64,000 bases of DNA from Truepera sp. (GTDB taxonomy: Bacteria > Deinococcota > Deinococci > Deinococcales > Trueperaceae): the NCBI GenBank assembly GCA_965218435.1, contig CBDCKW010000009.1, positions 1,152,001 to 1,216,000 of the forward strand. Reading direction: 5' to 3'. The notes beneath the pieces were generated by a model. The model had not been told where the DNA came from, made no database searches, and saw nothing but the letters and a program-made list of their open reading frames with translations. The translations under genes were made by a program, and so were the position numbers. Below are positions 1 through 64,000 of this stretch, one piece after another. How positions within the stretch are numbered: the stretch's first letter is position 1; each line of letters starts with the position of its first letter.

Positions 1-96
1 GCGCCCCGTGACCTCGAGATCGAGGTGCGGCAGCTCCGTCAAGAGGCGCTCAAGGTCCTCTCGAGCGTTTCCAGAACCATCGAACAACTGCCGTGA
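1..96 (+). CDS. 3' end of an upstream gene (partial)
   Basis: Frame 1 open from window start (APRDLEIEVRQLRQEALKV...EQLP) to TGA at 94-96, just before the next ATG. Confidence 0.5.
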   Translation, partial: APRDLEIEVRQLRQEALKVLSSVSRTIEQLP

Positions 97-109
97 CCCC
101 GGCTACCTT

Positions 110-1024
110 ATGAGTCGCCGCGCGACGCTGATCCATAACGCCCACGCCGCCGGTCGGTTGCGGCTTTCGACCGGGCGCATTCTCGAGCTGCTCGGTGAGG
201 CCGGGTACGACGCCGAGCATGTACCGACTGAAAACGAAGACGACCTCGCCGCCGCCCTCAAAGACCCTGGTGACCTCGTGGTCGCAGCTGGCGGCGACGG
301 AACGATCCGCGGCGTGGCGCTGGCGCTGGCTGCGACAGGCTCGAGCGTTCCCTTGGCGCTCGCGCCCTTAGGAACGGCCAACAACATCGCCCGTACGCTC
401 GGGCTGACCGACAAAACCGAAACCTTGCTGCGGGGTCTTGCCAACCCCCAACCACGCCCTTTTGACCTCGGCCTGATCCGCGCCCCGTGGGGTGAGGTGC
501 GCTTTCTCGAGGCGTTCGGCGTCGGGCTCTTCGCTGCAGGGCTCAAGCAGTACAGTCCGGACGAAAGAAAAAGCCTCGTGCGGATGGCGCAAGCGGCGCT
601 CGAGACGTTGACGCACTACGAAGCCGGCGAATGGGAATGTGAACTCGACGGCCGCGACCTCTCCGGGCGCTACCTGATGCTCGAGGTGATGAACACGCAG
701 GCGATGGGGTTACGCCTGCGCCTCGCGCCGCACGCAGACCCGAGTGACGGTCTGTTTGACGTGGTGCGCGTGAAGGAGGACGATACCGTAGGGTTCGGCG
801 CGTACTTGACCAAACTCGCAGAGGGCGACCTGGAAACATTACCTAACGTCGAGATTAACCGGGGTAAACGGCTTAAGCTGCGTTGGAACGGCCTACCGCT
901 GCATTTTGACGAAGAGGTGCGCGGCGACGACCCGGCGCGTGAACCCGGCGGCGACATTGAGCTGACCATGCAGGCCGGCGCGCTGACCTTATGGCTTCCC
1001 AGCTCACCTGACGCAGTCTTTTAA
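110..1024 (+). CDS. Diacylglycerol/lipid kinase family protein (DAGK/YegS-like)
   Basis: AAGGDGT and PLGTANNIAR motifs; ATG at 110 preferred over the ORF-track start. Confidence 0.9.
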   Translation: MSRRATLIHNAHAAGRLRLSTGRILELLGEAGYDAEHVPTENEDDLAAALKDPGDLVVAAGGDGTIRGVALALAATGSSVPLALAPLGTANNIARTLGLTDKTETLLRGLANPQPRPFDLGLIRAPWGEVRFLEAFGVGLFAAGLKQYSPDERKSLVRMAQAALETLTHYEAGEWECELDGRDLSGRYLMLEVMNTQAMGLRLRLAPHADPSDGLFDVVRVKEDDTVGFGAYLTKLAEGDLETLPNVEINRGKRLKLRWNGLPLHFDEEVRGDDPAREPGGDIELTMQAGALTLWLPSSPDAVF

Positions 1025-1207
1025 CCGTATACTGCGTGTTGCTGAGGTTGCTACTTTCGGCACCTCAAGTATCGCCGTAAATCCGGAGAACTGCACAACA
1101 CCCCGTTCTTTGTGCCCTGAGAGCGTCCCCAACCAGATGACAAACCCGGACAAAAATTCAGACAAAAACACCAGACAAAAATCCTGGCCAAAGCCAGCTG
1201 GAAAACG

Positions 1208-1909
1208 ATGAAAATTGACCTGCATCTCCATACTGAAGCTTCGTTCGACTGCGTCGTGCCGCTGCCCGAGCTGTTAGACCGGCTGGTGGTGCGGGGCGTT
1301 GACGTTCAAGCGGTCACCGACCATAACGAAATCTGGGGCGCACAAAAGCTCCAGGCGCTGGCTGACGCGCGGCGCAAAACGCACCCAGGTACGCCGCAAA
1401 TTATCGTCGGCGAAGAGGTCAGTACCCGCGAAGGCGAGATTATCGGACTGTTTTTGACCGAGCAAATTCCCCGTGACCTGAGCCCGGAGGAGACAGTCGC
1501 GCAGATTCGGGCGCAGGGTGGGTTGGTCTTGCTGCCGCACGGTTTCGACCCGCTCAAAAAGAAACGTCTTAAACCTGAAGCGTTGGCGCGGATTGCCGAG
1601 GACGTAGACCTCGTTGAAGCGTTTAACGCGCGTATCTCGAGGCCCAAATGGAACCACGCCGGGGCAGCGTGGGCCGACGCTCGTGGGCTTCCCAAAAGTG
1701 CCGGGTCGGACGCGCACACGCTCGCCGACGTCGGCGACGCCTGGGTTACCACGCCTGTGCAGGATGTCAGCACGCCGGAGGGTTTGTTGGCCGCACTTCG
1801 CGCGGGTGAGGTGTCCGGCAACTGGACGCATCCGCTCTTGGCGTTTGCTTACAAGGTGTGGGATTCGGGGTTTGCGATCACGCGGCGCTACGTTGCAGGT
1901 AGGCGTTAG
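1208..1909 (+). CDS. PHP-domain metal-dependent phosphoesterase
   Basis: DLHLHT, AVTDHN, GEEV and GSDAH motifs. Confidence 0.9.
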   Translation: MKIDLHLHTEASFDCVVPLPELLDRLVVRGVDVQAVTDHNEIWGAQKLQALADARRKTHPGTPQIIVGEEVSTREGEIIGLFLTEQIPRDLSPEETVAQIRAQGGLVLLPHGFDPLKKKRLKPEALARIAEDVDLVEAFNARISRPKWNHAGAAWADARGLPKSAGSDAHTLADVGDAWVTTPVQDVSTPEGLLAALRAGEVSGNWTHPLLAFAYKVWDSGFAITRRYVAGRR

Positions 1910-1986
1910 GCGGCTTGGGCCAACTCATGCTCAGTAACGGTAATCTAATGACTGCCCGTTCACTCGCTACGGGCTAGGCTCAGGGT

Positions 1987-2544
1987 ATGGATCACGCAGA
2001 CGCGTTGTCGCTTATCGCGCCAGGTCTTTCAGTAGGCGTTGGTGAAGGTCAAATTTGGGCCGACCTCGGGGCCGGAAGCGGCGTTTTTGCCCGTGCGCTC
2101 AGCGAACTGCTGGGGCCGACGGGGGTTGTGATCGCCGTTGACCGGGATGCGCGGGTGCTGCAAAGGATTTGTGTACCGCGACCTGATTTGTCACGACGTG
2201 TGGGCGGCGAGATACGCCGCTACCACGCAGACTTTAGGGGAGCGCTCGAGCTTCCCCCGCTAGACGGCTTGCTGCTCGCCAACTCGCTCCATTTTGTCGC
2301 TCGGCAAGAGGCGGTGCTCCGCCAACTTATGAGTTATTTGCGCCCTCAGGGGCGGATGCTGCTCGTCGAATACGACGAACAAAGAGCGTCACCGTGGAAC
2401 CCGTATCCGGTCCCGCCGGGGCGTTTCAAAAAGCTCGCGGCGGCGGTGGGGTTGCAAGGTGTAAAAGAACTAAGGCGTCGCCCTTCACAGTTCGGTAACC
2501 GAGAGCTCTATACGGCAGTCGCGTTTAATAATATAGCTAGCTGA
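1987..2544 (+). CDS. Class I SAM-dependent methyltransferase
   Basis: WADLGAGSG motif I, ANSLHF; leaderless TAGGCT -10 upstream. Confidence 0.85.
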   Translation: MDHADALSLIAPGLSVGVGEGQIWADLGAGSGVFARALSELLGPTGVVIAVDRDARVLQRICVPRPDLSRRVGGEIRRYHADFRGALELPPLDGLLLANSLHFVARQEAVLRQLMSYLRPQGRMLLVEYDEQRASPWNPYPVPPGRFKKLAAAVGLQGVKELRRRPSQFGNRELYTAVAFNNIAS

Positions 2545-2771
2545 CCCGAAGATTGGCCTTTATAGAAGAGCTTGCTACAGTTGTTACGAGACGGTCATTA
2601 CAAAAAGTGCGTGCTGAGCGGCAAAGCTTAAACGGAGCGCGTTGCTCCGCAGCTTGTACTTGCCGAGCAGTTCCGAACGCCGTGAGAACGCCTATACGCC
2701 AAATGTGCTTACGTTATCCGAGTTACCGAATAAAAGTTCTATCCGAGCTCTCTTAGTGCGGTTGGACCCGG

Positions 2772-3353
2772 TTACGACTGCGCAGGTGTGTCTGCGGCAA
2801 CGAGCCGGAGAGCACTGAAGACTTCGGCGACGATTTCGGTAAGCTCTCGCTCGCTGCCTCCCTCGAGCCAACGCGTTAAGGAGACACTAAAGACGGTAAC
2901 CGCAATCTGGGCGGCGAGCGTCGAGGTCAACTCGTCGACGCCGCGATTCAGGAACCCTAGTCTGATCGCTTCCGACAGCACGGACAGCTTCCGCAGCTCG
3001 CGCTCGCGCAGGCCCTCGTCCGACTGAATGATGGCGTCGCGTGTCCGAAGGTACTCGAGCTGGCCCTCGAACCTGGTCGCCGCGACGGTCTCGAGTCCTT
3101 CTAAAATCACCTTCATCGGGCCGTGCGAAGCCGGGGCGTCGGCCATGAGCCTCGCGACCAGCGCGGGCAGTTCCTCCTCGACCGCAAAGAGCACCTCGCG
3201 CTTGTCCGCGAAGTGACGAAAGAACGTGCGGGTCGTCAGCCCGGCCCTAGCGGTGATCTCGGGAACCGTCGTCTCGGCAAAACCCTGCTCGAGGAACAGC
3301 TCGAGGGCGGCGCGTTCCAACCGCTTGCGTGCACCCGACTGCCACCGACCCAT
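2772..3353 (-). CDS. TetR/AcrR family transcriptional regulator
   Basis: N-terminal HTH (ALELFLEQGFAETTVPEITARAGLTTRTFFRHF). Confidence 0.95.
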   Translation of the reverse strand: MGRWQSGARKRLERAALELFLEQGFAETTVPEITARAGLTTRTFFRHFADKREVLFAVEEELPALVARLMADAPASHGPMKVILEGLETVAATRFEGQLEYLRTRDAIIQSDEGLRERELRKLSVLSEAIRLGFLNRGVDELTSTLAAQIAVTVFSVSLTRWLEGGSERELTEIVAEVFSALRLVAADTPAQS

Positions 3354-3368
3354 AACCGACTATACAAA

Positions 3369-3420
3369 ATGACATCGCGTGTCATCGTTATGCTATAGTG
3401 ATGTCATCACGTGTCATCAC
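3369..3420. promoter_or_regulatory. Tandem palindromic operators in the divergent TetR/SDR promoter
   Basis: ATGACAtcgcgTGTCAT (3369-3385) and ATGTCAtcacgTGTCAT (3401-3417). Confidence 0.75.
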
Positions 3421-3588
3421 TTTGACAACGCGGTAAAAGGGTCTAGCAGGACTGCAACATAAAATCGGATTGGAGTTTGACATTCTGTTGGAATAAACCT
3501 TAACGCAAATTTCATTAGCAGTCGGCGTGAGCTGTACTGCTGCAGAACGGAATCCTCGCAGATGAGGCGGAAAAGAGGGAATAAGCTT

Positions 3589-4503
3589 ATGAGAATTTTA
3601 GTTATCGGAGCTTCGGGCTTCGTCGGTAGGCATCTTGCTCAGGGGCTGTTGGCTGAAGGCTACGCCGTCCGCTGTCTGGCACGGAAGCCGGAGAAGATAA
3701 AAGATTTGGCGGCCATAGGCTATGAGATTGTCCAAGGCGACATTCTGGACGCCGAGTCTATGAAGCGTGCATTGGATTCTGTTCAGGCCGTTTATATCTC
3801 CGTCCACACCCTTTCACCTCAGCCTTCCAGTACGGTAGGTCAAGGCTTTATGGACATCGAGCTGCAGGGCTTGCAGAACATCGTGGCGGCGTGTAAGGCG
3901 AATGGTGTAAGCCGTTTGATCTACCTGACCTCCCTCGGCAACACGCCAGGCGCGCGCAGTGAATGGGGACGTGAACGCTGGCAAGCAGAACAGTTCTTGC
4001 TTGGGAGCGGCCTCGAGGTCACCGTGATCCAGCCCGGTCAGATCGTGGGTGTGGGCGGAAACGGCTTCAATATGATGGTGAACCAAGCGAAAAGGTCGCC
4101 TACCTTGATGATCGGTAGTGGAAAGCAAAAGTCGCGCAATATTGCCGTCAACGATCTGGTCTACTATCTTATCGGCGTCTTGAGCGATTCACGGACTTAC
4201 GGCCAAGCTTACGAAGTGGGCGGGGATGACGTTCTAACGAGCGACCAGATGGTTGACGTTACGGCAGAGGTTCTCGGTCACCATCATCCCGTCAAAATAC
4301 ACGTTCCGCGAACCCTTTTAGGCGTGTTCGCGCCGGTTATCGAGCGGGTAAGTAAACTCCCAAAAGGTGCTATTAAGGGCCTGGTGGACGGCATGGCGGA
4401 CGATCTCGTGGGTGATCCCACGCCCATCCGCAAACTTTTACCGAGGCCGCCGCTGTCTTACCGTCAGGCCGTGGAACAGGCGTTAACAGCGGAGAAGTCG
4501 TAA
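3589..4503 (+). CDS. Atypical SDR / NAD(P)H-binding (NmrA-like) protein
   Basis: GASGFVG Rossmann motif; ATG at 3589. Confidence 0.85.
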   Translation: MRILVIGASGFVGRHLAQGLLAEGYAVRCLARKPEKIKDLAAIGYEIVQGDILDAESMKRALDSVQAVYISVHTLSPQPSSTVGQGFMDIELQGLQNIVAACKANGVSRLIYLTSLGNTPGARSEWGRERWQAEQFLLGSGLEVTVIQPGQIVGVGGNGFNMMVNQAKRSPTLMIGSGKQKSRNIAVNDLVYYLIGVLSDSRTYGQAYEVGGDDVLTSDQMVDVTAEVLGHHHPVKIHVPRTLLGVFAPVIERVSKLPKGAIKGLVDGMADDLVGDPTPIRKLLPRPPLSYRQAVEQALTAEKS

Positions 4504-4639
4504 GACGTGTTCTCGTCGTTGGCGCAACCGGGTTTACCGGCGCTACCGCTGGTTTTTAAGAGAACGGTTTCGTACCGGGGAAGCCACCGAATGGGCTACG
4601 CCTAGCGCAGCCGGCAGCTCCAAGAAAGGATAACTCCAA

Positions 4640-5734
4640 ATGCCGACGAATACGGCGGCGTGGTTAGGGACAAAGCAGGCTAAGCTCGAGGTCAGGCCCG
4701 CGCCCTACACGCCTCCACGCGAGAACGAGATTGTCGTCAAAAACCACGCCGTCGCGATCAATCCTATTGATTGGCTCATTCCCGTTCTGGGCAATATCGC
4801 TTTTACCTGGATTAAATATCCTTTTGTCCTCGGTTGCGACCTTGCCGGCGAGGTTGTCGAGGTCGGTGGCGCGGTCACGCGGTTTAGCGTAGGCGACCGG
4901 GTTCTCGCTCACGCTGTAGGAACAGACAAGGACCGCAACACATCGGCGGAGGGGGCCTTCCAGAACTATACCGTCGTCTTAGAGCGGTTGGCCGCACCTA
5001 TCCCTGACACCCTGCCGTACGAAAACGCCGCTGTTCTCCCCCTCGCTTTATCTACCGCCGCGTGTGGCCTGTTTCAGAAAGATCAGCTGGCGCTTGACTA
5101 TCCGTCTTTGACCCCGAAACCTACGGGGAAGACGCTGCTCGTCTGGGGCGGCTCGACGAGCGTCGGCAGCAACGCTATCCAACTCGCCGTCGCCGCCGGC
5201 TACGAGGTCATCACCACGGCGTCAGCTAAAAACTTCGACTACGTTCGCAAGCTGGGTGCAAGCCAGGTCTTTGACTATCACAGCAAGACCGTTGTCAAAG
5301 ACGTTATCGCGGCCTTCAAAGGCAAAACGAGCGCCGGGGCACTCGCTATCGGAACCGGGTCAACCGAGCCTTGTGTGGACATCGCCTCCGCCTGTAACGG
5401 TCACAAGTTCGTCTCCACAGCCAGCCAATCCGTCTCTTTTGAAAATGGCGTGACCCTTCCGCTGCTGCTCCGGTCTTTATCGTCAAGTTTAGCGTTGCAG
5501 GTGAAAACTCGGTCGCGGCGCGTCCGCACGAAGTCTATCTTCGGCTCTACCTTAAAGGACAACGAGGTCAGCAGAGTCATCTATAAAGACTTCCTGCCCC
5601 AGGCTCTCGCAGCTGGCCAATATATCGCCGCCCCGGAGCCTTACGTCGTCGGCAAGGGTCTGGGGTCCATCCAAGCTGGGTTTGACGTTCAAAGGCAGGG
5701 TGTCTCGGCTAAGAAGGTGGTCGTTTCCCTCTAA
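4640..5734 (+). CDS. Medium-chain dehydrogenase/reductase (zinc-free enoyl-reductase-like)
   Basis: AINPIDW, GCDLAG, WGGSTSVG; RBS AAGGA. Confidence 0.9.
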   Translation: MPTNTAAWLGTKQAKLEVRPAPYTPPRENEIVVKNHAVAINPIDWLIPVLGNIAFTWIKYPFVLGCDLAGEVVEVGGAVTRFSVGDRVLAHAVGTDKDRNTSAEGAFQNYTVVLERLAAPIPDTLPYENAAVLPLALSTAACGLFQKDQLALDYPSLTPKPTGKTLLVWGGSTSVGSNAIQLAVAAGYEVITTASAKNFDYVRKLGASQVFDYHSKTVVKDVIAAFKGKTSAGALAIGTGSTEPCVDIASACNGHKFVSTASQSVSFENGVTLPLLLRSLSSSLALQVKTRSRRVRTKSIFGSTLKDNEVSRVIYKDFLPQALAAGQYIAAPEPYVVGKGLGSIQAGFDVQRQGVSAKKVVVSL

Positions 5735-5976
5735 ATTATCTTGGGTCGCGGCTGACCTAGAATAAACACGGTACGGAGGGGTGATTCGCGTCCCGGCGGA
5801 AGCCGCCTTAAAAACCCTTATCGGTCTGTCCACTTGCTCCGCCTGTGAGGTCTTACGCGCGATAGGTGAGTAGGCTTAACCTCGGTTTATACCTACTTAT
5901 CCCTACCTACTACTGTGACTTCTTCTAAATAGCCCTCTGCCAACACTGTTAGCTAAGTTTAGAATACCGTCAAAAT

Positions 5977-7653
5977 CTAAGCGTTTTTAACCGTGCGCCG
6001 CGCCCGAACCGCCGCCGCCGAATAGGTCAGTCGTTCTTGTACAAAGGTCTTGAGCAGTGAGGTCGTCGTCACGTCCTTAAAGAAGTGCTCGCGGAAGGCT
6101 CCGCGCCCCAAAAAGCCCGTATCGCGCCCTAACAGGCCGAGCCGGAGTTTGCGTTTGGGCAGGTAGGTTTTACCGTCCAACACGTCTCTAAATGCTTGGG
6201 GAAGCCACTCGAGCCTCCTAAGCTGCGCCTGAATCTCAGCAACCGCTCGGTCTACCGCCGCCTCGTCTTGCAGGTCAAGGGTTTCTAAACGCGCGTCTAC
6301 GGCGTCGGCGACCTCCCGAAACTCGGCGAAGCCGCCCCCGACGAGCCGTAAGTCTTGGGTTCCCGCGTAATAGCTGCGGCGGTCTGTGGCGAGCGCCCGG
6401 ACGCTGCTCAGTTTGACGAATTCGGTATACGCGCCCAACAGCCACACCACGCTGTAGACCGTCCAGAGTTTGGGGTTGATAAACGACCGATACGAATTAG
6501 CGACTAAGCGGTCGTTTGCTCGGATAAAGGCCAAGGTGGTGGTCTCGAGCGGCCTAAAACGCGCGGCGCTGTAATCCCCGTCGTGTTTAGCTTCTAACAG
6601 CAGATCAGCCAACACCGATACGCTCGTTAAAGACGTGTAAAGTCCTTTGGAATAGAGCGGGTCAACGAACCCGGCAGCGTGCCCCAGAAGCGCAAAGCGG
6701 TCGCCGACGACGCGTTTGGAACTGTACTGGATACGTCCGGTACGCGTCCACGGGCGCACGGCTTTACCTCCGGCCAGGTGCCGCTCGATGCTTGGAAACC
6801 GCTTGATAAAGGTCCGAAACTCGTCTTCCGGGCTCTCATCTGACGCTGGGTAAAGGCGCGGGTCGAGCAGCAGCCCGACGCTGCAGAGAGGATTGGTCGC
6901 CTTAGCGTGGTTGTTAAAGGGGATGACCCAGAGCCAACCGCCCGCAAAGATGTGATGGAGCGTACCTTCGGAGGCGCGGAAGGGAAGACGGCTCCGGTTT
7001 TGTGACGACGTGCTGTGATAGTCGGGAACCCCGACCATATGGGTAAAGAGCGCCCTCGAGTGTGTCTGCAGCTCAAAATCTCTCAGCTCGAAAGCGTCGG
7101 CTAAGAGTGACTTAAACCCACCTGCGTCTACCACGTAATCAGCCGTAAAAGTCCCAGTGTCGGTTTTTAAGGTGACGGTTTCAGCGGTGACCTCGAGCGC
7201 CTTGACCGGCGTGTTTTGCAAGACCGTCGCGCCGTAACGCACTGCCACCGTGGTTAAAAACGCGTCTACATCTTGCCGGTAGAGGTGTAGTTCGTGGCCA
7301 TGAGGTGCTTTAGGGATGACCGCTTGCAGTACCTGCGTGGGGTCTTGCTCCGCTCCGGCGGTGTGGTGCAGGTACGAAAAGTGCCGTTTGACGCCGTGCG
7401 AGCTGCCGATTAAAGGCAGGTAGTTTTCCGAGCTGAAATACGCAAGTTCAGGCACACCGTAAAGGTCAGCGAGTGCGCGCATCGTCTCGCTGGTTTCTAA
7501 AATCATCGATTCGCCGATGCTGAACTTCGGATGCGTTTTGGCCTCGAGCACCACCACACGTTGCCCGTGTTTGGCGAGAATCGCCGCGAGCGACGAGCCC
7601 GCAATCCCCGAGCCGATAATAGCGACGTCAAAGTGGTTCATAGGTGGGTTCAC
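5977..7653 (-). CDS. FAD-dependent halogenase, PrnC-like
   Basis: GSGIAG FAD motif, GVKRHF with Lys, LYRQDVDA, EGTLHHIFAGGWLWVIPFNNH (WxWxIP), GFVDPLYSKG. Confidence 0.85.
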   Translation of the reverse strand: MNPPMNHFDVAIIGSGIAGSSLAAILAKHGQRVVVLEAKTHPKFSIGESMILETSETMRALADLYGVPELAYFSSENYLPLIGSSHGVKRHFSYLHHTAGAEQDPTQVLQAVIPKAPHGHELHLYRQDVDAFLTTVAVRYGATVLQNTPVKALEVTAETVTLKTDTGTFTADYVVDAGGFKSLLADAFELRDFELQTHSRALFTHMVGVPDYHSTSSQNRSRLPFRASEGTLHHIFAGGWLWVIPFNNHAKATNPLCSVGLLLDPRLYPASDESPEDEFRTFIKRFPSIERHLAGGKAVRPWTRTGRIQYSSKRVVGDRFALLGHAAGFVDPLYSKGLYTSLTSVSVLADLLLEAKHDGDYSAARFRPLETTTLAFIRANDRLVANSYRSFINPKLWTVYSVVWLLGAYTEFVKLSSVRALATDRRSYYAGTQDLRLVGGGFAEFREVADAVDARLETLDLQDEAAVDRAVAEIQAQLRRLEWLPQAFRDVLDGKTYLPKRKLRLGLLGRDTGFLGRGAFREHFFKDVTTTSLLKTFVQERLTYSAAAVRARRTVKNA

Positions 7654-7842
7654 AGGCGCGTGCTCACCCCCCCAGCTTATACCCTTAATGCCTGCAAGCT
7701 GAGTTCTGAAATCAGGAGAAAGAAGTCAGAATACAGAATTTAGAAGGTGCTGCCTCGGTAAAGTCTGTGTTGTCCTTCAGTCAAGATGACGGCAAAAGTA
7801 GAGGGCAACAGAACTCGGCCAAGACCGACTTTAAGACGACCT

Positions 7843-8283
7843 TTACAGCGTATCGAGCGTTCTAAACAGCCCCGCTTCGTCGTAGGCTTGCGTTTGGAGC
7901 GTGCCGTGTTTGAAAAAAGCGGCGCGGCCCCCCTGATCGAGCAGCAGCGTTCCGCTCCCCTGAACTGCGCCTAAGAGCCGCCGACCTAAACCGACGGCCT
8001 CGTGCGCCTCTGTACCCGACAAAACAGGAAACGGCACGCGCTCCGCAACCTGCCGAGCTTCTTCCGGACCTTCCGAGACGACGACAAAAACCTGAGCGTC
8101 TTTGTCGTTCCCTGCGAGCTTTTTAGCGATTCGCTGAACGTGCCCCAAGCAGATGCCGCACGTCGCGGAGCGCATAAAGTAGAAGACCGTCGGCGTGCCC
8201 AAAATGCCCTTTTGGTCAAACGGTTGTCCGTTTTGCTCGAGCTTTAGGGGCGGCAAAGCTTCACCAATTTGAAGTGGGGTCAT
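7843..8283 (-). CDS. Redoxin / AhpC-TSA family protein
   Basis: FMRSATCGIC thioredoxin-fold motif; ATGA overlap with upstream gene. Confidence 0.75.
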   Translation of the reverse strand: MTPLQIGEALPPLKLEQNGQPFDQKGILGTPTVFYFMRSATCGICLGHVQRIAKKLAGNDKDAQVFVVVSEGPEEARQVAERVPFPVLSGTEAHEAVGLGRRLLGAVQGSGTLLLDQGGRAAFFKHGTLQTQAYDEAGLFRTLDTL

Positions 8284-8864
8284 TTTGCTGTCGGAGCTTG
8301 GAGTGCGGCCCCCAACTGCGCGTCGGTCACTTCACCCCGCGCCGGATAGTCTTTACTCATCACAAAGTCGAGCGCACCTAAAACCTCACGGAAGTTCGGA
8401 CGGGCGAAGGGCATCGTCTGGACGCTGCCGAAATAGAGCGTGCCGTCAGGCCGGACGAGGTACAAGGCCGGTTCGCTAAACAGGGCCGGTTCGTCAACCC
8501 CGGCTGAGGTTTTACCCCGGCTTGCCGAAACATACAGACCCCACTCGCGGGCTTTCTCGAGGTCCAGACCGTACCCCACGGTAAGGTTCTCCAGACCCCA
8601 CTCGTTTTTAGACCGTTCTGCTCGCTCCCGGCTGTCGCTGCTGATAGCGACGACGCTCACGCCCCGCTTTTCAAACTCGTCCAACTTTTTCTCTAAGTCG
8701 CCCAGATAGGTGGCGCAAATCGGGCAGTGAAAGCCGCGGTAAAACACGACCAGAGTAAAGTTTTCGGGTGTCTGGTCACCTAGCTGCCACGTTTCGCCGC
8801 CCACCGTTGGGACGTTCAAGCTCGGAACGGGTTGTCTCGGAAACAAAGGGTGTATCATCGTCAT
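8280..8864 (-). CDS. Peroxiredoxin-like AhpC/TSA family protein
   Basis: FYRGFHCPIC, FSEPALYLVRPDGTLY, MPFARP. Confidence 0.9.
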   Translation of the reverse strand: MTMIHPLFPRQPVPSLNVPTVGGETWQLGDQTPENFTLVVFYRGFHCPICATYLGDLEKKLDEFEKRGVSVVAISSDSRERAERSKNEWGLENLTVGYGLDLEKAREWGLYVSASRGKTSAGVDEPALFSEPALYLVRPDGTLYFGSVQTMPFARPNFREVLGALDFVMSKDYPARGEVTDAQLGAALQAPTAK

Positions 8865-9172
8865 CTCCTTCTCTATAGTAAAAGCTCTGTAGCAAAAACC
8901 TCGTGGTAACTCCTCTGCGTATCAGCCTTAATCTAAACCGTCTTTTTTACGGCGTAAGTCGTGGTTGAGACAGATGCTTGCAAGAGCCTCGAGCAACGCA
9001 ATCCAACTTCGTCCCAAAACTGAACCAGGGCCTACGGTCTGTGGCCGTCAACCGACCTCAAAATAAACTTGGTTCAGCTAAAGACCAGCTCGTGTCCGGT
9101 GGGGTACACGAAAAGAAACCAAGCGCCCGACATGCCAGCTACACAAAGCGTCAAGTCAATAAGGAGTCAGCC

Positions 9173-10861
9173 ATGAAAAAAATGTATCTCGTGCTTGTGA
9201 CCGCCGCGGCGATAGGCGTGTCTTTGGTTTACGCTCAAAACGGCGAAAGCCTTTACAGACAGTGCGCGGCGTGTCACGGCACCCAGGGTGGCGGGGGCAG
9301 CGGTCCTGCCTTAGCGGGAGATCAACATCTCAAAAAAGCCCCTTACGTCATCAACCAGATTTTGCACGGTGGGGGTGGAATGCCTGCCTACGATTCGTTG
9401 TCGAACGCTGAAGTCGCGGCGGTGGCGAGCTATATCCGCTCGAGCTTCGGCAACAGCTACGGCAAGGTGAGCGCCAAACAGGTCGCCGCGCAGCGTGGTG
9501 GTGAGTCACAAGCTCAGCAAACCCAGCCTCAGAGCCAGTCGGCTACGCAAAAACAGGCAAGTTCAGCTCAGGACTCAGCACAAAAAACAGCACAAAAAAC
9601 GTCATCGCCCTTGGCTGCAACCAAAGCGGTTCAGCTCGAGGTTCCCAGCGAGATGGCGACGCCACCTTTTGACACCACGCGTACGCTCAACGTCCCCCAA
9701 GGCTTTAGCATTTCGGTTTACGCCCGCATTCCGAACGCCCGCTTTATGACGCTGACGCCTGAAGGCGACCTGCTCGTCTCGCAACCTGACCAGGGGAAAG
9801 TTTCGCGTGTGGTTGCAGGGAAGGGTGGAAACGCGACCGTCTCCGACTTTTTAACCGGACTGACCCGCCCTCATGATCTGGTCTTTCACCAGCTGAACGG
9901 TAAGACGTATCTGTTCGTCGCCGAAAGCGATCAGATTTCACGCTTTACCTATCAGAACGGTAACGCTACGAACGAGCAGGTGGTGGTCGCAGGCTTGCCC
10001 GACGCCGACCCGTACCGGCATCCGCTCAAATCTTTGGCGATTGACAGCAGCGGGACGCTCTACACGATGATCGCCTCGTCAACCAACGCCGGACCTGAAG
10101 ATTTAGCCGACGACCCCAAACGCGGCGCAATCTACACTTTTGACGCCAGCGCCACGGACGTAGACGCCACGGCGGGAGAACTGTTCGCTCAGGGACTGCG
10201 GAACGCTGAAGGGTTGGGGTTCGTGCCCGGTACCAACGAGCTGTGGGCTGTGATCAACGACCGCGACCAGATCGCCTACCCCTTTCACCGAGACTTTGAC
10301 GGCGACGGTTCGGACGATTACGGCAAGGTGCTCCAGAGCTACGTGGACAACCATCCGCCCGATGAGTTTACCCGGGTCGTTAAAGGCGGCAACTACGGCT
10401 GGCCTTTTTGTAATCCGTATCCCGATACTAAAAATAGCTACAACGACATACCCTTTAACCGCGATGTGGAGACCAATCCTAACGGGCAGCAACTCAACTG
10501 CAACCGAGCTGACCGGATCAACCGGGGGATTCAGGCGCATTCGGCCCCTCTAGGTCTGCTGTTTTTGCAACATACGGCGTTTCCGGGCGCGTATCAGGGC
10601 GCAGTGACGCCGCTGCACGGCTCGTGGAACCGCGACGTGCCGACCGGGTACAAGGTCGTTTACTTTCCCTGGCAAAACGGCGCACCAGGCGAGCAGCTTG
10701 ACCTCGTAACGGGTTGGCTGCCTGAGAACGCTCAAAACGGTGAGGCTTGGGGGCGTCCGGTAGATGCCGCTGTAGACGCGCAGGGCAACCTGTTTATCTC
10801 GGACGACTCGAGCGGCACCGTCTATAAGCTCAGTCCGGAAACCCAGAGCGCAAGCAACTAA
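9173..10861 (+). CDS. Secreted cytochrome c fused to a glucose/sorbosone dehydrogenase-type beta-propeller
   Basis: RBS AAGGAG; signal peptide; CAACH heme motif, GGMP; Q/S/T-rich linker; GLRNAEG, NYGWP, AHSAPLG, HGSWNR, GRPVD. Confidence 0.85.
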   Translation: MKKMYLVLVTAAAIGVSLVYAQNGESLYRQCAACHGTQGGGGSGPALAGDQHLKKAPYVINQILHGGGGMPAYDSLSNAEVAAVASYIRSSFGNSYGKVSAKQVAAQRGGESQAQQTQPQSQSATQKQASSAQDSAQKTAQKTSSPLAATKAVQLEVPSEMATPPFDTTRTLNVPQGFSISVYARIPNARFMTLTPEGDLLVSQPDQGKVSRVVAGKGGNATVSDFLTGLTRPHDLVFHQLNGKTYLFVAESDQISRFTYQNGNATNEQVVVAGLPDADPYRHPLKSLAIDSSGTLYTMIASSTNAGPEDLADDPKRGAIYTFDASATDVDATAGELFAQGLRNAEGLGFVPGTNELWAVINDRDQIAYPFHRDFDGDGSDDYGKVLQSYVDNHPPDEFTRVVKGGNYGWPFCNPYPDTKNSYNDIPFNRDVETNPNGQQLNCNRADRINRGIQAHSAPLGLLFLQHTAFPGAYQGAVTPLHGSWNRDVPTGYKVVYFPWQNGAPGEQLDLVTGWLPENAQNGEAWGRPVDAAVDAQGNLFISDDSSGTVYKLSPETQSASN

Positions 10862-10881
10862 ACGCGTCCTAAACTTATTTG

Positions 10882-10905
10882 GGGGCCAACGTTTAAGTTG
10901 GCCCC
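10882..10905 (+). terminator. Stem-loop, probable terminator
   Basis: GGGGCCAAC...GTTGGCCCC about 20 nt after the stop codon. Confidence 0.65.
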
Positions 10906-11099
10906 AAGTATTTTCCAATATTTGGGCTGCACTACGTGTTGTTGTGAAGCTTTGTAAAGCTGGGTGCTAATAAGAACAGCCTCGAGTTGCGCCCTTTAGG
11001 TTCTCATACCGTCTAAAAAACTGTGAAACGTCCGGGAAGGTGCCGCTGACGTTGATGTACGATGACCTCGAGACTACTTGAGATTGTCAAGGAGGAGTT

Positions 11100-12044
11100 A
11101 TGGCGCTAGACGACATCTTGATCTTCGGCGGTTCAGGCAGCCCTAAACTCACCCGGCAGATCGCTCACTACTTGGGACTCGAGCCGGGTCTAGGCGAAGT
11201 CTTGCGGTTTTCTGAAGGGACGTTGTTCGTGCGGATTTTGGAGAACGTCCGGGGCCGCCACATCTACCTCGTGCAGTCTACGGCGTTTCCTGCCAACGAC
11301 AACTTTATGGAACTGCTCTTTTGGGTTGACGCGTTTCGGCGGGCGAGCGCCGAGTCGGTGACCGTCTTGATGCCCTACTTCAGCTACGCCAAAGGCGACA
11401 AAAAGGACGAACCGCGCGTCTCGATTCGTGCCCGCGTCTGCGCGGACGCCATTGAAGCAGCGGGAGCCGACCGCGTAGTCACGCTCGACCTGCACGCCCC
11501 GCAGATTCAGGGATTTTTCAAGCTTCCGGTAGACGACCTCTACGCGCTGCCGGTATTGGGTGAGGCGGTCCAAAAGTTGCAACTGCCCGACCTGGTGGTG
11601 GTTTCACCCGATGCCGGGTTCGTCAAAAAAGCGCGGCAGTACGCCTCACTCCTGGGCGCGTCGCTGGCCATTGGGGATAAAGAACGTAAAACTCACGATG
11701 AGAGTGCCGAAGTGCTCGAGCTTATCGGCAACGTCTCCGGTAAAACGGCGCTCCTCGTTGACGACGTGCTGCTTTCCGGCGGGACGCTCGTCGAGATGGC
11801 GGCCAAGCTGTTAGAGGCAGGCGCGCGCGAGGTCTACGCGGCGGTGACGCACGGCGCGATTTCTGAGCGGTCACTAGGGCGGCTGACTGACAGCCCCATC
11901 CGTAAGCTCTTCATCACCGACTCTATCGAAACGCAACCTGTGGCGTTACCCGAAATCGTCGAGGTCGTTTCGGTTGCCCCACTTTTTGGCGAGGCCATCC
12001 GGCGGATTCACGATAAAGAGAGTATCAGCGTGCTGTTTCAGTAG
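11100..12044 (+). CDS. prs: Ribose-phosphate pyrophosphokinase
   Basis: ENVRG, PYFSYA, DLHAPQIQGFF, VSPDAG, LVDD..SGGTL. Confidence 0.9.
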   Translation: MALDDILIFGGSGSPKLTRQIAHYLGLEPGLGEVLRFSEGTLFVRILENVRGRHIYLVQSTAFPANDNFMELLFWVDAFRRASAESVTVLMPYFSYAKGDKKDEPRVSIRARVCADAIEAAGADRVVTLDLHAPQIQGFFKLPVDDLYALPVLGEAVQKLQLPDLVVVSPDAGFVKKARQYASLLGASLAIGDKERKTHDESAEVLELIGNVSGKTALLVDDVLLSGGTLVEMAAKLLEAGAREVYAAVTHGAISERSLGRLTDSPIRKLFITDSIETQPVALPEIVEVVSVAPLFGEAIRRIHDKESISVLFQ

Positions 12045-12056
12045 GTTGGGAAGGTT

Positions 12057-12137
12057 TAGGTTCTAAACAGCACATCTTCACGCCGAAAACTGCGTAACGC
12101 AAACCAGAGCAGCAGCGCCGCGAGTAAGAGGCTCGAG
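12057..12137 (-). repeat. Orphan copy of the last 81 bp of the ABC permease gene (direct repeat of 12969-13049)
   Basis: 77/81 identical; all 4 mismatches synonymous; identity ends at CTCGAG. Confidence 0.95.
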
Positions 12138-12152
12138 CCCGTTGTGCTGGCG

Positions 12153-12644
12153 TTAAGCTCGAGTGGTCGCTCGTCGTTCCGGCTTGGGTGCTGCTTCGGG
12201 TGCTGCAAAACTAACTCTCAGCTCAGTACCTAAAACCTCCGCAACGCGGTTTAAGGTCTTAACCGAATGGCCCCAATAAAACGGATTGGTCAGCCTGCTT
12301 ACGACCGAACGAGAGGTGCCCAACCGCTTGGCAAGTTCGCTCGGTTTGACGCCGAGTTGCTCGAGTTCTGCTGCCAGCGTAAGTGAAACCGGGTTGAGTG
12401 GCGCAGGTTCGACGTAAACGACCATACTGCCCGCTTCATAGTTAGACAGGTCAATGTCCACGTCGTCTAGCGGAGCTGGTGGCGTTTCGTTACGTTCGGC
12501 GTAGCTGTGCAGCTCGAGCGCAAGTTGTTCAGCCATCAAGCGCCCTAGTTCAGCGCGGTTATTTGCAGTTGCCAGCGTTGCAAATTGAACCGCGCTAGCT
12601 GCTAGGTTAAGCCTAGCGGGTTCGATGACGAAGGGATATTTCAT
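12153..12644 (-). CDS. hicB: HicB-like antitoxin with C-terminal XRE HTH
   Basis: MKYPFVIE start, ETPPAP, C-terminal HTH (SELAKRLGTSRSVVSRL); follows hicA. Confidence 0.75.
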   Translation of the reverse strand: MKYPFVIEPARLNLAASAVQFATLATANNRAELGRLMAEQLALELHSYAERNETPPAPLDDVDIDLSNYEAGSMVVYVEPAPLNPVSLTLAAELEQLGVKPSELAKRLGTSRSVVSRLTNPFYWGHSVKTLNRVAEVLGTELRVSFAAPEAAPKPERRATTRA

Positions 12645-12675
12645 CTTTTCCTTTCTGCTGTGGTGTCCTAAAACG

Positions 12676-12867
12676 TTATTTAAGGCCAGCTTCTTTGAGA
12701 ATCTTGTTTAGCGTCCCTTTAGGTACCTCATCTGAAAGCTTGCCTGCAATGGGGATGGGGCGTCTTGCCCCCGGCCTGGTGTACTGCCGATGACTCCCCG
12801 TCTGCCGAGTCTGTGCCCAACCGCTCGCCTCGAGCAGCTGCAGCTTGATAAGGTCTTTTACCTTCAT
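12676..12867 (-). CDS. hicA: HicA family toxin (mRNA interferase)
   Basis: MKVKDLIK...GW...TGSHRQY...EVPKGTLNKILKEAGL, typical HicA with GSH motif. Confidence 0.9.
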   Translation of the reverse strand: MKVKDLIKLQLLEASGWAQTRQTGSHRQYTRPGARRPIPIAGKLSDEVPKGTLNKILKEAGLK

Positions 12868-12893
12868 AGCGCATGGTAACAACGATACCACAT

Positions 12894-12911
12894 GTTAGCA
12901 AAATTGCTAAC
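12894..12911. promoter_or_regulatory. Palindromic operator upstream of hicAB
   Basis: GTTAGCAA-aa-TTGCTAAC perfect inverted repeat. Confidence 0.7.
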
Positions 12912-12967
12912 TGTTCGCCAATTGTCTGCCAATTGTCAGCTACCGAGTACGGACTGATATGTGTTCG

Positions 12968-14191
12968 CTAGGTTCTAAATAGCACATCTTCACGCCTAAA
13001 ACTCCGTAAGGCAAACCAGAGCAGCAGCGCCGCGAGTAAGAGGCTCGAGGCCCACGCCCACACTGCCAACTGCGGGTCGAAAGCTCCCTTTACGGTGTCG
13101 TTCATTAAGAGGAGTGTGCCGAACGCGGGAAGCGCGTAGACGACCGGACTCGAGCCGAAAAAGTCTGAAAACTGCAAACTCACGACCGGCAACACCAACA
13201 CAAGCGCGAGCGGTGCGACGTAGCTCTGCGCTTCTTTGAAAGAGCGGGCGAAAAGCGTGATGGCGATGAGCAGCGCCGCGACGAGCGCCGCTAACAGCAG
13301 GGCGCTCACCAGCAGGGCGAAAAGTTCACTCGGACGAACCCGCAACGTGCCGCCGAGACCTTGGGCGATGCCCCCCGCACTGCCACTTAACCGCCCCCCA
13401 AATGTGGCGCTTAAGAGCCATCCGCTTCCTAAGAACCCGACCAGCGCTACCGACGCCGCGCTCAGGCCGAACAGCAGGGTTGCTAGAAACTTCCCGACGA
13501 CGACTTCCGAGCGCCGCACCGGAGCTACAAGGAGCGCCTCAAGCGTGCCACGTTCTTTTTCCCCGGCTGTCGCGTCAATGGCCACCATCTGCCCGCCGGT
13601 CAGCGTCCAGATCATTACGAAAAAGGGAATTAACCAGCCGAGTGAGCCGCTCGCACGCTCCGCCGGGGTGCTTGCGTCGCGGGTCTCGAGCCGAATCGGA
13701 GTAAGGACTTCGGGAACCAATCCGGCCCGCTCAATCCGCTGCCGTACCAGCGACTTCTGAAAGGTTTCAACCGCTCCGGTGAGCTTTTCGTTCAAGAGTT
13801 CGTCGCGTAAGCCGCCGCTTTTACGGTAAAGCACGAGCGGCGCGGTGCCCTCGCGCAGGTTTACGGCAAAACCTTGCGGTACCCTAAAGGCACCTTTGAC
13901 CTCTTCTGTGCGCACGGCCGCTTCAGCGTCCTTGACAGAAATCAGCTCAATGTTTTTACGTTTTAAGGTCTGGACAAACGCTGGCGGCAAGCGTTCCAAC
14001 CCTTCAGCCCCGACCGTCGTACTCTGCAGCGCCTCGCGGCCGAACAGCCCGCCGAGGAGCAGCGGCAAACCGAGCATCACGAGCGGCAACACCACGAGTG
14101 GAATCAGCAAGTTGGCGAGCACGGCGCGGTGGTCTCTTAGGGTCGCTAAAACTTCGCGGTGCGCGACGGCCCAGACGAGTCCGGGCCTCAC
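12968..14191 (-). CDS. ABC-2 type permease (NatB-like)
   Basis: AIDATAGEKERGTLEALL, ARSFKEAQSY, multiple TM helices. Confidence 0.9.
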   Translation of the reverse strand: MRPGLVWAVAHREVLATLRDHRAVLANLLIPLVVLPLVMLGLPLLLGGLFGREALQSTTVGAEGLERLPPAFVQTLKRKNIELISVKDAEAAVRTEEVKGAFRVPQGFAVNLREGTAPLVLYRKSGGLRDELLNEKLTGAVETFQKSLVRQRIERAGLVPEVLTPIRLETRDASTPAERASGSLGWLIPFFVMIWTLTGGQMVAIDATAGEKERGTLEALLVAPVRRSEVVVGKFLATLLFGLSAASVALVGFLGSGWLLSATFGGRLSGSAGGIAQGLGGTLRVRPSELFALLVSALLLAALVAALLIAITLFARSFKEAQSYVAPLALVLVLPVVSLQFSDFFGSSPVVYALPAFGTLLLMNDTVKGAFDPQLAVWAWASSLLLAALLLWFALRSFRREDVLFRT

Positions 14192-14946
14192 AGCTTGGCC
14201 TTTGGTGTAACCGTATCCGAGCGGCTCAAACTGCGTTCGACGAGGGTAAAGAAGGCGGTCTCGAGCCCCCGCGCCCCAGTCTCCTGAACGAGCTGCGCGG
14301 GCGTCCCTTGCGCGATCAGCGTCCCCTCATAGAGGATAGCAACGCGGCCGCACAGTTCTTCAACTTCGCTCATCACGTGCGTCGAGTAGAGCACGGTGCG
14401 CCCCGTCGCCGCATAGGTTTTGACAAATTCCAACACGCTCCGCCGCGCCATCACATCTAAGCCGCTGGTCGCTTCGTCAAAAAAGATGATCTCCGGGTCG
14501 TGCAGCACTGCGCGGGCGATCACAATTTTTTGCTTCATGCCGGTGGAAAAGTCGCCCGCACGTTTGTCGAGTGTGCCTGCTAACTCGAGCAGCATATCGA
14601 GTTCGCCGATCCGTACGTCTGTTTGAGTCCGTGTCAGGCCGTAAAGCCGCCCGAAGTAGCGGAGGATTTCCCGTCCGCTCAGGCGGTCGTAAAGGCCCAT
14701 CCCACCACTGACGACCCCGATCCGCCGCCGCACCGCTTCGGGGTCTTTGAGCACATCGAAACCGCCGACCTCCGCGCACCCTTCGGTAGGGGAGAGCAGC
14801 GTCGCTAAAATACGCAGCGTCGTCGTTTTCCCCGCACCGTTCGGGCCGAGGAGCCCGAAAACTTCACCGGGAGAGACAGAGAACGACACGCCGCGGAGTA
14901 CGGTCGTCTCGTCAAAGGTTTTACCTAAAGCTTCGACCACAATCAT
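14188..14946 (-). CDS. ABC transporter ATP-binding protein (NatA-like)
   Basis: GPNGAGKTT, FSTGMKQK, FFDE; leaderless TATGAT 6 nt before ATG 14946. Confidence 0.92.
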   Translation of the reverse strand: MIVVEALGKTFDETTVLRGVSFSVSPGEVFGLLGPNGAGKTTTLRILATLLSPTEGCAEVGGFDVLKDPEAVRRRIGVVSGGMGLYDRLSGREILRYFGRLYGLTRTQTDVRIGELDMLLELAGTLDKRAGDFSTGMKQKIVIARAVLHDPEIIFFDEATSGLDVMARRSVLEFVKTYAATGRTVLYSTHVMSEVEELCGRVAILYEGTLIAQGTPAQLVQETGARGLETAFFTLVERSLSRSDTVTPKAKL

Positions 14947-15030
14947 CTCTGCATCATAGGGCGCACCGGGCCGCCTGAAGTTACGCACTTTCACGTCTGC
15001 GGCACTTCCGCCGCAACCTTATGACGGCGC

Positions 15031-15816
15031 GTGTATCATAGGGCCGTGCCCGAGCATGAGTTTGCCGCCCTCGACAGCCTGCAGCTGCTTCCGCGTCTGC
15101 TGCACCGGGTGAGTGACCCCGATACGCGGTTGACGCTCCTGGGCCGCGACCTCGCCGCGCCGCTTTTGCCCCTTGCAGACTTGCCGAGTCCGGGGACAGA
15201 AACCCTCAGTTTGGTAGAAGCTGAGACCCTGCTTGCCCAAGACGGCGAGTTTCCGGCCGTTTTGCCCCTCTTAAAACCGGAAAAGATGGGCGTGCTGATG
15301 CCCAAACTTAAAAAGTTGGTAGCGCGTGGGGTGCCAGGATTAGTCCTCGACCTGAGCGCGTTCGCCGAGTCACCGCCGTACGGCGGGCTCGAGTGGCACC
15401 CGCGTACCCGTGAAGATTTGGCCGAACTCCGCGCCGCTGCCGGGGTTTCCTTGTGGCTCTACGGCGTGTGTAGCGTGCCTGACGCCGAAGTCGCCAGCGA
15501 AGCGGGACTCGAGGGTGTCGTGGTCAATACCGGAGCCGGAGTGTTTCTGGGCGCACCGGCAACAGCTGAGGTGTTCCCCGACATCTTAGACGCCGTAGCC
15601 GGAACGATTTCTGTATATGCGGGCGGGCCGATACGGAGCGGCATTGACGTGTTTCGCTACCTTGCCCTCGGAGCCGAAGCCGTCGTGGTAGATACCGACC
15701 GCTCGCCGCTTAACCTCCGCGCCGAACTCGCCTACGCGATGCGTTTAACCGGCTGTGCGACGCTCGCCGACATCTCGTACGAAGCGATCTTTGCGCCGCT
15801 TTTTAGTGAGCTTTAG
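15031..15816 (+). CDS. Degenerate FMN-dependent alpha-hydroxy-acid dehydrogenase family protein
   Basis: LLPRLLHRVS..DTRLTLLG, GPIRSGIDVFRYLALGAEAV, AMRLTGC; catalytic NHGGR absent. Confidence 0.7.
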   Translation: MYHRAVPEHEFAALDSLQLLPRLLHRVSDPDTRLTLLGRDLAAPLLPLADLPSPGTETLSLVEAETLLAQDGEFPAVLPLLKPEKMGVLMPKLKKLVARGVPGLVLDLSAFAESPPYGGLEWHPRTREDLAELRAAAGVSLWLYGVCSVPDAEVASEAGLEGVVVNTGAGVFLGAPATAEVFPDILDAVAGTISVYAGGPIRSGIDVFRYLALGAEAVVVDTDRSPLNLRAELAYAMRLTGCATLADISYEAIFAPLFSEL

Positions 15817-16106
15817 CCGAGTGGTTCGATCTCTAAAAGGCGACCCTCGAGGTTCCCGACAATACACGCTTGTAACTGTTCGGTAACGGTCGGTTCGACG
15901 AAGTTACCAAATTTAGGCATCGGAAACTGCTGTGCGGTCTTAGCTGCTTGCTCGATTTGCGTTACACAAGCTGCGATAGCCTTTGCAATCTGCGCCTCGG
16001 AATAGGTCGACTTCCCCTCCGGGGTATACGTCTGCGCTGCCGCGACGCCACAAAAAAGCAAACTGCAGACAAAGCTGCCTAAAACAATTCTCGCCGTACG
16101 TTTCAT
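15813..16106 (-). CDS. Small secreted hypothetical protein
   Basis: Signal peptide ending AAAQ; RBS GGAGAG; two Cys in the mature part. Confidence 0.65.
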   Translation of the reverse strand: MKRTARIVLGSFVCSLLFCGVAAAQTYTPEGKSTYSEAQIAKAIAACVTQIEQAAKTAQQFPMPKFGNFVEPTVTEQLQACIVGNLEGRLLEIEPLG

Positions 16107-16190
16107 CTTCGGCTCCTCTCCCGTATAAAGTTAAGGTGCCGAAATTATAGACGATGGCTGCCGGTCTTGGATTAGAAGAGTACCGACAAC

Positions 16191-17345
16191 TTAGGAACTC
16201 AAACCGCGTGACGCCCCCACCAACCGCGCAAAGCCTACGACGAGCCCGAGGGCCGCCGCCACGACGCCTAAAGCCCCCGCGAGCGTGATAAGTTCTGCCA
16301 GCAAGCCGATCACCGGTGGCCCCGCCAACCAACCCAGATAGCCGAGCGTCGCAACAGCGGCAATGCCCGTACCGGGCGCGACGCTGGGCGTTCGCCCAGC
16401 TGCGCTAAATAAAACCGGCACCAGATTAGCGAGTCCTAGGCCGACGCAGCCGAAGCCGACGATGGCGGCCAGTGGGTTGCCAAAAAGCAGAGAAAGCCCG
16501 AGCCCGACCCCGGCGACCGCCGCACCTAAACGCACTGTGGTGACCGGCCCGAGCCAGCCTACTAAGCGGTCGCCGCTCAAACGCCCGAGCGCCATCATCA
16601 AAGAGAATGCGGCGAAGCCTGCAGCGGCCAAGCCCGCGCCCGTACCTAAGACGTTGCGCAGATAGACGGCGCTCCAGTCGGCCATTGATCCTTCGCCGAC
16701 AAACACGACGAACGCTAAAAGACCCAACCCGAGTAGAGAACCCTTCGGTAAGACAAACGCGGGACCTTCGTCGGTTGTTTTAGCAGCGTCAGGGAGAAGT
16801 TTACTCAAAACTGACACCCCCAAAACGCCGAAGACGAGCGCCGCTACAACGACGTGCAGCGGTGGACTGACCCCACTCGCTAAAGCCAAGCCGCCAAGTC
16901 CGGCTCCGACTAGGCCGCCCAAACTAAAAAAGCCGTGAAACGAAGACATGATGGGCTTGCCGTACCGCTCTTCGGCAATCACAGCCTGCGTATTCATCGA
17001 AACGTCCATCGCGCCATTGCAAAGACCGAAAAAAACGAGCGCGGCGACGAGCAGCCCGAAGTTCGGGGCAAAGATGGGGAGCGGTAGCGCCACACAAAAC
17101 GCGACGGTCGAGACGCTTGTAAGGGCGCGGCTGCTAAAGCGGGCGATCAGCCAACCCGAAAGCGTCAGGGATAAAACCGCGCCGACCGCAACGCCCAAAA
17201 GGGCGAGCCCGAGCAGCCCGTCGGACAACCCCAGTTTGTCTTGAACGAGCGGGATATGCGGCACCCAACTGGCAATCGTTGCGCCGTTGACAAAAAAGAT
17301 AGTGAGGACGGCCAGCCGAGCGGCTCGAGGGGGCGCGTGACTCAC
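16191..17345 (-). CDS. MFS transporter
   Basis: About 12 TM helices; DVSMNTQA, MSSFHGFFSLG, EGSMADWS. Confidence 0.9.
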   Translation of the reverse strand: MSHAPPRAARLAVLTIFFVNGATIASWVPHIPLVQDKLGLSDGLLGLALLGVAVGAVLSLTLSGWLIARFSSRALTSVSTVAFCVALPLPIFAPNFGLLVAALVFFGLCNGAMDVSMNTQAVIAEERYGKPIMSSFHGFFSLGGLVGAGLGGLALASGVSPPLHVVVAALVFGVLGVSVLSKLLPDAAKTTDEGPAFVLPKGSLLGLGLLAFVVFVGEGSMADWSAVYLRNVLGTGAGLAAAGFAAFSLMMALGRLSGDRLVGWLGPVTTVRLGAAVAGVGLGLSLLFGNPLAAIVGFGCVGLGLANLVPVLFSAAGRTPSVAPGTGIAAVATLGYLGWLAGPPVIGLLAELITLAGALGVVAAALGLVVGFARLVGASRGLSS

Positions 17346-17507
17346 AGGTTTACCGGTATTTCTTTGTAGATGAACATCTGCTACAGAATAACGCCTTATC
17401 TCGTATCCGGCTTCATAGCCGCTAAACCCTCGTTTTGCTCATGACGTGGCTGCTGAGGTTCATCAAGTTTATTGAGGAGAAAGCTACCTTAGGCTGTTCT
17501 TCTATGT

Positions 17508-17888
17508 CTAACGCTTAAGCCCCCGGAGCCGCGTCGCCGCCTCCGCCGCGCTGATGTCGCCGCGCTCGAGCAGCCCTAAAATGTCGGTGCGTTCCTCGCG
17601 GATTTCCTGGGTTTCAGGGGGCGACTCATAGCCGAGCGAACGGAGCATCCCGTCAAAGCGGCTGCGCACCGTCGGATACGACACGCCCAAAATCCGCTCG
17701 ACTTCTTTTAAGTTGCCGCGCACGCGCAGGAATAGCCGCATGAACTCGAGGTTTTCCGGGCTCAGCATGACGAATTCGTTGGGCGTAAAACGCCCTTCAA
17801 TCGCCACGCCGCTGGTGGGGCACTCGAGCCGGGTGACCTCTAACGGGTCGCCCGTGACCGGGCAACGGGTCGGCATCGGTAAACTCAC
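17508..17888 (-). CDS. DUF2089-family protein (Zn ribbon + HTH)
   Basis: CPVTG...LECP, GNLKEVERILGVSYPTVR, C-terminal LERGDISAAEA. Confidence 0.85.
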   Translation of the reverse strand: MSLPMPTRCPVTGDPLEVTRLECPTSGVAIEGRFTPNEFVMLSPENLEFMRLFLRVRGNLKEVERILGVSYPTVRSRFDGMLRSLGYESPPETQEIREERTDILGLLERGDISAAEAATRLRGLKR

Positions 17889-18823
17889 GCGTCACCTCTG
17901 ACTGTCACGTCACCCGCGGTCAGGCGCAGCTCGAGGCGGGCCTCACCCGCGCCTAGCGTGCCTTCAAAGTTTCCCCCGATAAAGCCGCCACTACGTGCAA
18001 AGTTCTTCGGCAGGCTCAGGTCGCCGCAGGTCGCGCTCCCCGAAACCGTCACCGAAGAGCCTGCCAAAAAGGTTACGTCAATGTCCCCCGAGGTCGCCCG
18101 CAAACGTTGGTCGCCCGTTCGGGGTCGCAGCTTCAGGGTAACGTCGCCAGCGGTCACTGTAAGGTCGAGGGTTTCGGCCTCTGAGAGCTCAAAATCGCCC
18201 CCGGTAAAGCTGCCTTTGACGGTTTTAACGCCCCGAACTTCGCCGTCACCCGCAGCGATGCGGAGGTCTAAGCCCACGTCGGCGGGAAGGCGCACATGAA
18301 CGTCTCCGGCAGCCTGATGAAGCTTTGTCAACCAGTTGCTCTCGCCTTTGGCCTGCGGTGGGGTACGGATGAGGTAGCCCCCTTCAGGGGTGCGCTCCAA
18401 GGTCGCCTTACCCGTAACCACCGGGCTGTTTAGCGACGCGTCGGCTTCGACCGAGAGGTCGCCGCAAAACCCGCTCAGCTTGACCCACTGCGTCTGCTGG
18501 GTTGTATCAGCAATTTTGGGACCGCGTGGGGGTTCGGGCGGGCCTGGCGGTAGGGCTGAGGTTGAAGGCGGCGGTTGTACCGGTTTTAGCTCGGTAAGTC
18601 CTAGCTCTTCGTCTGTCACATCCTGGCTCAGTGACGCGAGTTCCGTGAGTCCTAAAGGGTCATCGTTAGTAGATGAGTCAGTTGAAGCTTGTGGCGGTAT
18701 TGAGGGCGTCTCCTCTCTAACACTTTCTTCTCCTAGTGCAGCGAAAAGAATCTCGGCTTCGTCTTCGGTAATGCGGCCTGACTCGAGTAGGGCTTGGACA
18801 CGGGCTTGTTCGGCTTGGCTCAT
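17885..18823 (-). CDS. SHOCT-like N-terminus plus DUF4097-like beta-strand repeat protein
   Basis: LLESGRITEDEAEIL, Pro-rich linker, repeated xGDxxx strands; RBS AGGAG. Confidence 0.75.
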   Translation of the reverse strand: MSQAEQARVQALLESGRITEDEAEILFAALGEESVREETPSIPPQASTDSSTNDDPLGLTELASLSQDVTDEELGLTELKPVQPPPSTSALPPGPPEPPRGPKIADTTQQTQWVKLSGFCGDLSVEADASLNSPVVTGKATLERTPEGGYLIRTPPQAKGESNWLTKLHQAAGDVHVRLPADVGLDLRIAAGDGEVRGVKTVKGSFTGGDFELSEAETLDLTVTAGDVTLKLRPRTGDQRLRATSGDIDVTFLAGSSVTVSGSATCGDLSLPKNFARSGGFIGGNFEGTLGAGEARLELRLTAGDVTVRGDA

Positions 18824-19032
18824 TGCGCTCTCCTGGATATAGCTTGGGGCGTGGGTTGGGACTGGGGCTCGAGGCGTTCGGCAACGCCCCGCAACTGCGC
18901 GGCAAGTCTCGAGCGCCATAACGGGCAGGGCTTGGCTTCATGCAGAAGGCGGCGTACTTCGGCCTCTCGTTGTAGCGTTTGGGCGCGACCCTCTACTTTA
19001 CTAACTTCGGCGTAAAACCTGATGCTGTCCAT
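18820..19032 (-). CDS. Small hypothetical protein, first gene of the DUF4097/DUF2089 operon
   Basis: RBS GGAGG; ATGA overlap with next gene. Confidence 0.7.
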   Translation of the reverse strand: MDSIRFYAEVSKVEGRAQTLQREAEVRRLLHEAKPCPLWRSRLAAQLRGVAERLEPQSQPTPQAISRRAQ

Positions 19033-19050
19033 ACCGCCTCCTTTTGCTAA

Positions 19051-19079
19051 AAGATAAACCTAAAACGTAAATATGTCAA
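19051..19079 (-). promoter_or_regulatory. Sigma70-type promoter of the DUF2089 operon
   Basis: Minus strand TTGACA-N17-TATCTT within an AT-rich tract. Confidence 0.6.
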
Positions 19080-19231
19080 GTAAAAATTAATAAATATAAA
19101 AATTGACTTATCACGTTTGTCTATTTGAGCTGTTATTCATAGAAAGTTGAATGAGATTAGGGCGGGGCTCGAGCTCCCTAAATCGGACGATAGGCGGAGG
19201 TTTGGGAGGCTACGCATTGGTATCTTGAACT

Positions 19232-20665
19232 ATGGCTTCACCGTCTCCCCGTATTTTCGATGCTGAGCACCGCACCCTTACCTTGGGCATCCTGATAGGG
19301 GTCACCCTCATCGCTTTTGAATCCCTCGCCGTCGTGACCATCGCGCCCCGTTTTGCCGCTGAACTGGGCGGCACCCATCTCTACGGCTGGGTCTTTAGCG
19401 GTCTGCTTTTGACCTCGCTGTTAGGCACTGTGATCGGCGGGCAGATGGCCGACACCAGGGGGCCGGGGCGGGTGATCTTGCTGGGGCTGATTATCTTCGG
19501 CTTGGGGCTCGCGGTCGGGGGCGCTGCGCCGACGATGCCGGTGCTGCTCGTCGGTCGGCTGTTGCAAGGTCTAGGTGGCGGTGCGCTCGGGACGGCGCTC
19601 TACGCGGTGGCCAACCTCGCCTACAGCGACCGTCTGCGCCCGGCGCTGTTCGCGGCGATGTCGAGCGCGTGGGTCGTGCCGGGGCTCGTCGGGCCGCTGC
19701 TGGCCGCCTTTATCGCGGCGGCGGTGGGCTGGCGCGTCGTCTTTTGGGGTCTTATCCCGCTGCTGGTGCTGGTCGCCGTTTTGACCGTCCCGGCCTTCCG
19801 CCGCTTTCCCCGTCCGAACGCGCCGACGCCGCCGAGCCGCCTGCCGCAGGCGCTCGGTCTGTCTTTTGGCACCGGGCTCTTTTTGGCAGGGTTGACGCTC
19901 GCCTCGTGGTGGGGCGCTGCGCTGCTCGCCGTTGGTGGGCCGTTGGCACTCATGAGTTTACGCCGCCTCATGCCCGCCGGGACGCTCCGGGCTCGGCGGG
20001 GACTTCCGGCGGTGGTGGCCTCGAGGGGTCTCTTTTACGCGTCGTTTGCCGGGGTCGAGGCGTTTTTGGCCTTTATGCTGACCCGCGTTCACGGTTATAC
20101 GGAGACCGTCGCGGGGGTCGTGATTGCAACCGGGGCGCTCAGCTGGGCGACCGGCTCATTTTTGCAGGCACAGCTCGATAAGCGCGGGACCGGCGAACCG
20201 GGGCGGGCGCGGCGCGTACGCTTTGGGACGCTGCTGATGAGTGCCGGACTCTCGGTACAACTCGTGGCGCTGTTCGCGCCGCTGTATTCGCTGCCGATCA
20301 GCATGGTGGGCTGGGGGACGGCGGGTCTGGGCATCGGCTTGGCGCACTCGACGGCCTCGGTGCTGGCGTTTGCGGCAGCCCCGGCCGGGCAGGGCGGGGC
20401 GGTCTCGGCGTCTTTACAACTCGCCGATCAGTTTTCCTCGGCGCTTTCGACCGGCATCGGGGGGGCGCTGCTCGCGTTCTCCGTGCAGCTCGGATTGTCG
20501 GAACAACTCGGCGTCGCGTGGGCCTTCGGGTTTTGTCTGCTGCTGATTTTTGGGGCGGTGTGGACGTCGGGGCGGCTCGCCTCACCGGACGCTAACTCTA
20601 GCGTTGCTGAAAACGTCACCGAGAACGTCGGGGTGCGGAGCGTCCCGGTCTCCGAAGGGCGGTAA
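19232..20665 (+). CDS. MFS transporter (DHA2-like)
   Basis: About 14 TM helices; GQMADTRGP motif A, GRLLQGLGGG. Confidence 0.9.
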   Translation: MASPSPRIFDAEHRTLTLGILIGVTLIAFESLAVVTIAPRFAAELGGTHLYGWVFSGLLLTSLLGTVIGGQMADTRGPGRVILLGLIIFGLGLAVGGAAPTMPVLLVGRLLQGLGGGALGTALYAVANLAYSDRLRPALFAAMSSAWVVPGLVGPLLAAFIAAAVGWRVVFWGLIPLLVLVAVLTVPAFRRFPRPNAPTPPSRLPQALGLSFGTGLFLAGLTLASWWGAALLAVGGPLALMSLRRLMPAGTLRARRGLPAVVASRGLFYASFAGVEAFLAFMLTRVHGYTETVAGVVIATGALSWATGSFLQAQLDKRGTGEPGRARRVRFGTLLMSAGLSVQLVALFAPLYSLPISMVGWGTAGLGIGLAHSTASVLAFAAAPAGQGGAVSASLQLADQFSSALSTGIGGALLAFSVQLGLSEQLGVAWAFGFCLLLIFGAVWTSGRLASPDANSSVAENVTENVGVRSVPVSEGR

Positions 20666-20674
20666 ACTTAGCGT

Positions 20675-21268
20675 GTGATTGCCTATTTAGACGGTGTGGT
20701 GGCCGAGGTGCGGGCGAACAGCCTGGTGGTGCAGACGGGCGGGTTCGGGCTCGAGGTGTTTGCCCCCAAATCTACCCTGATGGTCTCCAAAGTCGGGACG
20801 GCGCTGCGGCTCCACACCTATTTCCTTGTCAAAGAAGACCTGTTGGCGCTCTACGGCTTTCACGACCGCGACGCCCACACGCTTTTTACCTATCTGATCG
20901 GCGTGTCGGGGGTCGGGCCGAAGCTGGCGTTAGCACTCCTGTCAGGAATGCAGACCTCGCTGATTGCCGGGGCGATTTTGCAAGGTGACGCCGGACTTTT
21001 AGCGAGTGCGCCGGGCGTCGGGAAAAAGATGGCCGAACGCATCATCTTAGACCTCAAAAATAAACTCCCCGAAGAGTTGCAAGCACCGGGCGCGACGGGC
21101 CGGGTCATGACGCTCACGACGCCCGCCGCCGAAGACGCGGTCGAGGCACTGTTAGCCCTTGGCTACCGTGAGACGCAGGTCAAGGGCGTGGTCGCCGAAC
21201 TGGCGCTAAAAGAGAATGAAGCGACGGCCGAGGCGCTGATTCGGAAGGCGCTTTCGAGGCTCCGCTAG
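20675..21268 (+). CDS. ruvA: Holliday junction branch migration protein RuvA
   Basis: MIAYLDG, LYGF, VSGVGPKLAL, PGVGKKMAERIILDLK, ALLALGY. Confidence 0.97.
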   Translation: MIAYLDGVVAEVRANSLVVQTGGFGLEVFAPKSTLMVSKVGTALRLHTYFLVKEDLLALYGFHDRDAHTLFTYLIGVSGVGPKLALALLSGMQTSLIAGAILQGDAGLLASAPGVGKKMAERIILDLKNKLPEELQAPGATGRVMTLTTPAAEDAVEALLALGYRETQVKGVVAELALKENEATAEALIRKALSRLR

Positions 21269-21271
21269 GCC

Positions 21272-21646
21272 GTGAGTCACTTGTTTATGAAAGTCGCACC
21301 TGCAGACGCTGAGCCGGTAAGTCGCGCGAGGCTCGAGCAAGTTCTTACTTACCTGCGTGATTACCCTGCCTCGGTGGTGGCTGTCTCTTACGCCGGGGAC
21401 GCGCCGCCGCTCGCCCGTCTGGGTTCACTGGTGACCCGAGAACAGCTCGAGCAAGGAGCGATTCCCGACCCGGTGTTGCTGCGTTTTACCGAGCGCCTTA
21501 AAAAAGCCAGAGCGGATTTAAGTTTGGATGAGCTTTTGCAGTTGCCCGTCCCAGTGAGCGCCGGGGACCAAGAAGTTTACACGGCCCGGTTGGGTAAATG
21601 GCTTTTTGAAGTGAGGATGCTCGAGCGAACTTTATCCCGGTTGTAA
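21272..21646 (+). CDS. Hypothetical protein
   Basis: ORF fills the gap after ruvA with host-like codon use. Confidence 0.6.
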   Translation: MSHLFMKVAPADAEPVSRARLEQVLTYLRDYPASVVAVSYAGDAPPLARLGSLVTREQLEQGAIPDPVLLRFTERLKKARADLSLDELLQLPVPVSAGDQEVYTARLGKWLFEVRMLERTLSRL

Positions 21647-21703
21647 AGGGCTGCTGAAAGAAACGTTTATAGTCTCGAGTATGACTTCTGGGTTCTACAC
21701 GCC

Positions 21704-23086
21704 GTGAGCGCAACCTATCATCTGAAGCTGGGGCGGCGCAGCTACAGCTTCACTGACCTTAGAGACGTGCTGGCCAAAGCCTCACCGCACCGTTCCGGCG
21801 ATGTGCTGGCGGGTCTCGCGGCGACCTCGGCCGAAGAGCGCGTTGCCGCGAAGTACGTGCTGAGCGAGCTGCCCTTACAGATTTTTTTGGACGAACCGCT
21901 CGTCCCTTACGAGCAAGACGAGGTGACGCGGCTTATCGTAGATACGCACGACGCAAGCGCGTTCTCCCCGGTTGCGGGGTTAAGTGTCGGTGAGTTTCGT
22001 AACTGGCTCTTGTCCGACGAGGCCGATACAGCAACGCTTCAGGCGCTTGCGCCCGGACTTACGCCGGAGATGGTCGCCGCCGTCAGCAAGCTCATGCGTA
22101 ACCAAGATTTGATTTTAGCCGCCCGTAAGTGCCGAGTCGTCACGCGGTTTCGGACGACGATAGGTTTAGAAGGCCGGTTTTCTACTCGGTTACAACCGAA
22201 CCACCCGACCGACGACCCCAAGGGTATCCTGGCGTCTATCGTAGACGGGCTGATGTTCGGTGTCGGCGACGCGGTGATCGGGATCAATCCGGCGTCGGAC
22301 AGTGTGGCGTCGGCGGTGTCGCTGTTAACCATGCTCGACGAACTGAGGGGGGCGCTCGAGCTCCCCACGCAGATGTGCGTGCTGACCCATGTCACCAATC
22401 AACTTCGGGCCGTTGAGCAGGGTGCGCCCCTCGACCTCATGTTTCAGTCGGTGGCGGGCACCGAAGCTGCCAACGCCGGGTTCGGCGTCAATCTAGCCTT
22501 ACTCCGCGAAGCGAACGATGCAGCTCGTTCTTTGGCTCGCGGCACGTTAGGGAATAACGTGATGTACTTTGAAACCGGGCAGGGCGCGGCACTTTCGGCG
22601 GGCGCACATCACGGGCTCGATCTACAAACCGCCGAAGCGCGGGCCTACGCGGTGGCTAGGGCGTTTGAGCCGCTGCTGGTCAACACGGTCGTCGGCTTTA
22701 TCGGGCCGGAATACCTTTACAACGGCAAACAGATCATCCGAGCAGGGTTGGAAGACCACTTTTGCGGCAAACTTTTAGGGTTGCCGATGGGCTGCGACGT
22801 GTGCTATACGAACCACGCCGACGCCGACCAGGACGATATGGATACGCTCCTGACGCTTCTCGCAGCGGCAGGTGTGACGTTTGTCATGGGTGTGCCGGGA
22901 GCCGACGACATCATGCTCAACTATCAGAGCACTTCATATCACGACGCGTGGTACGTGCGGCAAGCTTTGGGGCTACGGCCTGCCCCGGAGTTTGAAAGGT
23001 GGTTGGAGCAGTTCGGTATCGTCCGGGAACACCGACTTACCCCGCCCGGAGCGGCGCAGCGGCTGCTGACCTTGGCGGGCGTTTGA
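21704..23086 (+). CDS. eutB: Ethanolamine ammonia-lyase large subunit
   Basis: RSGDVLAG, RLQPNHPTDD, YFETGQG, MGCDVCYTNH. Confidence 0.97.
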   Translation: MSATYHLKLGRRSYSFTDLRDVLAKASPHRSGDVLAGLAATSAEERVAAKYVLSELPLQIFLDEPLVPYEQDEVTRLIVDTHDASAFSPVAGLSVGEFRNWLLSDEADTATLQALAPGLTPEMVAAVSKLMRNQDLILAARKCRVVTRFRTTIGLEGRFSTRLQPNHPTDDPKGILASIVDGLMFGVGDAVIGINPASDSVASAVSLLTMLDELRGALELPTQMCVLTHVTNQLRAVEQGAPLDLMFQSVAGTEAANAGFGVNLALLREANDAARSLARGTLGNNVMYFETGQGAALSAGAHHGLDLQTAEARAYAVARAFEPLLVNTVVGFIGPEYLYNGKQIIRAGLEDHFCGKLLGLPMGCDVCYTNHADADQDDMDTLLTLLAAAGVTFVMGVPGADDIMLNYQSTSYHDAWYVRQALGLRPAPEFERWLEQFGIVREHRLTPPGAAQRLLTLAGV

Positions 23087-23087
23087 A

Positions 23088-23846
23088 ATGCCCGTCATCC
23101 GAACGCCGTGGGAGCACCTCAGAAACTTGACGGCGGCTCGTATCGCGCTGGGCCGCGCCGGGAGCAGTTTACCCACCGAGGAGGTTTTGGCTTTCGAGCT
23201 GGCTCACGCACGCGCCAAAGACGCGGTTTACGCGGCGCTTGACGTAACGCACCTAACACGGGAGCTGTCTCGAGACGGAGACGTGCTGAGCGTCCATTCC
23301 CAAGCTGAGTCCCACGAAACCTATCTCACCCGCCCCGACTTGGGCCGCTTGCTCAACCCGGCAGATGAGGCGTTACTCCGGGCACGGCGCGGCGCGTTCG
23401 ACCTCGTGATCGTCGTTGCTGACGGGCTTTCGGCGGTAGCTGTAAACCGGCACGCGGTCCCGCTCCTAGAGACGCTGGGGCCACTTCTCGAGCTCTATAC
23501 GCTGGCTCCTATCGTCTTGGCGCAAGGAGCTAGAGTCGCCCTCGCCGACGCTATCGGGGACGCGCTCGGCGCAAAGCTGAGCCTCGTGTTAATCGGCGAA
23601 CGCCCCGGCCTCAGCTCTCCGGAAAGCTTAGGTGCCTACCTGAGCTTCGCGCCGCGGCCCGGCCGTCTCGATTCGGAACGCAACTGCGTGTCGAACGTTC
23701 ACCCCGCCGGACTTTCAAACCGGGCGGCGGCGCAGCTGCTTTCGGTTCTTATCCGCGAAGCTCTGCGGCAACAGCTGACGGGCGTCGGGCTTAAAGTCGA
23801 GGGGGCGCTGACGTTACCCCCCGAAGCGTCCCGTCTGCCTAGCTGA
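23088..23846 (+). CDS. eutC: Ethanolamine ammonia-lyase small subunit
   Basis: TAARIALGRAG, YLTRPDLGR, ADGLS, LIGERPGL, RNCVSN. Confidence 0.97.
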   Translation: MPVIRTPWEHLRNLTAARIALGRAGSSLPTEEVLAFELAHARAKDAVYAALDVTHLTRELSRDGDVLSVHSQAESHETYLTRPDLGRLLNPADEALLRARRGAFDLVIVVADGLSAVAVNRHAVPLLETLGPLLELYTLAPIVLAQGARVALADAIGDALGAKLSLVLIGERPGLSSPESLGAYLSFAPRPGRLDSERNCVSNVHPAGLSNRAAAQLLSVLIREALRQQLTGVGLKVEGALTLPPEASRLPS

Positions 23847-23894
23847 CTTCTACATGAAGTCCTACCGAACCCCGACCTATTCGTGGACGCTCGG

Positions 23895-23960
23895 CCGCGC
23901 CCTGAGCAAACCTTTGACGCCCTACGCCTCAACGTGCTCAGCGACAGGCTTTTTGCGATT
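23895..23960 (+). pseudogene. Relic of the 5' end of the TMEM175-family gene (second copy at 27070-27135)
   Basis: Encodes PRPEQTFDALRLNVLSDRLFAI vs PRAEQTFDALRLNALSDGLFAI; 53/66 nt identical by hand alignment. Confidence 0.85.
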
Positions 23961-24124
23961 GCTCAGGTGAAAAAACGTGTGTGAGCCTCTCCCAAATCGC
24001 AGCGCGGCTGACAAGCCCGGTTCAAACGGTTTCAAGTTATTCTGTGGAGGTTTACGGTGTAAAAGCCGTGTGCCTCCGGGCTCAACCACCGGTGATTACA
24101 ACAGCTACCCGTTAGGGAGAACGC

Positions 24125-25255
24125 ATGAAGCTCAAAAAGATTACGGCGACCGAGGTCGTGGTGCCTGCCAAAGCCGGGACGATCAATAGCGAGGGGCTCG
24201 AGCGTCCCCTGCACAAACTAAGCAGCAAAGGCCGCGCGGCCTGGACGCAGCAGTTCGATACGCTCCCGAAGCTGCTGTTACAGCTTCACTGGGAGGGCGG
24301 CCTGGTGGGGCTGGGCGAATGCTACCGCGACCACGATTGGGAGACGGTTGCAACGATTTCGGCTTCACTGCTCGGCCTCGAGCTAGCGTCTTTAACCCTG
24401 CAAGAGCTGCCGATCAGCCCGTGCCGCGAATACGACGGGTTCGAGTGCGCCGTCTGGGACAGCACGGCCAAAGCGCATAACTTGCCGCTAGTGACGCTCT
24501 TAGGGGGCGCGGTGCGTGAGCGGGTGCTCGTCGGGGCGTGGACGGGTCACCGCGAGGTCGCTGAGATTCCCGACCTGGCGCGGCGGTTTGCGGCGCAGGA
24601 TTACCGGCACTGGAAGTTCAAGTGCGACCTGGAGGACGATGTAGCGGCCTGGTGCGCGGCCATTAAAGAGGCCGCCCCCGGGATGAAAGTCGTCTTGGAC
24701 CCCAACGAACGCTGGGAGTTTGCGTTCGAGGCGCGTGCCCGCCTAGATGAACTTGCCAAGCTTGGGAACGTGTTGTGTCTCGAGGACCCCTTGCCGCGTT
24801 GGAACTTAGACGCGTACCGTGAACTTCGCGCGCACAGCAGCGTGGCGATTGCGCTGCACGTCTCGCTGCCTTATCTTGCCCACGGACAGAGGGTTTCAGA
24901 CGCCATCAACGCCCTGACCCAGCACGCTGTAGACGGCTTTAACTTTAACGGCGGGCTCGCCAAGTTTGGGCAGCTGAGCAGTATCGCGGGGGCCGCGCAC
25001 TTACCCTTTTGGCATGGTAGTGAGCTAGATTTAGGCGTGCTCGAGGCCATGTACCTGCATCAGTGCGCCGCCGCCAAACTGTGTATCTGGCCGAGTGACA
25101 TCTTCGGACGGCTGGTACGGACGCACGACCTGCTCAAAACCCCGCTCCGGCTCGAGCCTCCCTACGCTTACCTGCCCACCGGTCCCGGCCTCGGCATTGA
25201 ACTGGACCTCGCTGCGCTCGAGACCTACACCACCCGTCAAGAGGTCTACGCGTGA
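24125..25255 (+). CDS. Enolase superfamily (mandelate racemase/muconate cycloisomerase-like) enzyme
   Basis: GLVGLGE, KFK motif, DPNE, EDP, PTGPGLGIELD. Confidence 0.88.
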   Translation: MKLKKITATEVVVPAKAGTINSEGLERPLHKLSSKGRAAWTQQFDTLPKLLLQLHWEGGLVGLGECYRDHDWETVATISASLLGLELASLTLQELPISPCREYDGFECAVWDSTAKAHNLPLVTLLGGAVRERVLVGAWTGHREVAEIPDLARRFAAQDYRHWKFKCDLEDDVAAWCAAIKEAAPGMKVVLDPNERWEFAFEARARLDELAKLGNVLCLEDPLPRWNLDAYRELRAHSSVAIALHVSLPYLAHGQRVSDAINALTQHAVDGFNFNGGLAKFGQLSSIAGAAHLPFWHGSELDLGVLEAMYLHQCAAAKLCIWPSDIFGRLVRTHDLLKTPLRLEPPYAYLPTGPGLGIELDLAALETYTTRQEVYA

Positions 25256-26127
25256 CGGCTAATCCGTTTCTAAACGACCCCGACCGCTACGCCATCTGGG
25301 AGATGCTTGTCACGCGCGACATCGCCGCGTTTGTCGCGCAAGATTGGGAACAAGTCGCAGGCGACTTTATCGAACCGGGTTTTTGGGGTCTCGACGCCCG
25401 GTTTCGTGCGAATCCCGATTCGTGGCAGCTCAGCTTTCCTACGTTGGCGAGCTACCGCGAGGCGTGGCTGGAGCAAGCTCATGCGAATGCTGGACGTATA
25501 ACTCCGGTCAAACTGAGTGAGGCGCTCATGGACGCGACGACGCTTAGAGACATCGAGCTGAAGGGGGAGAGCGCCGTCGCGCACAAAAAATTTGACGGTG
25601 AGCTTCGCTTTGATGACGGTTCGGTAGAGACGCTCCGTTGGCAGACGCTCTACCACTGCCGCAAGGTGGCGGGTGAGTGGAAAATCGCTGGATTCGTAGG
25701 GTACTTACTCAATCCACTGGGTGAAGCCGCAGCGGGTGCAACCGCTTTGGTCAAAGAAGTTCCGGTGGGCTCGAGCCAGCACGCGACCGCCGGGCCGTAC
25801 TCGCCGGTGCTGCGCGTCCGGGCCACCGAACTCGTGGTGATTTCGGGGCAGGTCGGGGTCGCACCTGACGGCAGCGTCCGCAGTGACGACTTTACGGCGC
25901 AGACTGAGGATACTCTAGATAACTGTTTTGCGAAGCTCTCGAGCGCCGGATTAGGAGCTGCCGACGTCTTTAAGGTCAACGTCTACCTGACTGATTTGGC
26001 CAACTGGGAGGCGTTTAACGTGGTGTACCGAGAACGCTTTCCCGACCCTAAACCGGTCCGCACTGCTGTCGGCACCCAGCTCTTACCCGGTATCTTGGTC
26101 GAAGTCGAACTGTGGGCCGCGCGGTGA
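25252..26127 (+). CDS. NTF2/SnoaL-like domain fused to a RidA (YjgF) domain
   Basis: N-terminal domain ends WKIAGFVGYL; C-terminal GPYSP, SGQV, FNVVY, PVRTAV, LVEVE. Confidence 0.8.
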   Translation: MTANPFLNDPDRYAIWEMLVTRDIAAFVAQDWEQVAGDFIEPGFWGLDARFRANPDSWQLSFPTLASYREAWLEQAHANAGRITPVKLSEALMDATTLRDIELKGESAVAHKKFDGELRFDDGSVETLRWQTLYHCRKVAGEWKIAGFVGYLLNPLGEAAAGATALVKEVPVGSSQHATAGPYSPVLRVRATELVVISGQVGVAPDGSVRSDDFTAQTEDTLDNCFAKLSSAGLGAADVFKVNVYLTDLANWEAFNVVYRERFPDPKPVRTAVGTQLLPGILVEVELWAAR

Positions 26128-26140
26128 TCTGGAGCAGATT

Positions 26141-26929
26141 ATGATCTGGGACAAGCTGACGAGCCCGCAGCTCGCGGCGCTCCCCAAAACTGTACCGGTC
26201 GTCTTGCCGCTCGCCGCGACTGAACAGCACGGCCCGCACCTGCCGCTCGCTACCGACCGCCTGATCGCCGAGCACTTTATGACGCGCTTAGACGAGGAAC
26301 TTAGGGAAAACGTTCTTATTTTACCGACGGTCGCGGTGGGTTGCTCGGAGCATCACCTGGACTTTTGCGGGTCGCTGACGCTGACGCACGAACACTTTGC
26401 GGCGTATGTAACCGATGTGCTCACCTCAGTTCAGAGCCACGGGTTTACCAACCTAGTGATGTTTAACGCCCACGGGGGCAATTTAGCCGTCGGGCAGACG
26501 ATTTTAGAAATCTTCGGACGACGACGCCCCGAGTGCCAGGTTGTCATGATGACCTGGTGGCAGCTCGCTACGGCTGAGCTGCTTGAACTCAGCGAAACGG
26601 GTCCCGGCGGCGTCGGGCACGCCGGTGAGTTTGAAACATCGCTGCTGCTCTACTTCGCTGAGGCTTTAGTTCAAAAAGATAAGTTGCCCGATAACGGCTT
26701 AGCACCGACCTATACGTGGGCCGAGAGTGATATGCTCCGGCGCGGCAACGCGAGCCTCTACCGCCCCTTCAACACGATGACGCGTAACGGTGTCGTCGGG
26801 GTACCTAAAGCGGCGGGTGCCGACAAAGGGGCGCGGATCAGCGATATTGTCGTGGCGCACGCGGCGCGTATTCTGAGGTCTTTACAGGACTCACCGGGCG
26901 TTGTCCACACAGAGGGTCACGACTCATAG
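26141..26929 (+). CDS. Creatininase / creatinine amidohydrolase family protein
   Basis: EQHGPHLPLATD, SEHH, NAHGGN, HAGEFETS. Confidence 0.92.
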   Translation: MIWDKLTSPQLAALPKTVPVVLPLAATEQHGPHLPLATDRLIAEHFMTRLDEELRENVLILPTVAVGCSEHHLDFCGSLTLTHEHFAAYVTDVLTSVQSHGFTNLVMFNAHGGNLAVGQTILEIFGRRRPECQVVMMTWWQLATAELLELSETGPGGVGHAGEFETSLLLYFAEALVQKDKLPDNGLAPTYTWAESDMLRRGNASLYRPFNTMTRNGVVGVPKAAGADKGARISDIVVAHAARILRSLQDSPGVVHTEGHDS

Positions 26930-26999
26930 CTGTAAAAACTATAGCCGTAAAAAAATTGGAACTGTACAAACTGAGACGCGTTTTCGGGTCTGCTGCTAA

Positions 27000-27019
27000 G
27001 GGGCGGCTCGAGCCGCCCC
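27000..27019. repeat. Perfect 20-bp palindrome centred on CTCGAG
   Basis: GGGGCGGCTCGAGCCGCCCC. Confidence 0.8.
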
Positions 27020-27051
27020 AACTGACCTGGACGCTTGGCTATACTTAAACG

Positions 27052-27768
27052 ATGCTGACTCCCGGCCCCCCTCGAGCTGAACAAACCTTTGACGCTCTCC
27101 GCTTAAACGCCCTCAGCGACGGGCTTTTTGCCATCGTGCTGACACTCCTCGTACTCGACATCAAGTTGCCGGAGAATGTGAGCGCGTCGGCCTCGACGCG
27201 TGAGCTGTTAAGGCTGCTCGTTCCTGCGCTTTCAGGCTATCTCATCACCTTCGTCCTCGCGGGCGTGTACTGGATTCTCCATAACCGCCTTGTCGAATCG
27301 CTGCGTGTTATTACCCCCCAACTGCTGTGGCTCAACCTGATGCTGCTGCTTTCGGTGGGCCTGCTACCTTTTAGTGCAGCGGCACTATTCGGAGACAATA
27401 ACCTCGGCTATCCCTTTTACAGCGTCAATATGATTTTGATCGGTGTGACCCAGGCGGCTCTGTGGGGCTACGCGGCAGCGGCGGGGTTGTTAAAAGAAGA
27501 GCAGCGAGACCCCAAGCACGTTCGGACGGTGCTGGGGCGTACCCTAATCACACCTTTGGTCTTTGCCTTCGTTTTGGTACTGCGGCCCGTCGCGCCGACC
27601 GTCGCACCGTTCCTACCCTTCGCACTTTTCCCTGGGCAGCTTTTGTTTCGTGAACCGCGCGGCGCTCGGGACGCTCCAGCGCAGCCGAGGTGGGCCACAT
27701 TTTGGCGCTTCGTGGCTTTTGCACCTGTAATCGCGTTTTTTCTCGCGCTGCTCTGGCTTAGAGGCTAG
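27052..27768 (+). CDS. TMEM175 family potassium channel-like protein
   Basis: RLNALSDGLFAIVLTLLVLDIK signature, YWILH, LLPFS; leaderless TATACT. Confidence 0.9.
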   Translation: MLTPGPPRAEQTFDALRLNALSDGLFAIVLTLLVLDIKLPENVSASASTRELLRLLVPALSGYLITFVLAGVYWILHNRLVESLRVITPQLLWLNLMLLLSVGLLPFSAAALFGDNNLGYPFYSVNMILIGVTQAALWGYAAAAGLLKEEQRDPKHVRTVLGRTLITPLVFAFVLVLRPVAPTVAPFLPFALFPGQLLFREPRGARDAPAQPRWATFWRFVAFAPVIAFFLALLWLRG

Positions 27769-27789
27769 TGCCTTCCTCGCCGCTTGTCT

Positions 27790-28935
27790 CTAGGCGAAAT
27801 TCTCTTGTCCTGCCAACTTAACAGGTTCACTGAGCGCCACACTTGGTGAGACGGACTCGAGTCCAAACGCGTCGCCGACGGCCCGGTAGGTCAGCTGACC
27901 CTGATAGGTGTTGAGCCCCGAGAGTAGGGCCGGGTCGTTTTGTAACGCCTCGGTGCCGTATTCGGCCAGGGCCAATGCATATTTAAGCGTCTGGTTTGAC
28001 AGCGCCGTCGTGCTCGTATTCGGCACCGCCCCCGGCATATTGGCGACGCCGTAATGCACCACGCCGTCAACCACAAACGTGGGGTCGTCGTGGGTGGTTG
28101 GGTGAATCGTTTCGATACAGCCGCCTTGGTCTACCGCCACGTCAACAATCACACTGCCTGGTTTCATGGTGGCGATCATCTCGCGCGTCACCAGATGCGG
28201 AGCCCTGGCCCCCGGAATCAGCACGGCTCCGACGAGCAGGTCGGCGCGCGCGACCATCTCGGCAATGTTGGCCGGAGTACTCGCCAGCGTCTGTAAGCTG
28301 CTGCCGAAGACGTCATCGAGGTACTGTAACCGCGCGTAGTTGACGTCTAAAATCGTCACCCGTGCGCCGAGTCCGACGGCGATTTTTGCCGCGTTCGTGC
28401 CAACTATGCCGCCGCCTAAAATGACAACCTCACCGGCCTGCACGCCTGGGACGCCGCCGAGTAGTAATCCGCGTCCGCCCAAAAACTTGCCCAGATAGTG
28501 TGCCCCGACCTGCGTCGCCATCCGTCCGGCAACCTCACTCATCGGGGTCAAAAGGGGGAGCGACCCGTTGGCGAGCTGCACCGTTTCATAGGCGACGGCG
28601 GTGGTTCCAGCATTTAACAGTGCCTCGGTCAGCGGGCGGTCGGCAGCCAGGTGCAGATAGGTAAAGAGCAGCAGGTCGTCACGCAAAAACTCGTATTCTT
28701 GCGCCATCGGTTCTTTGACCTTTAAGACCATCGCTTGTGCCCACGCTTCGGCGGCGCTTCCGACCAGCGTTGCACCCTGCGCCTCGTATTCGGCGTCAGA
28801 AAAGCCGCTGCCGACCCCGGCCCCGGTTTGCACTACGACCTGATGCCCGTGAGCGACGAGCCCGTGAACCGTGCCGGGGGTCGCGGCAACGCGGTACTCG
28901 TGAGTTTTGACCTCTTTAGGAACGCCGATATTCAT
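27790..28935 (-). CDS. ald: Alanine dehydrogenase
   Basis: IGVPKEVKTHEYRV, KVKEP, PMSEVAGR, DVAVDQGGC, YGVANMPGAV. Confidence 0.97.
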   Translation of the reverse strand: MNIGVPKEVKTHEYRVAATPGTVHGLVAHGHQVVVQTGAGVGSGFSDAEYEAQGATLVGSAAEAWAQAMVLKVKEPMAQEYEFLRDDLLLFTYLHLAADRPLTEALLNAGTTAVAYETVQLANGSLPLLTPMSEVAGRMATQVGAHYLGKFLGGRGLLLGGVPGVQAGEVVILGGGIVGTNAAKIAVGLGARVTILDVNYARLQYLDDVFGSSLQTLASTPANIAEMVARADLLVGAVLIPGARAPHLVTREMIATMKPGSVIVDVAVDQGGCIETIHPTTHDDPTFVVDGVVHYGVANMPGAVPNTSTTALSNQTLKYALALAEYGTEALQNDPALLSGLNTYQGQLTYRAVGDAFGLESVSPSVALSEPVKLAGQENFA

Positions 28936-29113
28936 ACCCTTCACCTCGCTATACATAGCCTAAACCCAGTTTATAGCAGGTTTCAGCTGCTTGGCTATGT
29001 TCTCTATACTCGGTACTATTTATGGGTCAGGTGGGTTCTAAAAGCCGGTTGAGAGTTGGAGGTGTGCCGCTAAACCTGTGCGACAAGAGACGTTTTAGTA
29101 TGAGTATGGCCGC

Positions 29114-30016
29114 TTAAGCCCAGACGCGCAAAAACTTCATCCGGCCCGCCGTGACCTCAGCCACGGCGACGAGGGTGTGCGAATGGTCAACGAGACCGAG
29201 ACGCCCATCTGCCAACGCTTCTGAAGGCAGCCGCTGACCCTGTTTAACGCGAGCAACCTGTGCAGCGTCTAGCTCGAGCAGCGGATACGGCAGTGCGTCG
29301 GCGAGGGCAAAACCGGGCGTATTAGAGAGATTGTCTAATGGTACAGCTTGGTCTAAAGCAAAAGCTCCGGCTTGAGTTCGGACGAGACCCGAAAGGTGTG
29401 CCGGAATGCCTAAAGCTGCGCCTAAGTCCCTGGCAAACGCCCGCAGGTAGGTCCCGGCTTGAACGCGGACATCAAATAGGGCTGTAGGAAAATCACCGAG
29501 CGTCGGAGGTAACGGTGTAGGTTTTTGGGGTACGTCTAAATCATTTCTGGTGGGCGCAAACCCTAATAATTTGATGTCTTTGTAACCGGCAGGGCGGGAC
29601 TCGAGCTTTAATACTTCACCCTTACGCGCCGCCTCATAACCTTTGACGCCACCTTTTTTCACGGCCGAATACTGCGGCGGCAGCTGTTCGGAAAGCTCTA
29701 AAAATGGGGGCAGCGCAGCGTGAATGTCCTCAGCACTCAGCCCGGACGCGTCCGCCGTTTCGTCAATCGGCCCCTCAGCGTCGAGTGTCGGCGTTCCGGC
29801 TCCGAACGAGACCCACGCGAGGTAACGTTTTTCCGAAGCCGTCAAAAAAGGGGAGAGCTTGGTCGCCTCGTCGCTCAAGATAACCAGCACCCCGGTTGCT
29901 AAAGGGTCGAGCGTCCCGGCGTGACCGACCGACCTAGTTTTGAGAAGTTTACGCGCTCTTGCCACCACGTCATGTGAAGTCAGGCCGAGCGGTTTGTCAA
30001 CGATGTAGACCGGCAT
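29114..30016 (-). CDS. truB: tRNA pseudouridine(55) synthase
   Basis: DKPLGLTSHDVV, GHAGTLDPLATG, PPQYSA, GTYLR. Confidence 0.97.
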   Translation of the reverse strand: MPVYIVDKPLGLTSHDVVARARKLLKTRSVGHAGTLDPLATGVLVILSDEATKLSPFLTASEKRYLAWVSFGAGTPTLDAEGPIDETADASGLSAEDIHAALPPFLELSEQLPPQYSAVKKGGVKGYEAARKGEVLKLESRPAGYKDIKLLGFAPTRNDLDVPQKPTPLPPTLGDFPTALFDVRVQAGTYLRAFARDLGAALGIPAHLSGLVRTQAGAFALDQAVPLDNLSNTPGFALADALPYPLLELDAAQVARVKQGQRLPSEALADGRLGLVDHSHTLVAVAEVTAGRMKFLRVWA

Positions 30017-30075
30017 TGCCTCTTCATACCATGCTGTCTCAGTTGCCGCCATCTCTCATTACGTTATTTCAACTA

Positions 30076-30102
30076 TTGACAAAATGTTGTAGTTGTACAA
30101 CA
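30076..30102 (+). promoter_or_regulatory. -35 box with adjacent palindromic operator of the XRE operon
   Basis: TTGACA at 30076; TGTTGTA-gttg-TACAACA at 30085-30102. Confidence 0.7.
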
Positions 30103-30133
30103 ATACGTTTTAGCTTTACGAACTGAGGTGACG

Positions 30134-30409
30134 ATGCCTGAAAACAAACTAACGATCTATAACCGGCTTTCCGTTTTACGGGCCGAACGCGGGCTGTCGC
30201 GGCAAGAGCTGGCGGACGCGGTGGGGGTGAATTATCAAACTATCGGTTACTTGGAGCGCGGCGACTACAACCCGAGTTTAGAGTTGGCTTTCAAACTGAG
30301 CGACTACTTCAGCTTGCCTATCGAGGTTATCTTTTCAACGAAGCCCCTCAAACCCTTGAGCGAAGCTCTGTATGAACTTCAAAATCACAGAGAGGAAAAA
30401 GTTGCATGA
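30134..30409 (+). CDS. XRE-family HTH transcriptional regulator
   Basis: LRAERGLSRQELADAVGVNYQTIGYLERGDYNPSLELAF. Confidence 0.95.
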   Translation: MPENKLTIYNRLSVLRAERGLSRQELADAVGVNYQTIGYLERGDYNPSLELAFKLSDYFSLPIEVIFSTKPLKPLSEALYELQNHREEKVA

Positions 30410-30495
30410 AAAAGCTTGGGTTTTTTGCTGGCACACTCGAGCCCAACCCACCTACCGAAGAAACCTCTTTTCGTACCTCGAGCGGAGCGCACTGA
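30406..30495 (+). pseudogene. 29-codon in-frame deletion remnant of a third membrane-protein paralog
   Basis: MKKLGFFAGT-LEPNPPTEETSFRTSSGAH*; ATGA and TGATG coupling at its ends; LEPN matches the WLEPN/WLEPD tails of the two neighbours. Confidence 0.75.
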
Positions 30496-30962
30496 TGCGC
30501 AAACCTCTAAGGAGGAGCGTTCGGCGGCTCTTAAGCGTCCTTGCGTTCGCGGCGCTGCTCCTCACCTTTTTTGCGGGCGCACTAGGCAGGGAGTTCGCCT
30601 GGTTAGCCCTTCTGCCGCCCATTCCTCTTATTTTTGTCATCATATGGCTGGATAGAGCGACGGCGAATATAGCGACCAAAAAAGTGAGTAAGCTCGATGA
30701 GCGGCAGAGACGTGTACATGACCAAGCCCACCGCTTGACGTACTGGGTTCTCTACCTTTATGCGTTCCTCGTGTTCTCTGTTTACACTTTTGACTTTGGC
30801 GACCTCAATATCCCTATAGCTTACGGGGTAGGGGAAACGACCTTCATCTTCAAACTACTCAGCATGAACATATATTTGTTCATTGTCTTGCCAACTCTGT
30901 TCGTGGCGTGGCTCGAGCCTAACCTTGTGCAAGAAGATAACTTCGCTAAGGAGACTGCATGA
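30495..30962 (+). CDS. Membrane protein with DERQ motif (DUF2178-like)
   Basis: About 4 TM helices, KLDERQ, AWLEPN; start at TGATG overlap. Confidence 0.75.
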   Translation: MRKPLRRSVRRLLSVLAFAALLLTFFAGALGREFAWLALLPPIPLIFVIIWLDRATANIATKKVSKLDERQRRVHDQAHRLTYWVLYLYAFLVFSVYTFDFGDLNIPIAYGVGETTFIFKLLSMNIYLFIVLPTLFVAWLEPNLVQEDNFAKETA

Positions 30963-31465
30963 AACGCCGTATAGTCTTATATCAGAGTAGCCGCCGCTTA
31001 CTCGTAATTGGCTTCATAAGCACTTTTGTAGCGAGTTTGATGCTGAGACTCTTAGCCGATAATCTTGACCAATTAGCTTTAGGTCTTCAAGTTTTGGGAG
31101 TATTCTTTGCTGCTGGTTTACTCAGATGGGGAAAGCCTCAAATCAAAAGCAAATTTATGGATGAGCGCCAGCGCGATATTCGTAACCGCTCGTACTTTAG
31201 GACTTACTTACTGCTCTCGGTTATATCCGTCAGTATTCCCATTGTCATGACTTTGCTGTTTGTCGTTGCTGAGCAGACTACAAGGGCGCTGATCGTTACG
31301 CTCCTCACCTCCTTACAGCGACCTGTGGATTTTGTAACGGTGTTTAGTTCGTTAGCACTTTTTGTGGTTTTTCTTCCTTGGGCAATGCTGGCGTGGCTCG
31401 AGCCCGACCCACCGCGAGACGAATCCGTTACTCTCAAGTCTGACTCGCGCATAACGAACTCTTAA
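30959..31465 (+). CDS. Membrane protein with DERQ motif, paralog of the previous gene
   Basis: About 4 TM helices, MDERQ, AWLEPD. Confidence 0.75.
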   Translation: MKRRIVLYQSSRRLLVIGFISTFVASLMLRLLADNLDQLALGLQVLGVFFAAGLLRWGKPQIKSKFMDERQRDIRNRSYFRTYLLLSVISVSIPIVMTLLFVVAEQTTRALIVTLLTSLQRPVDFVTVFSSLALFVVFLPWAMLAWLEPDPPRDESVTLKSDSRITNS

Positions 31466-31470
31466 AGCCT

Positions 31471-31908
31471 ATGTCACCACGCGTTCGGCCTCTGGCTATC
31501 TGCCTCATCTACCGTGAGGGTACGCAAGGCCGAGACCTCTTGGTGATGGAGGGTTTTGACGAAGCCAAAAAGTCTTGGTTTTATAGACCGCTCGGCGGCG
31601 GTATCGAGTTTGGCGAGCGGGGTCATGAAACGGTCAAGCGGGAGTTGCGTGAGGAAACCCGACAAGACCTGACCGATATCCGGTTTTTAGGTGTGCTCGA
31701 GAACCTGTTTACCTACGCGGGCACCCCGGCTCACGAACTCATGCTGGTGTATGAAGGGCGGTTTGCCGACCCAACCGTCTACGAACAAGACAGCCTGGAA
31801 GCCGTTGAGGATGACGGCTCGAGCTTTACCGCCCGCTGGTTGGCTGTAGAAGATTTTCAAAACGGCACCTTGAGACTCGTCCCTGAGGGTTTATCGGCCT
31901 ATCTCTAG
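31471..31908 (+). CDS. NUDIX hydrolase
   Basis: GGGIEFGERGHETVKRELREE Nudix box. Confidence 0.93.
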   Translation: MSPRVRPLAICLIYREGTQGRDLLVMEGFDEAKKSWFYRPLGGGIEFGERGHETVKRELREETRQDLTDIRFLGVLENLFTYAGTPAHELMLVYEGRFADPTVYEQDSLEAVEDDGSSFTARWLAVEDFQNGTLRLVPEGLSAYL

Positions 31909-31933
31909 GTCTGCCGCGCCGTATACTTTAGCA

Positions 31934-34579
31934 GTGCCCTATAAACCCGTCTGTCTCGCCTTACTGCTACTAGTTCAGCTCGCTTTTGCCACCCAAGAGG
32001 TCGCCGCGCCGCGCGTCAAGGTCATCTTTGACGACCCCGCCGAAACCGCTTACGCCGAGCGCGTCGCTGCTGAAGCTGAGAGGGCGCTGGACGTCCTCGT
32101 TCCGCTTTTTGGCTACGCGCCGCCGCCGATCACGCTGCGTTTAGAAGATACGACCGACGTGTATAATGGGTTAGCGTCGCCGCTCCCTCGCCCCAGTGTC
32201 GGGTTGCGGCTTTTATTTCCCACCGAAACCTCATTCGGCTACCGTGCGGAGGACGAGCTGCGGTTTTTGCTCGTTCATGAACTGACGCACATCATGCAGT
32301 TTGGCTACCTTACCGGGCGTGGCACCGGGTTGCGGCTCGGGTTGGTCGGTGAAAACGTGGCCAACGTGCCTCCGGCGTGGCTGGTCGAGGGGCTGGCGGT
32401 TTGGGACGAGTCGGAGTTTACGGCGGGGGGACGCCGCGACGACGCGCTGACGCGGGGGCTGATAGAGAGTGCAGTGCTCGCCGGAACTGCGCCGTCTCTG
32501 ACCGACGCGAGTTTAAGGACCTACGGCGTGTGGCCGGGGGGTCAGACCGAATATCTGTTCGGCGTTGGCTTTACGAGCTATCTGATTCGGCAACACGGGT
32601 TTGACGCCATCAAAAAGGCGCTGGCACTCCACAATGCCGGGGGGTTTATCCGGCCCTTCGAGGGGTCGTGGCGACTCGCGGTCGGTACCGACTTAGAAGC
32701 CGAGTGGGGGGCGTGGCAGCGCGAGGTGCTCAAGCAGGCGAAGGCGAGGGCACAAAAGGTCACCCAGACTAAACGGGCCGGGATGCTCGAGACGGACAGC
32801 GGCTGGTATACCCGCGCCCCGGCGCTCAGCCCGGATGGGCGTCAGCTCGCATGGGTCGGCTGGCCTGCGGCGATTATGCTGGCGGACGTTGACAGAAATG
32901 CTGGCGGCGGCACGCTCACCCGAAAGCGCGTGTTGCTGGACAACCGCTTACCGGGGAGCCTCGAGTGGCTGGACGACCACACGCTCCTCTACGCCCGTCC
33001 GGTACGGCGGCCTTATCACACCTATTCGGAAGTCTTTACGCTAGACACCCGCACGGGCCGCGAGACGCAGTTGACCGGGGGAGACCAGGGGGGCACACGG
33101 GCACACTTGCCTGCGCCGCTGCCGGGAGGGTGCGTCCTCTACGTGACCGACGATGGGACGCGTTCAACGCTCGAGCAGCTCTGCCCCGGAAAACCTATTT
33201 CGACTCGTTGGCGGAGCAAACCAGGGGTCCACGTCGTCGGACTCGCCACGAGCCGCCGGGGGCAGGTGGCCGTAAGCGTGTGGCAGCGGGGTTGGGTTGA
33301 TTTGGCTCTGCTGCAAAACGGCACCCTGCGGTACCTGACCCGTGACCCCGCGCAAGACTTAGAGCCGAGTTGGAAGGGCGAAGACACACTGCTGTTTCGC
33401 TCCGACCGGACCAAGGTATTTGAACTCTACGACCTGAGGCTCTCCGACAAACGTTTGGCGCGTTTGAGTCAGAGTGTAGGCGGCGCGTTTACGCCCGAAG
33501 CTGGTAGCGGCGGAACGTGGTTTGCGTCCCTTGGCGGGCACGGCTATAACCTCGCGTGGTTAGCAGACGCGCCGCCACTTGCCCGGACCCAGGCGTCAGT
33601 GACGCGGCGTCCGACCCCGCCCCTACGCGTACCAGAGTTCCCGGTATTTCCCTACAACCCGTTAGGCAGCTTGGGATTTTACGGTTGGCTACCGACGAAC
33701 GCCGGGGTCAACCTGTCGCCCCTGGGAACGTTTCTCGAGCTCTCCCTCGTCGCGCAAGACGACAGCTTAGACCACAACCTGCGGACGACGCTCGGGTTTG
33801 ACTCGAGCCTTCCCGCTTTGTCCGGCTTTTACGGCTTTGCACGTTACGACTTTGGCGGCGGTTTGGCCCTGCAAGCGACGCCGCCCCCGCTGCGCTACGC
33901 CGTACAAGCCGGAGCGTGGCCGCTCGCGCCGCACCTGAGCGGGACGCTTACGACAGTCTCCGGCGCGAAAGTTGCGGTCACCGCGCGGTTACCCGAAGAC
34001 CGGACATTAGTGAGTGGGGGTCTCGAGGCCGGTCTCGTACACTTTCTAGGCCAAAGCTCCGGCCTCGTCTTAGATGCCCGCGCCGAGGGTGCCGTAGCAA
34101 CCGGACAGGTTGACACCTGGGGTTACCGCACCGAAGGCTGGCGCGTTTCGGGAACGGGTTTGCTGAGCGCAACTGGGGCTGCGCCTTCGCTCGGGGCGTG
34201 GGGGGACGGCAGCTATACCTTGCCGGTAGAGGGGCCGCTGAGTGCAGTAGGGCGGCTCGAGTTCGGCGTACGCGCAGGCTACCGCCCCGCGTGGCCGATT
34301 CCCCTTAAAGCCAATGCTGACCTCGCCGCGCTCGTCACTGTCGGCAGCACCCGCAGTTTTCCTTTCAAACTGCGCGTCGGCGACGGGCTTTACACTCTCG
34401 AGCGGGTGACGCTCGAGCCCCGCCTCCGCACCTGGTTAGACGGTGCCCTCCACCTGGGCGGCGACCTCACCGTGTCGCTCGATTCGGTCATTAACTACGG
34501 CGCACCGGTAAGTATGAGCGGCACGCTCGGTTACACCAACGGGGTGTGGACGCGGTTTGGCTTGCGGCTGCCGCTTTAG
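31934..34579 (+). CDS. Exported protein: gluzincin-like peptidase + TolB-like propeller + probable C-terminal beta-barrel
   Basis: Signal peptide, HELTH and PAWLVEGLA, PALSPDGRQLAW, amphipathic strands at the C-terminus. Confidence 0.7.
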   Translation: MPYKPVCLALLLLVQLAFATQEVAAPRVKVIFDDPAETAYAERVAAEAERALDVLVPLFGYAPPPITLRLEDTTDVYNGLASPLPRPSVGLRLLFPTETSFGYRAEDELRFLLVHELTHIMQFGYLTGRGTGLRLGLVGENVANVPPAWLVEGLAVWDESEFTAGGRRDDALTRGLIESAVLAGTAPSLTDASLRTYGVWPGGQTEYLFGVGFTSYLIRQHGFDAIKKALALHNAGGFIRPFEGSWRLAVGTDLEAEWGAWQREVLKQAKARAQKVTQTKRAGMLETDSGWYTRAPALSPDGRQLAWVGWPAAIMLADVDRNAGGGTLTRKRVLLDNRLPGSLEWLDDHTLLYARPVRRPYHTYSEVFTLDTRTGRETQLTGGDQGGTRAHLPAPLPGGCVLYVTDDGTRSTLEQLCPGKPISTRWRSKPGVHVVGLATSRRGQVAVSVWQRGWVDLALLQNGTLRYLTRDPAQDLEPSWKGEDTLLFRSDRTKVFELYDLRLSDKRLARLSQSVGGAFTPEAGSGGTWFASLGGHGYNLAWLADAPPLARTQASVTRRPTPPLRVPEFPVFPYNPLGSLGFYGWLPTNAGVNLSPLGTFLELSLVAQDDSLDHNLRTTLGFDSSLPALSGFYGFARYDFGGGLALQATPPPLRYAVQAGAWPLAPHLSGTLTTVSGAKVAVTARLPEDRTLVSGGLEAGLVHFLGQSSGLVLDARAEGAVATGQVDTWGYRTEGWRVSGTGLLSATGAAPSLGAWGDGSYTLPVEGPLSAVGRLEFGVRAGYRPAWPIPLKANADLAALVTVGSTRSFPFKLRVGDGLYTLERVTLEPRLRTWLDGALHLGGDLTVSLDSVINYGAPVSMSGTLGYTNGVWTRFGLRLPL

Positions 34580-34777
34580 GTCTTCAAGCAGCCTTCAGCT
34601 TTGGACGTGTTGTCTCGAGCTGACGCTAAAGCCGTTAGTCTACGAAAAGCTTTTGGAGTCGTAAAAATCAAGTGGGTGACACCGAATATGAAGGCTTAAA
34701 CGCTACCTAAACAGCACACTGCCTTATCTCCTATTTCTACCAGGGTGCGCTACGTTACGCTGAAACTGGAGGTTTTT

Positions 34778-35971
34778 GTGAAGCCAAAATATCTTTCGGT
34801 TCCTATATTGTTAGCGTTTCTTTTGACGCTGCTCGTCGCCTGTAGTGCTCCAGCGCCAACGCTACCCAGCCAGCCGAGTAAGCCGATAAGCCCAGAGCTA
34901 CCCAGCTTGCCCGCAGGTGAGTGGACCGCCTTTTCACCGGGGGGCGACACCCTCTGCGCCGACGGCTCACCCTACGCCTACTATGTGCGGCCCGGTACGG
35001 TCAACAAACTCGTGGTGGATTTTGAGGGCGGCGGTGCGTGCTGGAGTGGCGGAACATGCGGTAGCCCTGTTTATCAGCCCAACATCGGCAGTTCCTCGAG
35101 CCCCGGTTATCGAGAAAAAAATCCTACTGGACTTTATGATCACACGAATTCTAAGAATCCTGTAGAAGACTGGTATCACGTCTTTATAAGTTACTGTACC
35201 GCCGATATTCATCTAGGCGACAGCGTGCAGACTTATGACACCTCGAAAGGACCTAAAAAGATTTATCACAACGGTCAGAAAAATGTTGCGGCGGTGCTCG
35301 GCTGGGTCAAGAAAAATTTCAAAGCGCTGGAAGACATCTTCGTTACGGGTTGTAGTGCGGGTGCTTACGGTGCGGCTATCTACACCCCTCAAATCGCTGA
35401 TGCTTACCCAGACGCTAAGGTTACTGAACTCGGTGACAGCGGTGCGGGCATCATCCCAAAGTCGTTTGTTACAAAGCCAGACGGACTTAAACGCTGGAAT
35501 ATCAATGCGGTGTTACCCCCTGGCGTTGACCTCACCAACGGCATTCCTACGACATTCCTGGCCGATGCGTACGTTGCGATTGGTCAAGCACACCTAAAAG
35601 CGAAACTAGCGGAGTACAACAGCGCCTCGGACGGTACTCAAATCAGCTTTTACGCGCTACAGCTAGGTCTTGATCCGCGTGATCCCACCGACCCTGCCGT
35701 TCAAGCTGCGGGGCGAGCATGGGCGATGGGTCTAGGAGCGTCACTGACAAAAATTCAAACAGGTCTGCCGGGAAGTTTCTCGAGCTACACCTCACTCTTA
35801 GACGATAATGACAATTTGCAAGACGGTACGGCGCACTGCATTATCACCCGCCCCGACTTTTACACCCTTACGACCAACGGCGTTTTGCTCACCAACTGGT
35901 TAAACAGTCTGCTCAATGACCCGACGCCGCCCGCTCCGGTTGCGCCCGCGACCGTGCCGACGCCGGGTTAG
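34778..35971 (+). CDS. Pectinacetylesterase/NOTUM-family lipoprotein
   Basis: Lipobox LVAC, CADGS, FEGGGAC, YCTADIHLG, GCSAG, HC; RBS GGAGG. Confidence 0.85.
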   Translation: MKPKYLSVPILLAFLLTLLVACSAPAPTLPSQPSKPISPELPSLPAGEWTAFSPGGDTLCADGSPYAYYVRPGTVNKLVVDFEGGGACWSGGTCGSPVYQPNIGSSSSPGYREKNPTGLYDHTNSKNPVEDWYHVFISYCTADIHLGDSVQTYDTSKGPKKIYHNGQKNVAAVLGWVKKNFKALEDIFVTGCSAGAYGAAIYTPQIADAYPDAKVTELGDSGAGIIPKSFVTKPDGLKRWNINAVLPPGVDLTNGIPTTFLADAYVAIGQAHLKAKLAEYNSASDGTQISFYALQLGLDPRDPTDPAVQAAGRAWAMGLGASLTKIQTGLPGSFSSYTSLLDDNDNLQDGTAHCIITRPDFYTLTTNGVLLTNWLNSLLNDPTPPAPVAPATVPTPG

Positions 35972-36678
35972 TCAGTCTCAGCTTCTGGAAGATTGAGTTC
36001 GACGTCAGTCAGCCAGAGCACCTCAGCTTGGGCGCGAATTGCCCGCGCCGGGGTCTGGTCATAGTTAGGCGTTTTTTCGGGGGAGAGGGTACGCGTCAGC
36101 GCGTCTCTCTTCCCTTCGCCTTGCACCAAAAAGGCGACGGTGCGGCTTCGGCTGAGCGTCCCCGCCGTCATACTGAGCCGCGTCTCTTTGCCGGGTGGTT
36201 TGACCACGGTGGTCAGCCCTTCATCGAAGACTGCGCCGGTACCGGGAAACAGGCTCGCGGTGTGCGCGTCGTCGCCGAGGCCCAGAAAAGTCAGGTCGAA
36301 GAGGGCTTCGTTTAGAAATGTCTGTAAGGTGTCGCCCAGCTCTGTCGCGGCGGCTTCCGGGTCACCCACCAAGTACGGCCACGGGTGGATGTTCTCCGGC
36401 GGCACCGTTACCTTGTCTAACAGCGCCTTTTTTGCCGCGCCGTAGTTGCTGTCGGGATAGTCGTGCGGGACAAAACGTTCATCACCCCAAAAGATATGCG
36501 TGTCTTGCCAAAAGGGGTCGTCCGCGTGCTCCGCAGAGAGCTTTGCGTACATTTTAAGTGGAGTCGAGCCGCCCGAAAGAACCACGACAAAGCGCCCGTT
36601 CGCGGCGACGCTCTCCCTGGCCGTTTTGATAAAAAGTGCTTCGGCAGCTTCGGCTACATCTTTGACGTATTTAATCAT
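35968..36678 (-). CDS. pgl: 6-phosphogluconolactonase
   Basis: LSGGSTP, FWGDERFVP, LGLGDDAHTASLFP. Confidence 0.95.
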   Translation of the reverse strand: MIKYVKDVAEAAEALFIKTARESVAANGRFVVVLSGGSTPLKMYAKLSAEHADDPFWQDTHIFWGDERFVPHDYPDSNYGAAKKALLDKVTVPPENIHPWPYLVGDPEAAATELGDTLQTFLNEALFDLTFLGLGDDAHTASLFPGTGAVFDEGLTTVVKPPGKETRLSMTAGTLSRSRTVAFLVQGEGKRDALTRTLSPEKTPNYDQTPARAIRAQAEVLWLTDVELNLPEAETD

Positions 36679-36890
36679 CGTGACTCCTTTTGTTTAAGTG
36701 AGCTCGAGCTTTAGCTCGGTAGGCCCATAAACCCTGGTCTCTCCCTCTTAGGGTACCCGAACAAGGACCTAAAAATCTAAGGGTCTTTATGGGCAACTAC
36801 CCCGTCAACGGCTGTCTTGTCAGCCGGACCTAAAACTTTATGGACGCCACTTCTGCTGCAACCTACCGTGCTCCTTGCTAAACTGTCCAG

Positions 36891-37484
36891 ATGACCTCAA
36901 CGAAAACCCTATCACGCGAAGACGCGGCGGCGCTGATGGAAAGCTGGACGGACTCGGAAAGTTTGCGTAAACACATGCTCTCGGTCGAGTCGGCGACCGC
37001 TGCCTACGCCCGCAAGTACGGTGAAGACGAAACCCTGTGGCGCGTCGCGGCCCTGTTGCATGACTTTGACTACGAAAAGCACCCGACGCCGGATGAAAAC
37101 GGCCATCCTTACGTGGGCGTGCGTTACTTGCGTGAACAGGGCTACCCGGATGAGGTTTTAGACGCTATCATGGGCCACGCCGACTATACCGGCGTCTCAC
37201 GTGAAACGCTGCTGGCTAAAGCCCTCTACGCCTGCGACGAATTGACCGGCCTGATTACTGCGGCGACGCTCGTGCGGCCTGACAAAGACGTGCGAAACGT
37301 TGAGCTTAAAAGCCTCAAAAAGAAGTTCAAGGACAAAGCGTTTGCGCGCGGCGTCAACCGGGAAGATGTCATTCGTGGCGCTCAAGAGTTGAATATTGAA
37401 CTTTGGGAACATGTCGTGTTCGTCTTGGCGGCGATGCAAACGGACGCGGAAAAGTTAGGGCTCGACGGTTCGTTAGCGCAGTGA
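36891..37484 (+). CDS. HD/HDIG-domain hydrolase
   Basis: LRKHML, LLHDFDYE, DELTG, KDKAFARGVNR. Confidence 0.9.
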   Translation: MTSTKTLSREDAAALMESWTDSESLRKHMLSVESATAAYARKYGEDETLWRVAALLHDFDYEKHPTPDENGHPYVGVRYLREQGYPDEVLDAIMGHADYTGVSRETLLAKALYACDELTGLITAATLVRPDKDVRNVELKSLKKKFKDKAFARGVNREDVIRGAQELNIELWEHVVFVLAAMQTDAEKLGLDGSLAQ

Positions 37485-37503
37485 GAGCACGGGGAAAAAT
37501 ACT

Positions 37504-38034
37504 GTGAAGCTGGTGATGCTCTACGGCCCACCTGCGGTGGGTAAACTGAGCGTGGCGCAGGCGCTAACGGCGCGTACCGGGTTTCGGGTATTGCACAACC
37601 ATCTGCTAACAGACCTCAGCTGTACCTTATTCGACCGGAGTACGCCCCAAGCTCGAGCCCTCACCCGCCGTTTACGTGAAATGTGCTTAGACGCTGCCCG
37701 CACTGAAAATCTCCCCGGCGTCATCCTGACTTATGTTTACGCCAGAGACCGCGACGCTTACATTTTGGGTCTTTGCGACAGCGTAGAGGCGCAGGGCGAT
37801 GCAGTTTATCTGGTGCAGTTGAGCTGTAAAGTGGAAACGCTCGAGGCCCGCGTCGGTGAACCTTCAAGAAAAGCGTTTGATAAACTTACCACGGTTTCCG
37901 GATTGAGGGAAAAGTTGGAAACGCTTAACGAACCGTTTGGACAGCTCGAGGGGCGCGAGAGTTTGCTCGTCGAAACTGATGAATTGACCCCGGACGCGGT
38001 AGCTGAGGCTATTCAGTCAGCGTATAAGTTCTAA
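37504..38034 (+). CDS. P-loop kinase-like (AAA_33) protein
   Basis: YGPPAVGKLS Walker A, HNH. Confidence 0.8.
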   Translation: MKLVMLYGPPAVGKLSVAQALTARTGFRVLHNHLLTDLSCTLFDRSTPQARALTRRLREMCLDAARTENLPGVILTYVYARDRDAYILGLCDSVEAQGDAVYLVQLSCKVETLEARVGEPSRKAFDKLTTVSGLREKLETLNEPFGQLEGRESLLVETDELTPDAVAEAIQSAYKF

Positions 38035-38036
38035 AA

Positions 38037-38066
38037 GAAGCTCGAGCCTTAGTGGGCTCGAGCTTC
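38037..38066. terminator. Hairpin between convergent genes, built from two GCTCGAGC copies
   Basis: GAAGCTCGAGCC-ttagtg-GGCTCGAGCTTC. Confidence 0.7.
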
Positions 38067-38090
38067 CGAATCCCAATGATCTCTAAATGC

Positions 38091-38996
38091 TTAGTTCGCC
38101 GCCTGGCTTGCCGGTGGCACGTCGTCAAAGGCGGCGGGTGGGTTTAGGAGCCGCCAGTTCCACCCTCCGTCTCGGCGTGGCGGCCAGATGACCGCGGTCG
38201 CTTGTCCGGCAATTGACAAACTCGTCACCGGGCCGAAGTAGCGCGAATCCTCACTGCCGCCCTTGCTCGACTGACGGTTGTCACCCATTAAAAAGTAGCG
38301 CCCTTCGGGGATAATCAGCTCGTGTAAAAAGGGCTTGCCACTCGGTGCATTTGCCGGAACCGGGGCGAGCGCCGCGATAGTGCTGCCGTAATAAAACTGC
38401 GTCTCTTTGCCCCCGACGGGTGCGGGGCCACCGGTATTTGGGTCGTAAGTACCTTGAATAAACCCCTGAAACCCGGTGATCTTACCGTTTTGCGCCGTGA
38501 CGACCGGATAGTTGACGGGATCGGGGGTGATCTCACCGGAGCTGCTGATAAACCTCTGGTTGATCGGGTCACCGTTGACATAAACCTGACCGTCTTGAAT
38601 ATAAAAGTGGTCACCGGGCCGCGCGATGACGCGTTTGATAAAAAACGACCGCCGACCCCCCATCTCTTGCAGCGTCGGGGCATTTTCAGGTTCGCGCACC
38701 ACCACGATGTCGCCACGGTCGTACTCGCCCATCACGCCAGCGCGCCGGAGCCAGGTTTCAAATTTGGGGATGAATACGCGGTCGCCGGTAAAAAGGGCTT
38801 GCGGTAACTGACCGCTCCCACCGTTAAGGTTAGGGCGCATGGACGAACCCACCACGCCGACCGTCGTAAAGACAAAAGTCACGATCAAGTAGGCGACGAT
38901 CAAAGCTTCCGCGTAGCCTCTAACCTCGTGCCAGAAGCGTTGGGAGCCAGATTTTGGGGGGTCGTTTTTCCGCGTATCGCGGGCGTTCGATGTCAT
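38091..38996 (-). CDS. lepB: Signal peptidase I
   Basis: GSSMRPNL (Ser), FIKRVIA (Lys), GDNR...SEDSR. Confidence 0.95.
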   Translation of the reverse strand: MTSNARDTRKNDPPKSGSQRFWHEVRGYAEALIVAYLIVTFVFTTVGVVGSSMRPNLNGGSGQLPQALFTGDRVFIPKFETWLRRAGVMGEYDRGDIVVVREPENAPTLQEMGGRRSFFIKRVIARPGDHFYIQDGQVYVNGDPINQRFISSSGEITPDPVNYPVVTAQNGKITGFQGFIQGTYDPNTGGPAPVGGKETQFYYGSTIAALAPVPANAPSGKPFLHELIIPEGRYFLMGDNRQSSKGGSEDSRYFGPVTSLSIAGQATAVIWPPRRDGGWNWRLLNPPAAFDDVPPASQAAN

Positions 38997-39066
38997 ACGA
39001 GCAGTCTACTCTACCCGCGCTGCTTTGGGCGCAAATTACCGGGCTTTTTAGGCTTAGTCTTTTGAG

Positions 39067-39363
39067 CTAGATAATCCCTAATGCGCCGAGTACCTGCAAA
39101 ACCACGATAACGCCGCCGAGGAGTGCAATCAGGCTAAAGCGGGCGTCAATTTCACGGTCTAGTTTGTCGAGTTTAGCATCTGTTTCGTTTCGGGCTGCTC
39201 GGATTTCGGCGCGTAGGTCGTTGAAGCCGTTTTCTAAGCGGGCCTCGAGCGTACTCAGCCGCTTATCAATCTGCTCATAAGACCCTTCAAGGCTCGCCCC
39301 GGCCCTAGTGGGCCTGAGTGCCGCCATTCTGACTTCAAGGGAGTTGGCGGGTTCAGGAAGCAT
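39067..39363 (-). CDS. Coiled-coil protein with C-terminal TM helix
   Basis: Heptad-like IDKRLSTLEARLE...; hydrophobic tail. Confidence 0.7.
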   Translation of the reverse strand: MLPEPANSLEVRMAALRPTRAGASLEGSYEQIDKRLSTLEARLENGFNDLRAEIRAARNETDAKLDKLDREIDARFSLIALLGGVIVVLQVLGALGII

Positions 39364-39448
39364 CAGGGGTATGGTGACAGACTTTTAGGTCTATTGCAAT
39401 GTATTTCTTTGCTGAGTCGTCTCTACAAGTTGAACTAGGTAGCTACTT

Positions 39449-40450
39449 CTACTTGGCTGTACTCTTTTTTTGCTCGAGCGCCGCACGGCTCTCTACAGGT
39501 TTGGGCGTCGAATCGGCGGGCAGCAGCTTAAAAGCTGCGTTTTCAGACCGACCGGTCGTGAGCGCCCGGACGGGTTCGGGGGTTTTGGCCTCGTCTAACG
39601 CACTTCGCGGTAACAACCCTGCCTCGACGAACACATAGAGTGCGCTCCACTCCCCGATAGCGACGATCTCTTCAAACGCCCAGAACGCCTCGATGTTGAG
39701 GTGCGGCATCGAATACTGGACGCGCAGGTCGGCGGGGTGCAGGTTGTACTGAAGTTCGGTCAAGATGCTCCCGGTGATGTCGGTCGCGCGGAGCATCATC
39801 TGCGCCATCGGATTGCGGCGCTCGAACCGAAACCGGCTGACCACCCGCTCCCACCAGCCGCCTTCTTCCGAGGTTCCGGCAAGAGACGCCCGCCGCGCCA
39901 TCGTCGCGTCCCCGGCGATCGTAAAGTCGGCGTGTAAAAACGCCGCGGCGTTGACGGGGATGTTGTTGACGATGCCGCCGTCAGCCAAGGTGCGCCCATT
40001 AAACACCACCGGTTCAAACGCGCCGGGAAAACAGCTCGAGGCCCGAACCGCCGTAATTAGGTCGCCGCGAAAGATAAACACTTCTTCGCCGGTCTCGATG
40101 TCGGTCGTTGAAATGACCAGCGGTTTTTTGAGTTCGTCAAAAGTTGCGGGTAGATGCGACGCCAAAAACGCGTGCAGCTTCGCACCCTTAAAGAGCCCAT
40201 TGCCAAACGAAAAATCAATGATGTCGCGCCACGAAACGCCTTTGGCAATCTCATAAATCTCTTCGGCGCTGTAGCCGTTCGCGTAAAACGCACCTAAAAC
40301 CGCGCCCATCGAAGTTCCGGCTAACACGTCGGCTTCAATCCCGGCTTTTTCTAAAACCCGCAACAAACCGATATGGGCAAAGCCCCGCGCCGCACCGCCG
40401 CTTAAAATCAGCCCGACACGTCTTTGTTGTCCGGGGGTCTCAACATCCAC
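39449..40450 (-). CDS. Patatin-like phospholipase
   Basis: GGAARG, GTSMG, DGG. Confidence 0.93.
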   Translation of the reverse strand: MDVETPGQQRRVGLILSGGAARGFAHIGLLRVLEKAGIEADVLAGTSMGAVLGAFYANGYSAEEIYEIAKGVSWRDIIDFSFGNGLFKGAKLHAFLASHLPATFDELKKPLVISTTDIETGEEVFIFRGDLITAVRASSCFPGAFEPVVFNGRTLADGGIVNNIPVNAAAFLHADFTIAGDATMARRASLAGTSEEGGWWERVVSRFRFERRNPMAQMMLRATDITGSILTELQYNLHPADLRVQYSMPHLNIEAFWAFEEIVAIGEWSALYVFVEAGLLPRSALDEAKTPEPVRALTTGRSENAAFKLLPADSTPKPVESRAALEQKKSTAK

Positions 40451-40528
40451 GGTTTAAGCTTAGCAGGTCGCCCAAATGTTGCCCGTCGGCTATCTTTCTG
40501 CGTCCGGCCCCGCCGTTAGACTATCCTT

Positions 40529-41101
40529 ATGACACGTTCTGTAAGGCCAACTGTACCAAAAACCGTACCGGAACGCGTCGAGACGCCCCGGCTGCTGCTC
40601 CGCGCCCCGCGTTTAGAAGACGCTCCGGAACTTTACGCCGCTGTCTGTGACTCGCTCCCGGAACTGAGACCCTGGATGGCTTGGGCGACACCTGAGTATT
40701 CACTGGCGACGTCCCAAGAGACCACCCGCAAGGCTATGGCCCAATTTGCTGCTAGAGAAAGCTTGCATTACCGTCTTTTTGACCGTGCAACCGGAACTTT
40801 CGTCGGGTACAGCTCGTTTCACCATCTTGACTGGGCGGTACCGAGGCTCGAGCTCGGTTACTGGCTCCGCACCTCAGCTGCTGGCAAAGGGTTGATGCGT
40901 GAAGGGATCGCGGCGCTTTGTGACATGGCTGAACAAAAACTTGGGGCTGTGCGTTTAGAGATTCGCTGCGATACGCGTAACGTCAGAAGCGCCCGCGTCG
41001 CCCAGGCGTGTGGCTTTGGGCTCGAGGGCATTTTGCGCCACGAGGCCAGAGACCCACAAGGCGCACTGCGCGATACGTGTGTCTACGCCCGCATCAACTA
41101 A
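40529..41101 (+). CDS. RimJ/RimL-type GNAT acetyltransferase
   Basis: ETPRLLLR, ELGYW, GKGLM, NVRSARVA. Confidence 0.9.
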   Translation: MTRSVRPTVPKTVPERVETPRLLLRAPRLEDAPELYAAVCDSLPELRPWMAWATPEYSLATSQETTRKAMAQFAARESLHYRLFDRATGTFVGYSSFHHLDWAVPRLELGYWLRTSAAGKGLMREGIAALCDMAEQKLGAVRLEIRCDTRNVRSARVAQACGFGLEGILRHEARDPQGALRDTCVYARIN

Positions 41102-41234
41102 ACCACCCACGCACTAAAAGTTCATTTTGAGATGGACCAAAGTCTCGGCCTACGAAGCACGCCCTGAGTCGGGCCTCGACCTTGTGATAGAAGCCTGCGG
41201 TCAAAGGTAAAAACTGAGTAGCAACTAAAAGGCT

Positions 41235-41248
41235 TGCACTAAAGTGCA
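41235..41248. promoter_or_regulatory. Palindromic operator upstream of the trehalase gene
   Basis: TGCACT-aa-AGTGCA. Confidence 0.5.
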
Positions 41249-41337
41249 TAATTTTGAATCAGCGTGCTGGAATAATAATTGACTTGGTTACTGACCTTGT
41301 AGAATTACAGAGAAGCTCGAGACCCTGGTTGACCTCT

Positions 41338-42684
41338 ATGTCTACTCCCTTTTACACTCTTGCCCCCGCCATGAGCAGGCGTACCCTGCTCAAACGTGTG
41401 GCCCAAGGGACGCTCGCGGTACTCGCCGGGTCTGTGCTGACGAGCTGCGTCAAAGAATCCAGGGCACCTGAACCTGAAGTGCCGCTACCTGACAGACGTG
41501 CTTGGAAAGTGCTTGACAACACCATCCGCAACTGATGGGACGGCGACCAAAAAGACGCGTTAGACGCTGCTCCCGAAGGCACTTTATTATTTTTGCCTTA
41601 CCCTTATCTGACCCCAGCGGGTAGCGAAGCCGCTTTTGACGAGATGTACGGTTGGGACACTCACTTCATCAACCTGGGGTTGCTTGCGCACGGACGCCTA
41701 GACCTGGTGCAAAACCATATTTTGAACCACCTCTATATGATAGAGCGTTACGGCAAGGTCTTAAACGGCAACCGAACCTACTACTTGGGGCGTTCGCAAC
41801 CGCCTCTTTTAGCTGATACGGTGCGGCGGTTTTTACACGCGGGCGGCGCGGCCGAGGTCGTTCACCAAGCCTATCCGCTCCTGCAAAAAGAGTACCGAGG
41901 GTACTGGGGAGCCGAGCATCACCAGACGCCGGTTGGACTCTCCACCAACCGCGATTTACTCGCTTCGCCGCTGCGTCCGGCACTCGCAGCCGAAGCGGAA
42001 ACCGGGCTCGACTTTACGCCCATCTATGGGGGCGACGTGCGTGAATGCGTTCCGCTACTGACCAATTGTGCGTTGGTACGCTACGCCGAAGCACTTTCTG
42101 ACATTGCCGAGGCGCTTGGTGACGCTCCAGGTGTAGTGACGTGGCGGCGTGAAGCGCAGCGGCGCACCGAGCAGCTGCGGACACTCTGTTGGGATGAGCA
42201 GACCGGGTTTTTTCGCGAGTACAACTACGCGCTCAAAAAACGGTTGCCCTACCGCTCGCTTTGCGCGTACTGGACACTCTGGGCCGGGGTTGCCACGCCG
42301 GAGCAGGCAGCGTCATTGGTTTTACAACTCGGAGACTTCGAGATGGCGCACGGTCTTAGCGTAACGGATCAAACTTACGCCAGCCCGCACCCCGAGTTTG
42401 GGAACTTGCAGTGGGCGTACCCACTCGGTTGGCCGCCGCTACACCTGATCGCCGTTGAAGGGTTGGCCCGTTACGGCTACCAAAAAGAAGCAGAACGTAT
42501 CAGCCGCAGATTCGTCGGGCTGATGCTGCACCACTATGAAAAGACGGGCAAGTTATGGGAGAAGTACAACGTCGTTACGGGTGGGCTCGAGTTCCCCGTA
42601 GAGCGTTACCCGAGCGTGCCGTTTCACGGCTGGTCGTCAGCGGCGGCGGTTGTGCTGGGCAACAGGGTCTTTGGGCAATTATGA
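41338..42684 (+). pseudogene. Tat-exported lipoprotein trehalase (GH37) interrupted by an in-frame TGA
   Basis: SRRTLLK and LTSC lipobox; TGA at 41533-41535 in frame; then EMYGWD, NGNRTYYLGRSQPP, AETGLDF, QWAYPLGWPP, EKYNV. Confidence 0.85.
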
Positions 42685-42927
42685 GAACCACTATAAAAGC
42701 GACCCGCTTCCGGGTTACCCCGTAAAGAGGTAACGCCGCACCGCCGCTGCTTCCCGGCGGCAAAAGTAGCCCAGCCGACTTCGGTTTATCCGGGCAGAGA
42801 TAGCTGCACCAACAGAGGACTTGCGTAGAGCACTTGACAATTTAGAGGCGACAACATCGTCCTCAAGTCGGCTGCTCTAACCGCGGCGACCTTCCTAACA
42901 TAGGCGACCTTCCCAACACAGCTGTAG

Positions 42928-44004
42928 CTAGACAAGCCCGCGTTCTCTCGCCCAGACCACCGCCTCAACTCGGGAATGGACGTTTAGCTTGCTGTAGATA
43001 ACCGCGAGGTGGTTACGCACCGTTTGCACTTTGATACCCAGCTCGGCGGCGATGGCCTGGTTGCTAAGCCCCTGAGCCACCAGCACTAAAACCTCTTGTT
43101 CACGCCGAGACAACGCGACCTGCTCGAGCGTTTCGGCGTGCCCCCCCACATGAATACGGTTAAGCTGCTCGATCAGGCTGCGGCTAAACCAGGTCGTGTC
43201 GTTCATGACCGTCTGGATGGCCCGGTGCAGCTCGCTTTCGCTGCGTTTACGTTCGGTGACGTCGTAAAAGATATGGAGCAAAATCCGTTCGCCTGCTACG
43301 GTCAGGGGTTTAGCCGAGCCGATGATGTGGCGCTCGTCGCCCCCTTTCGTCCGCAAACTGAGGTCTAAGTTATGAAACTCACCTTGCGCTTTAAGTGCGC
43401 TCTGGATACGCCCCTGGTCTCCCTCTGACGACCACAGCTGCAGCTCGCGGCTCGAGCGCCCGACAACTTCACTGCGAGCGTAGCCGGTAAGCACTTCAAA
43501 GCTTTCGTTGACCTCGGTCAACCGCTGCTTCGTGTCAAGCAGGGTGATCGGGACGGGGGCGAGCTTGAACACCTGGGCGAACAGTTCCTGAGCGTGCTCG
43601 AGTTCGGTCACATCGGTAAAGGTAAAGATGCCGCACGCTCCGGCGTCCAGCTCGATAGCTTTGGCGCTAACCTGGACGACGCGCTCACCCTGGCTGGTGG
43701 AGCACACCGCTAACGTCTCTTTAGAGGTCGCCTCGCCCTGTCTGAGGTTTTCTACGATGCGCTCAAACTTACCAGCGTCCCGGTTGGGAAACAACCTAAG
43801 TTCGGGGATGCGCCGACCCTTAACCTTGGCGTTAGGCCGCCCGGTGATTTCAGGCAGTCCGGGGTTGGTCTCGAGCACCTGTTGATCCGAGAGCCGGACG
43901 ATCATCGCCGGAGCCGGGTTCGCGTCGAAGGCGATTTGAAACCGTGCTTGCGCCTCATCGCGTTCTTGGCGGGCTTGCACTGAACCACCCGTGTCCGGGG
44001 TCAT
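42928..44004 (-). CDS. PAS-PAS-LuxR transcriptional regulator
   Basis: Two PAS repeats each ending DVTE; LSRREQEVLVLVAQGLSNQAIA HTH. Confidence 0.92.
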   Translation of the reverse strand: MTPDTGGSVQARQERDEAQARFQIAFDANPAPAMIVRLSDQQVLETNPGLPEITGRPNAKVKGRRIPELRLFPNRDAGKFERIVENLRQGEATSKETLAVCSTSQGERVVQVSAKAIELDAGACGIFTFTDVTELEHAQELFAQVFKLAPVPITLLDTKQRLTEVNESFEVLTGYARSEVVGRSSRELQLWSSEGDQGRIQSALKAQGEFHNLDLSLRTKGGDERHIIGSAKPLTVAGERILLHIFYDVTERKRSESELHRAIQTVMNDTTWFSRSLIEQLNRIHVGGHAETLEQVALSRREQEVLVLVAQGLSNQAIAAELGIKVQTVRNHLAVIYSKLNVHSRVEAVVWARERGLV

Positions 44005-44228
44005 GCTGTACTCAGGGCCATGTCGTACCCAGTGTCATGCCTGCCTCCTGATAGGTTACGCCGTTATGCCCCCTGGGTTTTGCCGCCTCTACTTATTCTA
44101 ACAAGCGAAATAGGCCAAACGTCTACCCGGAGGTCGGGCGTAAAGCAGCGCGGCTGAGTAAAGCGCTGAGACTATAAAAGTCAAATCCGCCGCTAACACC
44201 TGACGGCTAAAACCTGACGGAGCTTTCG

Positions 44229-44480
44229 TCAGCTTCGCTGGATCAGCTGTGTAACTGTTTGTGACGAGAGCATTCTACCTTGTAACGAATAGCACCTGGA
44301 CTGGGTTGAGCTCGAGTCCTTTTGGCAGGCGCTGCGAAACGCTACGGTGACGCCCGGAGGGTCTTTCCAGCGGTCAAAACGCAAGCTTTGGGCGACCAAG
44401 GGCAGAGCGGTAGGAAGCTGATAATGGGCCAAGCGTTCGTCCATCTCGGCTTCGCTCATGGACACCACCCGAAAGCTCAT
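44229..44480 (-). CDS. Hypothetical protein or gene fragment
   Basis: RBS AAGGAG before ATG; no recognisable motif. Confidence 0.35.
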   Translation of the reverse strand: MSFRVVSMSEAEMDERLAHYQLPTALPLVAQSLRFDRWKDPPGVTVAFRSACQKDSSSTQSRCYSLQGRMLSSQTVTQLIQRS

Positions 44481-44824
44481 TTTGGTGTTTTCTCCTTAAC
44501 CCGTACCAAGTATCTCGTTTTAGCTCAGCACAATCCGTTTTGTTCTAGCCGCGCCCATAGAGTACTTAAGCAGTTAGAGGCTACGCTAATCACATCACCC
44601 CATAATGTGCGTGCTCGACAGTTTAGCTGAACATGGTTGCGTCTGTTCCCAAATAGTACCTGCTATACCTGCCGTAAAATCGCAGCTCATAACTTTGCTC
44701 ATCTCTTTATCCCTTAGCAGCCGCGGTAAGTTATACTTTCGTGTCCGTTTAGCCCCTGTCAACTCCAAAAAACAGCATGTAAGGGCTAGGCTGCTAGCGT
44801 TGACCAACATTTAAGGAGTGCGAC

Positions 44825-45343
44825 ATGGAAACAGACATTCGGCAAAGGGCCGTAGAGCTGCTCGAGCGTTCAGGAACGGTGTTGCAACTTGAAGAAGTGC
44901 AGAACATGGAGGTCGCCGAGCTTGGCCTAAACGATTTCAAAATTCAGGGTTTGTTTCTCGTCGTATACGTCAACAACGACCGCTACTGCGCCAAAGAACT
45001 CGTACTGTTACCCCGGCAGACCTGCCCGCAACACCGCCATCCGCCGACCCGTTACGGCGAAGGCAAAATGGAGACGTTTCGCTGCCGCTGGGGTAAAGTC
45101 TGGCTCTACGTCGAAGGTGAACAGACGCCGGTTCAGGCCACGGTACCCGACAAGAGCGCCGAATACTACACGGTGTTTCACGAAGTCGAACTCAACCCCG
45201 GCGAGCAGTACACTATCCCTCCCAACACCTGGCACTGGTTTCAGGGGGCTGACGAAGGGGCCGTGGTGTCGGAATTCTCGAGCCCCAGCCACGACGAGTT
45301 CGACGAGTTTACCGACCCTGGGGTTCAGCGGGTGGCGGAGTAG
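44825..45343 (+). CDS. D-lyxose/D-mannose family sugar isomerase (cupin)
   Basis: YCAKEL, QTCPQHRHP, GKMETF, HWFQ, VSEFS. Confidence 0.92.
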   Translation: METDIRQRAVELLERSGTVLQLEEVQNMEVAELGLNDFKIQGLFLVVYVNNDRYCAKELVLLPRQTCPQHRHPPTRYGEGKMETFRCRWGKVWLYVEGEQTPVQATVPDKSAEYYTVFHEVELNPGEQYTIPPNTWHWFQGADEGAVVSEFSSPSHDEFDEFTDPGVQRVAE

Positions 45344-45507
45344 CGGCGGTTGGCGCAACCTCAGCCGGGAGCGTCTGTCATGGGTATTTGTGGGAAGCGA
45401 GCATCAAGAAGTCAGAGTAAAGAGTACAAAACACCTCTCATGTGCTCAAAGCCTGACGCACTTAAAATCCGCTGACAAAAGTTCAAGTTAACGTAACCTG
45501 AGTAGAA

Positions 45508-45537
45508 AGCGCGTCCTTAACCTCTCTAGGACGCGCT
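45508..45537. terminator. Hairpin between convergent genes
   Basis: AGCGCGTCCT...AGGACGCGCT. Confidence 0.7.
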
Positions 45538-45564
45538 CAGTATAGGTAGGAACCAGCTCGAGCC

Positions 45565-46572
45565 CTACTCGGTAATCGTAAGCTCGTCCAGACCACCGTA
45601 GGTGTCAAACCAAGGTTTTGCGTAGCGGTCAATGACGCCGTTAAGCATCTCAATATTGGCGACGCCGTGCTCTTGAAGGTAGCTCGCCATCTTGTCTTTG
45701 CCCTCGTGGGCGTAGACCGAGATGCCCCCTTTCCAGGTTGCGCGCCCGCAAAGCACGCCGCTATAGGGGACGCCGTGCTCCCCGGCCAGCTCTAACATCT
45801 CAGCAAAAATCTTCATGTCTACCCCGGCCGACAGGTAGATAAAGGGGCGTTTGGCAAGCTCGGCCGCCTTTTGAAAGTGCTCAGCGGCTTCGTCGCGGCT
45901 GAATAGTGCCTGTTGCGGCGGTGTGCTTAGGCCCTCAACATATTTGCCCGACACCGGCATCTCGACCTTGAGCACGTCCACGCCGTAACGGTCTTTGGAG
46001 AATTCGCGGATGGTCTCGCAGACGTACTCGGGCTGTTTGGCGGCGAACTCGGCCGCGTCCGGCAACGCGTCGTCGTAGGTGACGGGCTCGAGGAAGAGTG
46101 GCAGACTGAGTGCTTCACATTCAGCCCCGACCCGTTCGACAAAGGCGTGTTTGACCTCGTTGATCTCATCGCCCTCAAAGGGGTTGTAGTAGACGAGCAG
46201 TTTCACGCCCGTTGCCCCGGCTTCTTGCAGGCGGCGCACGCTCCACCCCGCCGCGAGGTCGGGTAGACGCCCAGGCTTCGAGTTGTCGTAGCCGCTCTCT
46301 TCATACGCCAAAAGCAAGCCTGCATTTTCAGCGCGGGCGCGGCTCGCCGCTAAACCGTACTGCGGATCGAGTAAAATCGCCGACGCGTAAGGCGTCAAGA
46401 CCTCGGTAACGACCGTTTTGAACTCTTCTAGTTGGGCATCATCGAAGGTGTCACCGTCGGCTTGAAGCGCCTTGCGGAGCGAGCCGCGCTGATCCATCGC
46501 CAGCGCCGCAATCACGCCGCTGGGCCGCGCACACGCCTGAAGGTTGTCGAATTTTCGCTGAGTGATCTGCAT
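45565..46572 (-). CDS. lacD: Tagatose-1,6-bisphosphate aldolase (class I)
   Basis: ALAMDQRGSL, AILLDPQYG, VDVLKVE, PFIYLSAGV, GVLCGRATW. Confidence 0.93.
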   Translation of the reverse strand: MQITQRKFDNLQACARPSGVIAALAMDQRGSLRKALQADGDTFDDAQLEEFKTVVTEVLTPYASAILLDPQYGLAASRARAENAGLLLAYEESGYDNSKPGRLPDLAAGWSVRRLQEAGATGVKLLVYYNPFEGDEINEVKHAFVERVGAECEALSLPLFLEPVTYDDALPDAAEFAAKQPEYVCETIREFSKDRYGVDVLKVEMPVSGKYVEGLSTPPQQALFSRDEAAEHFQKAAELAKRPFIYLSAGVDMKIFAEMLELAGEHGVPYSGVLCGRATWKGGISVYAHEGKDKMASYLQEHGVANIEMLNGVIDRYAKPWFDTYGGLDELTITE

Positions 46573-46586
46573 GGGGTATCCCTTCG

Positions 46587-47513
46587 TTACAAGTCATCTA
46601 TCTGGTCGTAAGCAAGTGAGGCCGAGGTCGGACCGAACGCCGTGACCGAGCGTGCGCCGACGGCGTTGGCAAACCGGGCGGCTTGGAGCGGGGCCGCGCC
46701 TCTAAGTGACGCTACCGCAAACCCGGCAGCGAAGCAGTCGCCCGCGCCGGTCGGGTCAACCTCCTGAACGCTAAAGCCCGGAATGTACCGTACCTCATCA
46801 GCTGTATAAAGTGTACAGCCCTCAGCCCCGCGTTTTAGAAGCACGGTGCTCGCACCTTCTACAAGTGCGCGGCACGCCTCGTCGGGGTCGGCCAAGCCGG
46901 TCAGCTGCTCCGCTTCGGCGCGGCTCGGCAAAATCACGTCGGCAGCGTCTAGGACGGGGCGGCAAACCTCGCTTAAAGCCTGGTCGGGAAACAGTTCAGG
47001 GCGGACATTGGGGTCAAAACTGACGGTTGCGCCCCTAGCCTTCGCCTTATCAACGGCAGCGAAGACAGCCTGACGCACCGACTCGGAGACGCCTAAAGAC
47101 GAACCGGTCACGTGCAGCCAGCCTACATCTCTAAATAGTTCCGGTGCGAGGTCAGCCGGGGACAGCTGCGCCGCCGCAGTGCGCCTCAGGTAAAAGAGAA
47201 ACTCACGGTCGCCCGCCCCGTCGTAACTGACAAACGCCGCGCCCGTTTCGTAGTCAGGAGCCGTGCGCACATAAAGCTCAACGCCCGCTTCTTGCAAATG
47301 CCCCCGACACAGCGTCCCAAAAGGGTCGTTGCCACACACCCCGGCAAACCGCACCCGCGCACCCAGCCGCGCCGCCGCCCACGCGAAAATCGCGGGTGCG
47401 CCCGACGCATAAGGGCCGAGGAAAGTGCCGGAGACGCCCAGCGGCTCATCTTTATCCGCCCTCATGATCTCAACGAGCAGCTCGCCGAGGCTGACGATGA
47501 CGCCGCTAGCCAT
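46587..47513 (-). CDS. PfkB-family sugar kinase
   Basis: SGAPAIFA, FDPNVR, VDPTGAGDCF. Confidence 0.93.
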   Translation of the reverse strand: MASGVIVSLGELLVEIMRADKDEPLGVSGTFLGPYASGAPAIFAWAAARLGARVRFAGVCGNDPFGTLCRGHLQEAGVELYVRTAPDYETGAAFVSYDGAGDREFLFYLRRTAAAQLSPADLAPELFRDVGWLHVTGSSLGVSESVRQAVFAAVDKAKARGATVSFDPNVRPELFPDQALSEVCRPVLDAADVILPSRAEAEQLTGLADPDEACRALVEGASTVLLKRGAEGCTLYTADEVRYIPGFSVQEVDPTGAGDCFAAGFAVASLRGAAPLQAARFANAVGARSVTAFGPTSASLAYDQIDDL

Positions 47514-48477
47514 CCGTATTTACCCTTTGCAGCAGTACCTGAGCGCCATAGAGTGAGGCCCTCGAGCCCAACTCGGCCCACCGCAACGTTACGGTTTCAG
47601 ACGGAATAGGGCGGCGCAGATGGGCGTAAAACGTCTCCCGAAAGTGTTCTTTGGGAAACCCGGGCATCTCCATCACGCCGCCACCGACGAGCGCCACCTC
47701 CGGGTGAAACAAGTTGACGCCGGTTGAGAGCGTCCGCGCCAAGTCGTCAACAAAGGTGCAAAGTATCGGTTCTAAGTCAGAGCGCACCAAACCCTGAGCA
47801 AAAATCTCGCCGACACTGAGCTGTGCCGCATTAGCGATTTGGTTTAAGACACTCCCGCACGCATAGGCTTCAACACAGTCTACGTTGCCGCAAACGCACA
47901 CCCGACCTTCAGCCCGAATAGGGATGTGACCGAGCTCGAGCGCCGCCCCCGTCGCGCCGCGGTAAGGTTCACCGGAGTCCAAATAACAACCTCCGACGCC
48001 CGTTCCGACGAACATCCCAAAAACTGACGCCACACCTTTAACTGCGCCCGCCGTCCATTCACCGAGCGCCAAAAGATTGATGTCGCGCTCGAGCCTCACC
48101 GAGCAGCCGAGTTTTTCGCTCAACCCAGTTTTAAGCGGCGCACCCTCTAAGTTGCGGATGTTGGGACTCGAGACCGCCGTACTCAGTTCACGGTCGGGGG
48201 TAAAGGGGACGCCGATCACGACTCCGGCCAAGTCCAGCTCGTTGTGAGACACATAACGCTCAACTGCCTCAGCTAAAAACCCGATGGGTTCAGCTTGCCG
48301 TAAACGTTCGGTCGGCACCACCTCGCCAGCCGGGTGCGGCCCGTCCCTGCCGATATGCCCGAGGCGTAAGTTGGTTCCGCCCAGGTCGATCACGACGGTA
48401 CTTTTGGCGGTAGAGTTCACAGGTTCCGAGAGGTCAGCAGTCAAGGGGTCACCACGCATCATGTAAGACAATGCCAT
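47506..48477 (-). CDS. ROK-family kinase resembling D-allose kinase
   Basis: DLGGT, RDIN (not ND), ELGH, CVCGN..CVE, GGGVMEMPGFP...LRRPIP as recalled for AlsK. Confidence 0.8.
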   Translation of the reverse strand: MALSYMMRGDPLTADLSEPVNSTAKSTVVIDLGGTNLRLGHIGRDGPHPAGEVVPTERLRQAEPIGFLAEAVERYVSHNELDLAGVVIGVPFTPDRELSTAVSSPNIRNLEGAPLKTGLSEKLGCSVRLERDINLLALGEWTAGAVKGVASVFGMFVGTGVGGCYLDSGEPYRGATGAALELGHIPIRAEGRVCVCGNVDCVEAYACGSVLNQIANAAQLSVGEIFAQGLVRSDLEPILCTFVDDLARTLSTGVNLFHPEVALVGGGVMEMPGFPKEHFRETFYAHLRRPIPSETVTLRWAELGSRASLYGAQVLLQRVNTDG

Positions 48478-48510
48478 AAAAACCGTCTCCGGTGTGTTGC
48501 TGTGCGGCGC

Positions 48511-49449
48511 TCATAATGGGTCAAATGAAAAGGGTTTGCGGAGGGGCAATTCGCTGAACGGCTCGGTCACAGCCCGCCCGCGCTGCCAGAGCGCCGCCCC
48601 GCTCTGACCCTTTTGCAGTAACCCAAACGCGGCAGTAGCTAAACGGCTGGCTAAGAGTCTATCGCTCGCACTCGGACGCCCGCCGCGCTGCGCGTGTCCG
48701 GCGCGGGAGACGCGGATGCGGGTCTCGAGCCTTGCTGAAGCCCTTTCCAGCACACCTAGCAGGTCAGGATAGCCTTCCGAAGCGACGATGAGCGCGTACC
48801 GCTGCTCGGCCACCACCTTTTGCAACAGCATGTAAATATCATCTTCGGAACGTACCTGTTCAGGAACGAGGAGTACATCAGCCCCACCCGCTTCAGCGAC
48901 CGCTTGCGCTAAAAAACCGGTGTCGCCGCCGAGGGTTTCTAAAGCGAACAACCGGGGTAATGACTCCGCCGAGTCGCGCATTCCATCAAGGAGCGTAAGG
49001 CCGGTATTGACGGCCGTGTCAAAACCGATACTCAGCTCTGAAGGGGTCACGTCGTTGTCAATCGTGCCGGGGAGCGCGGCGACGGGCAAAAAAGCGGAGA
49101 GCAGGGCAGCGGCGCGAAACGAACCGTTGCCGCCGACCACCGCGAGATGGCTGATGTTGTTCGCGGCTAAAACCTCTTTGAAGTTTGGTAAAAAGGTGTT
49201 GAAGTCAGGGAGCCTCGAGCTCCCCAAAAACGTCCCCCCGTGGCGCGTGTAGCGGGTGGTCTCGAGCGTACGAAGTGGGGTAAAGTCCGCACGTAAAAGC
49301 CCCCCGAACCCTTCACGAACGCCTAAAACTTGCCAGCGTAAGCGTTCCGCGTGGTCGATCAGCGTATGCACCGCCATGTTCATTCCCGGCGCGTCCCCCC
49401 CCGAAGTCAAAACCGCGAGCGTCGAAACCTGCAGGTCTTCTCGCGTCAT
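48511..49449 (-). CDS. 6-phosphofructokinase (PfkA) family kinase
   Basis: TSGGDAPGMN, GGNGS, PGTIDND, GFDTA, GHAQRGG. Confidence 0.9.
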   Translation of the reverse strand: MTREDLQVSTLAVLTSGGDAPGMNMAVHTLIDHAERLRWQVLGVREGFGGLLRADFTPLRTLETTRYTRHGGTFLGSSRLPDFNTFLPNFKEVLAANNISHLAVVGGNGSFRAAALLSAFLPVAALPGTIDNDVTPSELSIGFDTAVNTGLTLLDGMRDSAESLPRLFALETLGGDTGFLAQAVAEAGGADVLLVPEQVRSEDDIYMLLQKVVAEQRYALIVASEGYPDLLGVLERASARLETRIRVSRAGHAQRGGRPSASDRLLASRLATAAFGLLQKGQSGAALWQRGRAVTEPFSELPLRKPFSFDPL

Positions 49450-50213
49450 GCGTGGGCGCGCTGCCCCAGGCCCTCAGCTCCCATCATCAACTTGACCACC
49501 TCGTCCTCGTCGGTCTCCGTAATGGGGCGCTCGCCCGCTTTCCGGCCACGTTCTAAGACCACGATCCTATCGCTTACCGCAAAGATATCGTTCAAGTTAT
49601 GCGAGATAAAGATGATCCCGACTCCTTGGTCTTTAAGGCGGTGGATCAAATCTACAACCTCACGCTGCTCAGGAACGCCTAGCGCCGCCGTCGGTTCGTC
49701 CATAATGAGCACCTTGGCCTGCCAGTACACCGCGCGGCTGATCGCAATCGCTTGCCGCTGCCCGCCGGATAGGTCACGCACCGGCCGGTTCATCTCATCT
49801 ACGACGATGCCGAGGTCGTAGAGTGCTTTTTTCGCCTCGGCACGCATCGTTTTACGGTCTAGGTATGGCAAGCCCAAAAAGCGTTTCTGCTTTTCACGGC
49901 CCAGGAAGAGGTTGATCCCGACGTCTAGGTTGTCAGCCAAGGCCAAATCCTGATAGATCGTCTCGATTCCGGCCTCGCGCACCCCTTGCGGCGTCTGACC
50001 CACCAGCGAACGGCCCCGGTAGGTAATCTCACCACGGTCAGGTTGATGGACGCCGGAAATCATCTTGATCAGGGTGGATTTGCCCGCACCGTTGTCCCCG
50101 GCTAAGGCCAAAACCTCACCTTCATGTAACTCGAGCGATACCCCTTGCACCGCGTAGGTGCCGCCAAAGCGTTTGTAAACGTCGTTGACTTCTAGCAGAG
50201 CTGTTTTTGTCAT
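49446..50213 (-). CDS. Sugar ABC transporter ATP-binding protein
   Basis: GDNGAGKS, LSGGQRQ, IMDEP. Confidence 0.95.
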   Translation of the reverse strand: MTKTALLEVNDVYKRFGGTYAVQGVSLELHEGEVLALAGDNGAGKSTLIKMISGVHQPDRGEITYRGRSLVGQTPQGVREAGIETIYQDLALADNLDVGINLFLGREKQKRFLGLPYLDRKTMRAEAKKALYDLGIVVDEMNRPVRDLSGGQRQAIAISRAVYWQAKVLIMDEPTAALGVPEQREVVDLIHRLKDQGVGIIFISHNLNDIFAVSDRIVVLERGRKAGERPITETDEDEVVKLMMGAEGLGQRAHA

Positions 50214-51235
50214 GTCAACCTAGCCAAGCGGTCGCGCGACTGATCAATTAAAACCGCGACGATAATAACAAGCCCGACCGCCACGAACTGATAGTAAGGC
50301 GGGACGTTGATAAACACCAAGCCGAACTGAATTACTGCGATAATCAGCGACCCGATGACCGTTCCGCTGATCGTGCCGCTCCCTCCGGTCAAACTTGCAC
50401 CCCCGATAAAGACAGCGGCCACCGCGTAGAGTAGAACAGGTTCGCCTGCTTCGACCGCGCCCGCTGAAAACCGAGAGGTATAGATGATTCCGGCAGCTCC
50501 GGCGGTCAGGGCGCTCATTACATACAAGATCAGCGTGTGGCGCTTCGTAGCGACGCCTGCTCGCACCGCTGCGTTGAGGTTGCCGCCCATCGCGTAGGTA
50601 TAGAGCCCGAACTTGGTCTGTGACAAGAGGTACCGAAACACCAGCGTAAAGACGACGGCGACGAGCACCGGAACCGGGATGACGTTAAAAACGGTGCCGT
50701 TCCCGAATTCGGTCGCCACCGGGTTACTGATCGCAACCGTGCCGCCGCCTGCGACCAGATACGCCATGCCCCTAGCAATCCCGTACATGCCCAACGTGCC
50801 GATAAACGATGGGACGCCCAGCCTCGAGATCATCCAACCGTTGACCAGACCGGGCACCGCTGCCACGATCAGCGCGACGACGAGGCCGACCAAAAACCCT
50901 AAGAGCGGCGGTTGTGCGGCGAGGGCGCGGATCACCACGGCCATCGTGACAGCGGCGAGACCTGCGGTAAAAGCGATGGACAAGTCAATCCCCGCCGAGA
51001 TAATCACAAAGGTCAGACCGAGCGCAATTAGCAAAATCTGTGTCGCCGCCAGCAAAATACTTTGGACACTGTAAAGACGGCCCAAAAAGGTGCCGCCGTA
51101 ACTCACGCGCGCCCACACCTCAAAAAAGATCAGCACCATGAGTAAAAATAACCACGACCAGGCCCCGGTCAGCGCCTTTAAGAACTGCACGCGGCGGTTT
51201 GGGCGGGTGCGTTCGGCGGGCACGCTACGCGCCAC
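50210..51235 (-). CDS. Sugar ABC transporter permease (RbsC-like)
   Basis: GIDLS, PSFIGTLG, GGASLTGG. Confidence 0.95.
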   Translation of the reverse strand: MARSVPAERTRPNRRVQFLKALTGAWSWLFLLMVLIFFEVWARVSYGGTFLGRLYSVQSILLAATQILLIALGLTFVIISAGIDLSIAFTAGLAAVTMAVVIRALAAQPPLLGFLVGLVVALIVAAVPGLVNGWMISRLGVPSFIGTLGMYGIARGMAYLVAGGGTVAISNPVATEFGNGTVFNVIPVPVLVAVVFTLVFRYLLSQTKFGLYTYAMGGNLNAAVRAGVATKRHTLILYVMSALTAGAAGIIYTSRFSAGAVEAGEPVLLYAVAAVFIGGASLTGGSGTISGTVIGSLIIAVIQFGLVFINVPPYYQFVAVGLVIIVAVLIDQSRDRLARLT

Positions 51236-51312
51236 GACCGCCTCCTAATGCAACCATAACGTCCTTTCAAAGATGGGGAGGCTGAACCTCCCCACACGGC
51301 TCTTCCGAACAG

Positions 51313-52284
51313 CTATTCCGAATAGATAAACTTTTGTACGTCGGGATCGTCCACGTTATCAGCGGTAATCAGCGTAAAGCCGGTCCCGATTAAAGGGGGT
51401 ACCGATTCGCCGGTCAGCGCGGCGTAGGCGGTCACAACGCCGTAAAACCCGATTTCAGCCGGGTGCTGGGCGATGGCCATATCAATCAGCCCGGAAGAAA
51501 TGTTATCTACAATCGTTGGCGGCGCGTCGAAGGCGATCACAGTGACGTCCCCTTCTTTGTTCGCCGACTTGACGCCGTTAGCTGCGCCGATCGCCGAAAA
51601 GAGGTTCGCGCCGAACACCCCTTTGAGATCGGGGGTGCGGGCTAAAACGGCCTGAAACTGTGAGGCGGCGGTGCTCGAGTCGTTCTCGTTGTACTGCGTT
51701 TCTAACACCGTCACGTCGGGGTAGTTAGCTTTTAACTCGTCTTTGAAGCCCTGCTCGCGCTGGTCGGTGGTTGAAATCCCCGGCCGGACGTTCGAGACGT
51801 AGACCGAACCTGAACCGCCAATCGCGTCAGCCATCGCGCGCGCGGCGATACGGCCGCCTTCGATGTTGTCCGAGGCGATGTACGAAAGCGGAAAGTCGGC
51901 GTTGCCGCTGCCGGTTTGATACTGACCGTTGCCGATAAAGGTGTCAACCGTGACGACCGGAATCCCCTGGTTGGCTGCACCTTGCAGCGGCGCGATCAGC
52001 TGCGTGCTGTCGGTCGGCGCAATCAAAATCGCGTCGGGTTTACGGGCAATCACTGAGTTGAGCACCGGCACCTGCAAAGTCGGGTTAAACTCTTCAGCTC
52101 CTTGAAAGTTGACGGTAATGCCGAGGGCTTTCGCGGCAGCTTGCGCACCCCGGTTCATGGTGATGTAAAACGCGTCGGTCGTCAGCCCCGGAATCAGGGT
52201 GATGGTAAGGTCTTGTGGATTTGTAGTTTGCGCGAAGCTGATACTTAAGGTGGCAGTGAGGAGGAGGACGAAAAGTTGACGCAT
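51313..52284 (-). CDS. Sugar ABC transporter substrate-binding protein (RbsB-like)
   Basis: Signal peptide, GIPVVTVD, ASDNIEGG, AFD, AQHP. Confidence 0.93.
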   Translation of the reverse strand: MRQLFVLLLTATLSISFAQTTNPQDLTITLIPGLTTDAFYITMNRGAQAAAKALGITVNFQGAEEFNPTLQVPVLNSVIARKPDAILIAPTDSTQLIAPLQGAANQGIPVVTVDTFIGNGQYQTGSGNADFPLSYIASDNIEGGRIAARAMADAIGGSGSVYVSNVRPGISTTDQREQGFKDELKANYPDVTVLETQYNENDSSTAASQFQAVLARTPDLKGVFGANLFSAIGAANGVKSANKEGDVTVIAFDAPPTIVDNISSGLIDMAIAQHPAEIGFYGVVTAYAALTGESVPPLIGTGFTLITADNVDDPDVQKFIYSE

Positions 52285-52609
52285 AGAAGTATCCTTTCTT
52301 GAGAAGATCAAACGGCGAGTAGCTGTGGGTCTTAGCTTGGTGTGATGGTAACGTCCTAAGGTCTACCTCCTCTAGCAGACTTACAACACGCCCGCTTCGC
52401 TCAGTGCGTAGACGAAGGCGTCACAGACAGGGGGCGCTGTGGCCCTCGACGCGGCGCTACTTCCCTGAGTTCTCGAGCGCCTATCTGTATACCCTATGTG
52501 TGTGTGCCAGGTGTAGCCAGGGTATAACCCACAGGTGCCGAGCTTGGCGTGTTGTAACCACTATCCTTATCCTATTGTTCGGATATAGCAAGAGCTTGCT
52601 TTGCCTCTC

Positions 52610-52735
52610 TTAACGTAGGGCTGCCGCCCGCGCCCCGCGCCGAAGGTGGGCCACACGCACAGGCGAGACGTAGAGCCCGACGCCTACCCCTGCGATGAGG
52701 AGAAGCGTGAGTAGTGGCCCTATAAACCTTTTCAA
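52610..52735 (-). pseudogene. Possible N-terminal fragment of an exported protein
   Basis: MKRFIGPLLTLLLIAGVGVGLYVS... ends after 41 aa in a decayed region. Confidence 0.3.
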
Positions 52736-52933
52736 GGTGTTTGCTGGCTCCGGTTCGTAGACAAAGTAATCCAATAGTAGACCAAAACCGCGTCAGAGGT
52801 ATGTCAGGACTTTGCTTCCGGGTGGTTTCAGATTCATGTAGCTAAGAAAGCTGTCGTGCGGGCGGCTCGAGCAAACACGCTATCAAAGAAACCTTGGGAT
52901 TGATAAACACTTTTCGGCACATGCTTTTTCACC

Positions 52934-53811
52934 TTATGACCTCATTATCAAGTGGGTGCTATACCCACTCCGTAGGTAGATCCACGCTTCATAACGGGAC
53001 GGGTCCGTCACCTCGAGGTTATAGCCGGAAAAGTTTGGGGCGACGTTGCCTTTGAGCGCGTTCTCGACTGAACCGAAAGGCGCAGGTTCGACGTCGGGCG
53101 GCTCAGCCGAGGTAAATTCGCCGTAGACGCGGAAGCTGACACCGGCTCTCGAGGCGAAATCCCACAGGTAACCGCCCTCTGGTGCTGGAGTCGACGAGCC
53201 GCCTTCCCAATCGTAAGCCCGGTCACGCCCGGAGTAGCCGGTCGGCCAGGTTTTTCGCACGTAATCGGTGGCGACCGCGCCAACCGACCAGTTGTGCCCG
53301 TCCGGTGAGACTTCAGCGTTGACAAAACAGTTGTCGAACAAGACGAACTGCTCAGCTAGCGCGTGATGGTTGGATGCATTCTCACGACCGAAAAGCACCA
53401 GACTCGGGTCGCCGTCGCCTTGAGGCAGGTCGCCTAAAATCTGATCGTAGGTACGGTTTTCTTTGATGACGTAGATGACGTGTTTGATCGGCGTTGGGTC
53501 CCCTACACGTCGTGGGACAGCCCTTGCTTGCGTTTTCTCCGGCGTCCGGGTAAGTGTTTGCTTCGTCTCGTCGAAGCCGTTATTTTGCACAACTTGGGCG
53601 GTATAGCGGGCCAAAGCGTCCGCACCCGGCACAGGGATCACCGACACCGTACCCCGCGCCATATTGCCGATGTACTGCTCGTCAGGCGGACTTTTTGCAA
53701 GTGTCGGGTTTGCCCCTCTGAGGTTCGGCCCTGCCCCCAAACCCTTCATGTTCGTGACGTAAAGCCGCGCGCCGTCGTCTGAAAGCGCCAAGGTACTCGG
53801 GGCCGTAGGGA
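52934..53811 (-). pseudogene. Fragment of a YncE-propeller/phosphoesterase protein truncated by IS5
   Basis: PIKHVIYVIKENRTYDQILGD, SPDGHNW, GYLWD; no N-terminus, premature end. Confidence 0.85.
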
Positions 53812-54711
53812 TAGAGGATATTTGAGAATCATCTAGTCCTCCACGACTTGCCGTTTGTGGCAGCTAAACGTCTGGTGATGAGGTCACAGCTCGCTAGGTA
53901 GATGAAGGATTTGCTTGAGGAGGTGCGACTACTTTGCTGAAGAAGTAACGATAGACCTTTACGTTCTGGAACCTTTGCCCTTGTCACCAGCAAGTGACGT
54001 TTCCTGCCGTTGACACTTTTAGCGCCGTCATAGCCGTTGTTATGTAAGCTGCCTGCTTTGACCGATTGACTGTCGGCACACCTAGAACGGGCAAAGCCCA
54101 GCGACCCTAGGGAGTGCCTCCGTGCACCTAGAGCTTGTTATGAACCTTGAAGGTTCATTTGAGCTGTTCGGTTAACGCTTAGAAAATCCGTCCTGCTCCA
54201 GCTTTTTGTACTTTCGACGGTATTTTTTTCAGTGTGCTCGGAGCTTAAACGCAGGCCCGAGTCCGAGGTACCGAAACAGCCAAACAATCTACCTGCTGTG
54301 TAGGACGCGCACTCAGCCATTACAATCGTCTTAGAGTTCATAACACGCTCTAGTGGGCCTAGTTTTCCCCGTACTTGGTTCTTGGTTGCGTCCCAGCTTC
54401 TTTCTGAGTTTGCGCCAATGCCCGTCGTCCCGCCACCTGGCAAAGTGATAGTAGACCGTTTGCCAAGGCGGAAAATCTCCTGGTAAGTCACGCCAGGTGC
54501 AGCCGTTTTTCAACAGGTAGCGCAACGCGTTGAGCAGCAAGCGTAGTTGATGGTCCAAAGGTCGTCCCCGCTCTTTTGGGGGCGTCAAGCTCATTAGCTA
54601 AGGCTCCAGAACTGCCCACTCTTCACCTTTTAAGTCTGTTGTATACTGCTTTCGTTTAACCATCAACCCCTGTCTAAACACAGGTGGGGGTTATTTCTCA
54701 AACACCCTCTA
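53812..54711 (-). mobile_element. Decayed IS5-family insertion sequence
   Basis: 17-bp TIRs TAGAGGATATTTGAGAA / TTCTCAAACACCCTCTA (2 mismatches); transposase pieces YTTDL..W, GCTWRDLPGDFPPWQTVYYHF, FIYLAS..ITRRLA, with stop and deletions. Confidence 0.9.
54129..54352. mobile_element. MITE-like element nested inside the IS5
   Basis: TIRs TAGAGCTTGTTATGAAC / GTTCATAACACGCTCTA (1 mismatch), CTAG at both ends, about 224 bp, no transposase. Confidence 0.8.
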
Positions 54712-54927
54712 GATATAAACCAGTACCGACCCGTGGCGATTGGTGTAGACGATATGCGCGGTGGTTCGAGCAGTATACTTAATGCTGAGTACACAAGCTA
54801 CGCTGTAATTATATTCGGTGCATCTTGTAAAATCGGCACAAACTACAGGCAGCACGGCGAGTAAAAAATTTACGTTCGTATAAAATTACGATTTGATTGT
54901 CGTTTGACCGTGTTGTAACTGCGCTGC

Positions 54928-55052
54928 TTGCTTTACGATGACGCTTTACGCTAGACTTTCTCTTGTGAAAAGCACCCTAGCTTCGCCCTTTAGCCGTTAG
55001 CGCAGAGTTTCTGCGCGACCTTTGACGCTGCCCTTTGGGGCGGTGTTTTTTT
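54928..55052 (+). promoter_or_regulatory. pheST promoter, leaderless uORF and intrinsic terminator (candidate attenuator)
   Basis: TTGCTT-N18-TAGACT; GTG uORF 54965-55000; GC-rich hairpin plus T-run at 55024-55052. Confidence 0.55.
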
Positions 55053-55088
55053 GTGGGTTTTAGGGGCTACGAATCAGGAGCTATATAA

Positions 55089-58491
<3,403 letters not shown>

Positions 58492-58495
<4 letters not shown>

Positions 58496-59067
58496 CCCTA
58501 CCGCTTCCCACTCTGACGCCTGTGGACATTTTGCTTCCACTGCTCTGGCTTTTTGTCGTGGTGGTGTCGGCGCAGCGGGGGTTGGTCGGGCTGATCGCGG
58601 GGCTTGCCGGGGCGGTCTTTCTTAAACCGCTCCTTTTACTGGCCAACACCAGTGCGCCGCTCGCGCTCGGGGTGGCGCTCCTGCTCGGCTTTTTGGTAAC
58701 GCTCTTGGTACGACCTTTTCCCACTTTGAGCTACCGCCAACCCCGTTGGGGCTACCTGTTGGGGGCGCTCGGCGGCGCTGTTTTGGGGATAGCTCTGGTC
58801 TTGACGCTGCTTGTCTCGCTGCCCTTAGGCCGCGACCTCAATGGCGCGGTGCAGTACCCCGCCGAAGAGATGCCCTTTTCCGCGCTGTTTGAACGCTCAC
58901 GCCTGGTTGCGTTCGGACGTGCTATTTTGCTGTATCCGCTGCTGGAAAAGCGCGGTGACGTTTCGCCGCAAAACCGGGACGTTTTAAGTGCGCTGCACAC
59001 GATGTTCGTCGTTGGGCAGCCGTGGAAGGAGGCTGAGGGACAACTCTCGAGAAAGCGCAAGCCCTGA
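58492..59067 (+). CDS. Membrane protein (CvpA-like)
   Basis: About 4 TM helices, LGALGGAVLG; coupled to pheT. Confidence 0.6.
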
Positions 59068-59106
59068 GCTGTAGCAGGTTTTATCTCATCCAGTCATCTG
59101 GTCAAG

Positions 59107-59315
59107 AACGCTGTCACTTTAAGCTGATACGTTCCAAATGAGCTTTATAAGATGATATTGGTTGTACAGATGCCGACTATTGCAGTTTAGGTGACGAGGT
59201 GGAGGGCTTTTACACCCGGTTATATGCGCAAACAGCGTGCGGGTCGTAAAAGATAAGGCGATAGTTTTTGTAAGACTGCGCCGAAAATGCGAAATTGTCT
59301 GCGGGCCCCTCCCGT
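59107..59315 (+). ncRNA. glmS-ribozyme-like RNA, divergent core with inserted stems
   Basis: In glmS 5' region; GACGAGG followed by P2-like GGAGGG...CCCCTCC; TCTGCGGG where the consensus has UCGGCGG; P1-like stem. Confidence 0.55.
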
Positions 59316-59478
59316 CTTTTGATGCTCGAGCCGAGCCGGAATCCCAACCGGCGCAAATTCGTTACAAGCAAACCTAAAGGTGTCTCTGTTCTGCAGCTAA
59401 TAGTTCTGCACGTGTTCGTGTGGCTGCGGCTAAGCATGAACAGTTCCTTGACCTAGTTCTTCAATACGGGAGATTTTT

Positions 59479-61296
59479 ATGTGTGGCATTGTGGGTTATG
59501 TGGGACACCGCCAAGCGGCGGAGGTAATTTTAGACGGGCTTAAAAGGCTCGAGTACCGCGGCTACGACTCCGCCGGGGTCGTCATTTCCGGTGACGACGA
59601 CGCACTCCGCGTCACTAAAAGGGCGGGCAAACTCAAAGTTTTAGCGGACGCGCTCCAAACCGAACCCCTTGACGGCACGCTCGGTCTCGGGCACACGCGC
59701 TGGGCGACGCACGGCAAACCCAACGACGTCAACGCGCACCCGCACCTCTCAGAAGACGGCAAGCTGGCCGTGATTCACAACGGCATCATCGAAAACTACC
59801 TGCCGCTCAAGTCACGGCTGCAAAAAGAAGGGCACGTCTTCGCTTCTGAAACGGACACTGAAGTCATCGTGCATCTGATCGAAGCGCACTATCAGGGTGA
59901 TTTGGTCGCTGCTGTGAGAAACGCGCTCTGCGAAGTGACCGGCGCGTACGCGCTCGTTGTCTCGCATAAAGACCACGATCTAATCGTCGCCGCCCGCGCC
60001 ACGAGTCCGATGGTTTTGGGCCTGGGTAACGGTGAAAACTTCGTCGCTAGCGACGTGCCCGCGCTGCTCCCGTACACCCGCGAGGTGATATTTCTGCACG
60101 ACGGTGATATGGCGCTCTTAACCCAAGACGGGATTACGATTACCGATTTCGGCGGTAACGTGTTAGAGCGCAGCGCCACCACAATTGACTGGGACGCCGA
60201 AGCTGCTGAAAAAGCCGGATTCGAGCACTATATGCTTAAAGAAATCTACGAGCAGCCGCGCGTGTTGCAGCACACGCTTGGGGGGCGCTTTGCCAGCAGC
60301 GGAACCGATGTCCAGTTAGGGCTGACCCTCGAGCCCAGCGAGATCGACCGGGTGGTCATTACTGCCTGCGGCACGGCGTACTACTCGGGGATGGTCGGTG
60401 AATACCTGATTGAAAAACTCGCCCGTATCCCGGTAGATGTCGAGATTGCCAGCGAGTTTCGTTACCGTGAACCCGTGTTAGACTCCCGCACGCTCTGCGT
60501 GGTGGTGTCGCAATCGGGTGAGACGATTGATACGCTCGAGGCCCTCCGCGAAGCCAAACTCCAGGGGGCGAAAACGCTTGCGATTCTTAACTCAAAGGGC
60601 TCATCCATCAGCCGTGAAGTCGATGATACGCTCTATATCCACGCAGGCCCCGAAATCGGCGTCGCCAGCACGAAAGCCTACACCGCGATGGTTACCGCCT
60701 TTGAACTGTTAGCCATCTTTTTGGGCCGCGCCAAAGGGACGCTCAGCGGCGAACGCGCCGCCGAAATGATCCGCGCCTTGCGCCAGCTGCCGGGTTTGCT
60801 CGAAGAGACGCTACAAACGCGCGACGAAATCGCCCGAATTGCCGAAACCTATAAAGACAAACGCGATTACCTCTTTCTGGGGCGTGGCGCGAACTATCCG
60901 ACGGCGCTCGAGGGTGCCCTCAAACTCAAAGAAATCTCGTACATCCACGCCGAAGCCTACGCCACCGGCGAGATGAAGCACGGGCCGATTGCGCTCATAG
61001 ACGCCGACCTGCCGGTCGTCGCGGTTGCTACGGCGTCGGCGCTGTACGACAAGACGATTTCAAATTTGCAAGAGGTCAGAGCCAGGGACGGTATCGTCAT
61101 TGCGCTTGCCAGCCAGGGAGACGAACGCATCGCCGCGCACGCCGACGCTGTGCTGTATGTACCGGAGACGCTCGAGCTCCTTTCACCCATCGTCAACGTG
61201 GTGGCGCTGCAACTGTTAGCGTATGAAACAGCAGTACGGCTCGGGCGCGATGTAGACCAGCCGCGCAATTTGGCGAAGAGTGTCACGGTCGAGTAG
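59479..61296 (+). CDS. glmS: Glutamine--fructose-6-phosphate aminotransferase
   Basis: MCGIVG, EYRGYDSAG, HTRWATHG, SQSGET, PRNLAKSVTVE. Confidence 0.99.
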   Translation: MCGIVGYVGHRQAAEVILDGLKRLEYRGYDSAGVVISGDDDALRVTKRAGKLKVLADALQTEPLDGTLGLGHTRWATHGKPNDVNAHPHLSEDGKLAVIHNGIIENYLPLKSRLQKEGHVFASETDTEVIVHLIEAHYQGDLVAAVRNALCEVTGAYALVVSHKDHDLIVAARATSPMVLGLGNGENFVASDVPALLPYTREVIFLHDGDMALLTQDGITITDFGGNVLERSATTIDWDAEAAEKAGFEHYMLKEIYEQPRVLQHTLGGRFASSGTDVQLGLTLEPSEIDRVVITACGTAYYSGMVGEYLIEKLARIPVDVEIASEFRYREPVLDSRTLCVVVSQSGETIDTLEALREAKLQGAKTLAILNSKGSSISREVDDTLYIHAGPEIGVASTKAYTAMVTAFELLAIFLGRAKGTLSGERAAEMIRALRQLPGLLEETLQTRDEIARIAETYKDKRDYLFLGRGANYPTALEGALKLKEISYIHAEAYATGEMKHGPIALIDADLPVVAVATASALYDKTISNLQEVRARDGIVIALASQGDERIAAHADAVLYVPETLELLSPIVNVVALQLLAYETAVRLGRDVDQPRNLAKSVTVE

Positions 61297-61341
61297 CGGC
61301 GCAGTGGTCTAACTTTTGTCGAATTTTTGTTGCTGACCGAG

Positions 61342-61710
61342 GCTCGAGAGAGCGGCGCGAACATCAAACGGGCGCGGTCTCGGTGAGTAGATACGGCGGC
61401 GCAAGTTTTAGCCGCTCGGCACGACGACCACCGCCCGCTGCCGCATCACCTGTCAGACAAGCACGTCACGCACTACGACGGCTTTACCGACCTCTGGCGC
61501 AGGGCGCTCTGGACGGCTGTGAAGGCTGAGATGTACGGCGGCACGACAAAGGGCTGGGTGCTCATTCAAGAGATGATCGAGCGCGTGCAGGAGGCGAAAG
61601 TCGCGGGTTACAAGAAGCCGTCAGCGTGGGCGTGGAGCAAGGTTAAAGAGGAGATGGCGGCGCTGCGGCGGGATTATGGGAGTGGTGCGGCGGGGGCGCT
61701 CGAGGCTTAG
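61342..61710 (+). pseudogene. C-terminal fragment of an unknown gene with internal stop
   Basis: Coding-like frame ...RSR*VDTAAQVLAA...LWRRALW...KKPSAWAWSK...LEA*, no start; CTCGAG at both ends. Confidence 0.5.
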
Positions 61711-61776
61711 CCAAAAGTTACATAGCAGATGAGGATGCCGGGGGGTATTCTGTTAGAGATTATGTGGAGGCCCAAG

Positions 61777-62844
61777 ATGAATTCTTCTGCTAAGCACTAC
61801 GCTGCATTGCTGTCATTCATGGTGCTGCTACTGTCTGGAACGGTGTTTGCCCAAGAGCAGTGGCAACTTGACCAAGCGGTGGGAAAGTATTGGCACGTGA
61901 ATAACGCTAAACTCTTTTCATATAGCCCAGAAGAGAACAATCCGGGCCTAATGATGGTGATGGTAGAAGAAAATGGCGAAGTACACATCACTATATCTGC
62001 CGAACTTGAACTTGGCATGTTTGCCGAATCAAAAGTTCGTTATTCGTTTAACCGAGATATTCAGATGGCAGACCCGTCATCAGAACAATGGCAAACGCTT
62101 AATTTCTTCGGTGCCACAAGCGTGATTGCTTCGCAAAATTTTATAAGGCAGTTCATGCGTTGGGCGAAAGCAGATGGGTTTGTTGATGTTGAAATGACAG
62201 ACAAGAACGGCGATGCAGCTCTTCGTCGGTTTATCTTCAAAGGGTTTCCAAGTGCCTACAATGAGCTGGCTGCTGAACTCGGCATAGCACAAATCGGTAC
62301 AATGGCACCTAATGGTGATCAGGCTCGACCTATTGACGTGTCCAATTCCGCCGAGAAGCAGAATATGTTTGAGGGTTGGCAAATTGAAAAAGGCAGAATA
62401 ACAAAAGTTACCAGTATTGATGGGCAAGAGATCGAGGTAGTTGTAGCCGCCAAAGACGAAGGGACTGAAATACGCTTTTATCCGGACGCTGAGTTTACAC
62501 GTAACGGAGAAACTAGAGTTCGGGCTGGCAGCAATAAAAAGGAAATTGAGTGCGCTGAATTTTCGGTTTGGTCAACTGTTCTTGAAGAAGGCCGGAGTGG
62601 TTACTTAGTTACACCTACAGCAGAGTCTGATACACTTCAGAACCCATCTGTGAAATGGTACAAAATCGAATTAATAGATAGAAATGATGAACACGTTGTA
62701 AGAACCTTTGAGGTTGCGAACTTATTACTTGCCTTCGACGAAATGCGTAAACGATACCCTGAACTTGCGATTGGATCAAAGAATTCTCAATACTACGTGC
62801 GTTTCAATCTCTTGGGGTCTGATTCCCCGCCGCTTGCGGCGTAG
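61777..62844 (+). CDS. Low-GC secreted hypothetical protein; 3' end runs into IS200
   Basis: RBS GGAGG, signal peptide ending VFA-Q, two similar internal domains. Confidence 0.75.
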   Translation: MNSSAKHYAALLSFMVLLLSGTVFAQEQWQLDQAVGKYWHVNNAKLFSYSPEENNPGLMMVMVEENGEVHITISAELELGMFAESKVRYSFNRDIQMADPSSEQWQTLNFFGATSVIASQNFIRQFMRWAKADGFVDVEMTDKNGDAALRRFIFKGFPSAYNELAAELGIAQIGTMAPNGDQARPIDVSNSAEKQNMFEGWQIEKGRITKVTSIDGQEIEVVVAAKDEGTEIRFYPDAEFTRNGETRVRAGSNKKEIECAEFSVWSTVLEEGRSGYLVTPTAESDTLQNPSVKWYKIELIDRNDEHVVRTFEVANLLLAFDEMRKRYPELAIGSKNSQYYVRFNLLGSDSPPLAA

Positions 62845-63334
62845 ACTCACAAGGTGAGCAAGTATATCCACAAGAGCCACAACGTAGATATTCTGATGTA
62901 CCACATAGTTTTTCCGGCGAAGTACCGTCGCGCGGTGATAGACGATGAAGTTGACAACGTGCTCAAAGAAGTCTGCGTGGAGATTGAGAAGCGTTACGAG
63001 ATCATATTTTTAGAGATAGGCACAGACAAGGATCATGTCCATTTTCTGGTGCAATCGGTGCCCACTTACACGGTTGTAAAGATCGTGCGAACGATCAAAA
63101 GTATTACCGCACGTGAAGTGTTCCGGCAATGTCCACAAGTCAAGAAGAAGCTTTGGGGGGGAGAGTTCTGGTCGGATGGCTACTTTGCCAGTACCGTAGG
63201 CAAACATGGTGATGAAGGCTTGATAGGCTCGTATGTAAGAAAGCAGGGAAAGCACTATCAACAACTGCACCAGACGCAGCAGGGGAGCTTGTTTGACTGG
63301 AATACCCCGTTCGCTTGCGGCGGGGTTCTTTATT
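62808..63334 (+). mobile_element. IS200/IS605-family element (tnpA only); ends approximate
   Basis: Subterminal hairpins CCCCGCCGCTTGCGGCG (left) and ACCCCGTTCGCTTGCGGCGGGGT (right) flanking tnpA. Confidence 0.85.
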
Positions 63335-63381
63335 CCAGGCTTCGGGGCGAACCTCCGTTTCGGCGCGAACTATCACTTTGA
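62854..63381 (+). CDS. tnpA: IS200-type Y1 HUH transposase
   Basis: YHIVFPAKYRR, DHVH (HUH), FWSDGYF, catalytic Y in SYVRKQ. Confidence 0.95.
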   Translation: MSKYIHKSHNVDILMYHIVFPAKYRRAVIDDEVDNVLKEVCVEIEKRYEIIFLEIGTDKDHVHFLVQSVPTYTVVKIVRTIKSITAREVFRQCPQVKKKLWGGEFWSDGYFASTVGKHGDEGLIGSYVRKQGKHYQQLHQTQQGSLFDWNTPFACGGVLYSRLRGEPPFRRELSL

Positions 63382-63390
63382 CTAAATACT

Positions 63391-64000
63391 CTAAGTACGG
63401 GACAAAAAGACAAGAAGCGGCTTCCTAAGCGAGAATAGCTGTGTGAAAGAATCTCAAGGAAGCCACTATCAGCATAAGACAAGACTGAAAGAAACGCTAG
63501 CAGCGAAGTTGCCTATGAATGGAGCCAGGCTGAAATGTCTGAGTACCTTGTTGCTGGTACTTGTGCAAGAGAAGAGCATCAACCTGGTCAGTTTAAGCTT
63601 AGCGTTTCAAGGCGCAGCTCAACCGGAATCATCTTATCGCCGCCTCAAGCGTTTTTTTGCAGAGGTGCGTCTGGATAAGCTCAAGGTGGCCCAACTGATT
63701 TTGAGCTTTTTACCGCCGCCGCCTTATACCGTTTGCGTTGACCGGACGAACTGGCAGTTCGGCAGGTGCGATATCAACATCCTGGTAATCGCCATTGCCC
63801 ATAGAGGCGTTGCCTTTCCTATAGTTTGGAGTTTTCTGGAGAAGCGAGGCAACTCGTCAGACGATGAGCGCATTGACCTGCTACAACGCCTTTTCGAGCT
63901 TGTCAAGCCCCGAGATATCGACTTTTTCTTGGCAGATAGAGAGTTTATCGGGGTAACTTGGTTTAACTACCTGGATAAGCGCCACGTTCCTTTTGCTATT
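63391..64000 (+). mobile_element. IS4-family insertion sequence (runs off window)
   Basis: Probable left end CTAAGTACGGGACAAAA; ORF from GTG 63443/ATG 63515 with SYRRLKRFF, VDRTNWQFG, KRGNS, LADREFIG. Confidence 0.9.

Follow-up and report, generated by a model that had tools for sequence, protein, structure and literature searches.

CTCGAG as a HIP1-like iterated palindrome in a Trueperaceae genome and its plausible link to a conserved orphan methylase

The palindrome CTCGAG is the commonest hexamer of the Trueperaceae genome examined here (G000), where it occurs 9,883 times in 4,805,864 bp, that is, at 2,056 sites per Mb or about once per 470 bp. Its enrichment acts at the level of the DNA, in the manner of the cyanobacterial palindrome HIP1. 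We consider, with a probability of roughly 0.6, that CTCGAG, preferably as G-CTCGAG-C, is a HIP1-like iterated palindrome held by a force that acts on DNA and is linked to a methylase. By the window we mean the whole stretch of 64,000 nt of this genome that was analysed; G001-G005 are the five other members of the genus.

CTCGAG sites in the window

A first-pass annotation of the window had tallied about 140 CTCGAG sites by eye, where about 20 were expected. The count is 144, against 21.95 +/- 4.61 in 100 dinucleotide-preserving shuffles, the largest of which holds 36, so that 144 was reached in 0/100. The same annotation placed about 26 sites in the first 10 kb, where exactly 26 are counted, and noted that the hexamer often lies in a longer word, as it does in the 41 of 144 cases that read GCTCGAGC. 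The sites occupy, as had been claimed, all three reading frames and intergenic DNA: 89 are read as CTC-GAG, nine as nCT-CGA-G and 26 as nnC-TCG-AG, while 20 fall outside the listed ORFs. The features concerned are as follows.

13..61704, no strand: dispersed CTCGAG sites, n = 144, the first at 13 and the last at 61699-61704 (site list, shuffles, frames, octamer count)
54138..54594, minus strand: IS4/IS5-family transposase remnant (DUF4096, E 1.2e-22; DUF4096 ORF at 54331-54594)
62854..63381, plus strand: IS200-type Y1 transposase (Y1_Tnp, E 4.3e-37), beyond the last CTCGAG (61704)

The IS5 block and the end of the window had been described as free of the motif. Neither indeed holds a site, the former lying in a CTCGAG-free stretch of 2,102 bp (53148 to 55250), but both gaps are of a size expected by chance, since contig C9 has 101 gaps of more than 2 kb where an exponential distribution predicts 119, and about 2.0 such gaps are expected among 144 sites. 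The 534-bp core of the Y1 transposase (62802-63335; C9:1214802-1215335) is repeated in the genome and contains 0 CTCGAG; as a class, the multi-copy IS families, with 0-1 sites, are truly without the motif.

Enrichment across the genome and codon usage

The enrichment survives both Markov and codon-controlled hexamer counts across the genome, which were among the checks that had been proposed for it. Observed/expected (O/E) ratios for CTCGAG are 6.7, 6.1 and 5.2 at Markov orders 0, 1 and 2, whereas all other 6-bp palindromes of the genome reach at most 1.13 at order 2. Among octamers GCTCGAGC is the most frequent (2,508 copies). The palindrome CGATCG is avoided (326 sites, O/E 0.15-0.32).

A by-product reading, which traces the excess to protein composition and codon usage (Leu-Glu being written CTC-GAG), can point to the 61% of sites that are in-frame CTC-GAG (6,043/9,883), to a mild enrichment of the Leu-Glu dipeptide (O/E 1.26) and to high-GC relatives, in which the baseline O/E is about 2 and GAGCTC counts are similar. 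In codon analyses based on a crude ORF set, however, frames 0, 1 and 2 hold 6,043, 525 and 1,304 sites against 1,896, 75 and 249 in within-gene synonymous shuffles, an excess of 3.2x, 7x and 5.2x that persists with the proteins and the codon usage of each gene kept. CTC-GAG is used for 54% of 11,271 Leu-Glu pairs, against 16% expected, and after CTC the codon GAG makes up 95% of Glu codons. Within the motif context the rare codon CGA rises to 44% of Arg codons (in CT-NNN-G) from 2-10% elsewhere, and TCG to 70% of Ser codons (in C-NNN-AG) from 10-25%. Intergenic gaps of 30-150 nt hold 159 sites against about 20 expected (about 8x), and G precedes the motif at 50% of the sites between genes and at 44-53% of those in the several frames, the preference thus being equal outside genes. 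On the shuffles, the codon-context shares and the intergenic excess we reject this by-product reading, which is highly improbable.

Conservation and distribution of the sites

CTCGAG sites are conserved in position. In the 243.6 kb aligned between G000 and G005 (77% identity), 594 of 1,001 CTCGAG site observations are conserved (59%), whereas the rate is 26.7% over all hexamers, 23.4% in local flanks and 27.8% among words of the same composition; CTCGAG ranks first of 1,019. The behaviour is all-or-none: the orthologous state is one mismatch from CTCGAG in 6.2% of cases, against 35.9% for hexamers generally, and the non-motif partners are mostly two or three changes away (TTAGAG and TTGGAG, for example). 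With the motif masked, words one mismatch away are only slightly depleted (O/E 0.95 against an order-2 Markov model), and the variants derived by transition are mildly low (0.76 and 0.83). Two haplotypes of the assembly that are 99.4% identical differ at 5 of 92 sites, where 3.1 differences would be expected; in these small numbers short-term constraint gives no visible signal.

The sites are also evenly spread, with a mean of 21.25 per 10 kb (variance 23.1, minimum 8) and 13 gaps of more than 3 kb against 14 expected, though close pairs (<=20 bp) are depleted, at 172 against 349. Densities in coding and non-coding DNA are nearly equal although the supply of near-sites differs. Even in G005 blocks that G000 lacks, the density is 1.77 sites per kb, compared with 2.18 where the two genomes align; on two small circular replicons it reaches 5.2 and 3.2 per kb, the chromosome having 2.1. 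The spread of sites by copies of mobile or repeated elements, for which a MITE-like element of about 242 bp (five copies, CTCGAG in both terminal inverted repeats) might speak, is rejected as having a negligible chance of being right, because the flanks are non-repetitive (positions beyond +/-1 are near background and the commonest 10-mer context accounts for 296/9,883 sites), all repeated DNA combined holds 548 sites and multi-copy IS families are without the motif.

Across the phylum, CTCGAG is hyper-abundant in many Deinococcota, reaching 5,163-5,915 per Mb in one family (f5), and is strongly avoided in the largest genus sampled. We found no published report of this hyper-abundance in the literature.

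A candidate methyltransferase

The first-pass annotation had supposed that a methyltransferase might maintain the motif. A search of the genome yields one orphan adenine methylase that is conserved in the genus.

G000:C9:3672240-3673934, outside the window: candidate B, an orphan Eco57I-type N6-adenine methylase of 564 aa

Among the DNA methylase candidates of G000, only B is present in 5/5 other genus members; candidates A, I and D are found in 0/5, 1/5 and 1/5, and two C5 methylases are unmatched in G001-G005 save for a weak match of 31% identity (enzyme N, in G004). The B locus has housekeeping neighbours and is syntenic in G005 and G004. No nuclease adjoins it, except for a gene of the Uma2 family that lies two genes upstream, is described in Pfam as a putative restriction endonuclease and belongs to a set of 11 dispersed paralogues. 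Eight enriched Trueperaceae and 14/18 genomes of the hyper-enriched genus g26 have orthologues of B at 50% identity or more, and a Meiothermus protein matches B at 53% identity across 94% of its length. The closest relatives of B in the PDB are weak (E 0.004), and the sources searched name no recognition site for B or its relatives.

Blow 2016 (PMC4752239, S3 and S5 Tables) gives active CTCGAG m6A enzymes of Deinococcota that have no cognate nuclease: M.Mru1279II (Mrub_2385), M.Mch9957IV (MeichDRAFT_0814) and M.Mhy14884I (Marky_0034), from the hosts Meiothermus ruber, M. chliarophilus and Marinithermus hydrothermalis. Like B, these are Type II m6A enzymes of Deinococcota with no listed cognate nuclease, and the annotation of the Marinithermus enzyme, Marky_0034, assigns it to the Eco57I family, to which B also belongs by Pfam. 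In the text of the same paper, the word-stem 'overrepresent' has 0 hits and CTCGAG is mentioned only for origin clusters of Nocardia.

The Eco57I-type orphan methylases of hyper-enriched genomes fall into at least three distant lineages, namely B, a form of 553-582 aa with TaqI_C and a form of 447 aa with TaqI_C. With B as query, no orthologue was found in the enriched G174, genera g33, g37 and g38 or family f5, so that other, non-orthologous methylases, or none, would act there. Further points against the link are that high-GC Trueperaceae with O/E of only 1.4-2.3 have B homologues of 42-48% identity and that m6A has no known mutational route to the creation of sites. We regard a tie between CTCGAG and a conserved methylase as plausible from the sequence comparisons; the conserved orphan and the published partnerless enzymes speak for the supposed link, in which CTCGAG is a candidate specificity of B.

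Comparison with known systems

Cyanobacterial HIP1 is given as GCGATCGC, with alternate HIPs GGCGCC, GCsGC and rCCGGy (Elhai 2015, PMC4390886; Xu, Lawrence and Durand 2018, PMC5861425), and HIPs range from 500 to 2,500 per Mb (Elhai 2015, PMC4390886), a range within which CTCGAG falls. Both HIP1 and CTCGAG are GC-rich palindromes and top genomic k-mers, occur in all frames and in non-coding DNA, are conserved between genomes above control words, show a palindromic G...C extension of a 6-bp core and are patchy across the phylum; a cognate orphan methylase, which is likely for CTCGAG, would be a further shared trait. CTCGAG differs in being another word in another phylum (Deinococcota), with a modification that is likely m6A rather than m5C or m4C, and in a genome that avoids CGATCG. 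Periodicity has been reported for HIP1. The description of CTCGAG as a highly iterated, HIP1-like palindrome holds good for a word that is the top hexamer, independent of codons, intergenic, conserved in position and preferentially flanked by G...C.

The DNA uptake sequences of Neisseria and Pasteurellaceae, like CTCGAG, are short words spread evenly over the genome at about one per kb or denser, within and between genes, and common to related species. They are, however, 9-12 nt long and non-palindromic, with a known receptor. Very-short-patch repair by Dcm/Vsr raises CCWGG in E. coli, a methylase-linked repair bias that shifts the word frequencies of a genome much as proposed for CTCGAG; here, in contrast, no Vsr was found in the genome, genus-wide conservation is missing for the C5 methylases and the transition variants are only mildly low.

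What holds the sites in place

We envisage a force on double-stranded DNA, rather than on proteins or codons, that would keep exact copies of the hexamer evenly spread, at about 1/470 bp, in genes, between genes and in accessory DNA. The sites would be the target of the conserved orphan gamma-class N6-adenine methyltransferase, candidate B, which would place m6A on the CTCGAG adenine as do the partnerless enzymes of Meiothermus and Marinithermus. The methylated sites may then be used by a process that depends on marks spaced a few hundred bases apart, most likely the recognition of self or parental DNA in repair, recombination or natural transformation; selection or biased repair would preserve exact sites and draw near-sites towards the motif.

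One alternative, argued by analogy and possible though unlikely, is that the motif, like HIP1 in a recent proposal, is a watermark for uptake or self-recognition, DNA with methylated sites being preferentially taken up or recombined in transformation. HIP1 raises transformation in a methylation-dependent way, according to PMC13756078 and the abstract of bioRxiv 10.1101/2024.09.10.611283. The uniform density, with its minimum of 8 per 10 kb, the near-core density of accessory blocks, the denser small circular replicons and the lack of the motif in multi-copy IS families, which need no uptake, would all suit a watermark. The same patterns are nevertheless fitted by fast biased repair or by gene flow mostly among motif-bearing kin, and known uptake sequences are longer and not palindromic.

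It is likewise doubtful that the sites have no function and accumulate by neutral molecular drive, through biased mismatch repair or gene conversion in a polyploid cell. Such a drive would account for the all-or-none states, with few partners one mismatch away and most non-motif partners two or three changes away, and for the higher density on small circular replicons, which may be multi-copy; it would also follow the repair model that Elhai offers for HIP1. Against it, a Vsr endonuclease has 0 matches in this 100%-complete genome (the control is positive in E. coli, B. subtilis and Caulobacter), the methylase conserved across the genus is an m6A rather than an m5C enzyme, the depletion of close pairs hints at diminishing returns and not at a blind drive, and coding and non-coding densities are near-equal despite their different supply of near-sites.

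Junctions at CTCGAG

The first-pass annotation further held that breaks or recombination at CTCGAG guide gene gain and loss without an integrase, and cited two junctions in the window, at a hicAB cassette and at a collapsed gene.

12057..12137, plus strand: left 81-bp direct repeat, duplicating the 3' end of the ABC-2 permease gene and ending in CTCGAG 12132-12137
12153..12644, minus strand: hicB-like HTH antitoxin gene (HTH_3), with CTCGAG at 12158, 12360 and 12513
12676..12891, minus strand: hicA toxin gene (HicA_toxin, E 4.8e-16), with CTCGAG at 12829
12969..13049, plus strand: right 81-bp repeat, the true 3' end of the permease gene, ending in CTCGAG 13044-13049
12968-14191, minus strand: ABC-2 permease gene (ABC2_membrane)
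30372..31465, plus strand: tandem paralogous small membrane-protein genes (repeat D1, spacing 476 and 485)
30436..30441, no strand: CTCGAG at which a deletion of about 1.45 kb, as compared with G005, has its right edge (repeat D4)

Both junctions lie where they were said to lie. The 81-bp repeats around hicAB end at CTCGAG on either side, and homology between them stops exactly at the last base of the hexamer in both copies. At the fusion point of the collapsed gene, homology to G005 breaks at about 30376 and restarts exactly at the C of CTCGAG 30436, about 1.45 kb of G005 being absent from G000; the junction reads TTTTTTGCTGGCACA followed by CTCGAG, with a possible microhomology of 2 nt (CT). 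Two identical copies of a 601-bp repeat likewise end at CTCGAG, and a HIP1-flanked deletion of 352 bp is on record in Synechococcus (Gupta 1993, as cited in PMC13756078).

These cases were, however, picked after the fact, and with one site per 470 bp some 1-2% of boundaries will come within a few nt of a site edge by chance. Among 361 low-copy repeat ends, six come as close as 6 nt to the edge of a site where shifted controls give 9.6 +/- 3.7, and 14 come as close as 15 nt where controls give 21.4. Mapping of breakpoints between the near-identical haplotypes, akin to the comparison of close relatives proposed earlier, finds that 0 of 12 indels touch CTCGAG. Neither test thus shows an association behind the claimed guidance of gene gain and loss; CTCGAG as a general guide of rearrangement is unsupported, and a role in driving gain and loss is very unlikely. 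The two window junctions are best read as coincidences of a frequent word, or as occasional breaks at CTCGAG.

Each also has an ordinary reading. That at 30436 reflects a deletion within tandemly arrayed paralogous genes, whose units begin at CTCGAG sites 30436, 30912 and 31397 (the G005 counterparts at L119 18104, 18625, 19101 and 19577). The hexamer there codes for the Leu-Glu of a conserved C-terminal AWLEP tail (BLASTP E 1e-4, ...AWLEP aligned), and because the 30436 site is part of this coding repeat, recombination between paralogues explains the junction.

The hicAB pair is a cassette flanked by a long target duplication, whose two copies are 77/81 identical and the only ones in the genome. 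Nobusato et al. reportedly described in 2000 an 'insertion with long target duplication' for restriction-modification cassettes. These resemble hicAB in being small selfish two-gene cassettes with a direct duplication tens of bases long, here 81 bp taken from the 3' end of the neighbouring gene. Unlike them, hicAB carries a toxin-antitoxin pair; the likeness is in the flanking duplication, and the mechanism may differ.

Abundance of CTCGAG

The window carries 144 copies of CTCGAG, 26 of them in its first 10 kb, against 21.95 ± 4.61 in dinucleotide-preserving shuffles (n = 100, with 0/100 reaching 144), and its gene content is ordinary chromosomal housekeeping (ruvA, eutBC, pheST, glmS, truB, prs). 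By reading frame the sites divide into 89 CTC-GAG, 9 nCT-CGA-G and 26 nnC-TCG-AG, with 20 outside the listed ORFs, and 41 of the 144 take the form GCTCGAGC. Throughout the Truepera sp. assembly (4,805,864 bp, 9 contigs) CTCGAG is the commonest hexamer, at 9,883 sites or 2,056 per Mb (2.06 per kb), and its observed over expected ratio (O/E) is 6.74, 6.1 and 5.22 at Markov orders 0, 1 and 2, respectively. Both the hyper-abundance and the presence in every frame and in non-coding DNA, as claimed in the first-pass annotation, are therefore confirmed. The O/E at the maximal Markov order is just 1.24, an expected outcome because the flanking 5-mers are enriched too.

At Markov order 2 no other 6-bp palindrome of this genome exceeds an O/E of 1.13. 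Several are nearly absent, namely GGCGCC (52 sites), GGGCCC (49), TTTAAA (58), AGGCCT (93) and GGATCC (67), with O/E of 0.02–0.13, and these are probably restriction-modification footprints. Among octamers GCTCGAGC ranks first, with 2,508 copies, and G lies immediately 5' of CTCGAG at 51% of sites. This preference is alike in intergenic sites (50%) and in the three reading frames (44–53%) and is therefore a property of the DNA. Spread of the motif by repeats is ruled out by the flanks of the sites and by the share of sites lying in repeated DNA.

In the available text of two reports, a highly iterated palindrome (HIP) is described as a GC-rich palindrome ranking as the most frequent or most over-represented k-mer across the genome, at ~500–2,500 per Mb (Elhai 2015, PMC4390886; Xu 2018, PMC5861425). 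CTCGAG is the top hexamer, with an O/E of 5.2–6.7, occurs in every frame and in non-coding DNA beyond what codon usage gives, and is conserved above control motifs (59% against 23–28%); the word is thus a HIP of the HIP1 kind, as first proposed, in a second phylum. It is not HIP1 proper, the cyanobacterial GCGATCGC with its CGATCG core: the present genome is a member of the Trueperaceae and holds 326 CGATCG sites (O/E 0.15–0.32). Nor does it resemble the target of an XhoI-type restriction-modification system, which the host genome would be expected to avoid and which is here 5–7x over-represented.

Independence from codon usage

The first-pass annotation had named the loss of the enrichment under codon control as the result that would count against it. 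The enrichment persists. In 3,713 ORFs of 100 aa or more, called with a crude codon-score caller and covering 76% of the genome, frames 0, 1 and 2 hold 6,043, 525 and 1,304 sites, against 1,896 ± 28, 75 ± 6 and 249 ± 15 in within-gene synonymous-codon shuffles (n = 20), and CTCGAG tops all hexamers relative to this expectation (3.62x). Leu-Glu as a dipeptide shows just a mild excess (O/E 1.26), and 6,043 of 11,271 Leu-Glu pairs are encoded CTC-GAG where codon usage predicts 1,812.

Codon choice depends on context in each frame. Leucine is CTC in 70% of cases before GAG and in 35–46% before other sampled G-initial codons (GCG 25%, GAA 11%); glutamate is GAG in 95% of cases after CTC and in 36–59% after most other NNC codons, the value after TTC being 87%, with TTCGAA a word that the genome avoids in its own right. 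Serine in C-NNN-AG is TCG in 70% of cases, compared with 10–25% in other contexts, and CGA, a rare codon in general, encodes 44% of arginines in CT-NNN-G, compared with 2–10% in other contexts. Outside the called ORFs there are 2,026 sites against 298–357 expected, and intergenic gaps of 30–150 nt hold 159 against ~20. Synonymous shuffles, context-dependent codon choice and the intergenic excess together rule out a codon-pair artefact. In practice, the bias that CTCGAG imposes on k-mer statistics and codon usage has consequences for binning, for gene finding and for the detection of horizontal transfer, and the word makes XhoI digestion behaviour a lineage marker.

A separate coding-region signal was also seen: TTTAGA, TTTTAG, TTTAGG and other NTA-GAN words stand 2.2–3.6x above the synonymous-shuffle expectation, with no repeat family as their source, and TTA-GAR is the commonest non-motif encoding of Leu-Glu.

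Distribution along the genome and in mobile DNA

On C9, the contig that carries the window at 1152001-1216000, spacing between sites is near exponential (CV 0.95), with 101 gaps above 2 kb against 119 expected and 13 above 3 kb against 14, while pairs at most 20 bp apart are depleted (172 against 349). Counts per 10 kb are close to Poisson (mean 21.25, variance 23.1, range 8–37) and their correlation with GC is just 0.13. No origin-type cluster of the kind seen in Nocardia was found in this genome, the densest 1-kb window holding 9 sites, as Poisson predicts. HIPs are described as having a periodic large-scale distribution of 10–90 kb in the available text of Xu 2018 (PMC5861425).

The window's two CTCGAG-free stretches, of 2,102 and 2,851 bp, are chance-sized (~2.0 such gaps are expected among 144 sites), and with no surplus of long gaps motif-free islands are ruled out as markers of foreign DNA. 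A mobile island of the genome holds 29 sites in 13.7 kb, and blocks of at least 3 kb in the congeneric genome G005 that have no counterpart in the genome under study carry 1.77 sites per kb, compared with 2.18 in aligned DNA. The multi-copy IS families are the exception, with 2 sites in ~8.3 kb of unique sequence against ~17.6 expected. Two small circular replicons, assembled more than once around, lie above the chromosome's 2.1 per kb. Density is lower, at 1.6 per kb, on the 685-kb contig C5; a variant of C5:175592-226735, 99.4% identical to it, makes up contig C2, and the assembly thus carries two haplotypes there.

Multi-copy IS families and small circular replicons
IS family, ~1,059 bp, 8 listed copies: no CTCGAG
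IS family, ~935 bp, 7 copies: no CTCGAG
IS family, ~1,133 bp, 6 full copies: no CTCGAG
IS family, 534 bp, 3 copies, one at window 62802-63335: no CTCGAG
IS family, ~2,433 bp, 2 copies: no CTCGAG
IS family, ~900 bp: one CTCGAG
IS family, 1,269 bp: one CTCGAG
Circular replicon C6, unit 1-12981 (12,981 bp): integrase, primase, AAA_25 protein, MazF; 5.2 CTCGAG per kb
Circular replicon C8, unit ~1001-11471 (~10.5 kb): primase-helicase, DUF4238; 3.2 CTCGAG per kb

Conservation of sites

Alignment of 400 kb of G005, whose CTCGAG density equals that of the genome under study (2.1 per kb), gave 151 HSPs covering 243.6 kb at 77% identity. The motif is present at the orthologous position in 594 of 1,001 site observations (59%) and ranks first in conservation among 1,019 hexamers; the control values are 26.7% for all hexamers, 23.4% for those 12–36 nt away, 27.8% for those matched in composition and 14.3% for other palindromes. 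At the orthologous position a word one mismatch from CTCGAG is found in 6.2% of all cases, where the figure for hexamers overall is 35.9%, and the non-CTCGAG states are mostly two or three changes away (e.g. TTAGAG, TTGGAG). The site thus behaves as all-or-none, near-sites being short-lived.

Two results pull against maintenance. One-mismatch words are only slightly depleted in a motif-masked order-2 Markov model (O/E 0.95 overall; CTTGAG/CTCAAG 0.76, TTCGAG/CTCGAA 0.83, GTCGAG/CTCGAC 1.45), a signal much weaker than the codon-based and orthologue-based ones, and the 99.4%-identical haplotypes differ at 5 of 92 sites against 3.1 expected. Taken together, the maintenance data may fit selection and biased repair alike.

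A candidate methyltransferase

Several DNA methylase candidates are encoded in the genome, of which three are located here.

Candidate B, C9:3672240-3673934: 564 aa, N6_Mtase, Eco57I and M_Eco57I_C domains
C5 methylase, C9:679783-680904: strain-specific
C5 methylase, C9:3898143-3899273: strain-specific

Candidate B matches PF02384 (E 9.4e-15), PF07669 (E 6.7e-8) and PF22837 (E 7.9e-17), and so has the catalytic and C-terminal target-recognition domains of an Eco57I/TaqI-like gamma-class N6-adenine methyltransferase. It is the only candidate found in all five other genus members (5/5, 61–76% identity). Candidates A, I and D occur in 0/5, 1/5 (weakly) and 1/5 of them, and the C5 enzymes M and N have no match in G001–G005 except a weak one of 31% identity for N in G004; lacking conservation in the genus, these five are ruled out as the motif's enzyme. 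Candidates C, E, F and G were set aside on their type I or type ISP architecture, the genus search covering the other candidates. A drive of the Vsr/Dcm type, pairing an m5C methylase with Vsr, is likewise ruled out as the source of the excess, since the Vsr search gave 0 matches in this genome with a working control and the C5 methylases are strain-specific.

The neighbourhood of B is of a housekeeping kind (dnaG, Uma2, glycosyltransferase, B, two M50 peptidases, CCA enzyme, CorA), and the gene order is kept in G005 and G004. An XhoI-type system needs a cognate nuclease; none adjoins B except a Uma2-family gene two genes upstream, described in Pfam as a putative restriction endonuclease. The XhoI nuclease family PF04555 had no match in this genome nor in any control genome, which leaves that profile uninformative. 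The Uma2 family has 11 dispersed paralogues in the genome (e.g. C9:3670465-3670923, near B), and among 14 control genomes only Synechococcus elongatus, Thermus thermophilus and Deinococcus radiodurans matched it.

Among 201 genomes searched, 20 of 41 Trueperaceae and 14 of 18 members of genus g26 have a full-length B orthologue; the remaining four of the latter have a distant relative (553–582 aa, 24% identical, Eco57I and TaqI_C domains) in a housekeeping context. A single Deinococcota genome, G030, encodes a 447-aa Eco57I and TaqI_C enzyme, and B shares 53% identity with a Meiothermus protein. The available part of a methylome report (Blow et al. 2016, PMC4752239) lists active Type II m6A CTCGAG enzymes for three species, Meiothermus ruber (99.5% of sites detected), M. 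chliarophilus (94.1%) and Marinithermus hydrothermalis (94.6%), the last enzyme being annotated as Eco57I family, in each case with no cognate nuclease listed; as far as that text goes, CTCGAG-methylase activity without a partner nuclease has already been shown in Deinococcota.

From these published relatives only, we infer by analogy a putative CTCGAG specificity for candidate B, and an orphan m6A methylase is most likely the basis of the abundance. Against this link, B homologues of 42–48% identity occur in non-enriched high-GC Trueperaceae, and G174, the genera g33, g37 and g38 and the family f5 are enriched, with no B orthologue found by this query. A PDB sequence search with B returned weak matches only (BseCI, E 0.004), uninformative on specificity; a recognition site is stated for none of more than 4,900 B relatives, and no TaqI_C domain was found in the genome under study.

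Occurrence across the Deinococcota

PheS finds its best matches in MAGs labelled Trueperaceae (91% and 76% among them), ahead of Deinococcales, Deinococcus and Thermaceae at 56–60%. CTCGAG was counted in 201 Deinococcota genomes, with rounded genome sizes and, the genomes being related, non-independent counts. Most Trueperaceae have 1,300–2,560 sites per Mb; g26, g37 and g38 have 1,400–3,500, G030 has 2,916 and another single genome, G197, 3,569. The genus g23 has ~800–1,000 per Mb, the same as its GAGCTC control. In f5 the density reaches 5,163–5,915 per Mb, i.e. 23,000–27,000 sites per genome, and GAGCTC is almost missing (6–15 sites per 4.5-Mb genome). The largest sampled genus (g21, 83 genomes), which we take to be Deinococcus from its share of the sample, strongly avoids the word (10–25-fold; ~10–300 per Mb, e.g. 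40 sites in 2.8 Mb). Opposite regimes, avoidance in g21 and extreme excess in f5, thus occur within one phylum, whose sister lineages range from ~36-fold excess to this avoidance.

Comparison of GCTCGAGC with CGAGCTCG as a control across relatives is confounded by GAGCTC avoidance and GC content, and 20-kb samples were therefore taken from each of 40 genomes; several of these were short and that of G201 was an odd AT-rich stretch. In these samples high-GC Trueperaceae show a codon-level baseline only (O/E 1–2.9), and moderate-GC lineages are truly enriched (O/E 3–16). Full-text searches, whose coverage leaves out subscription journals, found no published report of CTCGAG hyper-abundance in Deinococcota.

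Possible function

For thirty years HIPs have posed a puzzle in cyanobacteria, with repair, chromosome structure and DNA uptake debated as their function. Here, an orphan m6A methylase would modify CTCGAG, the cell would require methylated copies at a regular density, and these would serve repair, recombination or uptake. For a DNA uptake sequence, defined by preferred uptake or binding of DNA bearing the word, the densities in IS families, small replicons and accessory blocks are indirect patterns. A more specific reading, to which we give a probability of roughly 0.15, is that adenine-methylated CTCGAG is a phylum-wide 'self' watermark by which Deinococcota filter the DNA that is taken up, recombined or kept. 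If true, it would account for accessory DNA and a satellite island lying at core density, for the super-enriched small circular replicons, for the absence of the motif from only the fast-moving IS elements and for the opposite regime in one large genus, presumably under CTCGAG-cutting systems. It would also stand beside HIP1 as a second such system, of independent origin and experimentally tractable, in which a defined orphan methylase offers a way in.

A second HIP, with another word in another phylum, makes the phenomenon general. The Deinococcota include cultivable, naturally transformable relatives; these, the CTCGAG methylomes as far as their published text goes, and the range from excess to avoidance offer an independent test bed for HIPs.

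CTCGAG and rearrangement junctions

The first-pass annotation placed CTCGAG exactly at two junctions of the window, and at both the placement holds. The hicAB cassette lies between two 81-bp direct repeats (77/81 identical and present nowhere else in the genome) that correspond to the 3' end of the ABC-2 permease gene next to it, and in each copy the shared sequence ends exactly after CTCGAG. This layout, a toxin-antitoxin cassette with a duplicated 81-bp gene end, resembles an insertion with long target duplication. The cassette carries four CTCGAG sites, so it is not motif-poor foreign DNA, and G005 has a different 1.9-kb insert at this spot.

Features at the two junctions
Window 12057-12137 and 12969-13049: 81-bp direct repeats flanking hicAB
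Window 30372-31465: tandem paralogous membrane-protein genes (~160 aa), downstream of an HTH_3 regulator
Window 30436, 30912 and 31397: CTCGAG at the starts of the tandem units
L119 (G005) 18104-19577: the four corresponding units

At the second junction G005 has ~1.45 kb extra between the HTH gene and the restart of homology, which falls exactly at CTCGAG 30436. The tandem units begin at CTCGAG in both genomes, where it encodes the Leu-Glu of the conserved AWLEP tail with which each protein ends, and the copy number of these genes differs between genus members. At the junction (…GCTGGCACA/CTCGAG) the interior of one unit is fused to a later unit's tail, and any microhomology spans at most 2 nt.

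That the motif guides gene gain and loss, as was also proposed, is not supported. Genus members share just 70–83% DNA identity, and the permease has its best metagenome relative at 81% protein identity; near-identical strains being lacking, the test rested on intragenomic repeats and one haplotype pair. Low-copy repeat ends lie within 6 nt of a CTCGAG edge in 6 of 361 cases (9.6 ± 3.7 in shifted controls) and within 15 nt in 14 of 361 (21.4 ± 4.4). None of 12 indels between C2 and C5:175-227 kb (ten of 1–9 bp, one 109/10-bp replacement and one 1,406-bp IS insertion) touches the motif. Both tests are small in scale, and BLAST places ends only to within ~3 nt; a rule placing junctions at CTCGAG would have shown nonetheless.

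High-copy repeat ends are in excess near the motif (28 against 15.8) because one MITE-like family of ~242 bp carries CTCGAG in its terminal inverted repeats (AACCTCGAGTGCTAG...), apparently flanked by short target duplications.

Copies of the MITE-like element
C9:467671-467912
C9:1257805-1258046
C9:1403596-1403841
C9:2623616-2623851
C7:9963-10204

A third, anecdotal junction was noticed in two identical 601-bp partial IS copies (C9:1256132-1256733 and 2702137-2702738), the homology boundary of which lies exactly at CTCGAG.

Follow-up and report, generated by a model that had tools for sequence, protein, structure and literature searches.

How can a lone toxin-antitoxin (TA) gene pair enter a bacterial chromosome and leave a duplicated gene end behind, with no recombinase beside it? 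This question is raised by a locus of a Truepera sp. genome (G000, 4.8 Mb) in which a hicAB pair lies between prs and an ABC-2 type permease gene, and in which the 3' end of the permease gene is present on both sides of the pair. We analysed the 64-kb window that holds this locus (C9:1152001-1216000 of G000), with the features collected in Table 1. The first-pass annotation had described two 81-bp direct repeats (12057-12137 and 12969-13049), which we confirm with a spacing of 912. Between the two copies lie solely hicB, hicA and an inverted repeat, amounting to an insert of 0.83 kb. The permease itself has full-length matches in 56 of 61 genomes, a count that takes in weak paralogue matches.

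Table 1. Features of the prs-permease locus, in window positions.
Feature	Position	Strand	Basis
prs, ribose-phosphate pyrophosphokinase; ancestral neighbour, convergent to the permease	11100..12044	+	Pfam
Copy B, orphan permease 3' end (GGG-CTCGAG to TAA)	12056..12140	-	Repeat comparison
CTCGAG at the novel joint; duplication edge within 0-3 nt	12132..12137	.	Repeat comparison
Spacer from hicB stop to joint; ends in CAAC	12141..12152	-	Sequence
hicB antitoxin, HicB-type N-terminal domain and HTH	12153..12644	-	HTH_3 (Pfam); profile, fold, homologues
hicA toxin, 63 aa	12676..12867	-	PF07927, E 3.2e-16
Inverted repeat upstream of hicA, candidate HicB operator	12893..12912	.	Pattern only
Copy A, permease 3' end in current use (stop TAG); CTCGAG at 13044-13049	12968..13052	-	
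ABC-2 type permease, intact, 407 aa	12968..14191	-	PF12698/PF12679
ABC ATPase, same operon as the permease	14188..14994	-	PF00005

We assign the gene pair to the HicAB type II TA systems, with predicted toxicity and neutralisation. The gene for a HicA-family toxin (PF07927) precedes the antitoxin gene, HicB profile matches include the HicB structures 6hpb and 6u0i, the top fold matches are HicB proteins, and plasmid homologues of the window HicB carry HicB annotation. The pair thus resembles E. coli HicAB (PDB 6hpb) in its hicA-before-hicB order, its HicA-family toxin, its HicB fold with C-terminal HTH and its upstream inverted repeat, which is likely the HicB operator. Unlike E. coli HicAB, the HicB encoded in the window escapes the Pfam and NCBIfam models for HicB, with 21% identity to 6hpb, and its activity is a predicted one. 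No sigma-70 consensus promoter was found for hicAB and no Rfam family, nor any tRNA in the whole 64-kb window. We considered whether copy B is translated into a small peptide (TTG ORF 12056-12208) and found no support for it. A single-protein query returned no close hicB relatives with context among metagenome or genome contigs, an alignment query gave hicB relatives of 35-60% only, none of them beside this permease or prs, and this hicB is absent from five of five genus genomes examined. We also observed a two-residue repeat (LQL) near the start of HicA (window 12829-12850), which appears as a 6-nt gap against an 82% identical relative among the matches listed.

Both copies of the permease 3' end encode SSLLLAALLLWFALRSFRREDVLFRT followed by a stop codon. 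As first described, all four differences inside the repeat are synonymous and the two stop codons are not the same (TAA in copy B, TAG in copy A), this last difference sitting one base outside the 81-bp repeat (12056/12968). From motif to stop there is no missense change in copy B relative to copy A and all five differences are silent, an outcome with a chance of 0.001 for five random changes. This supports the proposal that the copies are two alleles that evolved under selection; copy B must have been coding until recently, which excludes an old duplication in place. The claim that identity ends exactly at CTCGAG did not hold, as the repeat finder extends the repeat to 84 nt. GGG-CTCGAG in copy B also stands in the intact gene of all 10 relatives compared; the full-length permease gene of the window carries a C at -1 of CTCGAG that is private to it, and the joint is therefore placed 0-3 nt outside the motif. 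GGG precedes 7% of CTCGAG sites. The identical block common to both copies measures 39 bp, and four further CTCGAG sites lie inside the 912-bp unit.

When the ancestry of the alleles was compared, copy B showed the majority state of the 10 relatives at four of six differing sites (two being ambiguous) and was nearer than copy A to all 10, which are not independent of one another. At 54 conserved sites copy B has 0 private changes and copy A has 3, against 70/768 for the whole gene. We conclude that the copies are alleles of two lineages and that the locus is a recombinant, in which a chromosome bearing the cassette meets one with the empty site next to CTCGAG. Tests for foreign sequence in the permease and for a lineage break between prs and permease were positive at first, and both signals vanished with leave-one-out controls.

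A duplication of this kind may also arise in assembly. The sample, searched as the contigs of two runs (X1 and X2), contains a number of related strains. At 39 bp, the identical block exceeds the contig word size, so that short-read contigs cannot phase it and a circle joint would be hidden in it. Against an artefact from mixed strains stands the depth of the cassette, which equals that of its flanks (209-211 vs 200-214 in X2; 41-42 vs 43-46 in X1). Apart from the assembled order, the graph would allow only a free circle whose depth equalled that of the chromosome exactly. Among the matches listed, both copies fall within one 1882-nt contig from a relative. The concern about strain mixing raised at first pass is thus not borne out, and we regard as highly improbable both such an artefact and an old in-place duplication that drifted, as a neutral copy would not give five silent and no missense changes.

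We then compared the prs-permease site across relatives, searching those of the same sample at 80% likeness and reading their states from match tables. An empty site, for which the first-pass annotation had proposed to look, exists in two genus-level loci (L090 and L093, prs and permease stops 1 nt apart) and in same-sample contigs, which run from prs stop through one base to permease stop (joints 12044 to 12969/12970; depths 189-193 and 28.5 in X2, 23.7 and 8.6 in X1, among the matches listed). These empty sites belong to other species or strains about 88-90% identical, none conspecific. In total, 11 genus-level loci were inspected by ORF (G001-G005, with G003 partial, L087, L089, L090, L091, L093 and L106): two are empty, and the others have different DNA behind the permease and no duplication, for example a fasciclin/CAP-type lipoprotein in G005 (label from ORF reading). 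Within this ORF inspection we found no second permease tail, hicAB or recognisable integrase. From the empty sites and varied cargos we infer that the gap between the convergent stops is a cargo hotspot. The same layout as in the window recurs on the 1882-nt contig (about 82% identical, depth 2.9), which has copy B, then hicB, a gap region the size of hicA, and then copy A with the permease. The neighbour on this contig differs from that in the window, and the copy B differences among the matches listed are all silent. As an observation in its own right, a Shedu (SduA) gene sits at the same permease-prs site at L089:4557-5945, overlapping the prs end.

A third state is that of a cassette-only relative (depths 36.4 and 5.5), in which hicB is 94% identical (14 differences in 216-235 nt) and joined to prs via CAAC, with no copy B and no CTCGAG behind hicB, all among the matches listed. 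CAAC at the end of the spacer in the window also precedes the prs stop, and this relative is either a donor type or the product of a later deletion between two CAAC words. It bears on a mirror event, by which hicAB would have stood behind the native gene end already and an empty-site fragment (GGG-CTCGAG, tail and prs) would have entered by prs-side pairing and joined behind hicB, leaving copy B as the foreign piece and nothing replaced. This event and entry of the cassette give the same product, so that either the cassette or copy B may be the incoming piece. Such an event would account for the cassette without repeat, for CAAC on both sides of the extra piece, for the lack of private changes in copy B and for the GGG of the intact gene before the motif, found at only 7% of CTCGAG sites. 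The same layout in the 82% identical relative would then demand a further, separate event, no lineage break separates prs from permease in the controls, and CAAC fits a later deletion of copy B equally; we consider the mirror event quite unlikely.

Integrase islands that restore the 3' end of their target gene leave a replacement end on one side and the displaced end on the other, and gene-end replacement is their classic geometry. The locus shares this arrangement, the same layout is present in a second lineage and G000 has 23 tyrosine-recombinase matches, all of which speak for an attL/attR remnant of such an island or for a cassette moved in trans by a tyrosine recombinase. The nearest of these matches are 163 and 287 kb away, however, and no large serine recombinase was found in G000, so that the earlier statement that no recombinase lies in or near the unit is upheld. 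In further contrast to integrase islands, the insert is only 0.83 kb, the window has no tRNA, and the larger integrase-bearing island that would mark a plain remnant was seen at none of the 11 genus-level loci inspected by ORF (G003 in part). The parallel cases described below have only six bases in common, and their TA pairs differ in orientation to the target (co-oriented at the permease; opposed at cax, ABC-F and desaturase). Unrelated target genes together with variable orientation argue against a dedicated integrase site, and a recombinase origin appears distinctly unlikely.

The first-pass annotation placed weight on CTCGAG at the junction. CTCGAG is the commonest hexamer of G000 (9883 occurrences vs 1466 expected from base composition, or 1 per 490 bp) and also of G005, so a single junction there proves little; the chance of CTCGAG at an edge is 3%. 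A first edge statistic was dominated by a CRISPR array and was recomputed without it. CTCGAG then lay at most 6 nt from the edge in 9 of 121 local repeats of G000 (CRISPR pairs dropped), giving 10 CTCGAG edge hexamers, in 7 separate loci, vs 1.14 expected. Because CTCGAG is conserved twice as much as the average hexamer (0.0044 vs 0.0021), the expectation rises to about 2.4, with P about 0.04 without the index locus (hand calculation). At the edges of G000-G005 blocks (2130 edges; 2 Mb of G005) CTCGAG was counted 46 times vs 23 expected, and other hexamers were more enriched there, for which a repeat element is probably responsible.

Further gene-end duplications bounded by CTCGAG, a search suggested at first pass, were found in G000 and G001. 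In G000, 11 local duplications of gene tails have left an orphan remnant (a count that left out CRISPR rows and paralogue ends with at least 30 open codons upstream). Three of them start at CTCGAG, all with TA cargo: permease/hicAB, cax around a DUF4258 pair, and a TPR gene whose 3.4-kb insert includes an HTH-PemK pair. The other eight have no CTCGAG at the edge, nor have any of the four tail duplications in 2 Mb (half) of G005. A survey of 74 TA loci of other genomes gave one clear coding-tail duplication, that of an ABC-F gene in G001 with Phd/VapC (VapBC), which starts at CTCGAG to the base; another duplication is a tRNA-like end at a locus without CTCGAG. Without the index case, 2 of 14 start at CTCGAG (P 0.065), and 3 of 15 with G001 added (P 0.009, pooled from the two surveys). 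Decayed cax tails starting at CTCGAG also occur in G004 and G005. Counting the cax remnants of G000, G004 and G005 as three events was rejected, as they are similar to one another and to the G000 gene (35-38/41 nt) and make one or two. Three CTCGAG edge matches among 65 repeats of G005 are diverged paralogues, a TA-bearing repeat locus of G000 (3421.7-3424.7 kb, HigBA by ORF reading) has no motif at its edge, and in G066 a hicAB relative lies inside a 61-bp desaturase tail duplication with CTCGAG in the intact gene only.

The emphasis on the junction therefore survives in part: further tail duplications do start at CTCGAG, while the word occurs every 490 bp and 8 of the 11 G000 cases begin elsewhere. 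The bias appears real but modest, weak or absent in G005, and CTCGAG would be a favoured, not an obligatory, joint. That its presence at the edge is incidental to an ordinary insertion with long target duplication would agree with the frequency of the word and its 3% chance per edge, with its absence from most tail duplications, with the weak replication in G005 and with homology that may extend 3 nt past the motif. We hold this to be unlikely in view of the three further TA-bearing cases that start at the motif, one of them to the base, the pooled 3 of 15, the twofold excess at between-genome block edges and the cax remnants of G004 and G005 that begin there too.

Several observations were made alongside these surveys. 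The cax tail duplication around the DUF4258 pair lies at G000:C9:2338757-2339502, with remnants at L163 and L164; those in G004 and G005 are near an aldehyde dehydrogenase 83-85% identical to that of G000, vs about 77% for cax, which suggests block transfer. At G000:C9:257600-261300, about seven TA pairs stand behind a surface-protein gene with four diverged 45-bp hairpin-like modules between them, a row that looks like serial insertion with target duplication. The module has CTCGAG at both ends and within the genome is confined to this region; there are at least three copies in G004 (L343) and two around one VapBC in G002 (L355). At L066, L070, L060 and L057 (family f5 genomes), with 6-9 CTCGAG per kb, 55-60-bp CTCGAG-bounded modules, similar between two species, recur 3-4 times within 3 kb around HTH/antitoxin genes. 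Non-TA gene-tail duplications without CTCGAG at the edge are found at G000:C9 2731732-2732551, 675753-677163, 639352-642770, 162460-167433 and 1341055-1341869, with aspS, a rimO-like gene and others as targets (labels from ORF reading). Tandem lipoprotein-like genes at G000:C9:1145440-1146358 have in common a 140-bp block of promoter and signal peptide, which in both copies extends one base beyond CTCGAG. Finally, the hexamers GGCGCC, GGGCCC, TTTAAA and AGGCCT are strongly avoided in G000 (observed/expected 0.01-0.12), which points to restriction systems.

Insertion with long target duplication was reportedly described for restriction-modification (RM) genes by Nobusato et al. in 2000. The excerpted text of Furuta et al. 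(2010, PMC2853133) defines the pattern for RM genes, and there as here a small addictive module is flanked by imperfect repeats of more than 30 bp that overlap a gene end, relatives have an empty site, no mobile-element gene is present and the hosts are mostly naturally competent. Our locus agrees in insert (0.83 kb, below the 20 kb of the class), duplication (81-84 bp), empty site and lack of a mobile-element gene. It departs from the RM class in that its cargo is hicA and hicB alone, a type II TA pair without a DNase to make a break, in that its copies are two selected alleles, and in that the joint tends toward one hyper-abundant genomic word. Excerpts of PMC3874152 and PMC2654758 mention long target duplication for RM systems only, and no TA pairs inserted in this way were found in the open literature, in which the supplementary tables of Furuta et al. 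could list further cases. The geometry of the locus thus already has a published name, to which the locus adds a TA cargo and a seemingly favoured, not obligatory, joint at a word resembling a highly iterated palindrome.

Two further systems are relevant. Homology-facilitated illegitimate recombination (HFIR), as the excerpted sections of PMC3240628 describe it, uses one homologous arm and 3-10-bp microhomology and deletes about as much as it inserts. The route proposed below would likewise use a single homologous arm and a short microhomology, of 6-9 bp provided that CTCGAG stood behind hicB in the donor; the cassette-only relative has none there. It differs in that the locus has a net duplication and no loss relative to the empty site, and in that no preferred junction word is described in those sections. 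HIP1 (GCGATCGC) of cyanobacteria is a highly iterated palindrome for which the excerpted part of Elhai (2015, PMC4390886) reports some evidence that recombination and precise insertions occur at the site, and none for a role like that of Chi. CTCGAG resembles HIP1 as a highly iterated palindrome with a strong genome-wide excess, and may also be a place of recombination joints; it is a different word in a different phylum, and the evidence for it consists of natural gene-capture joints. CTCGAG, Deinococcus and Thermus have 0 occurrences in PMC4390886, and we found no description in the open literature of CTCGAG as a highly iterated palindrome, of CTCGAG joints in Truepera or of HIP1 at breakpoints.

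The reading that we put first, with a probability of roughly 0.4, is that hicAB arrived by uptake of DNA from a close relative, with homology on the permease side and the other joint at or within three bases of CTCGAG. More specifically, hicAB would first have sat in the prs-permease gap without a repeat, DNA from a close relative would have been taken up and paired on the permease side, and a single one-armed integration would have created the joint at CTCGAG, with the displaced gene end remaining beside it. The spare gene end could then have acted as a second homology arm, by which the module would pass to empty-site chromosomes through plain homologous recombination; alternatively, the spare end may have been refreshed by homologous recombination. 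A second arm would explain the fresh-looking copy B in two lineages about 18% apart with different neighbours, and loss of the module when the repeats recombine would be countered by the toxicity of HicA. CTCGAG may be favoured because it offers ready microhomology or a DNA end every 490 bp. ComEC and DprA genes are present in G000, from which the host is predicted to be naturally competent.

Entry by homology and CTCGAG microhomology had been proposed at first pass, and the empty site, the two alleles, the missing recombinase and the parallel CTCGAG cases agree with it. The cassette-only relative can be counted in its favour as the predicted donor-type or deleted state. Against it count the donor tract, of which no trace could be seen upstream of the motif under the leave-one-out control, the deletions rather than duplications that HFIR as described gives, and the missing CTCGAG behind hicB in the cassette-only relative. 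A search for AddA in G000 gave sub-threshold matches only, such as also occurred in 13 of 14 control genomes, and lends a Chi-like role of the motif no support.

The first-pass annotation had also offered a circle, in which a fragment with the gene end and hicAB would close at two CTCGAG sites and integrate by one crossover in the 39-bp identical block. This would yield the same product as the linear route, a palindromic end can self-anneal, and there is a precedent in E. coli, where trimmed linear DNA was recircularised and integrated with 109-950-bp duplications (excerpted sections of PMC3240628). A circle would have to pass over all four CTCGAG sites inside the unit, the private C at -1 is on the side of copy A and fits a longer donor tract somewhat better, the depth over the cassette shows no excess, and G000 has no XhoI-family nuclease while that of G001 is broken. 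We therefore judge the circle rather unlikely. In the nuclease search, XhoI-family matches were found in 3 of 41 genomes; the gene at L153 (G001) is broken by stops in a CTCGAG-rich genome. A model of XhoI-type restriction fragments was rejected on the absence of such a gene from G000 and on the four internal sites.

Uptake from a close relative with a joint near CTCGAG, our preferred reading, bears on how lone chromosomal TA pairs arrive without a mobile element and on the role of highly iterated palindromes. The locus links both questions through natural joints resolved to the base, and a single sample shows the site empty, with the cassette only and with the duplication. If the CTCGAG bias is incidental, the locus would be a clean instance, with TA cargo, of an insertion pattern already known. 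A bolder view, which we find possible though tentative, is that CTCGAG may serve the Trueperaceae as a recombination signal, a Chi-like stop or a site of nicking by which the joints of foreign DNA are set. Through one such joint, which duplicates a gene end, TA pairs would become recombinase-free integrative cassettes, portable between species by homologous recombination via the spare end and held in place by toxicity.

Follow-up and report, generated by a model that had tools for sequence, protein, structure and literature searches.

A 29-codon reading frame joined at CTCGAG as the probable scar of a collapsed paralog in a membrane-protein gene array of Truepera sp.

Introduction

In Synechococcus PCC 6301 a deletion in smtB is flanked by the palindrome HIP1 (GCGATCGC) (Gupta et al. 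1993, as cited in PMC13756078), and the HIP1 motif is conserved between species (PMC5861425). The title of Robinson et al. 1997, as listed in PMC6331805, speaks of similar excision frequencies in E. coli, which would indicate a non-specific mechanism. The immunity genes esaG and tipC form arrays that recombine at shared blocks of homology (Garrett et al. 2022, PMC9484751). In bacterial pseudogenes a microhomology of 2–11 nt is present at 43% of the small deletions and the spacing is biased to multiples of three (PMC6054270), and in Deinococcus radiodurans deletion between 438-bp repeats is RecA-independent and a single-strand-annealing route exists (PMC4627823).

Here we describe a short reading frame of Truepera sp., located in a window of 64,000 nucleotides (the whole stretch of DNA analysed; assembly GCA_965218435.1, contig CBDCKW010000009.1, positions 1,152,001 to 1,216,000). 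As in smtB, a gene may have been inactivated by the precise loss of a few hundred bases between over-abundant palindromes with one copy left, and CTCGAG, like HIP1, is conserved between species. Unlike the HIP1 case, the word has six bases, the genome (G000) is not cyanobacterial, the scar is natural and fixed instead of selected in the laboratory, one of the two sites is fixed by a protein motif and no cognate methyltransferase was identified in G000. With esaG and tipC the locus shares tandem divergent paralogs that are gained, lost and turned into mosaics by crossovers in conserved blocks, with occasional deletions outside of them. It differs from them as the block covers only about 17 bp near the 3' end and is common to otherwise unalignable genes, as the moving unit is a tail plus the next gene, and as an XRE regulator leads the array and no cognate toxin or secretion system is known. 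The pseudogene deletions are similar in joining short matches, and D. radiodurans in offering an annealing route, but these data are on small deletions or long repeats and involve neither an over-abundant palindrome nor a paralog array. The scar may be compared to a HIP1/smtB-like event set inside an esaG-type recombining array.

Results and Discussion

The array lies between truB and a NUDIX gene and its genes overlap without spacers. The following parts surround the short frame:

30076–30104, + strand: putative sigma-70-like promoter, TTGACA-17 nt-AACAAT (10 of 12 consensus positions)
30085–30102, no strand: inverted repeat TGTTGTA-N4-TACAACA, placed between the two hexamers of the promoter and recognizable by eye, with minor variation, in each of the 17 upstream regions listed
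30134–30409, + strand: XRE/HTH_3 regulator of 91 aa, first gene of the operon (PF01381, E 1e-13)
30495–30962, + strand: paralog A, a DUF2178-like membrane protein of 155 aa (DERQ ... AWLEPN) with three hydrophobic stretches
30909–30925, + strand: WLEP(D/N)P coding block, paralog A copy, consensus TGGCTCGAGCCCGACCC (each position 81–100% conserved over 42 junctions)
30959–31465, + strand: paralog B, 168 aa with four hydrophobic stretches (DERQ ... AWLEPD) and its WLEP block at 31394–31410

The promoter layout was recognized by eye upstream of the XRE gene in all 17 arrays listed, of 19, and the inverted repeat between its hexamers is likely the operator of this XRE family. Orthologs of the regulator are present in all six genomes of the genus and in 20 of the 128 family genomes (E<=1e-30). 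The membrane proteins resemble DUF2178 (PF09946) behind an HTH_3 regulator in their DERQ/DERE motif, size and hydrophobic layout, with scores below the Pfam cut-off: paralog B reaches E 0.054 and 14 bits, under the gathering cut-off of 22.8, and no DUF2178 match was obtained for paralog A or the 17 members of A2. Paralog A had no match in Pfam or NCBIfam, its nearest Atlas cluster is named DUF2178 (score 0.92), and the Atlas neighbours of the array proteins are DUF2178-like as well. Pairs of an HTH_3 gene and a DUF2178-like gene were found in many unrelated metagenome loci among those listed. The NUDIX gene (31471–31908) starts 5 nt after paralog B; in the genomes G004 and G005 a different gene follows the array, which matches G000:C9 near 895400.

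Between the regulator and paralog A a frame of 29 codons (30406–30495, + strand) reads MKKLGFFAGTLEPNPPTEETSFRTSSGAH followed by a stop. It overlaps the stop codon of the XRE gene as ATGA (30406–30409) and the start codon of the next gene as TGATG (30493–30497), and it carries CTCGAG at 30436 in frame 0 as codons 11–12 (Leu-Glu). Both couplings are as reported in the initial annotation of this DNA, and so are the AWLEP(N/D) ends of the downstream paralogs, which are encoded by tggCTCGAGcc at 30912 and 31397. The frame can be divided as follows:

30406–30435, + strand: scar head, the first ten codons of a membrane-protein gene of the P0021/P0013 family (9 of 12 residues as in P0021, 8 of 12 as in P0013)
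30436–30441, no strand: joint CTCGAG (Leu-Glu), the putative crossover microhomology; identity to G005 starts here (58 of 63 nt downstream), the DNA upstream being unrelated
30436–30495, + strand: scar tail, the C-terminal tail of a paralog, which carries the following gene's purine-rich leader and TGATG overlap (DNA 92% identical to the 3' end of G005 gene 3)
30436–30924, + strand: exchange unit shared with G005, tail plus next gene body from WLEP block to WLEP block (87% identity over 489 bp)

A CTCGAG inside a 90-bp frame is not surprising on its own, as one site occurs every ~490 bp. The joint gains its meaning from the fact that the DNA identity to G005 starts exactly at this position, where the initial annotation had placed the switch into the tail, and that the head belongs to a known family of full-length proteins. 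The head of P0021, MKKFGLFTGTLELSR, agrees with the scar head in 9 of 12 residues and has Leu-Glu at codons 11–12; P0021 and P0013 are full-length four-helix membrane proteins with DERQ and WLEPD. When 15 heads of the family serve as reference, none of the 4,406 long-ORF N-termini in G000, 28 of which start with MKK, scores as high as the scar head. In relation to a P0021-like parent 134 codons would be gone, among them every hydrophobic stretch, and the 29-aa peptide has none.

The closest parent is known as a protein only, and the presence of CTCGAG at its 5' end is deduced from the family and from the Leu-Glu of P0021. Gene 1 of G008 starts with MKQLVSPIGTLDLSR, has CTCGAC at codons 11–12 and matches the scar head at 22 of 36 nt. 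A search from this gene led to a family of proteins of 158–171 aa, in which the members from G072 and G074 (gene 2 each) carry an in-frame 5' CTCGAG at the equivalent Leu-Glu-Leu-Ser-Arg as well as a 3' site at WLEP, the 7-bp repeat CTCGAGC being present in copies 417 bp apart. Full-length relatives of the kind predicted in the initial annotation, with DERQ and WLEPD in P0021 and P0013 and with CTCGAG at both ends in G072 and G074, thus exist; a protein with the exact head plus tail of the scar was not among the results of searches with P0001, P0013 and profile A2, which returned family members only. A DNA pattern for the junction of XRE gene and head had 0 matches in metagenome contigs, and when G005 gene 3 was used to look for further short scars among proteins of at least 30 aa, three candidates came up, none of them scoring. 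A contig of run X3 matches up to 30418 and resumes from 31389 (depth 2; short side of 22 letters) and might represent the full-length gene. These comparisons support that the 29-codon frame is the scar of a collapsed paralog and not a conserved peptide, with a loss of at least ~134 codons.

The tail leads to other genes. In G005 the ortholog of paralog A is preceded by the full-length gene 3 (152 aa), which ends with AWLEPDPLTEETSFRISSGVR and starts with MNQSVWKRLLEP, not with MKKLGFF, and the full-length P0053, with a third differing body, shares 17 of 19 residues with the scar tail. As the same tail is found on three different heads, it cannot be tied to the head gene of the scar. The initial annotation had proposed that one third paralog lost its body between two CTCGAG sites; the collapsed paralog is supported, but since the tail sits behind two other bodies (G005 gene 3 and P0053), more than one gene may have been lost, or the sequence may have been replaced. 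The 489-bp unit is 87% identical to G005, compared to 76–82% for the flanking genes and 79% genome-wide; on both of its sides the DNA is unrelated, and the identity stops just past the next WLEP site. In addition, P0018 and P0019 share the body of paralog A up to WLEP (139 of 142 and 137 of 142 residues) and continue with another tail.

To describe the array among relatives we compiled 20 XRE-led arrays, each with one to five divergent paralogs; five of 80 metagenome loci (L082–L086) were taken as arrays. In 19 of them one to five junctions were detected, while the script detected none in the decayed array of G003, and CTCGAG is present at 36 of the 44 detected junctions. The comparison covered 42 junctions from 18 arrays after G003 (no junction), mg84 and the second junction of mg85 (contig ends) had been dropped. 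Of 821 cross-genome junction pairs, seven have just the upstream body in common, 12 just the downstream DNA and one both, so that sharing is one-sided in 19 of the 20 similar pairs. A tail similarity of at least 0.33 was found in 7 of the 12 downstream-sharing pairs and in 0 of the 7 upstream-sharing pairs (relatives are not independent). This pattern suggests that crossovers recur in the 17-bp WLEPDP coding block and that the moving unit is a tail plus the next gene with its own translational coupling. In one shared-tail pair ACAGAG replaces CTCGAG on one side, thus the exchange need not use the palindrome. The array family also exists with WTEP and other codons and in DNA lacking CTCGAG. Pairs of an XRE gene and a DERE/W-x-EPD membrane gene were seen in many unrelated genomes among the loci listed (L087–L161), several without CTCGAG, so that the protein motif would predate the excess of the palindrome.

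A bodiless tail directly behind the XRE gene is present in 4 of the 20 arrays, two joining at CTCGAG and two apparently elsewhere. The G002 scar is a 22-codon frame with a head resembling G005 gene 3 and its joint at CTCGAG; as CTCGAGCCC is the longest of the 13 repeats at least 200 bp apart in G005 gene 3, plain microhomology predicts this joint too. In the 22-codon frame of G004, whose head is like G005 gene 1, P-x5-W is kept before LEP, and the joint seems to precede CTCGAG by ~15 nt, at a GCCGAA shared with the head of that gene. In L086 the scar lacks a start codon and TGG is retained in front of the site. Both scars whose head gene has a known 5' Leu-Glu join at CTCGAG. Short frames at this position occur in three of six genus genomes; their heads and tails are unrelated, and every one can be traced back to a gene of full length. 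In-frame TAG stops were found in array genes of G002 (L027, two in one gene) and G003 (L028, one, at the Trp before LEP). Loss of array genes is common, by several routes.

CTCGAG occurs 144 times in the window compared to 22 ± 4.6 in shuffled sequences, and 9,883 times in the 4.8-Mb genome G000, where it is the commonest hexamer at 5.2 times the expectation of an order-2 Markov model; its density in G005 is 2.06 per kb. Between G000 and G005 it is conserved at 63% of its sites (median 30%), which is the first rank of 1,477 hexamers in this hexamer-level comparison. In long ORFs of G000, 52% of all Leu-Glu pairs are written CTCGAG and 76% of the coding CTCGAG sites are in the Leu-Glu frame. 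A join in frame is expected from this frame bias, and since both overlaps lie outside the lost segment, the operon coupling, which is preserved as the initial annotation stated, needs no special explanation and is not separate evidence for a guided mechanism. That the scar is tolerated may be due to this in-frame, coupled outcome.

Many of the other six-base palindromes are strongly avoided in G000 (GGCGCC, GGGCCC and TTTAAA at 1–5% of expectation), and its small contigs C6 and C8 have 5.2 and 3.2 CTCGAG per kb. An endonuclease of the XhoI family (PF04555), which a cutting and rejoining of the XhoI/PaeR7I type would require, was not found in G000 (100% complete) and occurs, with stops, in one of 128 family genomes, G001; an enzyme of other descent that recognizes CTCGAG may still be present. 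This broken gene is located behind an NPPY-type methyltransferase (L291, G001:C1:1094188-1097598), for which tblastx gave no match in G000. G000 has PF01555 and PF07669 matches, none assignable to CTCGAG. A non-coding element of ~246 bp, presumably a miniature transposon, is present in G000 in five copies that are 90–98% alike (G000:C9:467667-467912, 1257805, 1403596 and 2623614; C7:9965-10212), with CTCGAG in each terminal inverted repeat. An apparent excess of repeat ends touching CTCGAG in G000 (13 of 480 compared to 6.9 expected) was rejected, as a single small element with CTCGAG in its terminal repeats accounts for 8 of the 13.

For a genome-wide view of deletions, 2.42 Mb of G005 (121 stretches of its 4.02-Mb contig; same genus, 79% identical) were aligned to G000. 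Of 199 indels of at least 30 bp, 70 were well resolved and 129 failed the flank or ambiguity filter. One of the 70 runs from CTCGAG to CTCGAG. An in-register repeat of at least 6 nt was found at six of the 70, five of which use another or a partial word, one of them partly overlapping CTCGAG; if plain microhomology is taken as the null, in which CTCGAG is part of 1.5% of such repeats (~1.5–5% for repeats of at least 6–8 nt), one hit among six corresponds to P 0.09. The hit, L221, lies near 9373 in G005 (G000:C9 near 2830018), where G005 lacks 352 bp of a gene that is whole in G000 and a copy of CTCGAGCCAA borders the lost part at either end; it is the sole clearly intragenic deletion with a repeat of at least 6 nt. 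The gene may be DinB-like, judging by its His motif. CTCGAG is found within 12 nt of the joints of 7 of the 70 indels (3.3 expected, P 0.05) and 18 of the 199 (10.3 expected, P 0.02). After masking of the word, the count at sharp homology boundaries is 15 of 77 for CTCGAG and 79 of 1020 for pooled controls (odds ratio 2.5, P 0.004), an effect limited to 15 of 1,633 sharp boundaries and reached by 5 of 40 control words. The masked test replaced the raw enrichment at alignment ends (CTCGAG first of 184 words, 83 compared to 34), which was discarded for conservation bias, and the boundary tests are themselves biased towards CTCGAG because the best-conserved hexamer attracts alignment ends. The genome test is underpowered, as G005 is only 79% identical and many of the indels look like insertions. 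Near 17656 in G005 (L194) a 1,257-bp in-frame insertion near the residues LSDLRE, absent from G000, begins with Cys and is presumably an intein.

Could a collapse of repeats during assembly have produced the short gene? The WLEP blocks do make the array repetitive, but two separately assembled Logan contigs from runs X1 and X2 (30382–30629 and 30382–30919) run through the joint with 0 differences, starting 54 nt to its left, which argues against a late mis-join. X1 and X2 are one sample, possibly the source of the assembly, and do not stand for an independent strain; however, repeats of 6–17 nt are shorter than the 31-letter words behind Logan contigs, and similar scars occur in three other assemblies. 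We consider such a collapse extremely improbable. A selected small protein or regulatory leader peptide is also very unlikely, if less so. The intact start and stop, the purine-rich leader, the short frames in three of the six genus genomes and the entry as a called protein in NCBI/ENA would fit a functional product, but its 90% cluster has one member and the peptide has no hydrophobic stretch. The L086 scar does not even have a start codon. Conservation of the same 29 residues in relatives, named at the outset as the observation that would speak against a collapse, was not found, the three short frames having unrelated heads and tails, each from a full-length gene.

We also judge unlikely, though less so than these two, that a factor for recombination, nicking or methylation-linked repair recognizes CTCGAG, as has been proposed for HIP1 in cyanobacteria, and makes deletions or swaps more frequent than at a repeat of equal length. 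It would agree with the top conservation rank of the word, its first place at alignment ends, the odds ratio at masked boundaries, the 36 of 44 array junctions and three losses from CTCGAG to CTCGAG (this scar, G002 and L221). On the other hand, conservation alone draws alignment ends to CTCGAG, few sharp boundaries touch the word and control words score as high, one in six long-repeat indels is compatible with plain microhomology, the G004 and L086 scars appear to join upstream of it, the array family exists with WTEP, other codons and DNA without CTCGAG, and the XhoI family is limited to one broken gene in 128 genomes and absent from G000. A bolder version, which we find somewhat more doubtful still, sees CTCGAG as a protein-read recombination signal, the counterpart of HIP1, that the XRE operon has built into its WLEP codons to become an integrase-free cassette array. 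Units would swap across species carrying the previous tail and their own coupling, leaving the operon unbroken, and the 29-codon frame would be a mis-targeted event. In integron cassette arrays a single promoter serves a variable set of genes that are exchanged unit by unit; the Truepera array is similar in its one promoter and variable genes and differs in that the exchange point is inside a coding sequence. No integrase gene was seen beside the array in the ORF list of the window.

We therefore favour as the probable origin of the scar a head-to-tail fusion at CTCGAG by ordinary short-repeat recombination, for which abundance, codon use and the protein motif suffice without a dedicated mechanism. 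In this model the CTCGAG(C) at codon 11 would pair with a WLEP site in an illegitimate crossover, be it by slippage, by single-strand annealing or by uptake of foreign DNA with the help of homology, and 134 codons or more, possibly several genes, would be removed. The excess of CTCGAG across the genome would raise the odds of such a deletion, the matching word being very common, since with 52% of Leu-Glu pairs using it repeats arise in frame. The scar probably persists because translational coupling from the XRE gene to paralog A is kept at little cost, and the peptide itself probably has no job. The independent support for palindrome-guided deletion that the initial annotation saw here turns out to be weak, as the WLEP motif already dictates the 3' site, no distant repeat in G005 gene 3 is longer than CTCGAGCCC, two of four scars apparently join elsewhere, and 69 of the 70 resolved indels do not run from CTCGAG to CTCGAG.

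The least certain step of the model concerns function: the operon may encode membrane proteins for immunity or resistance, in an array that represses itself and turns over. PADLOC and NCBIfam gave no match for the array membrane proteins and Pfam none above its cut-off, and a fold search with the AlphaFold model of P0013 (pLDDT 76, helical) gave nothing in the PDB at E<=0.001. In G036, G044 and G008 the array is followed by peptidase-like or beta-lactamase-like genes. The assignment as immunity or resistance genes is a guess that could well be right but is the less probable outcome; it is suggested by the resemblance to immunity arrays, as small and divergent membrane proteins turn over quickly here behind a regulator that is likely an autorepressor.

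Conclusion

In summary, a 29-codon frame in an XRE-led operon of Truepera sp. is best read as what is left of a membrane-protein gene after a crossover at CTCGAG. Our literature search found nothing on CTCGAG in this lineage or on DUF2178, nor did we find in print a 17-bp coding block as exchange point with tails that carry the coupling of the next gene. We regard the shuffling of the array at WLEP as a more durable finding than the scar. With G005 gene 3 and gene 2 of G072 and G074, which carry both sites, a system is at hand for separating an effect of the palindrome from that of a repeat. CTCGAG-joined deletions make up a small share of all events, as abundance alone would predict, and the three natural losses from CTCGAG to CTCGAG outside the cyanobacteria indicate that such a word does serve as an end point of deletions.
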